DNA of 64,000 nucleotides, taken from contig NW_025765237.1 of NCBI RefSeq assembly GCF_003918875.1, positions 806,001 through 870,000 of the forward strand. The letters run 5' to 3'. This DNA comes from Haliotis rubra. Lineage: Eukaryota. Below, in pieces: positions 1-64,000 of this stretch (position 1 is the stretch's first letter; every line of letters begins with the position of its first letter). Made by a program: the position numbers and the translations under genes. The notes below the pieces were generated by a model that worked only from the letters and a program-made list of their open reading frames with translations, was not told the origin of the DNA and did no database searches.

Positions 1-297
1 CGACAGGTGAAATTGACAACTGAGCACACGCTCGGGCGAGGGGTCATATCAATAGATGTTTTCTGCAAAATGTTGAATATGTGTACGTATAGTATACGTA
101 TTGGTTATGTAAGGGATCATTTGTGTATGTGTGTTTGTTTTGAAATAAACATACAAATTACTGTACATTGGAAAGAATCCTATCACTTGTGTTATCTTAT
201 CGATTGATTGTAGAAATGTGCAACGTTTTAATAAATGTTTTGCATGTCAACAGTATAGTTCATTGAAAAAATATGGATGTAATTTGGTCAGTTTAAT

Positions 298-624
298 CTA
301 GTTTGCCAAAGATATATTATATATATTTTTCTTTTCATAAAGTTTGTAGACCGCCCGTCTAAGCACTCCCTTGTCAAAGTTGTCAAGGATGGTTTTACGT
401 CCCGGTTTTGCATATGAGACGGTCCCTGTCTTGTCTGATTTGTTTACAATATTGTAAACTTGTTGGTAAGACATGCCAACAGCTCTACAAGTTCTGTAAT
501 AAACCCTCTCTACACTAATGAAAGGTTTACCTCTGTCTTTTTTAAGCAGAAAAAAACTATAAACCTTTGCAACAATCGACTGCAAATCGTTGGCCATAGT
601 GGACGCTGTGATAAAGATGTGCAT
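298..624 (-). pseudogene. N-terminal remnant of an IS630/Tc1/mariner-type transposase
   Basis: HTH-like RAVGMSYQQVYNIV followed by GRKTILDNFDKGVLRRAVYKLY resembles the N-terminus of invertebrate DDE_3 transposases; no catalytic domain follows in frame. Confidence 0.5.
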
Positions 625-1055
625 GCATGAGGGGAAACTTATTATTCAAGACTTAACATTTATATTAATATTTCTTCAATAAAGAAAACGATAATTAAGT
701 AAAGTAACACAAACATTCAACATTTATTTGTTTAGGAAAAACGTTAATTCATATTTTTACACCACCTGTATTATTAGCATAAATGTAAAGACTATTTCAG
801 ATTTCTGTTGTTAAACTCTGAATAAATCTTAAGTTGCTGTTTTGGTACCAAATTCTCTCCTGTAAACTGCCCTTTAAATTCATGGGAATGTTAAATCGAT
901 TGAAATAAAAATTAGGTAGACAATAGGCGAGTTGATATATTGACAACATCGTACATTTATCACCTTTATAAAGATATTAAGGCTAAAAAGCATTTTTCTA
1001 GCATTTCCGACAGTACTTTAGAAACAAAGCTATATCCAGGACAGCAGCAGTTCAT

Positions 1056-3952
1056 TTACGGTGGGCATCCTTCCCTTCCCTGCATGTCATACATGACGTA
1101 AGAGGACCCAGCAGTTGGAGGGAGAGCTGTGAGACTGACAGATGACTCCATGCCAGCACCACCAGCCAACTGAACCCTTGAGTCGATCACTGAGCTGTCG
1201 ATGGTGATGAGTCCCCCTCCCGACGTGCTGGACAGAGGCATTTCTGCTGTGCCTCCTAACTGTGTGAGTGTGTGGCTCTTACTGGGGTCAGGACCTGGAG
1301 GATGGATGCCACCAGACAAATGACACAAGGGTTCAGTCATTGGGCTCTGTGTGGACAGGTGGCCTAGAGGATCCACTACCACATGTTCCTCAGATGATCG
1401 GTTTATTGGAAGGATTGGCTCTTTGGCTGTTTGTGGCAGCTGCTGAGTCAGTATGTGTTTTTCACCTGACCGTGGCAGTGGATGACTGATAGTGTGTTCA
1501 CAATGGCCTAACACGTGTGTCACTCTTTCTTCAGCTGAGTGTATGAGATGTTCCTCGACTGGCATGTTGGAGGATCGACCAGCTTCCATCTCAGCTGCCA
1601 AGATGGTTCCTGTTCCTGTAGTGCTGACAGTCACATGCTTGGAAGCATTGTTACCTGTCGCGTCAAAACGCGATCCCTTCGAACACTGAGTGCGCCTTGT
1701 GTGCCTCTGCAGGTCATGTGATGTGTAGAAACGTTTGTAACAGATAGTACACTGGTGGGTTTTCATTTTAATGTCGTGGCGCTTGGAATGTTCTGCCAAG
1801 GCCTCAGATGTGGTGTAAGCCTTCCCACATGTTTCACATCCGAACGGTCGCTCCCCAGTGTGCAGCCCCATGTGCAGAACAAGGTCATTGCTGTTAGCAA
1901 AACCTTGCCCACAAATGTAGCAGTTCTCCTTCCTTGCCTTACAGTGCTTCTTCTGGTGAAGCTTCAGGTATGCAGGATCTGCAAAATGTTCTCCGCAGGT
2001 TCTGCACTGAATCAGCCCTTCACCTGTGTGGCTCTTCATGTGGATCTTCAGGTACCGCGGATCTCGGTAACTCTTTCCACAGATGCTACACTGGTGTCTC
2101 TCGTAGCCTGTGTGCATCTTCATGTGGCTCTTGAGGTATTTTGGAGCTGGACACTTCTTGCCACAGAATTCACACACCAAAGGGTTCTCCGTGTTGTGTA
2201 TCTGCATGTGTTTCTTCAGCGTCTTTTTGGCAGCAAACTCCTTCTGACAGACGTGACACTGAAACGGCTTCACTGAACTGTGCAGAAGCAGGTGATCCTT
2301 CAGGGTGGATGACGTGATGAACTTGTTGCCACACACTTCACAGGAGAATCTCTTCTCCCCTGTGTGCTTACTACGATGTACATCTAGAAGTTTCTGTGTG
2401 AAAAAAGCCTTGGAACAAAAACTGCACTTGAATTCTTTCTCCTTTGTATGTTGTCGCTTGTGTTTGTTGAGATGGGGACGGGAAGCGAAGTGAAGGTGAC
2501 AGTATGGACAGGCAAAGGGGCGTATTCCTTTGTGGATTCGAATATGCGTCTCCAAATTTGTTTTGGTCATAAAAGCTTTGTCACACATGCTACACATAAA
2601 TGACTTTTCTTTAGTCAGATGTCTCTTCTTGTGTGCACGGAGTCCACCTGTTGAGGTGAAGGTCATGCCACAAGTATCACACTGAAATGGACGTTCTCCC
2701 GTGTGGGTGCGGATGTGGTACTTGAGGGCAGGTGCCAGACTGAATGCCCTGTCACAGATATCACATTTGAATGCCTTCGCATGACGATATTTGTGGGTCT
2801 TCCAATTTGTTCTTGTCTTAAACCCCAGACCACACACATCACAGACAAAGGGCCTGGCGTCAGTGCGAGGCCTTATGCTGCCGCAGATTGGATGCATGTT
2901 TAAAAACTTTCTCACAGACCAGACACTTATACTGCTTTGCACAGGCACATCTCTTCTCACTGCCACATGTGTCACAAACCTTCTGACTCGTAACCTTCAG
3001 CTCATCCTCAGGGGACACAGCTTTATGCTTTGCTTTTCTTTCATTTTTGACACGACTTCTGGTCACAGGTTTTTTAACAATAATTCTTTTAGTTTTTGAT
3101 TTCTTATTTAATACTTGTGGATTGTCTGTATCAGACACAATGTCTGCCTGTTCCCAGGGTGGATCATTAGACTCAAGTGTCTCTCCTGAGAGTGATGTCC
3201 CTCTTTCCACATCCTCTAAAGCTTTTGTAGAACAACTTTCTGGCTCTTTCAGTGCTTTCAAAGCTAAGACATACTTCTCTCGTGGTCGACAAGATCGACG
3301 GGGGTCTCCCTGTATTGGTGTTGAACACCTCATTGTTCTTGACGCTGTCCATTGATAAATCAGATGTTTTTGTTTTCTTCTGCTGATCATCATCAGCTGC
3401 CTTATCACTTTCTTCATCCATGTGTGTGTCAAACTGTTCAAACGTTTCATCTATTTCATCATCACTACATTCCTCCTCCTCTTCCTCATCATCATCATCA
3501 TCACTCCCTGTCACAGACTCAGCAGGGTCAACGCTGGCTTGTTTTGGCTCAGCAGTGTTTTTCAGAACTGCACAATCAGATTCACTTTTATCTGGAAAGT
3601 CAGTAACCTCCACTCCAGTACCACAAGCACAGTTCTCATCCACTGATGTCAAATTGATACGGATCAGTGTCTCCTTTTTCTCCAGCCTCTCCCCACACCT
3701 GTCACAGCCGTCTGCTTCATTTGAGCAGACGGACTCTGCAACAACTTGAGTACATGTCACAACCCCCTGGACGAACTTGCTGAACATCTGCCCATCACCA
3801 TCATCCTCTCCCATTACAAGCTTCAGATTTAGGTCGAGAGTCCGATCCTGTACAACAGCGTGTGTGAAGGAGCACTGAAGGATGGTTGTAATCAGGCTCT
3901 GCTTCACACCCTCTCGCCTCGCTGGTTCCTTCATCTTCCCTGACTGACTCAT
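1056..3952 (-). CDS. ZNF-A: C2H2 poly-zinc-finger protein (~15 fingers) with the shared N-terminal domain and an acidic linker
   Basis: Joins ORFs 3173-3964, 2860-3450 and 1056-2975 through an extra base in the G5 run at 3300-3304 and a missing AC at ~2862 (KASH|TDARPF). TGERPF linkers; first ATG (MSQSGK) at 3952; acceptor ttcatttcttgcag at 4247-4260. Confidence 0.88.
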
Positions 3953-4304
3953 CTTCACCCACACAGCTCTCTAAGGACTGTCATCACAGCTGCCAGAAGG
4001 AAATATGGAGTCGTATAGCTTCACAAGGAAAGCTTGAGTCTAACAGATCCCCAATCACAGCTTCACAAGGGCAGCCTGGGCCACAAAGCCTCACAGTCAT
4101 AGATTCGAAAAGACATCTTCACAGATCAAGATGACAGCTTCATGGAGAGACCTTCATCCTGACACTATAAGGTGTTGCTGCCCCTGTGCTGTAGTGATCT
4201 TGTAGCCTGGATGGACTTCATGGGGCCCATTCCTTGGTCTTCTGTACTGCAAGAAATGAAAACGACAGTTTAGTGAAAGACTGAGTGATGCTCAAAGCCA
4301 AAGT

Positions 4305-4625
4305 TAGTGAGTGAGTGAGGGGGTGAGTTAAGATTTATAATCACATCGACAATACTTCAGCCATATTGTGACTAAAACAAGTTGTACACCCATAATATAT
4401 AAAGTTGTATTGTAAAATCTGTCAACTACAGACACTAAAACAACTAGATTACCACAAATACAGAAGAAAAGCTAGTTTGTAACATTAAAATTATACCATT
4501 ATTCAGGACAATACAAACTAAATACAGACATAGATCACCAGCAACTGAAGGTAGATCACCATACTCTAGACCATGGGGACATACAATACAGCTGCTACCT
4601 GCATCTACCCCAAGTGCTTGATATT
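4305..4625 (-). mobile_element. 5'-truncated retroelement 3' end with (ACTC)n tail, probably a LINE 3'UTR
   Basis: Homologous to 33110-33410 (ggtgatctaccttcagt...tctagttgtttta...ctgaa.tattg.cgatgtga.tataaat..taactcac); ends in the tail used by the local SINEs. Confidence 0.6.
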
Positions 4626-5269
4626 AGGAGAACCGATCTCAGCTTTCTTGTTACAAAGGCACACAATGAACCATATATATTTTGGACTACAACATACACT
4701 TATATGGTTAGCAGCAAAATATGTACATTGTATCTTGTATATATGTGTGTGCATGTATATGTGTAAGTACATATGTTTGCATATATATGCATATATGCGT
4801 ATTTATATGAATTCACACTAGTGTGGCAAACTATAACTGAGTGGGGAATAAAGATATATAGAAGAAGAAAAACAGAGTCTGATCACACAATCCATTCAGA
4901 TGCCTTCAACATGATAGCATGGGATCTTATTGACCTGAGTGCCGTTGTACAAAACAACCTCTGCGCTAAGGCTATCATAAGTCTATGTTAAGATATGGGA
5001 GTTACTGTCACCTTAGCACAAAGATCGCTTTGTGCCATCCTAGTCTACCCCAAATTCCTACAAGGGTGCCCCTTTCCAGTGTCACCTGCTGTGATATGGC
5101 TGGAATATTGATAAAACCTTACTTATTCACTCACTCACCCCTACAATCGCATGAAGGGAGATTCAGCTTATAGTATTGTTTGTTTTCTTTAAAACTCCAC
5201 TCTTTACACAAGGATACACACTTCAAGTTGACATATTAAACAAACCTATGCAACTGCTTTATGCCTCAA

Positions 5270-8200
5270 CTAGGTGGGAGACCGCCCCTGAAGATTCAGC
5301 TTGTAGTATGCATTAGTGAGCATCTGGTCCGTGTCACCCATCAGGGCGTTCAGGGCATTCTCCAAACTGGAGTTGGGGTCGAGGGAGTCGATGTGGATGG
5401 GAGAGGAGATGCTGGCCATGTCCAGCAGCATGTCTTCTGCCTCCCCTTTCACCTGTTCTGTATCACTGGTGTCACTCTCACTCTTGTGTCCTTCATTCAT
5501 GTGACCTTCACTGGCCTGTGCACTGAGCTGAGTTTCATTGGCTTGTACACCGACCTGATCATTGTATCCCTGTGCAATGACCTGACCATCCTTGGCTTGC
5601 ACATTGACCTGAACTTCATTGGCTTGTACACTGACCTGATTGTTGAGCTCCTGTTCACTGTCCTGACCTGTGCGTACCTTGGCAATGACCTGCCCTTCAT
5701 TGCCTCGTACATTGACCTGACATTCATTGGCTTGTACATTGACCTGACATTCATTGGCTTGTACATTGACCTGATCCATGTGTCCCTGTGCATTGACCTG
5801 ATCCTCATGTCCCTGGGCAGTACACTGACTTCCACTGTCTTGCACACAGATCAGATTATTGTCTCCAGGTACATTGACATGAGCTTTGCTGGCCTTTGTG
5901 TAGACCAGACTATCACTGGCCTGTACATTCATGCCATCTCCTTGAGCCATGAAATGTTTATCAGCACTTGCTTCACCTTGGAGAATATTGCTGGACTCCT
6001 GAAGTGGATTATTTCCCCTGACTGCCCCTTAACACCACCCTTGTCACTGGCCTTCACACTGACAAAAGTGTTCCTGCTGAACTTTCCAGTGATCCTTTCA
6101 AGGTCACAGTCCTCAATGACCTGGGTTTCAGGATTCTCTTCCTGTTCTTCTGTTGGTAGTGAAATATTTTGAATGTCCACTGAAAGATTCTGATGTCTGG
6201 GTACTTTTGGGGTTACTGGTCCTGCCTCACTCAATTCTTGTGCTTTCACTTGAAGCATGTTGGCATCACTATTTTCAAGGTCATACTTGAATTTATCTGG
6301 TAACTGAACTCTACTCTTGACCTTATTGTGTGTTTTCATATGTTTCCGCAAATCACTTGCACATACATAACCCTTGGAGCAAATATCACATTTATGTGTT
6401 TTCAAGCTGTCGTCATGTCGACGGGCATGTTCAGACAAAGCATCAGCCTTCATGAAGCCTTTGCCACACACCTGGCACTCATGTGGACGTTCTCCAGAAT
6501 GAACTCCACGATGAAACCTCAGATCCCTCTGGTTGACAAACTCCCTGCCACACTCCTCACACTGCACAGTCTTCCTCCGGCAGAACCTCTTCTTGTGGAC
6601 CTTCAGGTAAGATGGGTCGGCAAAGTTCTCAGAGCAGAGATCACACTTCAAGAGCCCCTCGCCGGTGTGAGATTTCATGTGGATCTTCAGATAGGCAGCT
6701 TCTCGGTAGGACTTTCCACACACTTCGCACCGATGCTTCTCATACCCGATGTGAGTCTTCCTGTGGGACTGGAGGTAGTTGTTGGTCGGGAAGGTCTTGC
6801 CACAGACCTCACACACAAGAGGGTTCACTGTGTTGTGGATCCTTGAGTGTTTCTGAAGTTGCCCAAAGGAAGCAAAGTCTTTCTTGCAGCATTCACACTT
6901 GAATGGTTTCACATCACAGTGCAGTAGGACATGCTTCTTCAGAGATGCCTTGACAGTGAATGAGCTTCCACATTCATCACATTTGAACTTCTTATCCCCT
7001 GTATGCTTGGTACGGTGGTACTCTAGATCTTTGGCTGATATGAAAGCTTTAGGACACAGGTCACATGTGTGCCGTTTCCCACCTAAGTGGAGCTTCATGT
7101 GCTTGTGGAGGTGGAGCTTTGACAGGAATGGCTTGCCACACAAACCACAAGTGAAAGGTCGATTTCCTGTGTGGACAGTCAGATGAGCCTGCAGCTGTGT
7201 CCTCATGAGGAAGCACCTGCCACACAGGTCACACTTGAATGTGTCAGCCTTGTGCTGTATGTTGTGAGTGGCAGCCATGTTGGTCTTCCCAGCAGCGTCA
7301 CTTCCCTGCACTCCATCACTGTTCCTCATATGAAGTTCTACAGCATGGGAATCATCAAAAGAAGGCTGCTCACAGCTCTCACATTTCATACCATCATGCA
7401 CAGATTTCATATGTCTTGTCAACTGCAGTTTTGTCTTAAATACAATATCACACACACTACAAGAGAAGTTGTCTGATTTAATATTAGAGTTCATATTTTC
7501 AGGATTCTCTGTCCCTTTCCTTCCATGTGTTGGTGGCAAACTTCTGGGGTATTTTGATCTGCTTAAAGATTGGTCCGTCAAGGAGCATAATGCAGTCATA
7601 TCAGAGTCATCAGTCTTTCTTGTCTGTCTCTTTCTTCCACCGCGCCTGAGACAACCACTCACACTAGTATGTTTATCTTGTATTAAATTGGTCAGGGTTT
7701 CAGCGGACTCTGAAGCACTATTTTGATTTCCTGTATCTGAACATTGACACTTGCTACCTGATCCAGTAGATGAAAACTTCTTCCTGTCTCCATCAGCAGT
7801 CTTATTCACAGGTGCTTGCTTCATGCAAGTATAGCCCTGCAGTTGATCAGCATCTCTAGGGTCATCATTCACCACCTCACCACAGACTGTACAAGAGGGT
7901 TTACCAGTCTGAATGTCTCCAGTGAGTTCAACCTTGTCACCAGAGACTGCACAAGAGTGTCTATGTTCATCAGCTTTGGTGTCTCCAGTGTCTACAACCT
8001 TATCAACAGAGACTGCACATGATCGACCATGTTTATCAGCCTGAGTGTCTCCAGTGTCTACAGCCTTGTCACCCAAGACTGTACAAGAGTGTCCATGTTC
8101 ATCAGCCTGAGCTGTCTCCAGTATCTACAGCCTTGTCACCCAAGACTGTACAAGAGTGTCCATGTTCATCAGCCTGAGCGTCTCCAGTATCTACAGCCTT

Positions 8201-8938
8201 GTCACCCAAGACTGTACAAGAGTGTCCATGTTTATCAGCCTGAGTGTCTCCAGTATCTACAGCCTTGTCACCCAAGACTGTACAAGAGTGTCCATGTTCA
8301 TCAGCCTGAGTGTATCTTGTGTCTACAGCCTTGTCACCCAAGACTGTACAAGAGTGTCTATGTCTATCAGCCTGAGTGTCTCCAGTATCTACAGCTTTGT
8401 CACCCAAGACTGTACATGATCGTCTATGTTCATCAGCCTGAGTGTCTCCTGTGTCTACACCCTTGTCACCCAAGACTGTACAAGAGTGTCTATGTCTATC
8501 AGCCTGAGTGTCTCCAGTATCTACAGCTTTGTCACCCAAGACTGTACATGATCGTCTATGTTCATCAGCCTGAGTGTCTCCAGTATCTACAGCCTTGTCA
8601 CCCAAGACTGTACAAGAGCACCTGTTAACAGATGTCACCACAATGTGAAAGGCGGTCTGTCGACCCTTCTGGCCACATTCTGGACAGTCATCAACCACCT
8701 CAGACCTTGAGTCAGACAGGCAGGTCACTGTGCCATTTACAAATTCTTCATAAAGCGGATTCTCACAACCTTCAGATTCAAACATCAGTCTCATTTCTAA
8801 AACTCCGAGCAAAAAACTAATGTTGGAAACAGAGCACTGAAGACTTGATTTGTTAATGTCCTTAACGACTCCAACACCTCTCTTCATGTGTGATCTGGAT
8901 GCCTGTGCCATCTTCTCTTTCTTTGACCATGCCACCAT
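5270..8938 (-). CDS. ZNF-B: C2H2 poly-zinc-finger protein (~12 fingers) with the shared N-terminal domain and 22-aa and 9-aa repeats
   Basis: Joins ORFs 8102-8938, 5929-8076 and 5270-5950 through an extra C at ~8112 in a repeat unit and a probable missing base near the C4 run at 6015-6018; acceptor tttcctattctttcag at 9135-9150. Confidence 0.88.
5500..5830 (-). repeat. Coding 27-bp minisatellite (QVNVQANEC-type 9-aa units, ~12 diverged copies)
   Basis: Visible in the 226-aa ORF: QVNAQGHMD QVNVQANEC QVNVQANEC QVNVRGNEG ... Confidence 0.85.
7880..8618 (-). repeat. Coding 66-bp minisatellite (SCTVLGDKAVDTGDTQADEHGH, ~11 copies)
   Basis: cccaagactg recurs with period 66 (e.g. 8271, 8337). Confidence 0.95.
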
Positions 8939-9707
8939 GAACTCAAAGGCCTAAGTGTTCCTGTTCAGTTCCAGAGGTTCCACAGAATTGACTGGGAATT
9001 CTTTATTCCAGCTTGATGAGCAATAACAAATGACAGTCACTCACTTTGATTTTCTCAATACCACCTGAAGATCACTGACCAATTTCCTCTCAGTGCTGGT
9101 ACCCATCAAGTGGTGATATCCATACCAGTATGCACTGAAAGAATAGGAAACGGCCTTGAAAGTGTTGCTCCAAACAATACTCATATGACTGTTAAATATA
9201 TTTAAACTTTTAATGGGTGGCCCTTACTAATGTCTGCACAGGAGTATTGAGTCAAGCCTATTACCATCATTAACAAGTCTTCAAATGATGATAAACAAAC
9301 AAAATATCTATCGTTTGATCTTTAAATATTTATTTTTTTGTTTCATAGTGTATCATTTCCAAAAGGCATGTTTTGAGGTGGTTTTCTGTTTTTTTTCTCC
9401 TTTGAATTGTGGGGCAAAGGGAGGATTGGGTGTGGGTGTGAGGGTGAAAGGTGAAACCTCACAAGATACCCATTATAAGAACCTCATATGGTATTCAAAC
9501 ACCATGAAATTTATTATCACATCCCTTCAAAGGAGGAGACAATATTGTTATTTGATCTAGAAATTTACATGATAATGATCAAAATGTAGCTTTAAGTCAG
9601 TGTTATATTCACTGAGATCAGGTAGACACTGGCCATGTGACTTACATCTATTAATTTCAATTAGAACAGTGCTAAAGGTTTTTTTTAAGATTAATGTATC
9701 ACTTTAA

Positions 9708-9940
9708 CCGGGGTTAGAATTAGTTTTCAGCAACACATCCTTGTCAAAAGAGGCGACTAACGGGATCGGGTGGTCAGGCTCGCTGACTTGGTTGACACAT
9801 GTCATCGTATCCCAATTGCGAGGATCGATGCTGATGCTGTTTATATCTAGATTATCTGCTCCAGACTCGATTATTTACAGACCACCACCATATTGCTGGA
9901 ATATTGCTGAGTGCGGCATTAAACAACAAAACCAACCAAC
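9708..9940 (+). mobile_element. SINE family B copy, slightly 5'-truncated
   Basis: gggttagaat...aagaggcgactaacgggatcgggtggtcaggctcgctgac...gctggaatattgctgagtgcggc. Confidence 0.85.
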
Positions 9941-10450
9941 CAAATGTGATAAAACAATCAAGCACTCAGAAAACATAAAACAGTCTTCTCACATGGGAAC
10001 ATCAAGTAGTATGAACCTGATCTAGTCTTCACCTACTGGTTCATTTTGTGTGCGATTCAACAAATAACATTCACATTTGTAACTTTTTCACACATTAGAT
10101 TTATACATGGCTTAGTGGTTATGTTGAAAACTGAACCAATATAGTCAACATGTAGGTAATGACATCATCACAAACCACACCTTATGCAATACGACTTTAT
10201 TATGTTACTTGCATATAATAAGTGAAGCATTACATTATCACCTATTGTGCTTGATACGAGTTTTATCAACTCTGTAATGTTGACCCACATGAATAACACA
10301 CAATTCACGTAGACAAACTCAAGAAGGCCAAAACAATACCTACATTGATCTGGGTGTACACCATTGTTCACACTGCCAACATACACAGCTTAACGTTTCA
10401 TGGAGATAATCGGACATGTAATTCTTGACACACTTGACATATGTGAATCA

Positions 10451-10580
10451 GAGTGAGTGAGTGAGTTAAGTCTTACACCACTTGTACAATTTTCCAACAA
10501 TATCTCGGCAGGGGACACCAGAAATAAGCTTACCACATTGTACCCATGTGGGGAATCGAACCCATGTCTTCAAGCGTGAA
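10451..10580 (-). mobile_element. SINE family A (tRNA-derived), partial
   Basis: B box ggttcgattcccc plus family A body and (ACTC)n tail on the minus strand. Confidence 0.8.
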
Positions 10581-10776
10581 TGTTAATCAGAACTGTATAC
10601 CATAGAAAAACATCCTCATCAAAAGTTAAGTGGTATATAATGGATGAGATTTGCTAACAGGAACAGTGAAGCAAAGTCAGATGTTGATGTTTAGAAATAC
10701 AACTGAATCCAACAATATGAAAACAAGGAAGCTACAGTGGTGACTTTTCCCAAAGTATTTAATACTTCTTATTACA

Positions 10777-11022
10777 GACCCGTGAAGATTCGGGTTAGAA
10801 TATTGGCCTTCACTAACCCATGCTTGTCGTAAGAGGTGACTAACAGGATTGGGTGGTCAGGCTTGCTGACTTGGTTGAAATATGTCATCAGTTCCCAATT
10901 GCGCAGATCGTTGCTCGTGCTGTTGATCACTGGATTGTCTGGTCCAGAGTGGATTATTTACAGACTGCCACCATATAGCTGGAATATTGCTGAGTGCGGC
11001 GTAAAACTCAACTCACTCACTC
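10777..11022 (+). mobile_element. SINE family B, full length (non-tRNA structured head)
   Basis: Flanked by 13-bp TSD acttcttattaca (10764-10776 / 11023-11035); starts gacccgtgaag, ends aactcactcactc. Confidence 0.92.
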
Positions 11023-11328
11023 ACTTCTTATTACAACAGTATAGGGCATAAAACTGATTGGATAACAAGAATCATCATGTCTGAACATAAATTCCTACGC
11101 ATACCACTTCAAAGTGGTCTGGAATCTTACCCTGATATAACTTGCTTTCTAGATCACTTTCAGCAACCAAATTACAAATAAATTAATATTTCACAGAAAG
11201 CGAGTAAGTATTTGAAAACTCATTTTCAACATAAGTCCTATTACAGGGCTTGTGGAATTGTGGCTTGTGTGATGACAATGACACTCAACTCCACAAGTAT
11301 TCGGTGGTAACTCCACAAGTGTTACAAT

Positions 11329-14300
11329 AGACCGATCCAGTCTGTCAATCAAAACTGGCGCATGCGTCAATTTTGGCCAATCAGCAGGCCGGGCGCGCTG
11401 TGTGGATTTGTCAGACTTATTTCCAGGGTCAAACGATGCATCCGAAGCGATGTGCTTCGAATTATGCCATTTACACTCGCTATATTTATTACATATTGCT
11501 GCGATTTGATGTGTACCTTAACAAAACCATTATGGCCAAGACAACAAAAATGGAGGCGGATCAAGAAACGCAATAGGCCTAACGATCAGTTAAATGTCTG
11601 CACCATCGTTCAGGAAACCTACGTCTGCCTGCTGATGAGAATTTGCACGAATTTCCACACTTTTGCACATGTGCAAAATCATTACCAATTGATGACAACA
11701 AATAGCAGTTTAAGACTTTGCAAGTGTTATAAACACAGACAATTCTTGTAACTACAAAATTGTTTTGCTTAACGTTTTTAGTCACTACTAGGCATTGAGT
11801 TGGTAATGCCATAAAGCTCAAATGAGACAGGCGAGAAAGCCGTGACACGATGTAAACAAATCTTCATTTCGGTTAGGGTCAACTGAAATAGCAAAACTTG
11901 TTACATGAAAGAACAATGAGGCAGATATTGTCCCCTTCGCTCTTAGATAGTCTTCAATTTGTCACACATTGTAGGATGTTTTAAGTTTCATAAGCACAAT
12001 CTGAAGGCCTACAGTATCTTGTTAACAGAGCAAAATATTGAGGAGTAATATTTTTTATTCAAAGCGGAAATATTGTCAGTGTCAGCAGTTGCCTATCATG
12101 CACTATCCAAGTATCAAAATTAGTTCATATGAGTGCCTATAAAACCATGCTTTAAATATTTCAGATTTTTATAAAGAGTTGCATGGGACTTTGAACTGAA
12201 TTACCTTCCTCCATGTTGATCGAATACTGAAAACTATGTGAGAAGAATAGTGACTTTCTGGAGTATTGGAATGAGTGAAATAAAGTGTATATCTTAATTA
12301 CGAGAACATTATTTGAAGTTTTGTTACCACATAAATTATTCACATATAATGGTACATTTTAGGAGTAATATTACAACTGTAATTTTGATTAATTCACTGG
12401 AAATGATAGCAAGGTATGTTTTAAGAATCTTGCTGTTTTTAGTAAACGTGGAAGGGTAATAAAATTAATAATAATCTAATCAATAATAAATAATTATTCA
12501 ATTGATTGACATATCAGATTTTTTAGATTTTAAGGCAGAACTAGGCAAACAAACACCATACATATCATGGCAGGACAATCACTAGGTATTAACTTTCTTG
12601 GCTCCTGCTTTTAGATGTTTTTTTAAATAATACATTTACTAATAAGATAATTCTGAAAGTGATTGCTAGTATCATAACTCATTAAAGTTATTTCAACATC
12701 CAGAAAATTTGAAAAAGCAAAGGCTACGTTTTGGTCAAACCCTGGTCAGGCATTATCCAGTCCTGGAACAGAATAACTTACAAAAATCTCAGGTGACTTT
12801 TCATGTAACGGAATAAAGATTGAAACATATATTTAACCCATATTTGATGTAATTCTTCTGATAAATCATAAGTTTTTTAGGAGGTTACTAATATTTGAAG
12901 ACTGAGCCAAAGCTAGTGTTTATTAAGATGGTGGATTTGGACAAATTGTTCAAGGTTTGTTGATGGTTATTTGCAAAATGAGCTTCATATTAAATTGCAC
13001 ACTGGTTTGTAGGAGGTGAACGCTTCAGGGCATTTTCATGTCTGTTTTCCTAAAACTTTGTTATGACTTTTACCAAATTTTGAATCAACTTTATTATAAT
13101 TGTTATGACACCAGTAAGTATATAGGAAATAGATCAAAATCAGTGTTATGTCCTCTAGGGATATGGTCTCAGATCTAATAAAACAAAGATTATCATTGTT
13201 TAATTAAGAAGCAATAATGTCAATATGTAATTGTATTGACAGAAGGCTTTGAACATAGGATATATTCTTTGCACCTTATTTACACTAGTAGTTAGCAGTT
13301 AAACATCTCTGATGAAAAAACAATAGATCTACATTTGTATTTTGTGTAACATTCTATTTCAATGCTAGTTAATTGTTCGGATAACTGTGGATTCTCTGTT
13401 CCAAAATTTTGCATCACATGTTTCCTATTTCTGGAAGATGGGTCAGCTAGTGTACAGGTGCAGACAGTATCTTGGATCTTCTTTGTGTTCTGGTGCTGTG
13501 ACATACCTGTACATAAACGCTGGCAGTTCATGAAGTCCAGTATTGTGGAAGTTTGTATGTAAATTAGGATTCCACAACAAAGTACATATAGAAAAATTAA
13601 ATTGAAATGATGATTAAAAAAATGATTTCCTTATATTCAGTGTCATTTTATCATGGTGTACAGATTTTGAAGAGAGAAACTTTACTGAGAGTTGCTGCAG
13701 ATCAGCTGTTGAATATTTGCTTCTGGGTATGTCCAGATCGTCCATGGAAACATATTGTTTACAAGCCCAATTACCGTTTCCAGATTTCCAAATAAGATCA
13801 AATAGATTATGCTGTGATTGATTTGTTTACATTAATTGTACAGACAAATAAGGTGCATGAAGTAGTAGACGGAAATATTTTCTGCTTTTTATTTACCATT
13901 CTCTTAATTCATTAAAAGATAGAAACCCATGTTTTCAGATTATTGAACTAAATTTGAACAACGCCAACGGATAAGTAAAGCGCCACGCAGCGCAGTGTTG
14001 ATAATCTTTTTTATAGATACGAAGCGATCTGCAACATGAACATGTGGTTGTGTTCCACGAGTTTTAAAATTATAAACCCAAACAACAAAATTCAGTTATC
14101 CTTCCCCTGCTAATATCTGTGGACGGTGGTGAATAATTGCCAGATAGATTAATTGATTCGAAGAAATTACGCTTCCTACAGTCTCAGCAGCTAGTCGAGA
14201 TGCTTTTTCATCGGGCATGTAACTCATTTTCACTCGCCAGTTGTAATCTGCCATCTAAAATATATTAAAAATCACATACGTATAACTTGCCTCTTTAAAT

Positions 14301-14469
14301 AACATTCACAAACGACGGATACCAAAGTATCACAAGCAGAATTCACCAACAACGTTCGCAATCACGTAACGTTTCGCCGGCGGTGACGCCATTGTGATTT
14401 GCCAGTGGTTGTCCCCCTAACGTCAAAAACGAAGTGGGCGGGGCTTATCGGCCGGGACTGGATCGGTCT
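11329..14469. mobile_element. ~3.1-kb decayed DNA transposon with AGACC...GGTCT termini (ISL2EU/PIF-Harbinger-like)
   Basis: Inverted repeat caatagaccgatccagtc (11325-11342) / gactggatcggtctattg (14456-14473), AT on both flanks; CpG-rich ends, no intact ORF. Confidence 0.7.
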
Positions 14470-14708
14470 ATTGGACAAGGAGTTGGAATGTGAGATTCAC
14501 TGAGACAACGCTGCTACTACTGACAATGGTATTCAACCGAAACAGTTAGTGTGACTGTATATGAATAAGTGAATCCTTTATGTATGAATCACAAAGATAA
14601 TGCCATTCATTTGTATATAAACATAAAAAAATAGGGAAAAAACCCCACACTCAGAGTTCTGTGAACATGATAAACATACCACAAGTGTCACCAACACTCT
14701 ACAAGTAT

Positions 14709-17700
14709 TCAGGAATTGTCCTGCATCTCACACATGGCATAATGTTGTCCGTCATACACAATCTGACCCTGGTCATTCACCATCATGGCGGAGTGGTCCC
14801 CCCTTGACAGCATCATGTCTGCCTGGTGTATACTGGACAGGCTGCTGGAGTACAGACCACCGTCATGGCCGCCTACAGAGGACGTCATGCTGGGATCCAC
14901 CGGCTTCAGGTGGGAGGGAGGTTCGTTGTAGTCCCCATCTGTTCTGAAGGTGGTTGCAGTTGACTGAAGGTTTGTTTGAACATGAGAGAACTGACCAGTA
15001 TTGTGATCTGAGGGTACATGTGACATGTATCCTGTATGAGCTGAGGGTGCATGTGATATATATCCCGTATCATGAGCTGAGGGTGCATGCAATAAATGTC
15101 CTGTATCATGAGCTGAGGGTGCATGTGATATATGCCCTGTATCATGAGCTGAGGGTGCATGTGATATATGCCCTGTATCATGAGCTGTGGGTGCATGTGA
15201 TAAATGCCCTGTATCATGAGCTGTGGGTGCATGTGATAAATGCCCTGTATCATGAGCTGAGGGTGCATGTGATAAATGCCCTGTATCATGAGCTGCATGG
15301 TGCATGTGATAAATGCCCTGTATCATGAGCTGAGGGTGCATGTGATAAATGCCCTGTATCATGAGCTGTGGGTGCATGTGATAAATGCCCTGTATCATGA
15401 GCTGAGGGTGCATGTGATAAATGCCCTGTATCATGAGCTGCGGGTGCATGTGATAAATGCCCTGTATCATGAGCTGAGGGTGCATGTGATAAATGCCCTG
15501 TATCATGAGCTGAGGGTGCATGTGATAAATGCCCTGTATCATGAGCTGAGGGTGCATGTGATATATGCCCTGTATCATGAGCTGAGGGTGCATGTGATAT
15601 ATGTCCTGTATCTTGAACAGATGGTGCATGTGATATATGCCCTGTATTATAGTCAGTGGTCTCAGTAAAGGCGGAAGGTCTCCCATCAGCTATAGTGCTC
15701 TGTGCCATGGGTCTTGCATCACCAGATAACTGCTGCTCTGCTGTTGTGCTCGGCTCCAAGTCACTGTCACATGGCTCCCAATCTGGCTCTGTCTGTGGCA
15801 TGTCAATATCTCTGTTGCCTGGTTTCAGATTATCAGGAAGTGTTGCTCGAAGCTTGACTTTTCCATGTCGGACTTCATGTTTCCGCAATTCGTTTGTATT
15901 AATGAAGGGTTTGCTGCACACTTTGCATCGGACACAGTTCTCCAGAGTGTGCCGTTTCACATGTTCTGATAAAGCTTCAGGCTTAGCAAAACCCTTGCCA
16001 CAGGTTTCACAGCCAAACGGTCTTTCACCTGTATGAATGCCCATGTGGCTTGTGAGGTCACGGTTGGTGGGGAATCCCCGGCCACACACACTGCAGTACT
16101 CCAGCCTCCCCTTACAGTACTTCCGCTGATGCAGCTTGAAGTAGGAGGGATCGATGAACCAGTCACCGCACGAGTGACACTGGATCAGGTTCTCCCCTGT
16201 GTGGGTCTTCCTGTGGATCTGCAGGTACCATGCACTGCGGTAACTCTTCCCACACTGGTCGCACTTGTGCTGCTTGTAACCCTTGTGGGTGATGTCATGG
16301 GAACGGAGATTGCTTGCTGTGAGAAACCGTTTGCCGCACAACTCACAGATAAACTTCTTGTCATCACTGTGTATCTTCATGTGACAGCGGTACTGCAGTT
16401 CCGTCACACACTCTTTGTCACAAACATCACACTTGAACGGCTTCAACTCACTGTGGAGAAGTATATGCTTCTTCAGGGAGCTCCCCATTGTGAACGTCTT
16501 GTCACACATAGTACAGCTAAAGGGTTTGTCACCTGTGTGGACACGGCGATGAACACTCAAATCTCTTAAATCAAAGAACGCCTTCGGACAGGAGTCACAT
16601 TTATGTGACCGAACCCCTGTATGGAGCCTTGCATGTCTCTTTAAGTGAGAATTGGTCAAACAACCTTTCCCACATACAGTACAGGTGAAAGGTCGGTGCC
16701 CTGTGTGAATGCCCTGATGGCTTCTCAAGGACATCTTGGATGAGAATGTCTTGTCACATGAATCACACTTAAACTTCTGCTTACTGTGGCACTTCCTGTG
16801 ATTGCGCAGGGCTGAGGAATCTGTGTACGTCTTCCCACAAGTGTCACACTGATAGGGTCGCTCACCAGTATGGACACGAGTGTGAACCCTCAGAGAGGAT
16901 GCATCCGAAAAAGATTTTCCACATGTGTCACATTTGAACTCCTTGGAAGCCTTATGAGTTTTCATGTGTCTTGTTAAATGTTGCACACTCTGAAAGGAAG
17001 AACCACAGACAGAACACACAGAGGTAAGTTCTGAAGAATGAGTTTTTTCATGTTTTTTCAGCATTTCCAAAGATTTGAAGCGTTTGTCACATAGATCACA
17101 TCTGGCATATTTACATCCACTATGACACTTCTCACCCTTTCCAGTCAGTTTTGACTTATCTTTGCCACATGTTTTACATTTATAAGATTTTCCTCCCAAG
17201 GACTTGGCCTTTCCTTTCCTCTCCCCTACAGTGTTTACCCTCCTCCTCCCACCCCCATGACGTCCCATGCTGGCACCAGCAGCTCCTCCAACCCCTTCTC
17301 GGTCTTCAACATCATCAACAACATCACCATCACCACTGGCTACATAATCCAACATGCTTTCACTGTCTGACATACTCTCAAAATCTTTATATATCATTTT
17401 AGTCCTAGATCTCCTTGGCCTTTCAGATAAACTAGTTCTTACAGTTATAAGGTCATTTTCAGTTGCTTCATGTCCAGGAGTAAATGCTTCTTCAGGAAAG
17501 ATGTCTTTGGGAGGTGCATGACCTTCACCTTTGCCCTTCAACTGCGTGTCCATAGGAATGACCATCTCAGACTTGTCACAGCTCTCGAGGTCGGCACATG
17601 ATCTACTGGTCAAGTTTCCATGGTCATGACAGATGTTACATTCAGACTTAAAATCAGAAGCAATCAGCGTGAAACTAATTACAGTGTCTTGCTTCTGCAT

Positions 17701-17988
17701 CTGTTCTCCACAATCACAATTCTCATACACCTCGACTGGCAGAATCTTTGTAGAGACATCACTGCACTTGACTTCTCCATGAATGAATGCACTGAAGATG
17801 TGTCTGTTGGAGTCAGTCACTCCGGGCTCGACCTTCAAGCTGACCTCTAATGCAGCATCCGACACAGTGGCCTGGACAAACGAACACTGCAGAAGAGCCA
17901 AACATGTTTCTTCTTGACTTGTCACAGGCTTGTCCTTCACCTTGGTTCTATCCTTTGGCTGGCCTCGTTTTCGTCGACTCTTGGGCAT
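14709..17988 (-). CDS. ZNF-C: C2H2 poly-zinc-finger protein (15 fingers) with the shared N-terminal domain and a His-rich repeat tail
   Basis: 900-aa ORF 15286-17988 continues into 14709-15686 through one extra base in a repeat unit at ~15297; acceptor catcttcatccttttgcag at 18673-18691. Confidence 0.92.
15020..15650 (-). repeat. Coding 36-bp minisatellite (HAPSAHDTGHLS, ~17 copies)
   Basis: tgcatgtgataaatgccctgtatcatgagctgaggg repeated in tandem. Confidence 0.95.
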
Positions 17989-18983
17989 GATGAAAGGAGA
18001 GCTGACACAACAACTGGACCACTAGTCTGTCAGCAGTTTTCTCCCAAAGCATTGCAACATCGAAAATGATTTGTTTGATCCTGGCATCTACTCTTGTAAT
18101 AATGTTAATGTGGCATCAGTAAATAATCTCCCCTGTGCAAAATCAGCTCTACCAGAAGATTGTAACATCTGTAACATCATGATCATCAGTTTTTGTCTTG
18201 TGTCTTATTGATGCCAATCACAAATGATGTTTTCCCCTGACACTTTTCATTTTTAGCAATACAGTGAAGATTCCAACGCTGACAAACAAGCATCATGGAC
18301 TGTACAAGTAACCTCAAAAACTTGCACAGAAATGTTTTCATTATATCCGTGAATCAATCTGTTTGTGGATCATGATAACAGTTATCATGAATCCACAGGA
18401 GAAGGTGAGCATATCGATTCAACAAACAACCAGTCTTGAGACCTTACTAAACTGAGAATCTATCACAAATAAGCAGTTCTTCTTTCAATATGTTTCAATA
18501 GAACAATATTGAATATATTCTGTGGTTGCAAAACAAATCCTTGCCAATGCCGACATCTCCATCACACACAGTCCTGATGTACATGCAAGGGTTCTTCTGT
18601 ACACTGACTAAAGACACATAGTCTTCCCCAGCCATGTTCAGTTACCTCCCTTTGCCAGGCTTGTGGTGAAACCTGCAAAAGGATGAAGATGCTGAACATG
18701 CTGAAGGTAAGACAGTGTCCGAAAATAAGCATGAAAGTCAAGAAGCCCCTTGCTGAATGTTAGTTGCCTTAGGGGGGGGTCAATTTTGTCAGATCTAATC
18801 TCAAGAACTCCCATGACAATGATCAGGGGCTTGAAAAAATAGTTCTACTAAAAGTTCTAAATTTAAACATATGTAGGGACTAGCCTTTTATTATGAGGAG
18901 GGGAAGAAGAAGAGGAAGGGGAGGAGGTGGGGGAGAAAATGTTACATAAATGGGCGATGGGTATCAAATTTGATATTAGTCCT

Positions 18984-19350
18984 GCTGAAGGGGTCGTCGG
19001 CACGGGTACTACAGATATGTACCTTGGCCATAATGAGAATACAGAAACGTACCCTAGGACGATTCCATTCCCATTGTGTCGTATTCTTGACTGGAACTGT
19101 AATACTGTTGTATTAGATACATTTGATTGTGTTATGTAAGTAATGAGAATACACAGTAACGGATATTTCGCGATGCACTTGAATACCACTCGGAATCAGT
19201 TGAACGGGAACAACTACATATATACGGTTTCGGTTTTTGATTGCGGAATATGGACTCGTCCGCCTTTAAGGGTACCGGGTACGTTTCTGTATTTTGACTT
19301 TGTTTAGGGTACATATCTGTAGTACCTGTGCCGACAACGACCCCTTCAGC
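18984..19350. mobile_element. Mutator-like MITE
   Basis: ~70-bp imperfect TIRs (gctgaaggggtcgt...acgaccccttcagc) and 9-bp TSD attagtcct (18975-18983 / 19351-19359). Confidence 0.88.
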
Positions 19351-19712
19351 ATTAGTCCTGAGACCAACCAGGAGGTACGAGCTCGACGAACGGAAGGGGC
19401 ACGTGAGATCAGTGGGGTGAGACCCACGGTGGGCAGTAGGAGATCATTAGCTCTGTAAACTGCATTCTGGATTCTGGCCTATTAAGTACAATGGCATTCA
19501 ACATCAGTGTTTTGTTTCTGATCCTAGATTCACTGCAGCAACTATGATCGACTCGTCAGTGTGGTTTTGTCTGTGTAGACTATTCTCGTCCGCTATTGCC
19601 TCTGCAATAAACAGTAAAATAATAAAAACAGGAAAGTATTCAATTACCCGCATTGATGATTGTGTTCCTCTTTCCTTGGCGCATAATAAAGAATTCGTTA
19701 GAAATTAAACAA

Positions 19713-19800
19713 ACATACATTTCTTGGAGTTTGTTGGCAATGGCTGCTATTAATTCAAGGGAGATAATACTTGAAAGCTGAATTTGATACCGCTATGGAA
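19713..19800 (-). promoter_or_regulatory. Candidate first non-coding exon and promoter of the minus-strand ZNF array
   Basis: Donor-like AAAT|GTATGT at 19713-19718, motif AAGGGAGATAA at 19757-19767, locally CpG-retaining sequence. Confidence 0.4.
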
Positions 19801-21329
19801 ATGTTTATTCGATCGCCTACACTTTCGATGATTTTTATATCTTTTCGAGGTTTGAGATCTTCATTCCTCCTGTGCAGTGTCCGAAAAAGCCACTGGTCCG
19901 CTAGCCCGTGGCTAATAAATATCTAGTCGGGCCAGTAAATCTCCAGTCACTGGCTCGACTGGCTAGTGAATTTTCATGGGGTGATTTTATAAATACACCG
20001 CTCTCTCCGACTAGTTAAGTTATAATACACTTTTAAATCATGCAATTTTGTACACACGTACTAGGGGGGTCAGCAATTTTGTACAATAACATATGTTTAA
20101 AATTATACTTAGAAATTATGGGAAGGGGTCACTGATTTTGTACATGACATGAGGCAAAACTTGGAAACTATTTCGCACACTGCACCTGTACAAGGATGAA
20201 TCAATTCGATGAGTATATCCTGGGATAATCTACAACAGTCTCCCTGGTATATCTTATGAGTATTCACGTCAGACAAAGTTTTGACAACACAACATAGATT
20301 TGCTTTCAATCGAGCATCACTATTTAAATGATTTTGGGATGTGTGGATGTATTATACAAATTCAATGTGCTGTAATGCCAGGAAAGGTAAGACACTTTGT
20401 GGATGACAACTTCTTATTATATTATGATGTGGCGTCTCGATATAGATTCCGTTGTGTAATAAGGAATGATGTACTGCAGCAAAGAACATTGAGTGAGTGA
20501 GTTTAGCTTTTGCGTATTAATGTGATTACGCTTTGTCGTCGAGTTCACGTTCATGTTCTTTTCTGGAGCATCTCTCCATTCCGTCATGTATAGACCTGTT
20601 CGCCACCATAGCTTGCATTTGGTCCCTATTCGAATCTCACGACTCTACAAAAATCCTCCCATAAAGTATACGTTATTGGTGTTTGTTTACAGTTTGAAAC
20701 TGCATATTATTTGGCACTCTTCCAAAATGATGTGTTTACCATCCTCACCGGATAAAAATAGTTCTGCCTACTGTCGTTTTTAATCGCTGAGGTGAGAAGT
20801 GAAGTGAGGTGACACGGGGATAATATTGTACGTGTGTGTGCGTGTGCGTGTGCGCGTGTGCTATGAGATAATGGTATTTTGGTCGTTTTGACGGTAATCA
20901 CCCTAAAGTTGACCAGTTAGGTCCAGTGAGCTGTGGAGATCTATCCGAAGGGGTGTTGAACACGCGTTTGTTCTCCTTTGGTTTGTAGTGGAACTGTCAT
21001 CTTGGCCATGAAGGGGAAAACGACTGAAAGAATTACGCTGCAGTGCATATGGTGCATTTCAGTCTGAGCTGAGCTGAGAGCTCTTTCCAACCCCAAGAGA
21101 CGCCGGGATCCAAGGACTGCAGGCCCCGGCCGGGTCCAGGTTGGATCCTCATGTGGGTTCCGCTTCCTGAAGCCAACGCATAATTACTCATTGTCTTCTC
21201 CGAAAAGTCATTGGAAACGATGCATTCATTCCTACTGGTGTGATTTTTCATATGAACCAAGTAGGGCATGATATTTAACTGTTTTGTCATGGAAGCGTGA
21301 CACGAGTGATGAAAGCTGGAATCTCAAGC

Positions 21330-21442
21330 CAGGGCCTAGATTTTCGAAGCTCTCTTAGCGCTACGACAGTCGTAAGTGCCATACATTAACATTGACTTAT
21401 GACTATCTTAGCGCTAAGAGAGCTTCGAAAATCTAGGCCCTG
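21330..21442. mobile_element. Palindromic MITE, Harbinger-like
   Basis: cagggcctagattttcgaagctctcttagcgct...agcgctaagagagcttcgaaaatctaggccctg is a near-perfect hairpin; relatives at 36094, 32284, 49303 and ~4945. Confidence 0.85.
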
Positions 21443-21829
21443 TATTGTACGTGAGGGTGTCGCTTGCACAGCTCCAATATGTTTCCAGAAAATTCTTTCT
21501 TTTTAACAAATATTTTCATATCATTTTTTATTAAAACAACTCAGTCTTGAATATTATTATAAAGTTACAAAGCTGCGATGCACTTTCAAGACTGTTGTCT
21601 GTTGCGTTTGATCAGGGATAATCTACAGCGTTCTTGGATTTGATCTTTTATTGACTGATAAATGATGTCAGACCTGTCGTTTTGCTGCAATAAATAAGGT
21701 GTAACACAAAAGCACTTCTGTCATAGAAGATTCTAATGGCACAGATTTTAGACTTTGAACATTGACTCAATGCTGATGGGAAGGGCTCCGTCTTGCGAAT
21801 ATTTAGTGGTCTCCATCGGTTAACCCTTC

Positions 21830-22549
21830 CACTGAGTTATCTCCCCTTGACTGGAGTTTTCTCAAGTTCTGTCGTACTGTGAGGGGTTATTGAAAACAAT
21901 GGATACGAAGTAAGGTATGCCTTCAGATATGTCACTTTCCGTCATTAAGCAGATATATATTTATCAACACACAGACTCATATGTGTTAGCATATATCCTG
22001 ATTCACTACACGTGTCCCGATAATTCCTGACATGACCCTATGCCTGTGATGCAGTATTCCGTTTGGTCTGGTAACCAAGCTCAACCAACGGACCGGGCCG
22101 GGAACCAAGTGACTTATTTTCCTCATTGATATCGATTACGTGTGTTACCATACGGAAAGTGTCACACCTTTTATAAATTAGTCAACACTTTTAAAGAACG
22201 TATGCAAAGAATACACCTTCCGTTCCTAAGTTCTATAAATAGGGAATTTAGTATCCTGATTCAAATTGTTTAATCATGGGTGTTTAAACGCACAAATTCC
22301 ATTCCATGGGTAGTGATTTTGCAGGAGATAAGACATTTGTACGTTCTGGACATAAAAATATTCTGTCATAATGTCATTTACAAATTTGGCTAAAGTCACG
22401 TGAACTGGGCGTCGCATTCTGTCCCTAACAATTATCCCGTAATTTACTGCTGGGTTTTCTTGTTTCCTGTTTCCCAGTTGTCATATCGCTCTTATCTTGT
22501 CATGGACACTGAATAGGTCTGTGATGGTTTTTATGTGTACTCGCGTCAG
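21830..22549 (+). promoter_or_regulatory. Candidate promoter and 5' non-coding exons of ZNF-D
   Basis: GAGTTATCTCCCCTT at 21834-21848; donor-like gtaaggtatg at ~21910; internal exon 22478-22549 bounded by tttcccag and cag|gtaagt. Confidence 0.5.
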
Positions 22550-22888
22550 GTAAGTCATGAATAGGATGACGATGTGGATATGATATATTGTTTGATGAAA
22601 ATAAGAAAATTACATGGTTGCAAAACAAGCTTTTTGGGTTCACATTACTGTCTATTTTGCTCACATTCCTTCAAAGTTTTAATTGTTCAATAATACTTTA
22701 GTGGTTTTTGCATCATCAGATCTCTCTATATGTGTTTACCAACAGTTTTTGCAAGGTCTCTATTAAAACAATTCCAAATCATTCATTTTGTACCCATCTC
22801 TTGAGACCTACAGTGTGTAACCAGGTAAAGTCAGGCAGTAGGGGATCAAGTTCCAGGGTTGTAGATTGAGACTTGTCTTAGACCTATT

Positions 22889-22942
22889 CACTCACTCACT
22901 CACTCACTCACTCACTCACTCACTCACTCACTCACTCACTCA
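22889..22942. repeat. (ACTC)n microsatellite
   Basis: About 13 perfect units, the same unit as the local SINE/LINE tails. Confidence 0.95.
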
Positions 22943-23567
22943 TGTTGGGAATTGGTTAAAATCTTATAATTGATGATTGGTCCCTTACAACCGATCAATC
23001 ATCGAAAATAATTGGTTAGCGTCATTTATCAAATGTTCCTGTTGTCTTTGGAAAAAATAAAGATAAAACATGTAGTAATTTGGTTTTTTTTGCAAATTAA
23101 ACGAAATCCATTTGCAAATTTTGCATATTTAAAGGATTATTAGTATGTTAGGAACACAGATTTCATGGATTCTTGAAGATAAATTCAATCATGACTTGGA
23201 ACGAGCTTGTTGTGCCTATGAAATGTAATTATGACACAGACAAAAGCAACCTTGTGAAAAATATTGTTGATGCAAACAAGTGTTCCAAGATTGGTTGCAT
23301 TCGATTATGAGAAAACATGTTCGATTGCTTGGTCGTTTAGTCACTGCGACCAATCTTCGATTATTTCAATTAATCGGACCACCACTATCACTCACAGGCC
23401 AAATTATTCTTGTATGGCAAAATGGCTTTCAGTTTGGCATGTTCTTACACTAATCTACTGTGTTTCTCTTTCCAGATACAATCAAAAGAGGAAGAACATG
23501 TCCTACTATACGCAAACATGACAGTTTATTCTAAATGTGAAGGTCACATACCATCAGCCATTTAAAT

Positions 23568-26476
23568 ATGGATCCAGCCGACGAGGGGAGCAGAATAGTT
23601 GCACTGCGGTGTCACTTTGCTAAAACATATTGTACAGCTGATACCGTGGATCTCCATGTTAAGTTCTCCCCACTGGCAGCAAGTCTCTCGCTTGACAAAC
23701 TGCATGAGAAACTGTTTCTTTGTGAGGATGCAGCACTCAGTGTCTACAACACTGATGTGTATGGAAAGTGTGGAAACAGTGTCACATCACACAGGACAGA
23801 AATCAGATTTAGCATCTTTGCTGAGGAAAGAGCACATGAATGTTCACAATGTGATGATTCGTATGTAGCTTGTGATTCTGGGTCAGGGTCCGACAGAGGT
23901 CAGACAGCAACATTCAAGGACTCCACAGAGAAGGGTGAACCTGCAGATCTGGGACCAGAGTCAGAGATCTCCAAGGTCAAGGTTGTTTCTAAAGATGCTG
24001 TTACGGGACCTATTACCTGTTTAGGTGAAGAACGTGCAGATGATGACTCTGATGGTTGTCCATCCGTTGACAGTAACAGGGATGAATATATTGGGGACCA
24101 AGTCAAGAGCGAGAAGGAGATAAAATGTGATCAGTGCCTTGAGAAGTTTGATTCCGAAATCCAATTGTCGATTCACTCTGTGTTGCATGTGCAGAACCTG
24201 ACGTGTGATGTATGCAGCGAAGTGTTTGACTCGAGGAGCAGTCTCCAGAAGCACATGCGAAGTCACGCAGGGCAGAAGTGTTTCAAATGTGAGCATTGTG
24301 ATAAGAGTTTCTTGGAGAGGAGTGACCTGACAGTCCATGTGAGGGAACATTCGGGGGAGAAGGTCTTCCAGTGTAAGGAGTGCGGGGAAACTGTTCAGTA
24401 GAATCAAAGCACTGAAGCGACACACCCTCAACTATCACAGCAACATTCCTGTTCATATCTGTAAAGTCTGCCGGATGGGGTTCACAGATGAAGAAGACCT
24501 TCGTTCACACATGTTCACAGACCACAAGGGAAACGAGAAGACAAGGTCACTCGACCAGCAGTACAAATGTTCTTTATGCCCGAAAACTTTCATCAAGAGT
24601 TCCCTCCTGAAGAACCATCTCCGCCTGCACCGAAATGGCAAACCCTATCGCTGCATGTACTGTGGTATCACTTTCAAGGATGAGTTGAGCTTCGAGCTGC
24701 ATCAGGAGATACACAAAGGTGAGACAGGCAAACCCTTCACCTGCAAGAACTGTGGACAATGTTTCTCAAGTCTGACCCTTCTGAAACAGCACAAAGCTTC
24801 CCATGATGGTGACATATACAAGTGTGAGATATGTTACAAGATTTTCCAGTCAGGGAAGTCTCTGAAAGATCATCAAAACATCCACAGCGGTATTAAGTCC
24901 TATGTTTGTAAGGTCTGTGGTAAGGCTTTGGTGAGTGCAAACAGATTGAAGAGTCATCTGAAAACTCATATCATTGATAAACCCTACAAATGTGAGTACT
25001 GTCAAAAGAGTTTCATCAACCCAGGTGATCTGACCAATCACAGAAGAGTCCACACCGGCGAGAAGCCTTATCTATGTGAAATCTGTGGCAAGGGTTTTGC
25101 ATACAAGACATCCGTTCCCAAACACATGGTGGTCCACAGTGACCTGAAGCCCTACCAATGTGATTCTTGCCACAAGGTGTTCGCCTCGAACCTCCAGATG
25201 CACAACCACAAGAAGATCCACCTTGGACTAAAGAACTTTATCTGTGAAGTGTGCGGTAAGCGCTTCACAACTGGCAAGGCCCTGAAGGTTCACAAGTTAA
25301 TGCATGAAGGTTACACAGGACACGACTGTGACATATGTGGGAAGAAATATAGAAATGTGTACTATCTTGAAATTCACAAGAAAACCCATACAGGCAAGAA
25401 CCTCCTTCAATGTCACATGTGTGGAGATTCTTTTGCAGATCCAACCTACTTCAAGCTTCATCAGCGAAAGTTCTGCAAGACGATCTTGATATATTGTGAG
25501 TTGTGTAACCGAGGCTTCCCTAACAACAAGGACCTGAAGAGTCATATGGGCTACCACAGCGGTGAACGACCCTACGGCTGTGATGTCTGTGGGGAAGGCT
25601 TTCGCCAAGTCGGTGTTTCTCTCAGACCACATGAAGAGGCATAATCCTGATAATCTCATCAAGTGTTCTGTATGTGGTAAAGGGTTCATCAACAAGAAGG
25701 AGGTCCGCAGACACGAGGCCCGACACAAGAACATTAACAAGAAACGAGCATCACCTCGTATTGCTGTCAGTATTGACCCAAATCAAGTCACAGATCTTCC
25801 TGAATTTGAATCAGGAACTATAGAGTCTAAGACATTAGGATGCAGTCTTCCATCAAGCAGTATTGCAGACAGCCATGATCAGGTTTTACAAGAATATGCT
25901 CAGTCTATAGAAAGTATACGGAAGTCTGTGATTCCAACATCATCAGGGTATGAGATGAGACCAGATGATACTATCCATGCAGGACCGATTCCAGTTGGAA
26001 TCCCTTCAGGGCTTCCTCATGGACCTCCACAGGGACTTCAGCAAGGCCTTCCTTCAGGGCCATCATCGGATCCTGCTCAAGCAGTTCAAGGGCCACCTCC
26101 AGGTGTGGCTCCAGGTCATCCTCCACTGACACCTCAAGGCCAGCCACTGATGCTACCAGCAGCTGACCCAATTCATTATGCTCACATGGACTCCTGTGCA
26201 GGGAAGAAGCCATACACTGTGGAGGGCCTGGACTCACAGCACCAGATTATCAATGACCCAATTCCGCCACACTTGGATTCACGCCACTCCTACTCATCTG
26301 TGTTCACGCGGGAGAGTGGTGAGATGGTTCTGATGCAAGAAGGACTGGCTGCCATCATGGACCAGTCCGTGGAGCGACGAGCTGTGCAAACATTTGCTCC
26401 TCCCCCCATGCAGTACTTCTACCCCTCCCAGCAGAACCGGTACCATGAGGGGGACAGCATGCCCAAGTACTCATAG
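23568..26476 (+). CDS. ZNF-D: C2H2 poly-zinc-finger protein (~19 fingers) with a diverged copy of the shared N-terminal domain and a Pro/Gly/Gln-rich tail
   Basis: Joins ORFs 23568-24401, 24475-25644 and 25562-26476; removing one G from G4 at 24384-24387 and at 25591-25594 restores CGKLFSRIKALKRH and CGKAFAKSVFLSDH; acceptor tttctctttccag at 23475. Confidence 0.9.
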
Positions 26477-27287
26477 TATGTCTGCAAACAGATGGTACAT
26501 CCAAGTACTCATAGTATGTCTGCAAACAGATGGTACATCTAAGTACTCATAGTATGTCTGCAAACAGATGGTACATCCAAGCACTCATAGTATGTCTGCA
26601 AACAGATGGTACATCCAAGTACTCATAGTATGTCTGCAAACAGATGGTACATCCAAGTACTCATGCAAACAGATGGTACATCCAAGTACTCATAGTATGT
26701 CTGCAAACAGATGGTACATCCAAGTACTCATAGTATGTCTGCAAACAGATGGTACATCCAAGTACTCATAGTATGTCTGCAAACAGATGGTACATCCAAG
26801 TACTCATAGTATGTCTGCAAACAGATGGTACATCCAAGTACTCATAGTATGTCTGCAAACAGATGGTACATCCAAGTACTCATAGTATGTCTGCAAACAC
26901 ATGCAAACAGATGGTACATCCAAGTACTCATAGTATGTCTGCAAACAGATGGTACATCCAAGATGTCTGCAAACAGATGGTACATAAGCACTCATAGTAA
27001 GTCTGCAAACAGATGGTACATCCAAGTACTCATAGTAAGTCTGCAAACAGATGGTACATCCAAGTACTCATAGTATGTCTGCAAACAGATGATACATCTA
27101 AGCACTCATAGTATGTCTGCAAACAGATGGTACATCCAAGTACTCATAGTATGTCTGCAAACAAATGGTACATCCAAGTACTCATAGTAAATCTGCAAAC
27201 AGATGGTACATCCAAGTACTCATAGTATGTCTGCAAACATATGGTACATCCAAGTACTCATAGTAAGTCTGCAAACAGATGGTACAT
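26463..27287 (+). repeat. 38-bp minisatellite (~22 copies) spanning the ZNF-D stop codon and 3'UTR
   Basis: ccaagtactcatagtatgtctgcaaacagatggtacat with period 38; degenerate copies resume at ~27660-27731. Confidence 0.95.
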
Positions 27288-27657
27288 AGAGAATCTCACC
27301 CGAGTGTCTTTTGATATCAAATATATCACCACGAGTTGATAAAGTAACAAATAAGGCTTGCTGATCATCAACGAGAGTTGATATATTTGATATCAAAAGT
27401 GACTAGGGTGAGATTCTATTTATCATCAAAAATCACACTTCATTAGTCTTCAATGAAAACTGTACATCTCTGAACACAGTACTGCCATTAGACTTGCAGT
27501 GCGGCGATGGCATAGCATTGTGACATCATCAAGTTCATGACGTCATAGCATTGTCAGGGCATTGTGCTAAATCTACTGTCAAAATGATATCTCCCAGGAG
27601 ATATCGTATGATCTCACACAAGCAATATCTCCTGTGGAACACAGTTTTGGATGATAA
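27288..27657. mobile_element. ~370-bp non-autonomous element inserted in the 38-bp array
   Basis: Interrupts a unit between ggtacat and ccaagtac; internal inverted repeat agaatctcacc...ttttgatatcaaatatatca / tgatatatttgatatcaaaa...ggtgagattct (27290-27417). Confidence 0.65.
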
Positions 27658-28279
27658 ATCCAAGTACTCCTAGTAAGCCTACAAATGGATTGTATTCTTA
27701 TGTACTCATAGAATGCCTGCAAACAGATGGTGCGTTCCTCAGCTGATTATATTGTCAGGATCTGATTTGTGCTCAAGTACTGATGGCAGTAAGGGAAGTG
27801 TGTGCCTCCATGTTGACCAACTTTTGTGTCTTGAAACAGTGGTTGATTAAATTTTTGTGTCTAAGTATTTCAAATTAAATTTTAATTTTAAAATGTTCAA
27901 TAATTCATTAGACCTATGTACAGTAACACTCCCCCCAATTGCATGCAATCATTTTCATTGTAACACTAAATTCTATTCCTAATTTGTCATGATGGAATTT
28001 TCACCTATACAATTTGAACATTCACAGACTAAAGCATTAACTGTAAATCAGTGTTTGTAGGTCAAGCATTATGTAAAAGAAGATGAGTTGTCGGGTTACA
28101 TATCATCAATGCTATTTTACGGCATGTGTGACATGATCACGTTATTATGTTCTGGGATTCTGGAAGCATGGTCCTGAGTGGATGATGTGTTTGATGTAAT
28201 TAGTTCACACTTCACTTCAGTCAACTCGACCACCTCTCACTTGAGACTAGTTGTAACCTATGCAGTATTAGTACAATTA

Positions 28280-28420
28280 CTGGTCAGGCTCACTGACTTG
28301 GTTCACACATGTCATCGGTTCCCAATTGCGCCGATCGATGCTCATACTTAGGCAAATACTTAGTAGCTGGAATATTGCTGAGTGCAGCATAAAACTAAAT
28401 TCATTCATTCACTCACTCAC
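28280..28420 (+). mobile_element. SINE family B, internally deleted copy
   Basis: tggtcaggctcactgacttgg...gctggaatattgctgagtgc...cactcactcac. Confidence 0.75.
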
Positions 28421-29258
28421 AAATGAAGACTACCAGCGGGCTGAATCAAATGTTGATCGACAGTTGTTGGAGGGATGCCGGGTCCATGGGAGCACACTGA
28501 TAACATCATCATCCTGGACAAACCATTTTTGGTGTTTATTATTTTGTTGTTTGGTTTATGGAACCAAAACATCAAAACAGAAGTGTGAAAATCCAGTTTG
28601 AAAGCCTGATAATCATATTTGATTAGAATCGACAGTTGTTTCACTGACATATCGAGACGTGTGATATAAACAGAATTGTTTGCTCAAGTACAATGTATAG
28701 CTTCACAGTACTCAAAAGTGTGTGTGACTTTGTAGCTGCATCACATAATGTGTTACATTATTTCTGGAGAGGAGAATTTGAAAGTTATATTTCTCTAGAA
28801 TATGTCTAATCATCTTTTAGTTTCAACCACTCACCACAGATATTGAACATTTGCCATAAGCAAACTCACTCATAGTGATCAGGAAATATTCATGATGAAC
28901 AGGGCTGTTTTTGTTTCCATCAGGGCTTGTTTGTGTTCTTCAAAGCGAATTATGTTGACCAGGTCCTTTTGGGTTCTTCGCAAGGAGGCTATATTCTTCA
29001 GGTCCAGCTTAGTTCACTGAGCCTATTTAGTGTATCACTTTGGCTTTTCCAGGCGTACCACTTGAGGTAGCATACTTGTATATAACAAAACATCCCTTAC
29101 CTTGGTCAAGGGACACAAACAATTATGATTACTGAGACAGCACAGACTGTCAGCATGTCTTGATGTGGTTAAAGCTTGTTTTTGTTGTGTTGTTATAATA
29201 GTTATATTTCTGTTATTGTCACTTGAGTTGATGAATGTCGGAACATATTGTATGTTAT

Positions 29259-29577
29259 GGCCAGACCAATTTTATTTCTTGTTTTAGGGATCCGCCTGTC
29301 ATATTTTTTTAAAGAATAAGAATTTTTTTTATTAATTTTCCCCGCTCAAAATATAAAATCCTAATGTTTTTATTGGCCAAAAAAGTAAAATTACAAAAAA
29401 AGTTTTTAGATTGTTTTTTTGCCCCATAATTATACACTTCATAAATTGCCAAAAGTAAAATACTAATTAGAAGTAATATTATTTTGACTGGTGATTTTAT
29501 TTTCATTTTTTTCCCTCCTGCCTTTAGGTTTTCTGAGGACAAAAATCCGTAAAACAAGAAATAAAATTGGTCTGGTC
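29259..29577. mobile_element. AT-rich MITE, PIF/Harbinger-like
   Basis: TIRs ggccagaccaattttatttcttgtttta / taaaacaagaaataaaattggtctggtc. Confidence 0.8.
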
Positions 29578-29804
29578 TAAAAGTTGTTATTCCAAATATA
29601 TATTTTCTGACCGATCAATAAAAATGTGAATTCTATTTTTGGTGTTTTATTTAGATAGTCTGAAGAAACAACACTATTCTATGCATACCCATTTGAAGAA
29701 CTGGTCCATGACACTGTTGTCCACACTGGTTCATATCTGACAGCATGAACTGTTGCTTGTTATGTCAACCAGTGGATGTGGTATTATTTGCTGGCCATTA
29801 GAGA

Positions 29805-29972
29805 GAGTGAGTGAGTTTAGTTTTACGCCGCTTTTAGCAATATTCCTGCAATATTCCAGCAATATCGGGGCGGGGGACACCAGAAATGGGCCTCACACAT
29901 TGTACCCATGTGTTGAATCGAACCTGGGTCTCTTCAGCATGAGGAGCGAACTCTAGGCTACCCCACCGCCCG
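29805..29972 (-). mobile_element. SINE family A copy
   Basis: gggcggtggggtagcctag head and (ACTC)n tail on the minus strand. Confidence 0.82.
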
Positions 29973-30678
29973 CTCGACACTAGAATATTGCCGACTAGGC
30001 AAAAAGCAACAAATATTCGTTTTGGAGTGAAACATCTGTCTTCCTGGAAGTTGATAACTATTCTTCAGATCAAAGATTTTCGGAAGTCATATGTCTGACC
30101 GACGAAGTACTCACAGGACCTGCAACGAAGAGCGCACAGACATTGTGAACTCTTGAATGATGAATTGCGTTTCGTATAAAGATATCTTCTTTTAGTTAGT
30201 GACATGTTTAAAATTGTTGGTGGGATAATCGAGATAACAAAAGATGTTTTTAAGCGTCTGAAAACCCATAACGCAACATAAGGAAGTTAAGTCCTCAGAT
30301 GGAGTTATATCGGTGATCACTAAAAATTCATGTTTTGACCACACAATCCTGTTATTGACACAATAAGCATCGATCTTCACAATTGGAATATGACATGTCA
30401 ACCACGTCAGAGGGCATGGTTATCCAGTCATAGCCTCTAAGGACAAGCAGGGGTTGCTGAAGACTAATTGTAACACATGGATCTTCATGGCCCCCCGAAA
30501 CAGTAGTGTAGGGTTTACAAGGTTTGTTTTTTATGTAATTTCATAATGAAAACGCACTGTTCTTCATACATTGGAGATTTTCTAAACTATAAATTGAGAT
30601 TGGGTAAGATATCTGTTAATCTCTAGACCACTGTCAATATAACAAACAGAGACATTAAACAACAGCAACAGGCACTTA

Positions 30679-30817
30679 TGACGTCAAGTCACGTAATACC
30701 CCCTCTGCTCATTAACTGTCGGGTGTTTCCGTAATAGGCGGAAATACGAGTACGAGTTTCGTTCGTATTTTCCTTTAACTGATTTGGAAAATGTTGTTAT
30801 TTCATTTCAAGGTGAGT
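30679..30817 (+). promoter_or_regulatory. Candidate promoter and first exon with CRE
   Basis: TGACGTCA 30679-30686, CpG-rich stretch, strong donor AAG|GTGAGT at 30811/30812. Confidence 0.45.
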
Positions 30818-30952
30818 TTGGTACTACGTAATTTGTCAAAATACACACACAGTCAGGTGAATGTGGGACATACGGCCTAGTCCACGTGTTTGACCGGCCA
30901 TCCGTTTCACTATTACTTCCTCTTGTATGTGTCTTATAATTTAAAACTCTAT

Positions 30953-31195
30953 ACCCGGGTTACAATTCATCTTCAGCAACCCATGCTTGTCGTAAGAGGC
31001 GACTAACGGGATCGGGTGGTCTGACTCGCTTACTTGGTTGACACATGTGATTGCATACCAATTCCGTAGATCGATGCTCATGCTGTTGATCACTGGGTTG
31101 ATTCAAACTCGGGTTCGAACTCGTTGATTTACAGACCGACGGCAAATACTTAGTAGCTGGAAGATTGTTGAGTGTGGTGTTAAACAACAAACAAA
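30953..31195 (+). mobile_element. SINE family B copy
   Basis: cagcaacccatgcttgtcgtaagaggcgactaacgggatcgggtggtc core and tail. Confidence 0.82.
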
Positions 31196-31654
31196 TATAA
31201 TTTCCTGTTGTTTGTGATAATCTTTGTGTTCGATTAGTTTGGTTCCTCGTGAACAAAACATCTCGGAAATGTATTGTCCTTATCCACAACAAATTCTCAC
31301 CGAGTGACCCGAGTTAAATTTATCTTGTGTGAAACATAGCGGAGTTATGTCCCATTTTCTTTATGCGTTTGTTAACCCCTCTGTCGTCTTTTGACTGCTA
31401 TCCTTAGGGTAGTTATCTTGTAAATTTGCAATAGTTGACATTACAACATCTTTGCCATGTTATGGCGCTTGGTTTGTTCTCATTAATATTAAAGCAACAT
31501 GACATCACATCCCACATTGAGAATTGCTGAATCGAAGCGCAAATATCGAAACTTTTCACACTCAATATTTCTACACTGACGGTCTTCGACCGCCTCCGTG
31601 GTGTTCTGGATAGAGCGTGGAATGCCAATGGTTCGATCCCCTGGAGCACAGCAC

Positions 31655-31845
31655 ACAGGCGGGGCGGGGTTTGACGCCGAAATCGGAACTATGACGTCAC
31701 TTGTAAACGTCATCTCATTGTTCTCGTTTGCCTGTTTATGACGTCATTGATAGTTTCATATTTTGGGCGACAACGTCCAAGAAGCTAGGTGTGCCGACTA
31801 TACATCACCGCCCATTCGGGATGAAAGAAACGCGTGTCGGTGAGT
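31655..31845 (+). promoter_or_regulatory. Candidate promoter and first exon with GC box and two CREs
   Basis: GGGGCGGGG 31661-31669, TGACGTCA 31692-31699 and 31739-31746, donor TCG|GTGAGT at 31839/31840. Confidence 0.55.
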
Positions 31846-32283
31846 ACACCCGTTTTCATTATTCTATTATTCTAATACAAACGTATGTATGGACTGTAGT
31901 TCGTATGTATTCGGTACCACTGTTTCCGAACAGTGCTTGCATGTTTGTGAACCGGCCAACAGTAAATGCCAACCATTTTCTGTGTTGCTTCATCTAAAGA
32001 AAACATCATACTGAAGATATTGTGGGAAAATTGATGAGGATTTGCTATGGAAAAAGAATAAATGAAAATTATTAGGACTGTGTGGAAATAATACTAGAAA
32101 CAGGAGATAAACGTACTTTGTTTTCAATTTAGAGAACGTACTTTCAATACAGGATGCCTCAGTCTAGAGTTGTCGTTTTTCAAGTGAAGCATTTTAGAAG
32201 ATGTTTGTTATAAGTCTTGAATATCATTGCTATTGTAAGTGCAGCTCTTTCATCCACCACCCCCCATTTGAAACCGTAAATAC

Positions 32284-32900
32284 CAGGGCCCCGTTTCACA
32301 AAGCTCTCTTAGCGCTATGACTGTCGTAAGTCTTGGCAAGATTACAGAATACTGGATACCTAATTATATTCATTCTATTGTGCGCGTGAGGCTCCTATAT
32401 ATAGAAGAAACAGAGAGCGCGAGCCTGCGAGCGATCCCAATAAAAATAAGAATTTAAGGTAAAAAATAAGGTTAAAATCGAATTCCTAACCTTACTTCCG
32501 GTTTAGGAAACCTAAACTGGGGATTTTAACAGCGTTCACTGACGTAAACAGAGTAAAAAGTAATCGTGTGTTGAAATTTTATTCAAATGCATGCTGGGAA
32601 AAGGAACTCTACAGTGTGGGAACACTCTGATGGTAAGTCATTTTTGATTGGTAAGGTAAGGTAGGTAAGGCTTTTAAATAAAGGGGGGTACCCCCTTTAC
32701 CCCCATTATCTTACCTTTTTTTAGCTTTAATATTGTTTAATATTTAATATTTAATATTGAACGCTGCTTCAACGCAGCCTTCATTCATCGCGTGCCGTTG
32801 CTAAGGAAACAAAATCGAAGTGCGCAAAAATAAATGCGCAATCAAAATAAAAATGGCGGATAGGTATCCGGTATTCTGTAATCTTGCCAAGACTTACGAC
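32284..32900. mobile_element. Composite: Harbinger-like MITE left arm plus a nested TIR element
   Basis: Left arm cagggccccgtttcacaaagctctcttagcgct; 40-bp inverted repeat 32323-32362 / 32861-32900. Confidence 0.7.
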
Positions 32901-33109
32901 TTGGTTATCTCAGCAATACTGGTAGACTCTGGAGTAACCTTGGAGTTATCATGTATCTGGTGGTTAGATGCTGTATTTATGATAAATTTATTGAAACCTA
33001 CTACTATTTTTAATCGTAGTATATATACTTGCATATTGTTTTAATTTATGGTTAGATTATCTAAAATTACTAATAGCTGAAGGGATGGTGTAAATCCAGC
33101 TAGGATCCA

Positions 33110-33410
33110 TGCAGGAACCAAATGTACTGTAAGTCCCTGTGGTTCCTAGAATGGTGATCTACCTTCAGTCGCTGGCAATCTATAGCCTGTTTATATATTG
33201 TCCTGTCATGCATAGTTAAAATATTTTAGATTAAATTACTAGTTTTAAAGTTTTAAATTAATATCTGTGATAATCTAGTTGTTTTACTGTCGTTTGTTGA
33301 CAAATATTTATAACTTTACGTTTAATTTTTATGAATCTAAAACTTCATTTGCTCACGATATAGCTGAAATATTGCCGATGTGACTATAAATTTTAACTCA
33401 CTCACTCACT
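33110..33410 (+). mobile_element. 5'-truncated retroelement 3' end, second copy
   Basis: Homologous to 4305-4625; (ACTC)n tail. Confidence 0.6.
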
Positions 33411-33763
33411 TATGCTACCCGGAGACCATTCTACCGTTGAAGATCCGAAATAAAACTTATGTACAGCAACCCTTGCTTGTCGTAAGACGCCTTGTGACGT
33501 GAGAATACAGACTTCCAGACAACGGTCGGGAAAGCCTCCCAAACCCTGCTGTTTTAGCGAGGCAGATAAATATGGTGATAAAACTTCCATAGAGTTTCAA
33601 AGGAAGCCGCTCGTGCACATTCTTTACCAATGTAGAAGAAGATATCCCGTATGCTAACGATGTGCCGTCAATCCAGTGACCAAACGTGACCACTTGATCC
33701 ATTTAGATGCCTCTGAGGCCAAGGATGGAGTGCTAGGCAGCTATGTCTCAAAGGGTGTTAGTG

Positions 33764-34112
33764 AGGTGAGGTGAAATTGGGTTTAACGTCGTGCTTGAGA
33801 ATATTTCGCTCATATGACGACGTGCATGCGTGTGTATGTGTATGTGCGGCTGCTTGTACTAGCCCAGACTGAAGCTGGTTCTATAGTGCTAGCCCACTGA
33901 GATACCATGCCGCAGTGAAGCATGAATATCCCACTCAGACACATTATACTGACTCCGAGCCGACCAGTCCTTGTTGTACCCATTAATGCCGAGCGCCAGG
34001 CAGGGACCAACAAGTTCCATATTTTAACGTCTTTTGGTATGACGCGGTCGGGGATCGAACCCGCGACCTTCCGCTCTCCGTAACGCTCTAACCACTACAC
34101 CACGGAGGCGGT
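33764..34112 (-). mobile_element. SINE family C: tRNA head with V-SINE-like core, full length
   Basis: A and B boxes (gtggtgtagtgg, ggttcgatcc), core gtcataccaaaagacgttaaaatatgg...cctggcgctcggcattaa; 14-bp TSD aaagggtgttagtg (33750-33763 / 34113-34126). Confidence 0.88.
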
Positions 34113-34231
34113 AAAGGGTGTTAGTGTATTACTGTGTGACACATGCATCACAAAACATACCCACATCACTTGTCATACTTTCCCTTTTAGCAAACATGTC
34201 TATTTTGAAAACCCTCTTAATGTACAGGGAT

Positions 34232-34372
34232 TGGGGGGTAGTGTCGTGGTTAAAGCGATCGCTTGTCATGCCCAAGGTCCATGTTCGACTCCCCCAATGA
34301 GTACTATGTAGGAGGCCCATTGTTGGTGTCCTAGTAGTTGCACACAAAATCCATCTCACTCACTCTCTCACT
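34232..34372 (+). mobile_element. SINE family A, degenerate
   Basis: ggggtagtgtcgtggttaaagcgatcgcttgtcatgcc...gttcgactcccc. Confidence 0.65.
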
Positions 34373-34835
34373 AGACTACAAGTATGCTGTTTTAGAATGA
34401 CATCAACTGGTGTATTTGTGTTGTACAGCGTGGAAGGACATGAGGAAATACTGTGCGCTGCAGGCGGTTTCAGACGACGAGCTCAAACCTCCATATCTGG
34501 TCAGTACTGCATTAGCTGGGATCACGTGCTTCGTTCAGTTAGACCCCTTTTGACTTGAAATGGCAGAATGTTTGTCTGATTCGGTGTATTGGGTTTCTGG
34601 TATATGTCTGGGTGTAGCCTTAATGCAGATATAGTAGATATATGTTAAATTTGAACTCTGGCGATTGTTCTTTTCTTCTAAAGCCATATAAGTAAAACGT
34701 ATCAAGTATCAGGTTCATTGCATTGTTTTGTTAAACATGTTGTTTCGAAAACCCATTGAGTAATGCAAACCACACATCGAATTTTAAATACTGTGAATCG
34801 TATTCAAGCCACGCCCTTCCCGTCCTGTGGTGCAG

Positions 34836-35519
34836 ATGGACCCACCAACACCTGCAGTAAGGGCCAAGCTCCGCCCTTCTGCTTTCCGAAGCGAGTCAGC
34901 GTTTATCTCCCCTTGGGTGTCTGATGACCGGCGCGCTGTCACGTACATGCTGCACCCGTCCCTGGAGGAAACCCGTCTACTCCGCACACTGTTCCACAGA
35001 AAGGCCACAAACGCCACAATCAACAAAGCCCTGAATGATCTGAGGAGACTGAAAGGCCAGTTACATAACGGTGCCATGTGCAGCATGTCATCAGCTGACG
35101 ACATCCACTCTCTGCTCATATCAGCTGATGGGACGTCCTCCAGCTCATCCAGTTCATCCTCGTTCTCTGACACGCCCCTCCATCGCTGCCTGGCCAAGAC
35201 AAGTGTCAGGGTTGGGTACGGGTATCCCACGCCCTGCGCCAGGGACGACGGGGCTACTGGGGACGCTAATTTCAGATACGTGTACCCCGGCGAGGATGAC
35301 AGTGGCTTGGACACGAGCTCCAGCACCACCACCAGCAGCAGTAGTAGCAGCAGCGGCAGCTTCTGCCTTCATCTCAGAACATCGCCTGCCGCAGCGATTC
35401 AGTATCGTCGTCTGTATCCACGCCGACGATCCAGCATCAGGAAATTCATCAGCAGAGTTAGCCGGTTCTTCCGCACGCGACGTTATTCCTTCAGCCGTGA
35501 TGCTAACGTCACATGCTAG
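34836..35519 (+). CDS. Uncharacterised 227-aa Ser-rich protein with a basic C-terminus (single coding exon)
   Basis: Uninterrupted GC-rich ORF in AT-rich surroundings; pyrimidine tract and CAG directly before the ATG; no recognised domain. Confidence 0.65.
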   Translation: MDPPTPAVRAKLRPSAFRSESAFISPWVSDDRRAVTYMLHPSLEETRLLRTLFHRKATNATINKALNDLRRLKGQLHNGAMCSMSSADDIHSLLISADGTSSSSSSSSSFSDTPLHRCLAKTSVRVGYGYPTPCARDDGATGDANFRYVYPGEDDSGLDTSSSTTTSSSSSSSGSFCLHLRTSPAAAIQYRRLYPRRRSSIRKFISRVSRFFRTRRYSFSRDANVTC

Positions 35520-36093
35520 ATGTACAACCACGCTGAATTGCCTCGTAACATCTTTGGCCAAAAAATGACATTTAGGAAATGGATCACTATAAAGATTCGG
35601 TAATTATTTAGAAATCGAGGTTTATATGGTGATTTTTTCATATTCATGTTGATGTATTTCTGTTTACAGTATTCAAAACGTGTTTACACCAATTTATAAA
35701 AGAAATGTGTTTAAGATATATTTTTGCTATCAGATATTATACCTGCAGTTGACATAACTATGTTGTTAAATCTAGTATGATAACACCATATAGCTGATAA
35801 ACGTCGTACATCATAGGCATATATCATTATAATCATTTAATAATGATCTTGTGTTTTTATACACTTGTTCTGCTTTTAACGTATAAATGCACAGTGTTCT
35901 CATATAAAATATGTTTTCGCAATGTACGGGTTTCCTCTTGCTTTTGAATAATGTTGTGCGACAGATGAGTTTTGTCCACACAGCCAAGTGACTGACATCA
36001 TGAATACTGATGCGATGAGGTCACAGCCATTAGTCAAGCCCCCGAGTCTGACCGATCCATTTAGTCGCCCGGCTACGACAGGCTGCTAGAAGC

Positions 36094-36206
36094 CTGGGCC
36101 CCGTTCCTCAAAGCGATCGTAGCGCTACGACAGTCGTAAGTCTATGTTAAAGTATGGGAGTTAAAATCATCTTAGCGGTACGATCGCTTTGTGGAACGGG
36201 GCCCTG
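36094..36206. mobile_element. Palindromic MITE, Harbinger-like, CTG TSD
   Basis: ctg ggccccgttcc.caaagcgatcgta...tacgatcgctttg.ggaacggggcc ctg. Confidence 0.85.
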
Positions 36207-36957
36207 TACTGTAACGGTACACGTGCACCTATATTTTGCCCTCTGTGCTGTTTCCATATATGTCCGCGTTATATCAGCGAAGAACAAATATTTACCCCAG
36301 CGTTTAATGTCATCATGTGCACACATGTATTCCAAGGTGAATACGAAATTAATTTACGAAACAGTCACATACTTCTCACTGCGTGAAAATACTGGGCATT
36401 GGATATCGTCCTCGTAGTTTGGTAGACTGTCAGTTTTATCTGAAGGCGTGGCGATGCATGCTATAGAAATGATCCCTAAACGCATGATCTCTGCTGAACA
36501 ACTGCTCGGCAAATCGTTGCGTGAAAATACTGGGTATTGGATAACCACACGACTTCTCCACTGCTGTTATGACCATCACATGTGCGGCACCATCGTAAGT
36601 GTTATACTGCTTAAAGTAATCGCACCTCAAAACTCACTATCCTACCCAGAGTTCAATGCGGCCTGCCAGCATAGTACTTCTGCCACAGGCCACAAAGATG
36701 TGACATCTTGCACCGTCCATCCAATATAATCTACATATTTCTTAACTCTTTTATTTTTGACGAGTCTACGCATCTAATTAAACATCTTTGATAAAATGGT
36801 TTAGTGTTCCTGAGAAAATATCCTAAAACATGGAACACTATTTCGATTTGCGTAGCGATCCTTTGTTTACATAGGTTGTACGGCTCCACGTGCTGTCATC
36901 GACGCCAACAGAGAGCAAACGATGCAGCCAGTTTGATATCTAAATATGTACTGTCAT

Positions 36958-37290
36958 AGACCTTACTGTCGCAGTTGTGGAAGAATATATATGTAACAAT
37001 GTAAAACGTTATGAAGAGAGCGCCGAAAAGCTTGCGTAAGGCCAGTCTCTTCTTATTATGAATATGCGCGTTTGATTACAAACAAGAGAAAAGTCCGGTC
37101 ACGTGATATGCAAATTAGCCTGTGGCAGTGATGTTATGGTAAGTCATCACTGCGCCGGAGTGTGCTCAAAACTCAACATTAAGTAGACTGACGCATATCA
37201 TGCCCAAACATCGAACTACATGTAAACAATAAAAATAATCATGAATAGGTAATTGCCACACTGAAATACCGTTCCAGTCGCAGTCGGTCT
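36958..37290. mobile_element. Small non-autonomous element with AGACC...GGTCT termini
   Basis: at|agaccttactg ... cagtcggtct|at; same terminal signature as 11329-14469, short imperfect TIR. Confidence 0.4.
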
Positions 37291-37437
37291 ATTGTGTCTA
37301 TCATACGACCAACATGGGTTGCTGGGGACCATTTCTTACCCGGAATCCCTATGTGACTAATGCTGCAGAATATCATTCTCCGTGAATTCCTGTTTCAACT
37401 TTCTGTTTGACCCCTTACCCTGAATCCATAGGAATAT

Positions 37438-37716
37438 CAGGCCCCGATTTCTCGAAACAAACTTAAGTCTGAGTTCTGACTTAAGTTAGAGTTTTTACTC
37501 AAATTTGAGAAAACGCAGGAAAATGCATTTCAGAGAATGAACTGAAATCGATATTAAATTCAAACATAGTAGACAATTTGAGTTTGGTGGATAGATTAGT
37601 TAACTTGTTTGGGCTTTTTAATTTAAAAAAATATAGTTGAGTTAAAAATTCAAATTGTCAAACTCAGTTTGGAATTTGAGTAAAAACTTAAGTTTGTTTC
37701 GAGAAATCGGGGCCTG
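37438..37716. mobile_element. MITE, Harbinger-like
   Basis: 31-bp TIRs caggccccgatttctcgaaacaaacttaagt / acttaagtttgtttcgagaaatcggggcctg. Confidence 0.88.
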
Positions 37717-37863
37717 GTATCGATTGAGACCACAGCCATCTAATTGTCGTAGGAGGCTACTAAATGGAGCGGAGATGACTGCATGTATTGTATCACAGTA
37801 TCCTGTATCGATGTTCAGGATACCAATCACTGGATCGTCTGTTCCAGGTGCCATCACCTGAAG

Positions 37864-38110
37864 TGAGTGAGTGAGTTTAGTTTTACGCCGCACTCGGCAA
37901 CATTCCAGCTATATGGCGGCGGTCTGTAAATAATCGAGTCTGGACCAGACAATCCAGTGATCAACAGCATGAGCATCGATCTGCGAAATTGGGAACCGAT
38001 GACATGTGTCAACCAAGTCAGCGAGCCTGACCACCCGATCCCGTTAGTCACCTCTTATGACAAGCATGGGTTACTGAAGATCAATATTCTAACCCGGATC
38101 TTCACGGGTA
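37864..38110 (-). mobile_element. SINE family B, full length, nested in an older related copy
   Basis: 14-bp TSD gccatcac(c/t)tgaag (37850-37863 / 38111-38124); the flanks 37740-37850 and 38125-38170 are a diverged family-B-like copy. Confidence 0.92.
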
Positions 38111-38599
38111 GCCATCACTTGAAGACCGCCGTAATAGAGCTGGTATATTCCTAAAGGAGACGTAAAGCAATCAAGCACGTGACAGCCAATATGATATTAA
38201 AATGATAAAGTGAAAGCTTAACTTTACTGAAGTATTTGTATTTTCAAATTTCTGAGAAGAACTTGAATTCATTAACAAGAACAGATGGAGCTCGTCAGTC
38301 TTTGAGCCCAAACAGCATTCGTCTAAAACGCAACCTGTTACTCGCAGCCAGGGAAGGCAACTCGTCAGCTGCCTCCTCCTTCTGTAACTACATTGTGAAC
38401 ATGTTGCAAATGGAGCTTCAACAATCTCACTTCCTATTTATTATCAGTCTCAGTTGAAATATTAGTTTCCACAGCAACAAAGAATATATTTTTCCAGTGA
38501 AAAATACGCATATATACATTTGGCGAAACCTAAACATTTGGGCTGCCCCAGCCTTTTCAAATGAAGTCAGCGTCTAAACCGGTTTGGGTACATGTAGCA

Positions 38600-41389
38600 C
38601 TAGCAAAATGGCGTTTCCTTTGTTCCCTCATCTCCGTCAGACATTTTCCATCCAAAGTTTATCCTGGTCGCCCCAACCGGAAATTGCTGGTTGTCATGGC
38701 AATGTTCCCTCTCTTCCGGAAGTCCTTCTCCGCACGACGCACCAGGAGGCGAACCTTGCCAGTGCAGTGGTGGTTGTGGTTGCTGAGGAACGGGGGCGGG
38801 CACCGGAAGAGGGGCGTTCCTCGGATCTATGAACCGAGACACTGGCGGCATGTAATCACGATTCAAAACGGGCAATATCTGTCCAACCATTGACCTATGA
38901 GCTGGTTGGTAAGGATCCTGTCCATAAAGCTGCTGCCCTTTAGAGTGTTTGTAACCAAGGGTACTGACGTTGTATTCCGGCCCTGGAACTGAAGTGTAGT
39001 CGAAGTCTCCAAAGGTCGGCACCGAGGAAGGATACTCATGTGTCAGCTGTACTTGCTCTGTGTGAGGTCTTGCGGCAGCCACAAGTCCCACGTCCCTGGA
39101 ACTGATTGCAGGAGTATCTGCAGAAGGTCCTTGTGGAGGTGTGCGGCCTTCACACTTGTGCTTCTGTCTTGTCACAAAGGCCCTGAAGCCTCTGCCACAC
39201 ACTTTACAGTTGAAGGGAGTCTCACGGGTATGTACAAAAGTATGCAGCTTTAGTTTCTTTTTGTTAACAAAACTTTTGCCACAGAGATCACACAGAAACG
39301 GTTTCTTGCCCGTGTGGGACATCTGATGCTCGCGGAGGATATAGGGCTGTTTGAAGCTCTTTCCACATATCTCACAGACATGGGGCCTCTCGTTTGTATG
39401 AGACAGCATGTGGACCTTCAGTGACCCTGCTAGGACATAGCTCTGACCACACACATCACAGCGGAAAGGTTTCTCGCCTGTGTGGAGAAGTCTGTGTGTC
39501 TTACAACCATAGTAGCTCACAAACTTCTGAAGGCAGATGTCACAACGATGCCTCTTCTTCTTCCCAACCTCGGAGGACTTAGTGGGATCAGTGGAAGGGT
39601 CAGCTGTGTCACAAGAACCTTCAGAGCTTTTCTTCAGGTCATTCTTGTGGGTCTTGATGTGTTCTCTTAACACCTTGACTCCTGGCCACGCCTCATGACA
39701 GATATGGCAGTTCAGGAGCTGATCTGTCTGGTGGATGCGCATATGTGACTGTAGACTGGACACAAAGTGGAAGGTCTTCTGACAGGTGCTACATTTCACA
39801 GGCACTCTCTCCTTCTGTTCTCTGTTCTCTGGATCTCTAGAGCATCCGTGTCTCTTCTTGGACTTGTACTCTTCCTCTGTCATCGTCAGCTGACCACCCC
39901 TGTGTTTCCGGATGTGCACCATCACCTCATCACAGTCTTCCAGCTGCATCCCACACTCGGCGCAGTCGAGACATTCCTCGTCTGCATGGGCATCAACATG
40001 AGCCTTCAGAGCCTCCATATCTGTAACCTGCTTTGGACACACGACACATTTATAGATGACATCATTCTGATGAACTCGCATATGTGTCCTCAAACTAGAC
40101 CTCAGACCAAAAGACTCTCCACAAATGTTACACACGATGACCTTCTTGACAGCGTGATCCCGATGGTGCGCCTGAAGGTGTTTCAACTTGAAGAACTCCT
40201 CACCGCAAATGTTACACGGATGACCCTTCTTCCCTAGATGAACCATGCTGACATGACCCTTCAGAAGGCTCCTCGTGGGAAAGCTCTGGCCACAGATTTC
40301 ACATCTCTTGGGTTCATCTCCTTCTCCGTGCTGTTTCACATGACGGTCATGGTCCGTCTTACAGGAGAACTTCAGCTTGCAGATGCTGCACTGGATGCCA
40401 GCCTGTTGGGCATGAGTCACCATGTGGACTGCAAGATGTGTCGCCTCAAAGTATATCTTTGAGCATTTATCACATTCATACTGAGCTTCATATGTGTGCT
40501 TCTTTATGTGCTCCTTGAACACTGCAGATCGGACACATATTTTTTCACATATATAACACTGGTTCGCCATAAGACCCTCATGGAATTCCTTATGCTGTTC
40601 ATAGGCTTCCTTGGTAACGAGTGGTCTATCACATATTCCACACTCAAATATCTCTGGCAATGCGTGTTTCTCCAAGTGTATAGAAAGAGATGTTATATGC
40701 TTAAACGTCTTTTCACAAACTTCACAGGATAATTTCACATTTGTATGTGACTTTTTATTCTTTTGGGATCAGAACGTGGGGATGCTGATTTCATTGTCCT
40801 CTTAGGTAGTTTACCACCATGATGCTTAGCCCGGTGAAGAATTAAACCACTTTCAAAGTTGAACCCTTTACCACAGTCAGTACATACATAGTTAGTTTTC
40901 TGCCTAGGATGGGCTTCTATAAGGTGGTTCTTGAAGCTCTTCTCTTCGATATACATACCACATTGGTTGCACAGCACCTTCTGATATCTGCGCCTCAGGA
41001 CTCTGTCTGATACAGACCTGTCTTGAGGTTTCTCCTCAAGATCACTGGGTTTCTCCACCCGATCACTAAGATTGTCAATCATAGAGTCTTCATCGTCCGA
41101 TATGTTCTGCGTCCTGGTGGTCCCCAGCTCTTCTGAGAGCTCCTTCTTTATGGGTACCAGTGGTTCTTCTGTCGGACGTGTCAGATTTTTCAACACGTTC
41201 TGGTTGTATTCTGCTGTGTTCGTTTTCTTGATGCTCAACATCTGTCGGTATTCGGGAATCGTGTGTAGCACAGTCCTTGTCATTGCCAGAGTCGGAGGAA
41301 GACTGGTCTTGGTTCAGTACCACTGCCCAAGGGGAACATGACACTGGTTCTGAAGCACCTGGACTACCCTGCTCTGTACACGTCTCCAT
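38600..41389 (-). CDS. ZNF-E: C2H2 poly-zinc-finger protein (~18-19 fingers) with a Pro/Gln-rich tail, lacking the shared N-terminal domain
   Basis: Joins ORFs 41090-41389, 40735-41283 and 38600-40738 through indels at ~41175 and in the A-runs at ~40750-40765; acceptor gttcgttcttttccag at 41573-41588. Confidence 0.88.
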
Positions 41390-42019
41390 AGCTCTACGTT
41401 AATGCTTGGTTAAGTCTGCGGGGGTAATTCTTTATATGTATCGCTCGTGACAACTCTAGGATAAGCGTCTCCATTGAGGAAGATAACCTCTATTCCTGTT
41501 TTTCACATGGTATGCAGTGCAAGGACATCTAACACTTCAAGGAACTTGTGATGCTTGTTGAGGATATACTGCCTGGAAAAGAACGAACCCGTCAATATCT
41601 ATCATAATGAGAAACTTTTATTGCTTTAAAATTTGCCTAAAACACTGATCAGCCAAACTCAGCTATATGGCGGCAGTCTGTAAATAAGCGAGTCTGGACC
41701 AGACAAACCAGTGATCAACAGAAGGAGCATCGATCTGTGCAATTGGGATAAGATGACATGTGTCAACCAAGTCAGCGAGTCAAATGAGGCAAGTTTACCA
41801 GATAAATACCCCAAATATATCACCCTACTCCATTTCTACTCTATGACGTCAAAAGACGACAGAGAGGTTAACACACGCATAAAGAAAATGGGGCATAACA
41901 AAATATCATTGTAACTCGATGGCAATTTGCTCAGGATAAGGACAATATAACTTCGTGATGTTTTGTTCACGAGGCACCAAACTATTCGAACAGAAAGATT
42001 TTCACAAATGGTAGGAAAT

Positions 42020-42250
42020 TATGTTTCTTTGTTGCTTAATGCCACACACAGCAATATTCCAGCTATATGGCGGCAGTCTGTAAATAATCAAGTCTGGACC
42101 AGACAGGCCTGTGATCAACAGCATGAGCATCGATCTACGCAATTGGGATACGATGACATGTGTCAACCAAGTCAGCGAGTCTGACCACCCGATCCTGTTA
42201 GTCGCGTCTTACGACAAGCATGGGTTGCTGAAGACCAATTCTAACCCAAA
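42020..42250 (-). mobile_element. SINE family B copy (a partial copy also lies at 41655-41780)
   Basis: Family B core and tail on the minus strand. Confidence 0.85.
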
Positions 42251-42573
42251 CCAAACCCATGTGGGGAATCGAGCTCGGCGCTTGGAGCAAAGGCTGTAAC
42301 CACTTTTGTATGTTTGCCGTGAAAACGTACCGATGAATTTCACTTTAAACAAAAAGGTAAATCAAATAAAAGGAAATAAGATTGCGAATCCTCATAATTT
42401 TACCCTGCCAATTGAACATTTAAATCTCAGAATTTTATTCAACTTAGGATAAAGGTCGGTTAACAAACGATCATAGTTTCAAATCGCTATTATTGGTTTG
42501 TATAGACGACCTCACGGTTGTGTAGCCACGAAAGTCACTTGCATGTGACAAGTGCCATTCTCTCTATAATGGT

Positions 42574-42738
42574 GGGGCGGTGGGGAAGCCTAGTGGTCAA
42601 AGCGTTCGCTCGTCACGCCGAAGACCCGGGTTCGATTACCCACATGGATAAAATGAGTGAAGCCCATTTCTGGTGTCCTTCACCGTGATATTGCTGGAAT
42701 ATTACTAAAAGCGGCGTAAAACTAAACTCACTCACTCA
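42574..42738 (+). mobile_element. SINE family A, full length (tRNA-Asp-like head)
   Basis: gctcgtcacgccgaagacccgggttcgatt resembles the tRNA-Asp(GTC) anticodon and T arms; TSD ctctata(a/c)tggt. Confidence 0.9.
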
Positions 42739-43334
42739 CTCTATACTGGTACAAACAGATGGTTTCATGCTTGTGATAAACCATTACTGATAAAGGTTAC
42801 TGCACATAGCAACATGCTAGACAGTATTAGCGACATGCATGCTGGGTAACAACAAGTGCCATTATAGACATGTTTAAGTTTGACGCGACCCGGTGATCGG
42901 TGATCGTATACCTGACCTCCACTAGAGATTCGGGGTTCGTCCCAAATGGTTGATGAAACCACAATATGCTCCAATTATCATTAAAACCTCATTTATAGAC
43001 TGATAACATCAATGATGATATTGCGTATGAAAACAAGACATCCCGAGCGCTCAATAAGACTGAATCAGACAGGCCTAACAGCCCGCCATGTTGTCTGTGT
43101 GTACGGGTCTACAGCCAACAACTATCTATATATCATGCCTGAGCTCTCTCATTACCATGACAACTGCAAATAACTATCAGTTTAGTTAGCCTTATCAAAC
43201 AGCAATAAATCGTATAAGTACTGAAATTCTGACGAGCGTCGCTCAGCTGAGAAGTTGTCGAAAGCTTTGCAGTGTGTAAACACGGCTCTCCATAGATTCT
43301 GGCAACATCGCCCCCATTCTCATGCAATGTACAT

Positions 43335-43530
43335 GCTTACCTTTAGTCTATATGATCAGCCTATTATCATAGCCGTGATATATCATAATAACCAGGAAGT
43401 AATTTAAAGATGACATATTCCAGTCCTCGTGCGACCTGTCGAGTCGCTTTCCATTCTGAGAGGCGTTATGTCGGCAACATGTGAAAGTGACTCGAGGTGT
43501 ATTTTGCCACAACATGAGTTATCCCCCTTC
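43335..43530 (-). promoter_or_regulatory. Candidate first exon and promoter of ZNF-E
   Basis: Donor AAG|GTAAGC at 43341/43340, ETS-like accaggaagt 43391-43400, GAGTTATCCCCCTT 43516-43529, CpG-retaining sequence. Confidence 0.45.
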
Positions 43531-43914
43531 CCGCATCCGCTGGTCGTGCAACTGTGCGTCAAAGTCAATCGAAAAATCATGATCGAGCATACGTGGGTTC
43601 TTTACAGAAATAGTATGGTGTTTTATGAATTTGCTATACGTTTGTTTTCATAGTCTATAAAATCTATGAGACGACAGCACTTTTGAAAGGCGTTCCAGCA
43701 AAATGATTGTGGAGTTTAGTTTCATACACTTACAAATGTAGTGAATCGCATGCACTAAGAGAAACTGATAACCGTTCACAATTATTTCGAAAATAGTAAT
43801 TAAATTAGTTACATCGATACCTTTTGATAACAGAGCATATTTAATTGAAGTTTCGTCCTTATGTACGAAAAAGCGACCATGACATGAATACACGCTTTAA
43901 GTTTATATATGTTG

Positions 43915-44120
43915 GAGTGAGTGAGTGAGTGAGTTTAGTTTTACGCCGCACTCAGCAATATTCCAGCTATATGGCAGCGGTCTGTAAATAATCGAGTCTG
44001 GACCAGACAATCCAGTGATCAACAGCATGAGCATCGATCTGCGAAATTGGGAACCGATGACATGTGTCAACCAAGTCAGCGAGCCTGACCACCCGATCCC
44101 GTTAGTCGCCTCTTACGAAG
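43915..44120 (-). mobile_element. SINE family B, 5'-truncated
   Basis: Near-identical to 37864-38060. Confidence 0.88.
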
Positions 44121-44228
44121 GCCCGTGACCCGGCATTTATTCAAGGTGACATGTGTTTATTTCAGAAGAGATTCTAGAATTTTACTGTGGACTTCTTCTT
44201 TCTATTGTTCTGTACCTCAAACTGATAC

Positions 44229-44394
44229 GTGGCGGTGGGGTAGCCCAGTGGTTAAAGCGTTGGCTCGTCACGCCGAAGACCCGGGTTCGAATCCCCACAT
44301 GGGTACAATTTGTGAAGCCCATTTCTGGTGTCCCCCGCCGTGATGTTGCTGGAATATTGCTAAAAGCGGCGTAAAACCAAATTCAGTCAGTCAG
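44229..44394 (+). mobile_element. SINE family A, full length
   Basis: 12-bp TSD tcaaactgatac; tRNA-like head; (AGTC)n tail variant. Confidence 0.9.
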
Positions 44395-44459
44395 TCAAAC
44401 TGATACCATGCATACGGTACGGATCCACACAGACATTCGCGGCCGCATTTCAACGCGGG

Positions 44460-44632
44460 TATATATAAGGCATGCGTCATGTCAGAGGTCGTTGGGCCTT
44501 TATCCTCACATTGAAAGAATGGATATGACGTGACGCATCATGTGACAATGACATTATGACACCATGCTCGAAACCATGACGTCATGTGATAAAGAGATTC
44601 TGACGTCACGCTATCTGTGACGTCATGCGTCA
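44460..44632 (+). promoter_or_regulatory. TATA-like box and dense CRE/ATF site cluster
   Basis: tatatataag at 44460; TGACGTCA at 44577, 44601 and 44618; half-sites or variants at 44473, 44526, 44531 and 44626. Confidence 0.6.
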
Positions 44633-44684
44633 TATCAACGTTCAAAGGACCGTTTTTAGACATCCGTGATAACATGTCCTGACA

Positions 44685-45290
44685 ATGAATCCAACACTCG
44701 TTATGTACTCGCACTTCGGTGCCAAGTTCTTGATGGCGCCATTCAGAGTGATAGCAACATCCGTGGGACGTATTTCGTCGTTACTGAGCGCAGAGACTTT
44801 CCTTTTGTGGTCGTTTGTTGTGGGGTATTTCCAAAAGGAGATCTTAGCCTCCCATTTGGAGGTAAAGAGTGCCGTTGTCTGTTTAATCTCATCCTTGAGC
44901 ATTCTTGTCATGGAATGGCTGTTGAAGAGTTCCAATATTTACAGGATTCTAACCCGAGTGTTCCTGAGGGATGTTCTGAGCGTTCTCGTGTACCTTACGT
45001 CGCCAATAATCCTCATTTTCTACATATGGAACCCCCTGTATGCATCTCTACCATGCATCATTCGCACCACTGTCGATGGTAGCGTCTCCAAGGTCGAGTT
45101 CTTGAAACCCGCTCTGTGGACATCTTTAGCATCATGCATCCTGTTCTGTGCTGTGTACAAACTGTGGAGGAAGAGGTACCGTCGATATTCAAGAAATAAA
45201 TCATCAAGGTCATCGTTCGTCGAGTCGTCCCCTCGCACACCCGTCACGAGGAGCATGAGCGCAAGGTTGCGTCAGATGAAAAGAAGATAG
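44685..45290 (+). CDS. Uncharacterised 201-aa multi-pass membrane protein with a basic Ser/Arg-rich C-terminal tail
   Basis: Intronless ORF with about four hydrophobic segments followed by KLWRKRYRRYSRNK...SPRTPVTRSMSARLRQMKRR. Confidence 0.65.
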   Translation: MNPTLVMYSHFGAKFLMAPFRVIATSVGRISSLLSAETFLLWSFVVGYFQKEILASHLEVKSAVVCLISSLSILVMEWLLKSSNIYRILTRVFLRDVLSVLVYLTSPIILIFYIWNPLYASLPCIIRTTVDGSVSKVEFLKPALWTSLASCILFCAVYKLWRKRYRRYSRNKSSRSSFVESSPRTPVTRSMSARLRQMKRR

Positions 45291-45889
45291 ACTGAGCAGA
45301 AAATTGGCACTTGGTGGAAAAACCCGTAGGCAACGCAAGAAAACAATTCTCAGTGCTCATCATGGCAAGACATTGCACCCCGTGACGCAAACACTGGCAA
45401 TGTTGTCAGAGAGACTTACTAAGGGACTAGTGAACGGGATTTCCTCTGTGCATAATTATGTTCAGTGTGTTTTGTAGTTTATTCTATTGGTGGTGTTCTG
45501 CTTAAACACCCCCAGAAGACGCTATATATTTTAAAGTTACCTGTCAATGAAAATATCAATGTATTTCAGTTTGACAGTAAATGTGTCGTAATTAGAGTAC
45601 ATGGTGTTTGTTATATTGTTCTGTCACAATTCTCTGCATGATTTAGTAAATTAGATGAGAGATATTTTTATCCTTCCTTGTTCATTTGCAACAGTCCATG
45701 TAACTGTTAGATCACAAATTCTAAAAACGCATCATAATTCCGGTTGAATCGGTTCCCTGTTTATTACAATATTTTCCTACCTTCATGTTTCCCCGAAGGT
45801 AACTGAAAACATTGTCCTTGTCAAGATTTTGATTCAGAGGCAGATTTAGCAGAAAAATGGCCTTACATAGCTGCATTTTATGTACGCTT

Positions 45890-46020
45890 TCTTGACTTAC
45901 CTCCCTTGCGGCGCTGACAGCTTCCGGCCTAAATTAATGGCTGAATATCTGTCAAATGGATTACAAATGCTCGATGTTTTGTTTGTTACGGGCTCATGGT
46001 GACCGACAGATTTTGTAAGT
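45890..46020 (+). promoter_or_regulatory. Candidate promoter and first non-coding exon of WDR47
   Basis: GACTTACCTCCCTT 45894-45907, ETS-like cttccgg, donor gtaagt at 46015-46020, CpG-poor sequence downstream. Confidence 0.5.
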
Positions 46021-47244
46021 ATTACTTACACACTATTTTCGTTTATTTAAAGGTTTTGAAAGACAGTTTTGGTTTGTTGTACTTTTCAACAAGAACAAGA
46101 GCCAGTAAACATGAAACAAATACGAACGCCTTCATGCAGAAACATGCATCATAGACTAGTATCATGCTCTGTGGTATTTCTCCTCTTTCACTGATTCATC
46201 AGTCAGATATTCCTTATACATGTTCTGTGAGTATAAATTGTCTGTATGAAAACTGAAGTCTGGATTACCTGTCTGTGCATACTATAGGAAACATTTCTAA
46301 AGTGACAAGAAATAATATCATATTGCCACTTTTCTCATCACATTACAGAAGGCTATTGATCTAAAGTACCAAAGCAGACAGATGACTTATTAGTGTTGCA
46401 TACTTTAACATACTTGATGAAAGCAATACACTTTTGTCTGCTTGCTTTGTGGTTCTGCATGCATTGCAACTGCTGCTCTTCAAGTAAACAATGGGATTCC
46501 ACAATTGTAGACATAGAGACAGACAGTTTTAGACTTGCGAAATATTAGGGAGATGAGGTGGTTTATGCCAAGACGTGTAATTTTGTCCGTAATTTTATCT
46601 TTGTATAACATGCTTGTCTGCAGTGAGCAGAAGACAAGTCAGATATGACCAATAACAGTGCTGTCTACTGTACGTCTGTAAAAATGGCAAAGTGTAGCTA
46701 ATAGGGGAATATGTAGAAACAAATGTCTAACTGTTAAGATCACAAATGCCAGCAGAAACAACAAAGCAATTACTCCATTCTCAATACTGTCATCTTCCTC
46801 TTGTAAATGGATTGTAGTGATTTTGTGAAAAGAATACATGTGCGATTGTGTACTGAAAATGATTTTGCATTTGTTTCAATAATATGTATCAATTTTATCA
46901 TCCTAAAGTGACTTGACTGTCACTTTACTATTGCATTATCAAAACAATTCAATTACTGTTTGAGATACATAATCTCTGGGTACATTGTTTTTTTGGTACA
47001 AAGTCAAATATTACTTATTAACTCATTAGGATTAATGAATTGGACAATATCAAATATTTGAGGTATCACCAACTAATATTGCCAAAGTGTTCTGTAATAT
47101 TACCATGGTACCAGACCAAAAAACAGATGCTTCTTCAGCATGTATTTCCTTTGACAACTATGATTAGCAGTTAGTTGTGTATTGTCTTATTTACACGCTG
47201 AATGATGACAGTCACAAACTATGTTGGCAGCTGATTAGACATTG

Positions 47245-47435
47245 GTTGATTTGATGTGTAACACCGCACTCAGCAATATAATATTCCAGCTATATGGCGG
47301 CGGTCTGTAAATAATCGAGTCTGAACCATACAATCCAGTGATCAACAGCATGAGCCTTGATCTATGCAACTGGGATACAATGACATGTGTCAACGAAGTC
47401 AGCGAGCCTGACCACCCAATCCCGTCAGTCGCCTT
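47245..47435 (-). mobile_element. SINE family B, 5'-truncated
   Basis: Family B body and tail. Confidence 0.82.
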
Positions 47436-47507
47436 ATTTCATAGGAACACAGGTCATGGAACATTGTGTATGGAAAAGTGTAGCTCACTGAGTTGCTTGT
47501 TCTGAAT

Positions 47508-47657
47508 TTCACATAATTATATGTTTATATGCAGAGTTCACATAATTATATGTTTATATGCAGAGTTCACATAATTATATGTTTATATGCAGAGTTCACA
47601 TAATTATATGTTTATATGCAGAGTTCACATAATTATGTGTTTATATGCAGAGTTCAC
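47508..47657. repeat. 29-bp minisatellite, ~5 copies
   Basis: ttcacataattatatgtttatatgcagag in tandem. Confidence 0.93.
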
Positions 47658-48127
47658 AAAGAGATATCCCAGTTATCACTAGCTAGGTTCACACCCAAAA
47701 CCTGGAAGACATAATTCAGTGTTAGAAATTGTTGTGCATGTACATCAGTACACATAAATCACATTTACACCAGTCCACAGATGTTGCACACTATGTGATG
47801 TACCTGATGGGAAAATTGTTAGTCCACAGAGAAATGTTGCCAGTCATTCCTAAGTTGTAGTTGATAGTAACTTATGATAGTTTTGTACCTTGTGCTTACT
47901 TGGATTCAGTTTTGTTAGTAAGCCATATATAAACACGTCACCACTCACCATTGATGCGAAATATACAGATTTTTTATATATTTATCGATGATTGATCGAT
48001 ATTTAGTTCACAATTATCGATCTCTATGAAGTATATCGATAGCCAGTCATACCTCTTAAAAATATCGAATCATATGAGGAGGGCTTATAGATAACTGGAC
48101 CAGACAAACTAACTGATAGATGTTGTT

Positions 48128-48469
48128 CAGTGTTCACGAATGGTGTTTCAAAGTAACAGGACATTGGGTCCTGTAAGTTTCAGATGTCTGTCTGACCCAC
48201 TGAAAATTCACAGGACCCACAGAAGAAAAAATGAGCACACATTTCACAATTTTCAGATTTAACATATCTTGTAATTGGCATTGAAATTATTAACAAGCGT
48301 AAAATTTATAAACAGCAAACAAGTGTCACATGTCACATATAACAACTTCAGTTAAAGTCATTGTGAAAAACACAGTCGGGCACTGGGGCCGGCGAGTTGT
48401 AGACTTCCATCTGACTGTCAGCGAATCTGCCGGATTTGTCTGAGGGTCTGACGCTATTCGTGAACACTG
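48128..48469. mobile_element. hAT5-like MITE
   Basis: TIRs cagtgttcacgaat / attcgtgaacactg with 5-bp TSD ttgtt. Confidence 0.75.
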
Positions 48470-49302
48470 TTGTTATGGATTTTATCCACACAGATGCTCT
48501 GACATTCTACCAACTGCCCTTCCTTGATTTCACAGTTGACATTATACAAGTCTGTGCTTAAAAACTTTCCAACATAATAACTCAAACTTGCCTTGGTTAG
48601 ACGATTTCGACATTAATCCATGAGGGACAGTTTATCTGTAATGGCATGGCGTGAGTAAGTTATTCTTCAGTATATCTATAGTAGTTGTGTTTGATAAATT
48701 GTAGATTTCCTGATCTCAAGAGGAGGCAGGAGTTAGTTTATTGTGAAGAGACTGTCACATTGAATCATGGTTCCAGGATTTGTAATCTGATGGAGTTACA
48801 TTTGTGTCAATTAGCAGAAGCATAGATATTATTATTATTATTATTTTAATTCTTTTATTTTTGGTAGGATTTTTTTTTTTTTTCACATTTTTTTTTTATT
48901 CACATCAGTAGGTACATTCATTTTATACAAACATCATACACATTGACAGGTGACATAGATATTATTATTAATGCACATGTGTAATGTGTAAATTTACTCA
49001 CTATGGTAATCTGTACAAAAATAACAAAAATTAAGATTATTACTTGTTACTTATTAAATAGGAGGATTGTTTATCGAAGGATGACAGTCACGTATTTGTT
49101 ATTATGTTACGATTAAGTGGGTTCAAGTGCTGGCTTTGTGTGCTTACAATTAGAAGCCTGACTCTGAGAGTGTGGGTTTGCTTCCCAGATGGGACTCAAC
49201 CAAACAAAAGTACTAGAATCTGTACTTTACTGAGAAAATGTAATCCCAAATATATGTTAGGTAATGACAGTCCATGTGCTTCAACTATGGAAGGTCTGAG
49301 TC

Positions 49303-49425
49303 CAGGCTAGCTATTCTCGAAACGTTCGTAACGCTACGAACTTCTTAAGCCCATTCTTAACACATTGTCTAGGATCAAAGTTAAGAATTCTTAGGGCTAC
49401 GAACGTTTCGAGAATAAGGGCCCTG
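49303..49425. mobile_element. Palindromic MITE, Harbinger-like
   Basis: tattctcgaaacgttcgta / tacgaacgtttcgagaata arms. Confidence 0.8.
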
Positions 49426-49544
49426 GTTATGACAGTCTTTGTGCTTTGACTATGGTATGTTTGAGTGGAGGTATTATTAACAATCCTTATACTTCGTGTC
49501 TATGGTAGGTCAGAGATAAAGTCCACATGCTTCAGTGAGTGACT

Positions 49545-49695
49545 GTGAGTGAGTTTAATTTTACGCAGCTTTTAGCAATATTCCAGCAATATCACGGCAG
49601 GGAACACCAGAAACGGGCTTCACACATTGAACCCATGTGGGGAATCGAACCCCGATCTTCAGCATGACGGGCGACCACTTTAAGCACAAGGCTAA
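49545..49695 (-). mobile_element. SINE family A copy
   Basis: B box, body and tail on the minus strand. Confidence 0.82.
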
Positions 49696-49846
49696 CATAT
49701 ATGTTGTCACTTTAATGTGTTTAAGACTTTTTGAGTTTTTCATATTTATTTTCATAAGTTAGTGGTTTATGACTTACTTGTGATTGTAACTAAAGTCAGC
49801 TGTGACTGTACAATGCAGAAATCTTACTTGGTCTATGCTAGATTAA

Positions 49847-51116
49847 AGGGCAAGTTTACACGAAAATTAACCTTTTTGTCTTGCACTTTTTCATCATAAA
49901 AAGTGTTTGTCAAGTAGTTTATAGCCAAAACAGTGCAGATATCAGAAGTCACTAATTTATTTTTTGCGTTATATCGATTCAAATTTTCCACATTAACCGA
50001 GAGTTCTATGTCCACAATAAATACACCATGACTTATGTCCCTTGGAAATGACGTCACTTGTGCCAAACCGATAAACGAATGACGTTGTTAGACCAATTTC
50101 ACGTGGTGCAGGTATAGGTGTGGTTCTAGTGTCTCGATGCACAGGCTACTGTTGTCATCCAGCTGTTGCCTGGCCTTCAGCTGGCTATGTGGTCAGTTCC
50201 ACACTGTGATCACGTTGCAGTTTGAAACAACGTATACATTGTACAAACAGTGTTACCCTGTAACCAAATTATACAACATTCAACCTGAGTCAGTTGTCTT
50301 TCAACTGTATCGTTTTTCACAAAAACTAAAACGTTTATGCACTACATCTATCTTGCCATCGGTGAATGTGTTAAATAAAATAGGTGTATTCCAATGATTT
50401 CCACGATTCATCACAACATATTATAGTTTCTGAAAGCGTGATGCCGTGACTGATGCAAACTCACGCACACCGACAATGGAAGTTCTACTCATTTCTGACT
50501 ATTTCCCTTGGCCACAATGAAAACAAAATGAAAATAACAACCAGCAGATTGTCAGAATGTTTTGAACAACTTACATGTCACATTTATGTATATATGTTGC
50601 TTGAAACAATGAAATTTTCCGTCGAAAAATCCGGCGTACTCGTGTCAGTAAACACGCCTTTTTGCAAATGTCGCTTCCCGATAGTGATGTCATACGTACG
50701 TCAACATTGTTACACATATTTGGTATCATTGATGTGAGGTTATGAATGAAAATACACACGATCAATCTGTCCTGCTGCTTACATTTTCAGTTGTTATGCT
50801 TCTTTCGTATTTTCACAAACATTTCTCGCGTGATTAATTTCAGTATTATTATCTTTTGATTTGGGACTAGACAGGAGACCAGTCTAAAATCAAGTGGCAC
50901 CAATTACGTCATAACCAAAGGGCAGTAACTCCGACCTGTTTAGCTCTGCACACAAGGGCCGCATAATGGCATAACATTTCAGCACTTATTTTGAGGGTTA
51001 TACTTACATTGTAAGAAAAATGAGTGCATAATTTCAAACATTGATATTAAATAATTAAAATATTTCACTTTGTTTCACATAAGAATAAATGTGATTTTAT
51101 CGTGTACACTTCCCCT
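49847..51116. mobile_element. Kolobok-like non-autonomous DNA transposon (~1.27 kb)
   Basis: TTAA on both sides; imperfect TIRs agggcaagtttacacga / tcgtgtacacttcccct with AG termini. Confidence 0.75.
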
Positions 51117-51720
51117 TTAACATGTGCCTGATAAGGTCATTTATGTCCTTGGTAACTGTTTGGAATCCTGAATTTCCAAAATTTACTCAAATTTGGCACA
51201 TATCAGTCCAAATTTGAAAAGTTAATATTTCCTTTTATGTTTTCATCCATGTCATCAATAACTTGAACAACTATCAATAACTGTCCAAATTCGGTTTCAT
51301 TATTTTAATAAATAACACTTTTAAACACATTTTTGTGTGGCATGCGGAATTCCCCTCAGGTACCACTAAGCCACTTGCAGGCATGACCGGGGACTGTCTT
51401 GCGTACTCGTTATGTCTTCTACTGTTAAAGGGCCAATATTTTCATTATTATTGGGGGTCTAGATTAATGTAAATCTGCTTGTTTGAAAATAATGAAATTG
51501 AGTAAGGACTCGTGATATCTCTGTGTTGACTATCCCTTTTACCTGTATCCCTGATTCTACTTTGTTGCACATTATTATAATTAATATATAACTCTAATTT
51601 TGTTGTTTTCATGTATGATTTCAGAAATTTTGGCATCTAGGATGTCGCAAAGACAGAGTGTATAGAGTTGTGACATAGATCTGCTTCAGGAGTAGAAGAT
51701 TGACAGCCCTTTCTGAGTAG

Positions 51721-53132
51721 ATGACAATGCCATCTGCAAATCTCGTCATGAATGAAGTGGACGTGGTCAAACTCATCTGTGAGTTTCTCCACAACAGGCA
51801 GCTCAACATCTCGATGTTGTCCATGGAGCGAGAGACAGGAATCATTAACGGCCTTTTCTCTGACGATATGCTGTTCCTCAGACAACTCATTCTCGACGGA
51901 CAGTGGGATGACGTCATCGAGTTCATCCAGCCTCTCATCACTGTGGACAACTTTGACATGAAGGGGTTCCAGTTCACCATAATGAAACATAAGTATCTGG
52001 AGTTGTTGTGCATTAAATCTGAACCTAATGTGATGCAGAATTACGAGTTCACTGTGGAGGAGGTGGTGAAATGTTTGAACTCCCTCGAAGAGTTCTGTCC
52101 CAGCAAGGAGGAATACAGCAACCTCTGTTTTCTTCTGTCTCTCCCTAAACTCTCGGACCATGTTGAATTCCAGAACTGGAACCCAAGCAATGCCCGAAGT
52201 TCAGTGCTTTAATGACATCGCGCTGGTGGAGAAGTTCCTCCCGTGGACAGGAGGGACTTGAAGAACAGCACGCCCAGAATGACCGTCTCATCCAGCTGGT
52301 GCTTAAGGGACTCCTTTACGAGTCTTGTGTTGAATACTGCCAGCAGCAGGCCACTAATGATGAAAGTGAGATCAAGTTCTCATCTGTTCTGAGTGACACG
52401 GGATTCAATGATGCTGATCTTAGTCTGTTGTCATGGTTACAGAGCATCCCATACGATACCTTCTCATGCCCCTTTGAACAGAAGCCCCTGAATGTAGATA
52501 TTCGACCATTTGTAAGACCTTCACTGGAGGCTTCTTGGTCAGAGCAGATCCTGGTCACGTCCATCAAACCTAAGATGTTTCCTCACTCAGCTATTCCATC
52601 AGTCAGGCCGCGGTCAGCAGAGATCATGACGCGGTCACTAAACCCACAGTTTGATGGACTCACAAGCGGGCTGTTCCAGGGGCGGAAGGACAGCATGTCA
52701 ACTTCTAATGACTTCAACATCCTCTCTAGATCAATGGCCCCCGGAACCAACCTCAACAATTCCTTGAAGAATCCAATGCTTATGTCTGTTGACAAACTGT
52801 TTGCCACTGGTGAAATTGTAGACACTCACACTTCTATATCTGATGAAATCAAATCACCACTGCGAATTCCTCCGGGGAAACCACCAGTGAGAAGTTCAAC
52901 ACCTCCAACTGCTTCACCCAGAGGTCAGGTTCAAGGTCAGGTCCAACCAGGATCAGTAGTTAACCCCCCTAGATCAATGTCACCGTCACAGAGTGTGACA
53001 ATGGATTCCAGGATGTCCCCAAGTGTGCAAGGGAACTCTGTGCAAGGCAACTCTGTGCATGACTCCAGCAATGAGCTGTACAAGGAGTACCAGAGGCAGA
53101 GACAGCTTCTACAGGACCAGCTTGAACTCCAG
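51721..53132 (+). CDS. WDR47: WD repeat-containing protein 47 (nemitin), first coding exon with LisH and CTLH domains
   Basis: E.G.INGLFSDDMLFLRQLILDGQWD, CPSKEEYSNLC.LL.LP.L, RL.QLV.KGLLYE.CVE.CQ, DLSLLSWLQ and RP.SA..MTRSLNP..DGL are characteristic of WDR47; acceptor at 51624, donor CAG|GTGGGT at 53132; several small indels at ~52198-52275. Confidence 0.95.
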
Positions 53133-53204
53133 GTGGGTGCAGGGCAAGGGGAGACTGAGTTTGGGGTTGTGATAAATATAAAGTATGGAGTAGAAGCAGG
53201 GGAG

Positions 53205-53336
53205 ACTGACTGACTGAGTTTAGTACGCTTGTAGCAATATTCCAGCAATATCATGGTGCCAGAAATGGCTTAACACATTGAGCCCATGGGAGGAACCAGG
53301 ACGAGCAGCTTTTAACCATCTGGCTACCCCACCGCC
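53205..53336 (-). mobile_element. SINE family A, degenerate
   Basis: ggcggtggggtagccagatggttaaaagc head on the minus strand. Confidence 0.7.
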
Positions 53337-53459
53337 TAGAAGCAGGGGAGGAGGGATGGGCAGGTGAGGGTTTTGAGATGGTGCAGGTTGAGTAGGAGGG
53401 AGGGGAGGGGAGGGTGCAGGGCATGGTTGAGTGATGGGTGAAGAGAGGTGCATGGCATG

Positions 53460-53750
53460 TCGTGCTTGTGTATGTGTGGCTGCTTGTACTAGCCCAGACT
53501 TAAGCTGGTTTTGTAGTGCTAGCCCACTGAGATACTATGCCGCAGTGAAGCATGAATACCCCACTCAGACACATTATACTGACTCCGAGCCGACCAGTCC
53601 TTGTTGTACCCATTAATGCCGAAGCGCCAGGCAGGGACCAACAAGTACCATATTTTAACGCTTTTGGTATGACGCTCGGGTCGGGATCGAACCCAGCGAC
53701 CTTCCGGGCTTCTCGGGCGGATGCTCTAACCACTATACCACGGAGGCGGT
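53460..53750 (-). mobile_element. SINE family C (V-SINE-like), second copy
   Basis: High similarity to 33830-34112. Confidence 0.88.
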
Positions 53751-53952
53751 CCTTGAGGGATGGGACAGTTCGGGGGCACCAGTAGTTCTACATCGCTGTA
53801 TTTGATGGATTATTGAAATGGTAAAATTGCAAATAGCTTCCAACTGATTGTAATCAGACTTTTCATAAAGTCACATATTGAAGCATTTTGTGTAAACTGT
53901 TCACTGCAACATTTGATCCCAAAGTCTCACTCTGTGGTTGCCATGGTTACAG

Positions 53953-54103
53953 GAGAAGCAGCCAACATGATCTACCAGAAGGAGCTGCAGGAGATTGAGA
54001 GCAAGCAGCAACACCTCCTTGTGGACAACCGCTACAATGATGACCCCCCACCCCCACCTTCCCTCAGATTGGGGAGTCACACCCAGGATAGTCGGTGACC
54101 CAG
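53953..54103 (+). CDS. WDR47: Probable WDR47 exon (coiled-coil MIYQKELQEIESKQQ, then Pro-rich)
   Basis: ttacag acceptor and ccag|gtaggt donor; continues the ELYKEYQRQRQLLQDQLELQ coiled coil; needs an indel correction near 53962. Confidence 0.65.
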
Positions 54104-54400
54104 GTAGGTGCATATGACAACAGGTACTTGATGGCTTGTAACCAACGTTCTGGTTATTGTTACATGTTTCTGTTTATGTTAATTTCATGAATTGTTATAG
54201 TTACATTTTTTGTAGATCTCGTATCATATAGCGTGGTTAGTGGTATCTTATACAAGTTGAAGATTTTAATAACTACAAGAGTGAATCAGTGTGACTCCTT
54301 ATTAGTTTGTGACATGTATTTGTACTGTACTTTGGTCGGGCGACTGGGTCATTTATGTTTGGAATCCATGGCATGAACATGGCAGCCCCAGGATGGCCCT

Positions 54401-54914
54401 CATCCTCGATAATCTCCAGGGTATACGTTACGATTACTCTGCACTATACCCTGGATGCATCCTCGGCTTGGCCCGATGATTTTATTACCTCCCTTGGCTG
54501 GCTCCGCATTCTCACAGTAGCCAATCAGCTATGCCGCCGTTACATCCGAGCTTGCCAGTGTCAACAAAGATAGCGGTCGCAGTCGCGAAGGTTTGTTCGC
54601 AGTACCACTCAGATTTTTTGGGAAATAATACAGACAAATTGACAGATCTGAAACTTTCAAAAAATATATAAAAGAACTCCTTACACATCTTTCAGAGTAC
54701 CCACTGCATCAATTGTGTTGCCAAGTTTAAACGGTTAGATAATTTAAGAAGCGAAAGTGAGTTGTGATTGGTTCGCTCAACTTCCCAGCGTAGACACCTG
54801 ACTGGATAAAAAGCTAGCCAAGTGAGGTAATAAAATCATCGGGCCAAGCCGTGGATGCATCCAGGGTATAGTGGAGAGAGATTGTAACGTATACCCTGGA
54901 GATTATCGAGGATG
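54401..54914. mobile_element. Mutator-like MITE
   Basis: ~90-bp TIRs (catcctcgataatctccagggtatacgttac...) and 10-bp TSD ggatggccct (54391-54400 / 54915-54924). Confidence 0.9.
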
Positions 54915-55144
54915 GGATGGCCCTGTGACATACTTGAATCTATAGGGTCTTTTTAATAACCTGTCCTTTGATATTGAATTAGATGATTATATTAACTGTG
55001 CTTGAACACTGCTATGTAGAATGTTGAGCATGATTCACACTCTTTAGCCTTGCTTCTCATCAGTAATATCAAGGTACACCTACATCACACATAAATGTTT
55101 GTATGTTATTGTTAATGTCATACAGAGATACATGGGGTATAGCA

Positions 55145-55638
55145 CAGGGATAGAAATACATTTTGTTTTAAGTGTGCCTTAGGGCACCAGGCAAAGATTT
55201 TAAGTGTGCCTTTCAGAAATCAAGTGTGCCCACATCTTTTTCAGTTTAAAAATGACTGTAGCAATGATGATGATAATTTGAAGAATTTTGTGACAGGTTC
55301 ACTTGTTCAATATATCAATCATACACAATTACCTCCTCATTACTCGAACTATCAGTACTCCCATCACTCTAAATGGAAAAACAACCACATTTTTTTATAT
55401 CATCCATCATAATTCCAGTGATTTCCTGGGCGATAAAGTCAATAAATGTTTTTGCCTGTTTGTCATTGCGTAAGTGTTTTGGTTTGGGGATTACTAGGGG
55501 ATTTTGGAATGACTAGAAGTGAGTTATGTCTCTAAAACTTTAGGCATGCCTTAAGGGCACCAAGAACCTTTTTTATCCGTGCCATTTCAATATTTATTGT
55601 GCCATGGCATGCTAATATATGGCGTATTTCGAACCCTG
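55145..55638. mobile_element. hAT5-like MITE
   Basis: cagggatagaaatac / gtatttcgaaccctg with 5-bp TSD tagca. Confidence 0.65.
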
Positions 55639-56821
55639 TAGCATATATGTCTTGGTAGGAGGGTCACAATACAGTCATCACATGGCCTTTATATATCTTT
55701 TTTTAGACTGGTTTAGGTCTGGGGTAAATAGTTATACTGAGAAATTCTGTCCGTCCATCCAAAACATTTTTCAGCCAGTAACTTGAAAACTATTATTTTG
55801 TTTGTTTTTAAATTTTGAGACCACATTGTTTGTCAAAAGGAAAAGTGCAGTGCAAATTTTGCATGATTGTATTTCTATCTTTTTTAAGAATTACAGCAAT
55901 TTAAACATTTTCAAATTTGGGCATCACCCTCCATATCTGCAGGAGAAGAGGAATGCAAAGTGATGTTTTGATATTTGTAATTCATTGAGAATCATCACAA
56001 ATCTCTTGAACTCTGGGAAAATGTTCCACATCAAATTTGTTTAACCAGTAACCTTACAGTCATCTAATCTTTTCACTCCAAGTGTTTAAGCTCAAACTAA
56101 GCTTTGCTTTCACCCTTCATTGTGAGCGTCACTGAAATTTGATGATTTGTATGTGAAACCTGTTATCATGATACAATATCATACCCCTGTATCATTTCCA
56201 ACCTGTACCAACGGGAGTTAGGCATCTGTATCTCCATCTTGCTTGGTACTACAACAGGGATTTATCTAGGATTTGCAACTAGAAGCCCTTTTCAGGCAAA
56301 CTGGGAGAAAAGTTGTTAACTGCTTGTGTTTCTTATGTTTAGATTTATTTCAATGCAATGTTGTCGTTTAACATTTCATTTGAGACAGTTTCATCAGACT
56401 CTGTTTTGGACCTTTTGTCAGTGTGATACAAATCTCTATAAAACTGTTAAAGCTGTAACTAGAACTATGACATCATGAGGGGAGAGGTGCTTTGTTTCAA
56501 TGAAGAATGTTTTATGACACAGGTGTGATTGTGTCTAGGTACATCCCTGTAACATTGTGCTTGCCTTCATCGTGCTGATTGTGACCATATTTATGATTGT
56601 ATATATTTGATGATGGCCACCAACCACACTTGACACCTGACAATAAAATAGAAACATGTTTCTTTCCAATCAAAATATTGATGCTGAGAATATTGTGTTA
56701 TTGACTCTGGCACAGGTGGAGTAATGGTAATCTATAGTGCAGTGCAAGCATCATGTCACACTGTTTATTGTCTTGCTAGAACTGATGGACACAGATGAGG
56801 GTCCTGATGGTTGGCCTTCGG

Positions 56822-57115
56822 TAGGCAGCAACATTCAGAACCTTTAGTCAGATGGCAGCAACATTCAGGGCCTTTTGTTGGATGGCAGCAACATTCAGGG
56901 CCTTTAGTTGGATTACAGCAACATTCAGGGCCTTTAGTTGGATGGCAGCAACATTCAGGGCCTTTAGTTGGATGACAGCAACATTCAGGGCCTTAGTCAG
57001 ATAGCAGGAGCATTCAGGGCCTTTTGTCAGATGACAGCAACATTCAGGGCCTTTAGTCAGATAGCAGGAGCATTCAGGGCCTTTAGTCAGATAGCAGGTA
57101 CATTCAGGGCATTTA
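56822..57115. repeat. 30-bp minisatellite, ~10 copies
   Basis: gcagcaacattcagggcctttagttggatg-type units. Confidence 0.92.
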
Positions 57116-57784
57116 ATCACTGATATAGACATGTCGTAGGTTCATGTAGTATTTAAGTATTGTAATTGTGCAGCCTACAGTCAATACTTACATAAGGAAT
57201 AAGCTGGTATTTACTACAATATTGTTGTTTTATGTGAGGCCCCATCAAGGCCCTCGAGTACAGTGCTCTGATGCCTTCCTACTGCTGTTACACATGTGTA
57301 GCATGTGTAATGGGAATGTTTCATTGATAGTCGATGGCCATATGTGGAAATATGACAACTATCTGATGCCTAAATATGTATATATGGCGTGTAATTACCT
57401 GATTGCCACATCAGCTGAACAGTGTGTGGAACAAGTATAAAGTTAAGTTGTCCTAACCCAGGATTACAAGAGTAGATTTGAAATTAAACCATGTGTTTAT
57501 CCACTTTACTTGTGGGAAGTGCATTTCTCATTGGCTTTACATAACATATGTCTTCAGTAGGGAGGACAGAAAAAGTTTGAGTTAGACAGACATGAACATA
57601 TTTTTGATGGCGCTGTTGCCATTACGTTATCAAAACCTAAAACCCTGATGTTTAAAGTTAAAGATTTAGAGAGAATTTACCTCTAGGTTAATATGTTACC
57701 TGTTTATATTGAGTGTAACTGAAGTTTTTTCATCAGGAGATCATTATTATATGGGTAGCTGCCATCTGCTGACATTCCTACTGT

Positions 57785-59670
57785 ATGCATACCTGTCCTG
57801 GTGTATACATACATGTCCTGGTGCATACATCCTGTCCTGGTGTATACATACATGTCCTGGTGTTTACATACCCAGGGTTTTACGGGACACAAGATTCCTG
57901 CGTATTGGACGCAGAAATTTGGTGAAGTACCCCCAAACTAAAATCCTGTGAGTCCTTCTGGTCACAATATAATTTTTTTCTGGGAAAGAACTTTCTGAGT
58001 TTGTAATGACATTCCATATTAATATGCAAACATTTGATTTACAATCATTATTCTAATGACATTGAAAGTAATACATATCATAACGTACTCATTATCAAAT
58101 GGGAAGCATCCATTATCACTGATATCATGCAAATTGATTGACTCCCAATTTTGGAAATGGACTCTCAAGAAAATATGCCCTGAGTCCCCAGGACTCCTAG
58201 TTTCGAAGAGCTATGTAAAACCCTGCATACCTGTCCTGGTGTATACATACCTGTCCTGGTGTTTAAGTACATGTGCTGGTGTATACATAGCTGTCCTGGT
58301 GTACACATACCTGTCCTGGTGTATACATACATGTCCTGGTGTATACATACATGTCCTGGTGTACACATACATGTCCTGGTGTATACATACATGTCCTGGT
58401 GTACACATACATGTCCTGGTGTATACATACATGTCCTGGTGTATGAGGATATGTCCTTGTGTATACATACATGTCATGGTGTATACATACCTGTCCTGGT
58501 GTATTTTGTATACATACCTTTCCTGGTGTGTATACATACCTGTCCTGGTGTATACATACATGTCCTGGTGTATACATACCTGTCCTGGTGTATACATACC
58601 TGTCCTGGTGTATACATACCTGTCCTGGTGTATACATACCTGTCCTGGTGTATACATACCTGTCCTGGTGTATACATACCTGTCCTGGTGTATACATACC
58701 TGTCCTGGTGTATACATACCTGTCCTGGTGTATACATACCTGTCCTGGTGTACACATACATGTCCTGGTGTATACATACCTGTCCTGGTGTATACATACC
58801 TGTCCTGGTGTATACATACCTGTCCTGGTGTATACATACCTGTCCTGGTGTATACATACCTGTCCTGGTGTATACATACATGTCCTGGTGTATACATACA
58901 TGTCCTGGTGTATGAGGATATGTCCTGGTGTATACATACCGGTACATGTCCTGGTGTATACATACCTGTCCTGGTGTGTAAGTACATGTCCTGGTGTATA
59001 CATACCTGTCCTGGTGTATACCTACCTTTCCTGGTGTATGCATACATGCCCCAGTGTATACATACATGTCCTGGTGTATACATACCTGTCCTGGTGTATA
59101 CATACATGTCCTGGTGTATACATACATGTCCTGGTGTATACATACATGTCCTGGTGTATGAGGATATGTCCTGGTGTATACATGCATGTCATGGTGTATT
59201 CATACCTGTCCTGGTGTATACATACCTGTCCTGGTGTGTAAGTACATGTCCTGGAGTATACATACCTGTCCTGGTGTATACATATCTCTCCTGGTGTACA
59301 CATACCTGTCCTGGTGTATACATACCTGTCCTAGTGTTTACATACCTGTCTTGGTGTATACATACTTGTCCTGGTGTTTACATACCTGTCCTGGTGCATA
59401 CATACCTGTCCTGGTGTATACATACCTGTCCTGGTGTACACATACCCGTCCTGGTGTATACATACCTGTCCTGGTGTATACATTCCTGTCTTGGTGTACA
59501 CATACCCGTCCTGGATTTTACATACCTGTCTTGGTGTATATATACCTGTCCTGGTGTTTACATACCTGTCTTGGTGTATACATACCTGTCCTGGTGTTTA
59601 CATACCTGTCTTGGTGTGTACATACCTGTCCTGGTGTATACATACCTGTCTTGGTGTATACATGCATGTA
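57785..59670. repeat. 20-bp minisatellite array (tgtcctggtgtatacatacc), >70 copies, split by a MITE
   Basis: Direct periodicity; produces the long repetitive ORFs in all six frames. Confidence 0.97.
57873..58225. mobile_element. hAT6-like MITE inside the 20-bp array
   Basis: TIRs cagggttttac / gtaaaaccctg with 6-bp TSD catacc (57867-57872 / 58226-58231). Confidence 0.78.
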
Positions 59671-60037
59671 TAGAATTTGTCTGCCTGTATTATGAAATAG
59701 TAGTTCAGTTTGACAAATTAAGACTATATGAGTGCTGGAATGAAATATCTTGACATGATACACATCACACGCACACGCACTCTAAAATGAAAGAACCGGG
59801 TATATTCATAAACATCTTTTGTGGAGTTTGTGAACGATTAGTTTTGGTGGGACTGTATACATTTAAAAATGTAACTATCTGAGATTTTGACTCTATTTGA
59901 GATACAGTCATTCCTGTAAGATATTGCTTTGTACAAGTATATTTCTTGTGTTACTGTTAATGTTTATTTATTATGTCAGTTTTTGTTGCAGTTGTCAATT
60001 GTGGCTGTTGTGTTAATTTTGTTTTTGCTTCATGCAG

Positions 60038-60717
60038 GATTGAAAATCAGCACGCCTAAAGTCTTGCCTTCAACATCATCCCCCATAGTGTCTCAAACAT
60101 CACCCATCACATCTCAGGAAAATGCTCATCCCCATCCCCCTCAAGCCACCCCACAGGTTGTCCCCCAGGCTGCCTCGCAGGTGCCCCAAGGACACCCCCA
60201 GGGCCTGAATCTCACACCGCACTCCAGTATTTCACAGTCCCCCTCTCAACAAACAGGTAAATTTTTCATAAACACTGATCTCCCCTCTCCAGATCCACTA
60301 GACAATGTTCCCAGACCGTGCCTGTTCCTGGAACCGTTCCCATTATTTGACAAGTGTCGCAGCGCTGGGAACACGCCCACTTCCCCCTCTCCCTCTCCGA
60401 ATCCATCTCCTTCAGTCAGAAGGAGGCAGCTGTCGAGAAAAAACGAATACCGCCTGATTCTTCTCGTGTTCCTCATGAGAAATACTCAACTCTGCCCCGA
60501 TCGTACGGTCGGAGTAGTGTCCATGCTGCTGACTCGGCTGCTAAGTTACGTGATGACAGTTCCCGAGTAGGGGCAAAGACCCCGGTGTTTAATGGATCTC
60601 CTGCAATGACAAAAAGAAATATTAAAAGTCCAAAACCTGCAACTTCTCCGACCAAAGGAGACGCACGAAGTCTGAGTGTACCAGATGGGTCAAGGTCCAA
60701 GACATTGCCTTTACCAG
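60038..60717 (+). CDS. WDR47: Probable WDR47 Ser/Pro-rich linker exon with two possible donors (60256 and 60717)
   Basis: catgcag acceptor; LKISTPKVLPSTSSP...; donors ACAG|GTAAAT and CCAG|GTATAG; one missing A at ~60420 joins the two ORFs. Confidence 0.6.
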
Positions 60718-61014
60718 GTATAGATTGCTCCATGTCTGTCCGCATGAGAAGACGGGGTCAACTGACCCAACTAACTTTCAAGTTTCGCCAGAGAAGCGTG
60801 TGTTCGCTGTTGTTCATTGCTGTTTACTAAAGCATGGTATTTAATGTCTCGTCCCAATAACTGTATGTCTGTCAGGTCCAAGATACGATATCTGCAGAAG
60901 TTTAAACTTTTGCTGTTCTTTGGCCTCTGGATCTTTCAGCCTTTCTTCAGATGGCCAATGTTCTGAATCCAGACTTCATTTTGAAATAACCAACATTCTT
61001 GTTTGGTTTTGTGT

Positions 61015-61182
61015 GGAGCGATGGGGTAGCCTAGTGGTTAAAGCGTTGGCTCGTCACGCCGAAAACCGGGTTCGATTCCCACATGGGCCCAATGTGTGAA
61101 GCCCATTTCTGGTGTCCCCCGCTGTGATATTGCTGGAATATTGCTAAAAGCGGCATAAAACTAAACTCAGTCAGTCAGTCAG
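61015..61182 (+). mobile_element. SINE family A, full length
   Basis: tRNA-like head, family A body and tail. Confidence 0.9.
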
Positions 61183-62314
61183 TTTTGTTTTGTGGTATTT
61201 GACCCAATGTTAGCTATTGTTCAACTGACCATGTGGGTCAACTATTTTTGTGTTGTTCACATGACCATCATGTGATTCGTCAGGGAACCTGAGGACGTTT
61301 TTGTAATTATTGAGATTCTTCCTGTTCAAGGTTTTCACAGACTAATATGACAAACAGACTGAACAAAATAATTGTGGAGAAAACTGACATCAACAAAACC
61401 TTACATCTCTTTGGAGTTTTGCAGAATTTCACCTGTAGATGTGTCTTTCCTAGATGGCATAACTATGGTAACAGAAAGAAACAGACAGATGTACTGTGTT
61501 CAGAAACTGTTTCATGCCGGTTGATATATCTTTGTATGTTTTGCAATTTTCCTGGGCTAGTAAGATACTTTAGATGAATCACACTAAAGTTTGGGGTAAA
61601 AGATACGTTACTTTTTTATCTTCAAGCTACATCATCATGCTCTTGTGAGACCCAGATGCTCAATTTGGTTTGAGACTGGTGTAGTTTTTAGATGCTGTAT
61701 ATAGTTATTTGAGTAGGATGACTTGACTCAGATGATCTAGGATATATATTTCGTATCTCCCACAGGCTGGAGATACGAACAGCTGTTGTAGTGGTTGCCA
61801 ATCAGATCCCTTATCAAATATCTCCCTCCGTGTTCAGCCTCCGTTGGCATCCGATCATCACCTCCCACACAGTTCACCCATCTACCTTCTAGTGTATATC
61901 TCACCTTGTCTTTCTTTGTGCTCAATGTAGTATGTTTCTTGGTATCATCTGAAGTATTTAGCTTGATCAGTTTTTCCCCAATTTGTGATTGGAGTTTTAC
62001 TCCCAATAATAGCTTCTATTCTCTGATTAGTCAGTTAGCTTTTTGATGAACTGATGCTGGGTACCCTGGTGAGGAAGAAACACTCTTCTTTTCACAAGTG
62101 CCCAGTATAATCACTATTTGATAGTGATTCATAGGCTCATGCATAGGGTCAGATTTGTGGAGTGGACTCTGCATGTAGCGGCAATTTCTGACCATTATGG
62201 AAAGAGTTTTGTGTCTGTTATATATTACTTGTCCTGAGTTGATCAGTTTTACTTGTCCTGAGTTGATCCGTTTTACTTGTCCTGAGTTGATCAGTTTGAC
62301 TTCCTTTATTTCCT

Positions 62315-62477
62315 AGGAGTGGTGGGGTAGCCTAATGGTTAAAGCGTTGGCTCGTCACGCTGACGACCCGGGTTCGAATCCCCACATGGGCACAATGTGT
62401 GAAGCCCATTTATGTTGTCCCCCGCCGTGATATTGCTGGAATATTGCTAAAAGCGGCGTAAAACCCAACTCACTCAC
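62315..62477 (+). mobile_element. SINE family A, full length
   Basis: 13-bp TSD tcctttatttcct (62302-62314 / 62478-62490). Confidence 0.9.
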
Positions 62478-62875
62478 TCCTTTATTTCCTGCTTTTCCAT
62501 CATGTGCCAGTTTATGTCCTTAAATACCTGCTTTGTTCACCACGATTGGTTAGTCTGATCTTCTATATTACCTGCATGTCCCTGATTGGTTATTTTGATG
62601 TTCATAAATACCTGCTTTCTTTATTCTGATTGGTCTGATTTTCTGTAGTGCCTGATTAACCATGATTGGTCAATTTTGATTTTCCTAATATCTGCTTTAT
62701 TTATGTTTGGTCAGACTGAATTCCCTTATAAAGCTGCTTGCCCATGAATGGTCTGTTTGATTTTCATCAGTACTTGCTCTATTTATCCTGATTGGTCATT
62801 TTGATTTCCTTTGTGACAGGTCTATCCCTCATTTGCATGTGTTGTTCCATCCTCTTGATTTGTCAGTATGCATGG

Positions 62876-63181
62876 CGGGGCTTGATTTAGTGCTTTGTTA
62901 CTTGCACTGCTGCAACCCAATATTACAAAGTGCAACTTAGTTATTAGTCTTGTACCATTTGCAAGTTATTTTTTGAGAAATTAATCGACAATAAATCTAA
63001 CATAATAGGCATAATTATGTCAGCTCACTTTTCTTCTAACCTTTGAATAATTCAATAGCTTATTTCTTTCTTTACATATTGCAATAATATCAGTGCAACT
63101 GGAATTTGGCTGGTGCAACTAGGTTTTTATCTCAGGTTGCACCTGGTGCAAGTAGGTTAACATCTCTTAAATCGAGCCCTG
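62876..63181. mobile_element. hAT5-like MITE
   Basis: cggggcttgattta / taaatcgagccctg with 5-bp TSD catgg (62871-62875 / 63182-63186). Confidence 0.72.
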
Positions 63182-63839
63182 CATGGGTAACTTTGCGTTC
63201 TACGTACAGCAGTTGCTCTCGGTGTCTGTCTTCGGTTCCTACTGCCTGCCTTCAGTACACAACTCTTACTGTATTTTTAGTGTAATATTCCTTCACACTG
63301 ACAGGGGGCCTGCAAAATGTTCTTTCATACACTTGGTGCTATCCTCATACAACTAGCTATATATAGATTACATATTTCAAGAACCAAATTTATGACTGTG
63401 AACGCTGAAGTTCCTGTTACAGGTGGCGCCACGTGTTGTAATAGATCTGTGTAGTTTCTCTCTGCACACAGAAAAAAACATTGATTACCATCTCTCTGAA
63501 AGATTTTATGCAACATCCAGAATATTTTGTAAATATCTGAAGAGCTGTTTTCATTATCCTTTATCACCAATGACAATGATAAACAAGTTTTAAGCAATGA
63601 TAAACAAAATTGTTTGGAAGTTCATTTTTCAAATTAGATATCATTCCATAAACTTCATATAGATTCCTTGTTAAGTTGCATGTGTAAGAAAATAATAGCC
63701 ATACATTTCTATACTTTAGGAGCACACCTCAAAGGACTGCATGATCTGTTGAACACTGTTTATATAATTTTTGTCTATGTCAGCATTTCTCTGAGCTGTT
63801 TGTTGGTTCTGTGTTTGATCTCCAATACCTATTCACCAG

Positions 63840-63917
63840 CTCGGAACAAGGCCAAGGTCACTGCCAGTAAGACAGGTGCCCAGTCTAAAACCACCAAGCC
63901 TGCCCCAGTGGTAAAAG
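63840..63917 (+). CDS. WDR47: Probable 78-bp symmetric WDR47 exon (ARNKAKVTASKTGAQSKTTKPAPVVK)
   Basis: caccag acceptor, AAAG|GTATAA donor, phase 1-1, open frame. Confidence 0.55.
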
Positions 63918-64000
63918 GTATAATCACCCCATCATGTATATATGTAGAGGTGTGCTGGTTTGCTGAGACATGCGGCTTGAGTTGATTGCTGTGATTCTAA

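What the first reader, a model, noticed from the sequence alone, without database searches (positions are those of the whole stretch)
3623..23852. Unrecognised ~80-90 aa N-terminal domain shared by four clustered zinc-finger paralogues: candidate lineage-specific effector domain (KRAB/ZAD analogue)
Seen: the N-termini align although the linkers behind them do not. ZNF-A 3623-3880 LQCSFTHAVVQDRTLDLNLKL..FSKFVQGVVTC..CDRCGE..ETLIRINLTS..CAC; ZNF-B 8612-8842 LQCSVSNISFLLGVLEMRLMF..YEEFVNGTVTC..CPECGQ..QTAFHIVVTS..CSC; ZNF-C 17629-17892 LQCSFVQATVSDAALEVSLKV..FSAFIHGEVKC..CDCGE..DTVISFTLIA..CNIC; ZNF-D 23604-23852 LRCHFAKTYCTADTVDLHVKF..LFLC..KCGN..RTEIRFSIFA..CSQC. The pattern is LxCxF, an alternating-hydrophobic strand, FxxFxxGxVxC, (Cxx)CG, T plus a second strand, then Cx1-2C. 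Established: expanded poly-C2H2 families carry clade-specific N-terminal modules (KRAB and SCAN in tetrapods, ZAD in insects, BTB), and this pattern matches none that I recognise. Inference: a beta-rich, probably Zn-binding dimerisation or cofactor-recruiting domain that defines an undescribed ZNF family, possibly acting on transposons in this repeat-dense genome.
Basis: partly seen in the sequence, partly recalled or inferred. Interest (0 to 1): 0.9.

Follow-up and report, generated by a model that had tools for sequence, protein, structure and literature searches.

The report
Abalone-only N-terminal module of clustered zinc-finger genes
Five neighbouring abalone zinc-finger transcription-factor genes share a real, conserved ~90-residue N-terminal module found only in the genus Haliotis, but it marks one small conserved gene cluster, not a KRAB-like expanded family, and its second half looks like a zinc finger that lost its histidines.

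Summary
The window is Haliotis rubra. The four N-termini are significantly alike, while the linkers behind them are not. A fifth paralogue, F, lies 5.8 kb left of the window.

The module matches no Pfam family: no ZAD, KRAB, SCAN, BTB or THAP. Profile comparison with ZAD is nil. Two AlphaFold models (pLDDT 68-69; two beta-hairpins and a helix) have no structural neighbour.

An exhaustive HMM search of 1.84 billion proteins found it only in Haliotis. That profile missed F, so its reach is short.

Between H. rubra and H. asinina, dN/dS is 0.21-0.34 in the module, 0.49-0.72 in the linkers and 0.01-0.25 in the finger arrays. The module is constrained. The fingers are too conserved for a transposon arms race.

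New here: the module's second half (CxxCG, 23 residues, CxxC) aligns in register with a C2H2 finger plus the next finger's Cys knuckle, with both histidines replaced. This is suggestive, not proven.

The frame breaks in gene A are assembly indels. RNA contigs cover gene A.

Best reading: a genus-restricted composite module, partly finger-derived, probably zinc-stabilised and used for protein-protein contacts. The KRAB/ZAD analogy is only partly supported. Interest is modest.

The parts
3608..3898 (-). N-terminal module of ZNF-A
   Evidence: HMM hit E 2.6e-34, profile 2-95. Covered by RNA contigs at 3516-3793.
1056..3952 (-). ZNF-A coding region: a single exon holding module, acidic linker, 14-15 fingers and tail
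   Evidence: The three ORF pieces align end to end with one 961-aa ORF of H. asinina. Short-read DNA contigs of the same species show -1 nt at 3300 and +GT behind 2862, exactly at the two frame switches, so these are assembly indels.
3987..3991 (-). Splice acceptor just upstream of the ZNF-A start codon
   Evidence: Polypyrimidine tract plus AG at 3991-3990. RNA contigs of two runs join 3986 to 6262, inside ZNF-B's last-finger region. All three frames are closed between this acceptor and the ATG at 3952.
8594..8863 (-). N-terminal module of ZNF-B
   Evidence: HMM hit E 1.7e-28.
5270..8938 (-). ZNF-B coding region (module, repeat linker, about 12 fingers, repeat tail)
   Evidence: The pieces align to one 1063-aa ORF of H. 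asinina. DNA contigs show +T behind 6011.
7905..8618 (-). 66-bp tandem repeat (10.8 copies) forming ZNF-B's linker; it starts at the last Cys pair of the module
   Evidence: Tandem Repeats Finder and translation. It is far less repeated in H. asinina.
17617..17913 (-). N-terminal module of ZNF-C
   Evidence: HMM hit E 1.2e-35. Modelled by AF2.
14709..17988 (-). ZNF-C coding region: the intact 900-aa ORF 15286-17988, plus a tail continuing through the 36-bp repeat
   Evidence: ORF list. 88.6% identical to the H. asinina ORF. The tail is as in public model P0002.
23586..23864 (+). N-terminal module of ZNF-D, the most divergent; it lacks the first Cys of the CxxC knuckle
   Evidence: HMM hit E 1.5e-29 and alignment.
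23568..26476 (+). ZNF-D coding region in three ORF pieces
   Evidence: ORFs. The break near 24385 is a 1-nt shift inside an otherwise regular finger. Not checked with reads. No orthologue was seen in the 10 kb upstream of C' in H. asinina.
38600..41283 (-). ZNF-E, a neighbouring poly-C2H2 gene without the module (context)
   Evidence: Translations. No HMM hit anywhere else in the window in six frames.

Best explanation
The module is about 90 residues long and sits at the N-terminus of five tandem, single-exon poly-C2H2 genes of abalone. Their order is F(+), A(-), B(-), C(-), D(+), with F just left of the window.

The five genes are whole-gene duplicates. Their finger arrays match position by position.

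The module is composite:
- The first ~55 residues are predicted as a beta-hairpin plus a short helix and have no detectable relative.
- The last ~45 residues (CxxC-G, 23 residues, Cx1-2C) most likely descend from a C2H2 finger plus the Cys knuckle of the following finger. Both histidines are replaced by hydrophobic or small residues.

The retained cysteines, together with the invariant Cys of LxC, probably hold one zinc ion in a new site.

The module can no longer be a DNA-reading finger. It is kept under purifying selection while the adjacent linkers drift. It therefore most likely serves protein-protein contacts: self-association, pairing among the cluster's paralogues, or cofactor binding.

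Shown: homology among the five modules, constraint, restriction to Haliotis in what was searched, absence of known effector domains, and transcription of gene A.

Inferred: finger ancestry of the second half, zinc binding, and the interaction function.
For: Similarity among modules:
- Shuffle z up to 24.6.
- Fifth paralogue F joined by hhalign at prob 97%, E 6.6e-11 over 92 columns.

Constraint:
- dN/dS in the module is 0.21, 0.23, 0.34 and 0.27, against 0.49-0.72 in the linkers.
- Pooled Nd:Sd is 42:42 in the module against 182:82 in the linkers, Fisher p 0.0025.

Invariant C10, C66-G67 and C90, and near-invariant C63, in 10 sequences.

No known domain:
- Pfam gives nothing at E<=10 for A-D, and only sub-threshold zinc-ribbon hits for F.
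- Profile comparison with ZAD gives prob 0.05%.
- No fold neighbour; best Z is 2.5 and TM is below 0.45.

Distribution: only Haliotis in 1.84e9 representative proteins and in the F-based search.

Finger-like second half:
- hhalign against 35 finger pairs gives P 1e-5, prob 49-82%.
- 0 of 150 column shuffles reach the observed score, even with the Cys/Gly columns fixed.
- Lineages D, F and A-D alone each align in the same register.
- The PDB profile search returns almost only tandem C2H2 proteins, with ZNF568 at E 2.9e-8.

Both AF2 models agree on a hairpin, helix, hairpin layout. RNA contigs cover gene A, including part of its module.
Against: - Each single finger match is only 9-12 bits (i-Evalue 1-12). 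The good PDB E-values are sums over repeats.
- The four-sequence profile found no PDB hit, and Pfam zf-C2H2 does not match.
- AF2 predicts strands, not a finger helix, after the CxxCG. The models are of middling confidence (pLDDT 68-69, pTM 0.40-0.46).
- In those models the CxxC hairpin tip is far from the terminal Cys pair, so the zinc site is unresolved.
- D lacks one knuckle Cys, and F lacks the 'VxC' Cys.
- The module's dN/dS is only modestly below that of the C-terminal tails (0.31-0.57).
- No experiment or multimer model bears on dimerisation.
- The first HMM missed paralogue F, so 'Haliotis only' may reflect limited reach and few annotated vetigastropod genomes.
Confidence: 0.5

Rival explanations
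1. The whole module is a new fold with no ancestry in C2H2 fingers. The CxxC-23-CxxC spacing and a few flanking residues resemble tandem fingers only by convergence, as in any small zinc ribbon.
For: - No Pfam zf-C2H2 hit.
- Per-repeat scores are insignificant.
- The A-D profile alone gives hhalign prob 18% and no PDB hit.
- AF2 predicts a long beta-hairpin there.
- F has sub-threshold zinc-ribbon hits.
Against: - The same register is recovered independently from D alone (P 7e-6), F alone (1.3e-4) and A-D (1.4e-3).
- The score exceeds all 150 shuffles that keep the Cys/Gly columns fixed, so non-Cys positions contribute.
- The host proteins are themselves finger arrays, an obvious source of the sequence.
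Confidence: 0.28
2. The region has no function of its own. It is a decaying remnant of ancestral N-terminal sequence, perhaps dead fingers, that still aligns only because it decays more slowly than the low-complexity linkers.
For: - dN/dS of 0.21-0.34 is far above the working fingers (0.01-0.06) and close to the C-terminal tails (0.31-0.57).
- Cys ligands are incomplete in D and variable in F.
- AF2 confidence is modest.
Against: - The paralogues are old. Module identity is 17-30%, and all of A, B, C and F have orthologues in H. asinina. Yet three Cys, a Gly and several Leu are invariant, while the linkers kept no similarity at all.
- The module's Nd:Sd is significantly lower than the linkers'.
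Confidence: 0.15
3. It is a highly diverged member of a known ZNF-associated domain such as ZAD or THAP.
For: - Same position and size as ZAD.
- Language-model features of F's module put ZAD clusters among the nearest named hits, but at a score of only 0.62. THAP appears at 0.69 for C.
Against: - No Pfam hit at E<=10.
- hhalign against six ZADs gives prob 0.05%.
- The Cys pattern differs: a single Cys at the N-terminus, and both knuckles in the C-terminal half, 23 residues apart.
- No C-terminal helix is predicted.
- No structural match.
Confidence: 0.04

Closest known systems
ZAD (zf-AD, PF07776) of arthropod poly-C2H2 proteins
   Same: An N-terminal, ~80-90-residue, Cys-containing module placed ahead of a long linker and a C2H2 array, in tandemly clustered genes. 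A zinc-stabilised interaction role is plausible.
   Different: - No sequence or profile similarity.
- ZAD has CxxC at its very start and a second CxxC ~45 residues later, followed by a dimerising helix. Here there is a single N-terminal Cys, both knuckles are 23 residues apart in the C-terminal half, and no helix is predicted.
- ZAD families have tens to hundreds of members; this one has five.
Degenerate (histidine-less) C2H2 zinc fingers
   Same: The second half keeps CxxC-G, hydrophobic residues near the finger-core positions, an acidic 'linker' and the next Cys knuckle at finger spacing minus one. It aligns in register with tandem fingers.
   Different: - Both His ligands are gone in every paralogue.
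- The predicted secondary structure is strand, not helix.
- It is fused to an unrelated ~55-residue N-terminal part.
- It sits 145-220 residues away from the working array and is conserved as a unit.
KRAB, SCAN, BTB and FiNZ effector/oligomerisation domains of vertebrate ZNF families
   Same: Lineage-restricted N-terminal modules attached to C2H2 arrays.
   Different: - No Pfam match.
- Those families are large, and KRAB and FiNZ arrays evolve fast with transposons (Wells et al. 2023, PMC10547256).
- Here the arrays are nearly frozen between species and the family has five genes.

Membership tests
ZAD (zf-AD, PF07776) | Match to the Pfam model or to a ZAD profile | tested here: not met
   No hit at E<=10 for any of 10 module sequences. 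hhalign against six Pfam-verified ZADs gives prob 0.05%, E 0.83.
ZAD (zf-AD, PF07776) | Two invariant CxxC pairs, the first at the start of the domain, about 45 residues apart, followed by a helix | tested here: not met
   Alignments A4 and A5 show one Cys at the start and knuckles 23 residues apart near the end. AF2 predicts no terminal helix.
ZAD (zf-AD, PF07776) | N-terminal position in poly-C2H2 proteins | tested here: met
   ORFs with an in-frame stop just upstream of the ATG. Module, linker and fingers lie in one ORF.
ZAD (zf-AD, PF07776) | Homodimerisation | not testable with these tools
   No multimer prediction or experiment is available.
KRAB / SCAN / BTB / THAP / FLYWCH | Match to the Pfam model | tested here: not met
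   hmmscan of Pfam-A at E<=10 gives none of these.
Expanded effector-domain ZNF family (KRAB-ZNF-like) | Many genes per genome carrying the domain | tested here: not met
   An exhaustive HMM search of 1.84e9 representatives found only this cluster's products in H. rubra and H. asinina. A fifth member was found by other means. There are no further copies in 64 kb plus three loci in six frames. Caveat: the first profile missed F.
Expanded effector-domain ZNF family (KRAB-ZNF-like) | Fast-evolving finger arrays | tested here: not met
   dN/dS of the arrays is 0.04 (C), 0.01 (A), 0.06 (F) and 0.25 (B) between H. rubra and H. asinina.
C2H2 zinc finger (second half of the module) | Cys knuckle CxxC at a hairpin turn | tested here: met
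   CxxC in A, B and F; CxC in C; a single Cys in D. AF2 puts it at a hairpin tip.
C2H2 zinc finger (second half of the module) | Two His ligands 13 and 17 residues after the second Cys | tested here: not met
   F/I/V and A/S/V occupy those positions in all paralogues.
C2H2 zinc finger (second half of the module) | Significant profile similarity in register | tested here: inconclusive
   hhalign gives P 1e-5, prob 49-82%. Shuffle controls reach the score 0 times in 150. Subsets give the same register. PDB hits are almost only tandem fingers, but each repeat scores just 9-12 bits. There is no Pfam zf-C2H2 hit.

The most novel reading that the evidence does not exclude
A genus- or family-restricted zinc-finger-associated domain caught close to its birth. 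Two adjacent C2H2 fingers lost their histidines. Their orphan Cys knuckles were then re-wired, together with a new beta-hairpin/helix segment, into a single new zinc site that now serves as a dimerisation or cofactor-docking module. This would be a worked example of how ZAD-like N-terminal modules can arise from the finger array itself.
Probability: 0.15. Interest if true: 0.6.

Novelty: new variant of a known kind. Interest (0 to 1): 0.32.

Why it matters
Outside vertebrates and insects, almost nothing is known about what poly-C2H2 proteins carry besides their fingers. A conserved, apparently abalone-only N-terminal module would add a mollusc case. If the finger ancestry holds, it also suggests one way such modules originate.

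The reach is limited. The module sits in five genes of one cluster, those genes have unusually conserved DNA-binding arrays, and nothing ties them to transposon control.

There is also a practical point. Public gene models of both abalone species fuse these neighbours into 1982- and 2903-residue proteins, which hides the module's N-terminal position. The H. rubra assembly also carries indels that break three of the four genes.

Tried and rejected
- Pfam scans of the four and then ten modules gave no known domain.
- The word-indexed protein search with C's module found nothing. With F's module it found Haliotis only.
- A finger-based search for orthologues outside Haliotis returned only generic poly-ZNFs at 41% identity or less. 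This search is what turned up paralogue F.
- The PDB sequence search with the four-sequence profile found nothing.
- Foldseek against PDB, AFDB clusters and the ESM atlas, plus a VIA-align wide search, were run on two models. None gave a match: best Z was 2.5, and TM was below 0.45 by the model.
- An oyster protein (K1PPU6) appeared twice at E 0.2-0.3. It could not be fetched and was not pursued.
- ESM-atlas feature searches gave arthropod hypotheticals at 0.85 and ZAD clusters at 0.62. These are leads only, and hhalign contradicts the ZAD lead.
- The first half of the module compared with fingers gave prob 0.1%, so the 'three relic fingers' idea was dropped. It had been prompted by the 56-residue spacing of the invariant Cys in F; that spacing is 53-59 in the other paralogues.
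- A weak HMM hit upstream of F (L002 9886-10140) is spurious on inspection.
- Earlier notes of this scan held nothing on the module, by sequence or by words.


Full report
**What is there.** The window is from Haliotis rubra. Exact look-up of the proteins hit by the module profile gives XP_046558324.1 of H. rubra and XP_067664182.1 of H. asinina.

Five poly-C2H2 genes lie in the window:
- A (minus strand, 1056-3952)
- B (minus, 5270-8938)
- C (minus, 14709-17988, with an intact 900-aa ORF at 15286-17988)
- D (plus, 23568-26476)
- E (minus, 38600-41283)

E does not.

**Check of the observation.** Smith-Waterman scores of the four segments against 2000 shuffles give z 24.6 (A-C), 11.4 (A-B), 8.1 (C-D), 5.6 (B-C) and 3.7 (A-D). 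B-D shows no pairwise signal. All four score E 1e-28 to 1e-40 against joint profiles.

On intact sequences the modules align (z 3.1-17.4) and the linkers do not (z -1.7 to 2.5).

Each module follows an ATG by 15-35 residues, and an in-frame stop lies 4-11 codons upstream of that ATG.

**Gene integrity and structure.** In H. asinina (locus L001) the orthologues of C, B and A are each one uninterrupted ORF of 1100, 1063 and 961 codons, stop to stop. Module, linker, fingers and tail are all in that one ORF.

In the window, A is in three frames and B in two. The switch points in A are at about 3301-3309 and 2863. They coincide with differences in short-read DNA contigs of the same species: one base fewer at 3300, and GT added behind 2862. 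A further T is added behind 6011 in B. These breaks are therefore assembly indels.

The break in D near 24385 is a 1-nt shift inside a regular finger. It is probably the same kind of error, but it was not checked with reads.

RNA contigs of a close relative cover gene A from 1019 to 3793, including part of the module.

**A fifth member.** A finger-based search turned up a 747-aa H. rubra protein (P0038), with orthologues in H. asinina and H. cracherodii. It lies 5.8 kb left of the window start.

Its N-terminus carries the same module: hhalign against the A-D profile gives prob 97.1%, E 6.6e-11 over 92 columns.

The exhaustive HMM search had missed it at E<=0.001. That shows the four-sequence profile has a short reach.

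**Distribution.** That HMM search covered 1.84 billion representative proteins. Its only true hits were products of this cluster in H. rubra and H. asinina. The fifth hit is a bacterial repeat protein at E 2e-4.

A search with F's module found only the three Haliotis orthologues. In the finger-based search, no non-Haliotis protein exceeded 41% identity over C's last fingers, while the Haliotis paralogue F reached 63-64%.

Six-frame searches of the window and three loci found no further copy. So there are five genes per genome, and the module is known only from Haliotis. The caveat is limited sensitivity and the few annotated relatives.

**Known domains.**
- Pfam-A at E<=10 gives nothing for A-D. 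For F it gives only sub-threshold zinc-ribbon-type hits.
- hhalign against six Pfam-verified ZADs gives prob 0.05%.
- Two AlphaFold2 models were made: C with 4 sequences, and F with 10. pLDDT is 68 and 69, and pTM is 0.46 and 0.40.
- Both models agree on hairpin, short helix, hairpin, with the CxxC at the tip of the second hairpin.
- Foldseek on PDB, AFDB clusters and the ESM atlas, and a VIA-align wide search, give no neighbour. The best Z is 2.5 and TM is under 0.45 by the model.
- With models of this quality, the lack of a match says little about whether the fold is new.

**Selection.** Nei-Gojobori estimates between H. rubra and H. asinina:

| Region | C | A | B | F |
|---|---|---|---|---|
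| Module | 0.21 | 0.23 | 0.34 | 0.27 |
| Linker | 0.72 | 0.70 and 0.25 (two parts) | 0.58-0.67 | 0.49 |
| Finger array | 0.04 | 0.01 | 0.25 | 0.06 |
| C-terminal tail | 0.31 | 0.57 | 0.42 | 0.34 |

Pooled Nd:Sd is 42:42 in the module against 182:82 in the linkers (Fisher p 0.0025), and against 74:189 in the fingers (p 0.0003).

The module is thus constrained more than the linkers but much less than the fingers. The near-frozen finger arrays argue against a transposon arms race.

**A partial identity.** With the 10-sequence profile, the PDB sequence search returned almost only tandem C2H2 proteins: ZNF568 at E 2.9e-8, Aart at 4e-5, then ZBTB17, Ikaros and others. In every case profile positions about 54-98 lie on 'linker, CxxC-G, helix, linker, next CxxC'.

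Each repeat contributes only 9-12 bits, so the E-values are sums over repeats.

Further tests of the same point:
- hhalign of the module against 35 finger pairs from these same proteins gives P 1e-5, prob 49% (global) to 82% (local), over 42 columns.
- The observed score is 28.0. It exceeds all 150 full column shuffles (mean 8.4). It also exceeds all 150 shuffles that keep the Cys and Gly columns in place (mean 14.7, sd 3.1).
- The same register comes out of D alone (P 7e-6), F alone (1.3e-4) and A-D together (1.4e-3).
- The two histidine positions hold F/I/V and A/S/V.
- The distance to the next Cys pair is one residue short of canonical in C, D and F.
- The first 58 columns show no finger similarity (prob 0.1%).

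I read this as suggestive evidence, about even odds, that the second half is a histidine-less relic of a finger plus the next finger's knuckle.

**Mechanism.** Without its histidines the unit cannot be a DNA-reading finger.

Invariant C10, C66 and C90, with near-invariant C63 and the second Cys of the last pair, make one zinc site plausible. Which residues form it is open:
- The AF2 hairpin puts the CxxC tip far from the last pair.
- D lacks C63.
- F lacks the 'VxC' Cys.

Given its position, its constraint and the analogy with ZAD, a zinc-stabilised protein-protein interaction role is the most likely function. This could be self-association, pairing among paralogues, or cofactor docking. It is inference only.

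**Transcript structure (side result).** RNA contigs of two runs join window 3986 to 6262. 3986 is three bases from a canonical acceptor at 3991-3990. 6262 lies inside B's last-finger coding region. The exact splice sites are unresolved, and the bases flanking the reported skip are not GT..AG.

All three frames are closed between the acceptor and A's ATG, so this form cannot make a B-A fusion protein.

The public models fuse neighbours instead: C+B+A in H. asinina (2903 aa), and E plus intervening sequence plus C in H. rubra (1982 aa).

**Verdict.** The module is new as a described entity and, so far, abalone-only. It is not a KRAB/ZAD-type hallmark of an expanded, transposon-chasing family, and part of it is probably a derived zinc finger. 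Interest is modest.

Noticed in passing
window 2862, 3300, 6011, about 24385, 25562-25644: The H. rubra assembly carries small indels that break ZNF-A (two) and ZNF-B (at least one). Short-read contigs of the same species correct the first three. ZNF-D has a 1-nt shift inside a finger and an overlap of two frames, neither checked with reads.
   Followed up: partly
window 3986 to 6262 (minus strand): RNA contigs from two runs of a close relative splice from inside ZNF-B's last-finger coding region to the acceptor just upstream of ZNF-A's ATG. Neighbouring ZNF genes are therefore linked in some transcripts. The exact donor is unresolved.
   Followed up: partly
L002 10001-12244 (5.8 kb left of window position 1): This is a fifth paralogue with the same module (XlCOF6-like, 747 aa, plus strand), intact in three Haliotis species.
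   Followed up: yes
public models P0001 (H. asinina, 2903 aa) and P0002 (H. rubra, 1982 aa): RefSeq gene models merge neighbouring ZNF genes. P0002 also includes translated antisense or intergenic stretches of window 26000-35300. These merges hide the module's N-terminal position.
   Followed up: partly
window 7905-8618; 15036-15647; 5502-5808: Coding minisatellites: a 66-bp unit x10.8 in B's linker, starting at the module's last Cys pair; a 36-bp unit x17 in C's tail (HAPSAHDTGHLS); and a 27-bp unit in B's tail. Copy numbers differ from H. asinina.
   Followed up: partly
window 1056-1100 and 14709-14760 (C-terminal ends of A and C): A and C end with a similar short motif (Y-x-M-x-E/D-M-Q), a possible conserved C-terminal peptide. 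It was not tested.
   Followed up: no
window 51721-53213 (+): ORFs with a LisH/CTLH-like N-terminus resembling WDR47/nemitin. This is my recollection of the family and was not searched.
   Followed up: no
window 58056-59753: A long tandem array that gives open frames on both strands (repeated VLVYTYLSWCIHTCPGVYIP-type units). It is probably a non-coding minisatellite.
   Followed up: no
L001 1-9200 (H. asinina, upstream of C'): No orthologue of ZNF-D lies where H. rubra has it, 5.6 kb from C. D may be lineage-specific, moved or lost in H. asinina.
   Followed up: no

What the first reader, a model, noticed from the sequence alone, without database searches (positions are those of the whole stretch)
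1056..19800. Three tandem ZNF ORFs look like promoterless alternative last exons fed by one upstream promoter
Seen: each minus-strand ORF lies in one exon that begins at a clean acceptor (4247, 9135, 18673). The ~1 kb between the ZNF-B stop (5270) and the ZNF-A acceptor is almost all a retroelement 3' end, a TA/TG-rich tract, a MITE relic and a SINE tail, with no CpG-rich patch or convincing donor. Unique DNA between ZNF-C and ZNF-B is also CpG-poor. Promoter-like, CpG-retaining DNA with a donor first appears at ~19.7 kb. Established: invertebrate gene bodies are methylated and CpG-depleted while promoters are not; Drosophila lola, broad and mod(mdg4) use alternative zinc-finger terminal exons. 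Inference: one non-coding leader splices to one of at least three whole-protein cassettes, so new paralogues arise by duplicating a single exon under a shared promoter, head-to-head with ZNF-D.
Basis: inference. Interest (0 to 1): 0.78.

Follow-up and report, generated by a model that had tools for sequence, protein, structure and literature searches.

The report
Abalone tandem zinc-finger gene trio
Three complete zinc-finger genes lie head-to-tail in the blacklip abalone genome inside one unbroken CpG-poor (methylation-type) domain, with a single conserved promoter-like region upstream; this fits the idea that one promoter feeds all three but does not prove it, because no RNA junction evidence could be obtained.

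Summary
The window is Haliotis rubra. A (1056-3952), B (5270-8911) and C (14709-17988) are collinear C2H2 zinc-finger paralogues on the minus strand. D lies head-to-head with C, and a fifth copy lies outside the window.

In the assembly each ORF is broken by one or two frameshifts. All five breaks are private to this Nanopore assembly. H. asinina has three intact ORFs, and independent reads contradict two of the three breaks that could be tested. The three genes are therefore real single-coding-exon genes.

The acceptor-like motifs at 4247, 9135 and 18673 exist and are conserved. However, 18673 sits in the 5' arm of a hairpin that is identical in the two species (candidate miRNA or regulatory stem).

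The CpG observation holds in both species. There is one depleted domain from about 0.75 to 19 kb, with spacers as depleted as the ORFs. It is bounded upstream by conserved, CpG-retaining DNA with a conserved donor at 19719. A young transposon in the C-B spacer shows excess CpG decay.

No splice junction was seen, because the public runs gave no usable RNA over the sites. RefSeq models that chain the ORFs look computational.

Verdict: the shared-promoter idea is plausible (about 45% in a broad form, 15-20% as written) but unproven.

The parts
1056..3952 (-). ZNF-A: a complete ORF of about 965 aa once two assembly frameshifts are removed. It has a family N-terminal domain, 13-14 C2H2 fingers and a unique tail.
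   Evidence: P0226 (RefSeq H. rubra, 259 aa) equals 3952-3176. The H. asinina orthologue is intact at 957 aa. The frame breaks at 3300-3304 and about 2865 are private to this assembly.
4240..4270 (-). Acceptor-like motif upstream of A: a pyrimidine tract followed by CAG, with the exon starting at 4246.
   Evidence: Pyrimidine fraction 0.76, in the top 12 of 1395 AG sites. 29 of 31 bases are identical in H. asinina, against 77-79% in the flanks. No strong hairpin. Use as a splice site was not observed.
5270..8911 (-). ZNF-B: a complete ORF of about 1213 aa once two assembly frameshifts are removed. It contains a 22-aa tandem repeat array and C-terminal 9-aa repeats.
   Evidence: Three DNA runs insert one base at 6014, which restores the frame. 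The H. asinina orthologue is intact at 1058 aa with its ATG at the equivalent of 8911.
9033..9207 (-). Conserved block upstream of B. It holds the acceptor-like motif (exon start 9134), a moderate hairpin and a donor-like AAA|GTGAGT at 9046.
   Evidence: 103 of 111 bases are identical at 9185-9075. The longest identical run of the whole B region (61 nt) lies here. Hairpin z is -2.0 in H. rubra and -1.1 in H. asinina. Its pyrimidine tract is tied for best among the 1395 AG sites (only 3 reach it).
9508..9607 (-). Conserved non-coding block 0.4 kb upstream of the B acceptor motif. It is a candidate private promoter or first exon of B, or a regulatory element.
   Evidence: 88-92% identity in 50-nt windows, against about 70-75% background. 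Its function is inferred only.
10158..10283 (-). Conserved block with an AATAAA at 10201 followed by a GT-rich tract. It is the likely poly(A) site of ZNF-C.
   Evidence: 88-94% identity. The hexamer and its flanks are identical in H. asinina. The assignment is an inference.
11326..14473 (.). Young 3.15-kb transposable element inserted in the C-B spacer. It is the source of the local CpG-rich patch.
   Evidence: At least 40 genomic copies at 93-98% identity. Absent from H. asinina. This copy lost 7 of 72 consensus CpGs, against 40 of 1341 in 18 other copies.
14709..17988 (-). ZNF-C: a complete ORF of about 1092 aa once one assembly frameshift in the 12-aa repeat array is removed.
   Evidence: The H. 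asinina orthologue is one intact ORF of 1091 aa. The only non-triplet indel is at 15298.
18560..18775 (-). Ultraconserved non-coding block.
   Evidence: 206 of 216 bases are identical, and 93 of 93 in the hairpin. The 133-nt identical run is the longest in the 4.3-kb C region. MFE -43.9 kcal/mol, z -5.0, 0 of 200 shuffles as stable. Weak mir-788-like Rfam match of 29.6 bits, E 7.7e-5, below the gathering score. Single copy in the genome.
18976..19361 (.). Young MITE with terminal inverted repeats. It explains part of the CpG-rich signal upstream of C.
   Evidence: Thousands of candidate copies, about 95% identical. Inverted repeats at 18983-19054 and 19277-19351. Absent in H. asinina.
19376..19853 (-). 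Conserved, CpG-retaining promoter and leader region of the C side. The putative leader exon ends at 19720, with donor GTATGT at 19719. A second conserved donor-like GGTAAY lies at about 19647.
   Evidence: 82% identity with a sharp loss upstream of about 19850. 19800-19782 is identical and the donor is conserved. CpG o/e is 0.74 for 19362-20400, against 0.18 for 17989-18975. The TSS was not observed.
23568..26476 (+). ZNF-D: a fourth collinear paralogue, head-to-head with C. In this assembly it is broken by two GGG-to-GGGG frameshifts.
   Evidence: P0227 (RefSeq H. rubra, 277 aa) equals 23568-24398.

Best explanation
The locus is an old tandem array, conserved across Haliotis, of three intact C2H2 zinc-finger genes in the order C, B, A. 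Each gene has its whole protein in one coding exon. The frameshifts in this assembly are sequencing errors.

The array behaves as one germline transcription and methylation domain. The domain begins just downstream of the conserved, CpG-retaining promoter and leader region at 19.4-19.85 kb, which is shared head-to-head with ZNF-D. It ends about 0.3 kb after the A stop codon.

Most likely, transcripts started there run on through the spacers. B and A would then be expressed at least partly from such upstream-initiated RNA, by splicing of an upstream exon onto the conserved acceptor motifs at 9134 and 4246. In that case the three ORFs are alternative products of one conjoined unit.

Shown: intact conserved ORFs, conserved motifs, the continuous CpG-depleted domain, and methylation-type decay in the spacer.

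Inferred: the transcription start, read-through past C, and every splice junction.
For: - The ORFs are intact and collinear in H. asinina, and all frame-breaking indels are private to the H. rubra assembly. Reads contradict the assembly at two of these sites.
- CpG o/e is 0.41 for ORF A, 0.20 for B and 0.32 for C. It is 0.20 for the B-A spacer, 0.36 for the C-B spacer without the TE, and 0.08 for 8912-9690.
- For comparison, CpG o/e is 0.74 for 19362-23567 and 0.86 for 1-750.
- The same single depleted domain is seen in H. asinina, with 0.12-0.41 in the spacers.
- Local control: the solitary ZNF at 38.6-40.6 kb has flanks at 0.93-0.95.
- The young TE copy in the spacer shows 12-fold CpG decay relative to other substitutions. 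This is the highest of 19 copies (Fisher p 0.008, age-normalised p 0.0016).
- The acceptor motifs are top 1% for pyrimidine tract and are conserved.
- The B-A spacer holds no conserved block other than the one next to the acceptor motif.
- The leader region and its donor are conserved.
Against: - No RNA junction, TSS or poly(A) evidence was obtained. The only possible RNA run (X1) covers parts of A only, with no joint at 4246.
- C seems to have its own conserved poly(A) signal at 10201. The TE-decay result may therefore only show that the C 3' UTR is methylated.
- Conserved blocks at 9508-9607 and 9033-9207 could be a private B promoter or first exon.
- CpG depletion is only a proxy for methylation, and promoters that are silent in the germline need not retain CpG.
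- Tandem ZNF genes usually have separate promoters.
Confidence: 0.45

Rival explanations
1. Three ordinary, independently transcribed tandem paralogues. Each has its own CpG-poor promoter and a short private non-coding first exon spliced onto 18672 or 18021, 9134 and 4246. The continuous CpG depletion then comes from closely packed methylated genes, methylated repeats and read-through.
For: - This is the usual architecture of ZNF clusters (own knowledge).
- The upstream regions share no DNA homology, so each copy has had time to evolve its own control DNA.
- Conserved non-coding blocks lie upstream of B at 9508-9607. There is a donor-like GTAAGT at about 9646, conserved as GTAACA in H. asinina.
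- A conserved AATAAA at 10201 suggests that C ends before B.
- X1 contigs cover A but not the unique parts of B, suggesting unequal expression.
Against: - There is no CpG-retaining patch upstream of B or A in two species, whereas a solitary ZNF in the same window has CpG-normal flanks.
- The B-A spacer of about 1 kb consists of repeats and lineage-specific insertions, with no conserved promoter-like block.
Confidence: 0.25
2. Two units. C is a separate gene, running from the promoter at 19.8 kb to the poly(A) site near 10.18 kb. B and A share a promoter and first exon in 9.2-10.15 kb, and A is reached by skipping the B exon.
For: - There is a conserved poly(A)-type block at 10158-10283 and conserved blocks just downstream of it.
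- The B-A spacer lacks any promoter-like conserved DNA, but A keeps a conserved acceptor motif.
- The conserved donor-like AAA|GTGAGT at 9046 could serve both B and A.
Against: - CpG o/e in 8912-9690 is 0.08, the lowest in the region, so there is no unmethylated promoter signature.
- No RNA evidence.
Confidence: 0.15
3. C, B and A are exons of one giant in-frame protein, as in the RefSeq model of H. asinina (2903 aa).
For: - XP_067664182.1 chains C, B and A in frame.
- A 2493-aa model in H. cracherodii also ends with the A tail.
- The B-to-A junction would stay in frame in H. rubra.
Against: - The chain enters B 39 codons after its ATG, cutting the conserved N-terminal domain.
- It uses a very weak GC donor (GCATAC) and pyrimidine-poor acceptors.
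- Each ORF keeps its own conserved ATG and stop codon in both species.
- The H. rubra RefSeq model at this locus threads through exons antisense to ZNF-D, which shows that chaining artefacts occur here.
- An X1 contig runs unspliced across the proposed acceptor at 3971/3970.
Confidence: 0.05

Closest known systems
Drosophila lola, mod(mdg4) and broad (alternative zinc-finger terminal exons; own knowledge)
   Same: There are several alternative 3' cassettes, each encoding a different zinc-finger array, arranged in tandem downstream of one promoter region. New isoforms arise by exon duplication.
   Different: Those loci share coding 5' exons (a BTB domain) that are joined in frame to each cassette. 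Here each cassette has its own ATG and its own N-terminal domain, and no BTB or other shared coding exon was found. Any shared part would be non-coding. No junctions were seen.
Cholinergic gene locus (VAChT/ChAT; unc-17/cha-1): a shared non-coding first exon spliced to alternative whole ORFs (own knowledge)
   Different: In that locus the two ORFs are unrelated genes of one pathway and one is nested in an intron of the other. Here the ORFs would be three paralogues in series. The shared leader is not demonstrated here.
Conjoined or read-through gene pairs in mammalian ZNF clusters, such as the ZNF559-ZNF177 type (own knowledge)
   Same: These are neighbouring same-strand ZNF genes joined by read-through transcription and splicing of upstream 5' exons onto the downstream gene's acceptor.
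   Different: In mammals each partner also has its own CpG-island promoter. Here B and A show no promoter signature in two species. The RefSeq chained models here look computational.
Ordinary tandem C2H2-ZNF clusters (KRAB-ZNF, ZAD-ZNF)
   Same: Lineage-specific tandem duplicates, with one large coding exon holding the finger array and rapid evolution of the non-finger parts.
   Different: The family-specific N-terminal domain was found only in abalone among 1.84 billion representative proteins. The spacers behave like gene body for CpG.
Animal microRNA precursors, or regulatory hairpins in a host gene's 5' region
   Same: A hairpin of about 90 nt with strongly negative z. It is perfectly conserved between species while its flanks diverge, and it lies on the sense strand upstream of a coding exon.
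   Different: It reaches no Rfam gathering score (29.6 versus 90 bits). No small-RNA reads were available. The loop and 3' flank are as conserved as the arms. The sequence also carries consensus 3' and 5' splice-site motifs.

Membership tests
C2H2 zinc-finger proteins (Pfam PF00096 / PF13465) | Tandem C2H2 fingers with TGEKP-type linkers | tested here: met
   Pfam E-values of 1e-43 to 1e-63 for A, B and C. By pattern count the largest frame pieces hold 13 (A), 11 (B), 14 (C) and 12 (D) fingers. The finger arrays of A-D align collinearly.
lola / mod(mdg4) / broad-type loci | Common coding 5' exons (BTB domain) shared by all isoforms | tested here: not met
   No BTB or any non-finger Pfam domain was found. 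Each ORF starts with its own conserved ATG and a paralogous N-terminal domain.
lola / mod(mdg4) / broad-type loci | Alternative terminal cassettes joined to one upstream donor, as shown by junction reads | not testable with these tools
   The look-up of sequencing runs found no run on record as RNA. The one read-laying run showed no joints at 4246 or 9134.
Shared non-coding leader loci (cholinergic-locus type) | One promoter and first exon, with no private promoter for the downstream ORFs | tested here: inconclusive
   Only proxies were available. There is a single CpG-retaining conserved region at 19.4-19.85 kb and depleted spacers in two species. However, conserved blocks upstream of B could be a private promoter.
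Shared non-coding leader loci (cholinergic-locus type) | A functional 3' splice site upstream of each complete ORF | tested here: inconclusive
   The motifs are top 1% for pyrimidine tract and are conserved. The C motif is buried in a conserved hairpin. Usage was not observed.
Pseudogenes or decayed duplicates | Frame-breaking mutations that are real and not selected against | tested here: not met
   The five breaks are absent in H. asinina and all other indels are in frame. Reads contradict the assembly at 6014 and, in one run, at 3301. The assembly is Nanopore-based.
microRNA precursor | A stable hairpin of about 60-100 nt, conserved between species | tested here: met
   MFE -43.9, z -5.0. 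93 of 93 bases are identical in H. asinina.
microRNA precursor | Membership of a described family, or mature small-RNA reads from one arm | tested here: not met
   The best Rfam match, mir-788, scores 29.6 bits against a gathering score of 90. A full-text search for arm sequences found nothing. Small-RNA reads were not available.

The most novel reading that the evidence does not exclude
One non-coding leader from the promoter at 19.8 kb is joined to one of three complete zinc-finger ORF cassettes. The choice is gated by conserved RNA hairpins that enclose the 3' splice-site motifs of C (perfectly conserved) and B (weaker). On this reading, RNA structure selects which whole protein a single abalone transcription unit makes. 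Alternatively, the C hairpin is cut out as a miRNA, which would couple miRNA release to cassette choice.
Probability: 0.08. Interest if true: 0.8.

Novelty: new variant of a known kind. Interest (0 to 1): 0.45.

Why it matters
If one promoter really feeds three whole-protein cassettes, this would be a route to new transcription-factor paralogues that needs only duplication of a single exon. It would be distinct from the lola type, which shares a coding N-terminus. It would also be conserved for the tens of millions of years that separate H. rubra and H. asinina.

There are practical lessons as well.
- Frameshifts in this Nanopore assembly should not be read as pseudogenes.
- RefSeq chained models at this locus (2903, 2493 and 1982 aa) should not be trusted as proteins.
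- The CpG landscape, together with CpG decay in dated transposon copies, can be used to map germline-methylated transcription domains in molluscs that lack methylomes.

The perfectly conserved hairpin upstream of ZNF-C is a concrete candidate for a new mollusc miRNA or splice-regulating element.

Tried and rejected
1. RNA evidence. The look-up of sequencing runs listed no run on record as RNA. The single read-laying run on 3200-9199 showed that X5, X6 and X8 are whole-genome DNA. X1, only a guess at RNA, covers A at 3200-3793 and 3922-3986. There were no joints or loose ends at 4246 or 9134.
2. Exact look-ups of the window's ORFs and of the H. rubra RefSeq model found nothing.
3. Word-index protein searches with whole C and with its N-terminus were swamped by generic ZNFs or came back blank. 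The annotated relatives are chained models outside the length window. The finger-region search and the profile search then found them.
4. Poly(A) hexamer counts after each stop are no different from chance and are not conserved after A. I dropped this as evidence.
5. CpG decay in seven old SINE copies, comparing depleted with normal domains, gave 16 of 42 against 12 of 56. This is a trend only, and the copies differ in age.
6. An RNAalifold alignment of the three paralogous acceptor blocks gave no coherent common structure (-6.5 kcal/mol). Homology of the hairpins among paralogues is therefore not shown.
7. No comparable hairpin or conserved block lies upstream of the fifth paralogue in H. cracherodii or H. 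asinina, or upstream of D.
8. A full-text search for the hairpin arm sequences gave no paper.
9. The CpG-rich patch at 13.5-14.7 kb looked at first like a hidden B promoter. I rejected this because it is a young multi-copy TE that is absent in H. asinina.
10. I considered and rejected the RefSeq chained models as evidence for real C-B-A splicing.


Full report
**Organism and material.** The window is G000:C347:806001-870000 of a 1.378-Gb genome in 2855 contigs.
- Two RefSeq proteins of Haliotis rubra are encoded exactly in it. P0226 (259 aa) equals 3952-3176. P0227 (277 aa) equals 23568-24398.
- The size matches the published blacklip abalone assembly. That assembly was built from about 30x Nanopore reads, with two Racon rounds and one Pilon round (PMC6774278).

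**The ORFs.** Stop-to-stop translation shows three minus-strand C2H2 zinc-finger genes: A at 1056-3952, B at 5270-8911 and C at 14709-17988. A fourth gene, D, lies on the plus strand at 23568-26476.
- The four genes align finger by finger at 38-41% identity. They share a family-specific N-terminal domain.
- In 1.84 billion representative proteins this domain was found only in abalone models.
- A fifth paralogue (P0183, P0184, P0186) lies beyond the left edge of the window.

**Frame breaks.** None of the ORFs is continuous in the assembly. A has breaks at the C5 run 3300-3304 and at about 2865. B has breaks at about 8110 and at the G4 run 6015-6018. C has a break at about 15298. D has two GGG-to-GGGG sites. 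Three lines of evidence say these are assembly errors.
- The H. asinina locus (L005) has intact ORFs of 1091 aa (C), 1058 aa (B) and 957 aa (A). In the pairwise alignment every other ORF indel is a multiple of three, and only the five break sites are not.
- DNA contigs from two studies and two organisms insert the missing base at 6014. One run removes a base at 3301.
- Other agents of this scan reached the same view elsewhere in this genome.

**The acceptor motifs.**
- The motifs at 4247, 9135 and 18673 rank among the 12 best pyrimidine-tract AG sites of 1395 on this strand of 20.5 kb.
- The H. rubra and H. asinina loci are collinear over 1025-22568, non-coding DNA included.
- The A motif is 29 of 31 identical, against 77-79% around it.
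- The B motif sits in a block that is 103 of 111 identical. This block holds the longest identical run of the whole B region.
- The C motif sits in an ultraconserved block at 18560-18775, which is 206 of 216 identical. Its 133-nt identical run is the longest in the 4.3-kb C region, ORF included.
- That C block folds into a 93-nt hairpin at 18621-18713, with MFE -43.9 kcal/mol, z -5.0 and none of 200 shuffles as stable.
- The hairpin is single-copy in the genome. It gives a sub-threshold mir-788-like Rfam match.
- The AG at 18673 lies in its 5' arm next to the loop. A GGTAAC donor-like motif lies in the 3' arm.
- The B block also folds, but weakly. The A block does not fold.

The 'clean acceptor' of C is thus at least as likely to be part of a miRNA or regulatory stem as a plain splice site.

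**CpG landscape.**

| Segment | CpG o/e |
|---|---|
| ORF A | 0.41 |
| ORF B | 0.20 |
| ORF C | 0.32 |
| B-A spacer | 0.20 |
| C-B spacer without the young TE | 0.36 |
| 8912-9690 | 0.08 |
| 17989-18975 | 0.18 |
| 19362-23567 | 0.74 |
| 1-750 | 0.86 |

- The CpG-rich patch at 13.5-14.5 kb belongs to a young 3.15-kb transposon (11326-14473, at least 40 copies at 93-98%). The patch at 19.0-19.4 kb belongs to a MITE. Both elements are absent from H. asinina.
- H. asinina lacks these insertions and shows the same picture more cleanly. CpG o/e is 0.7-0.98 upstream of C. One depleted domain (0.12-0.55) then runs through C, both spacers, B and A, and values rise after A.
- A control in the same window is the solitary ZNF at 38.6-40.6 kb. 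Its ORF is at 0.49 but its flanks are at 0.93-0.95.
- The young TE copy in the spacer has lost 7 of 72 consensus CpGs to TG or CA, with only 0.81% other substitutions. Eighteen other copies lost 40 of 1341. This copy ranks first of 19 (Fisher p 0.008, age-normalised Poisson p 0.0016).
- The spacer has therefore been methylated in the germline since the insertion.

**Promoter and leader region.**
- 19376-19853 is 82% identical between the species. Similarity is lost sharply upstream of about 19850, and 19800-19782 is identical.
- The GTATGT donor at 19719 is conserved. A second conserved donor-like site lies near 19647.

**What speaks against a single leader for all three.**
- A conserved block at 10158-10283 carries an identical AATAAA (10201) followed by a GT-rich tract. 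This is probably the poly(A) site of C. The transposon would then lie in the C 3' UTR, and its CpG decay would prove only that C transcription reaches it.
- Conserved blocks at 9508-9607 and around 9135, together with donor-like sites at about 9646 and 9046, could form a private 5' end of B.
- The upstream regions of A, B and C share no detectable DNA homology.

**Annotation evidence.**
- RefSeq chains the ORFs. H. asinina XP_067664182.1 (2903 aa) joins C, B and A in frame. An H. cracherodii model of 2493 aa ends with the A tail.
- These junctions cut 39 codons into the conserved N-terminal domain of B. They use a GCATAC donor and pyrimidine-poor acceptors.
- Each ORF keeps its own ATG and stop codon.
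- The H. rubra model XP_046558324.1 (1982 aa) reaches C through three exons antisense to ZNF-D.
- I treat all of these models as computational chains and therefore as neutral evidence.

**RNA evidence.**
- No run is on record as RNA.
They are about 3-6% diverged from the window.
- X1, only guessed to be RNA, covers 3200-3793 and 3922-3986 of A and almost nothing unique in B. It has no joints at 4246, 9134 or 3971.
- The decisive observation could not be made.

**Conclusion.**
- The inference is plausible but unproven.
- My estimates are:

| Reading | Probability |
|---|---|
| One transcription domain from the 19.8-kb promoter that supplies B and/or A | about 45% |
| Exact model (one leader spliced to 18672, 9134 and 4246) | 15-20% (a subset of the row above) |
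| C separate, with B and A sharing a start | about 15% |
| Fully independent genes | about 25% |
| In-frame giant protein | about 5% |

- The comparison with lola, broad and mod(mdg4) fails on the shared coding N-terminus. The cholinergic locus and mammalian conjoined ZNF pairs are closer analogues (own knowledge).

Noticed in passing
window 18560-18775 (hairpin 18621-18713), minus strand: An ultraconserved non-coding block holds a 93-nt hairpin that is 100% identical between H. rubra and H. asinina. The hairpin has z -5.0, is single-copy and gives a weak mir-788-like Rfam match. It is a candidate new mollusc miRNA or a hairpin that regulates splice sites, 0.65 kb upstream of the ZNF-C start codon.
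   Followed up: partly
window 3986/3987, with its source at 6262-6443: Contigs of X1, X5 and X6 (two studies) carry an insertion of about 184 bp, 35 nt upstream of the A start codon. It is a sense copy of ZNF-B finger DNA (6262-6443) plus TA. It is absent from the window, from X8 and from H. asinina, so it is a polymorphic intra-cluster duplication.
   Followed up: partly
window 11326-14473: A young 3.15-kb transposable element with at least 40 near-identical copies (93-98%). It is absent from the orthologous H. asinina site and carries only short ORFs. It appears to have been recently active in H. rubra.
   Followed up: partly
window 14712-40570 (exons 40570-38603, 36500-36372, 35365-34844, 26481-26422, 26192-25986, 24696-24580, 18021-15316, 14942-14712): RefSeq H. 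rubra XP_046558324.1 (1982 aa) fuses an upstream ZNF (38.6-40.6 kb) to ZNF-C through three small exons that are antisense to ZNF-D. This is very likely an annotation artefact. The A and D N-termini are annotated as separate proteins of 259 and 277 aa because of assembly frameshifts.
   Followed up: yes
window 7905-8618, 15036-15647, 5502-5819: There are coding tandem repeats: 66 bp x 10.8 (22 aa) in B, 36 bp x 17 (12 aa) in C, and 27 bp units in the B tail. Their lengths differ between species. H. asinina B lacks about 480 nt of the array, and two of the five frame breaks lie in these arrays.
   Followed up: partly
window 10158-10283: A conserved block with an identical AATAAA (10201) plus a GT-rich tract and two conserved CpGs. 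It is the probable poly(A) site of ZNF-C, which would give a 3' UTR of about 1.4 kb before the transposon insertion.
   Followed up: partly
window 24385 and 25590 (ZNF-D): Both frame breaks of ZNF-D are GGG-to-GGGG homopolymer extensions inside conserved finger motifs. This is typical of Nanopore consensus errors.
   Followed up: partly
window 38603-40768: A further minus-strand ZNF gene (16 fingers in its largest open frame by pattern count) forms a small CpG-depleted island between CpG-normal flanks. It served as an internal control for the CpG argument.
   Followed up: partly
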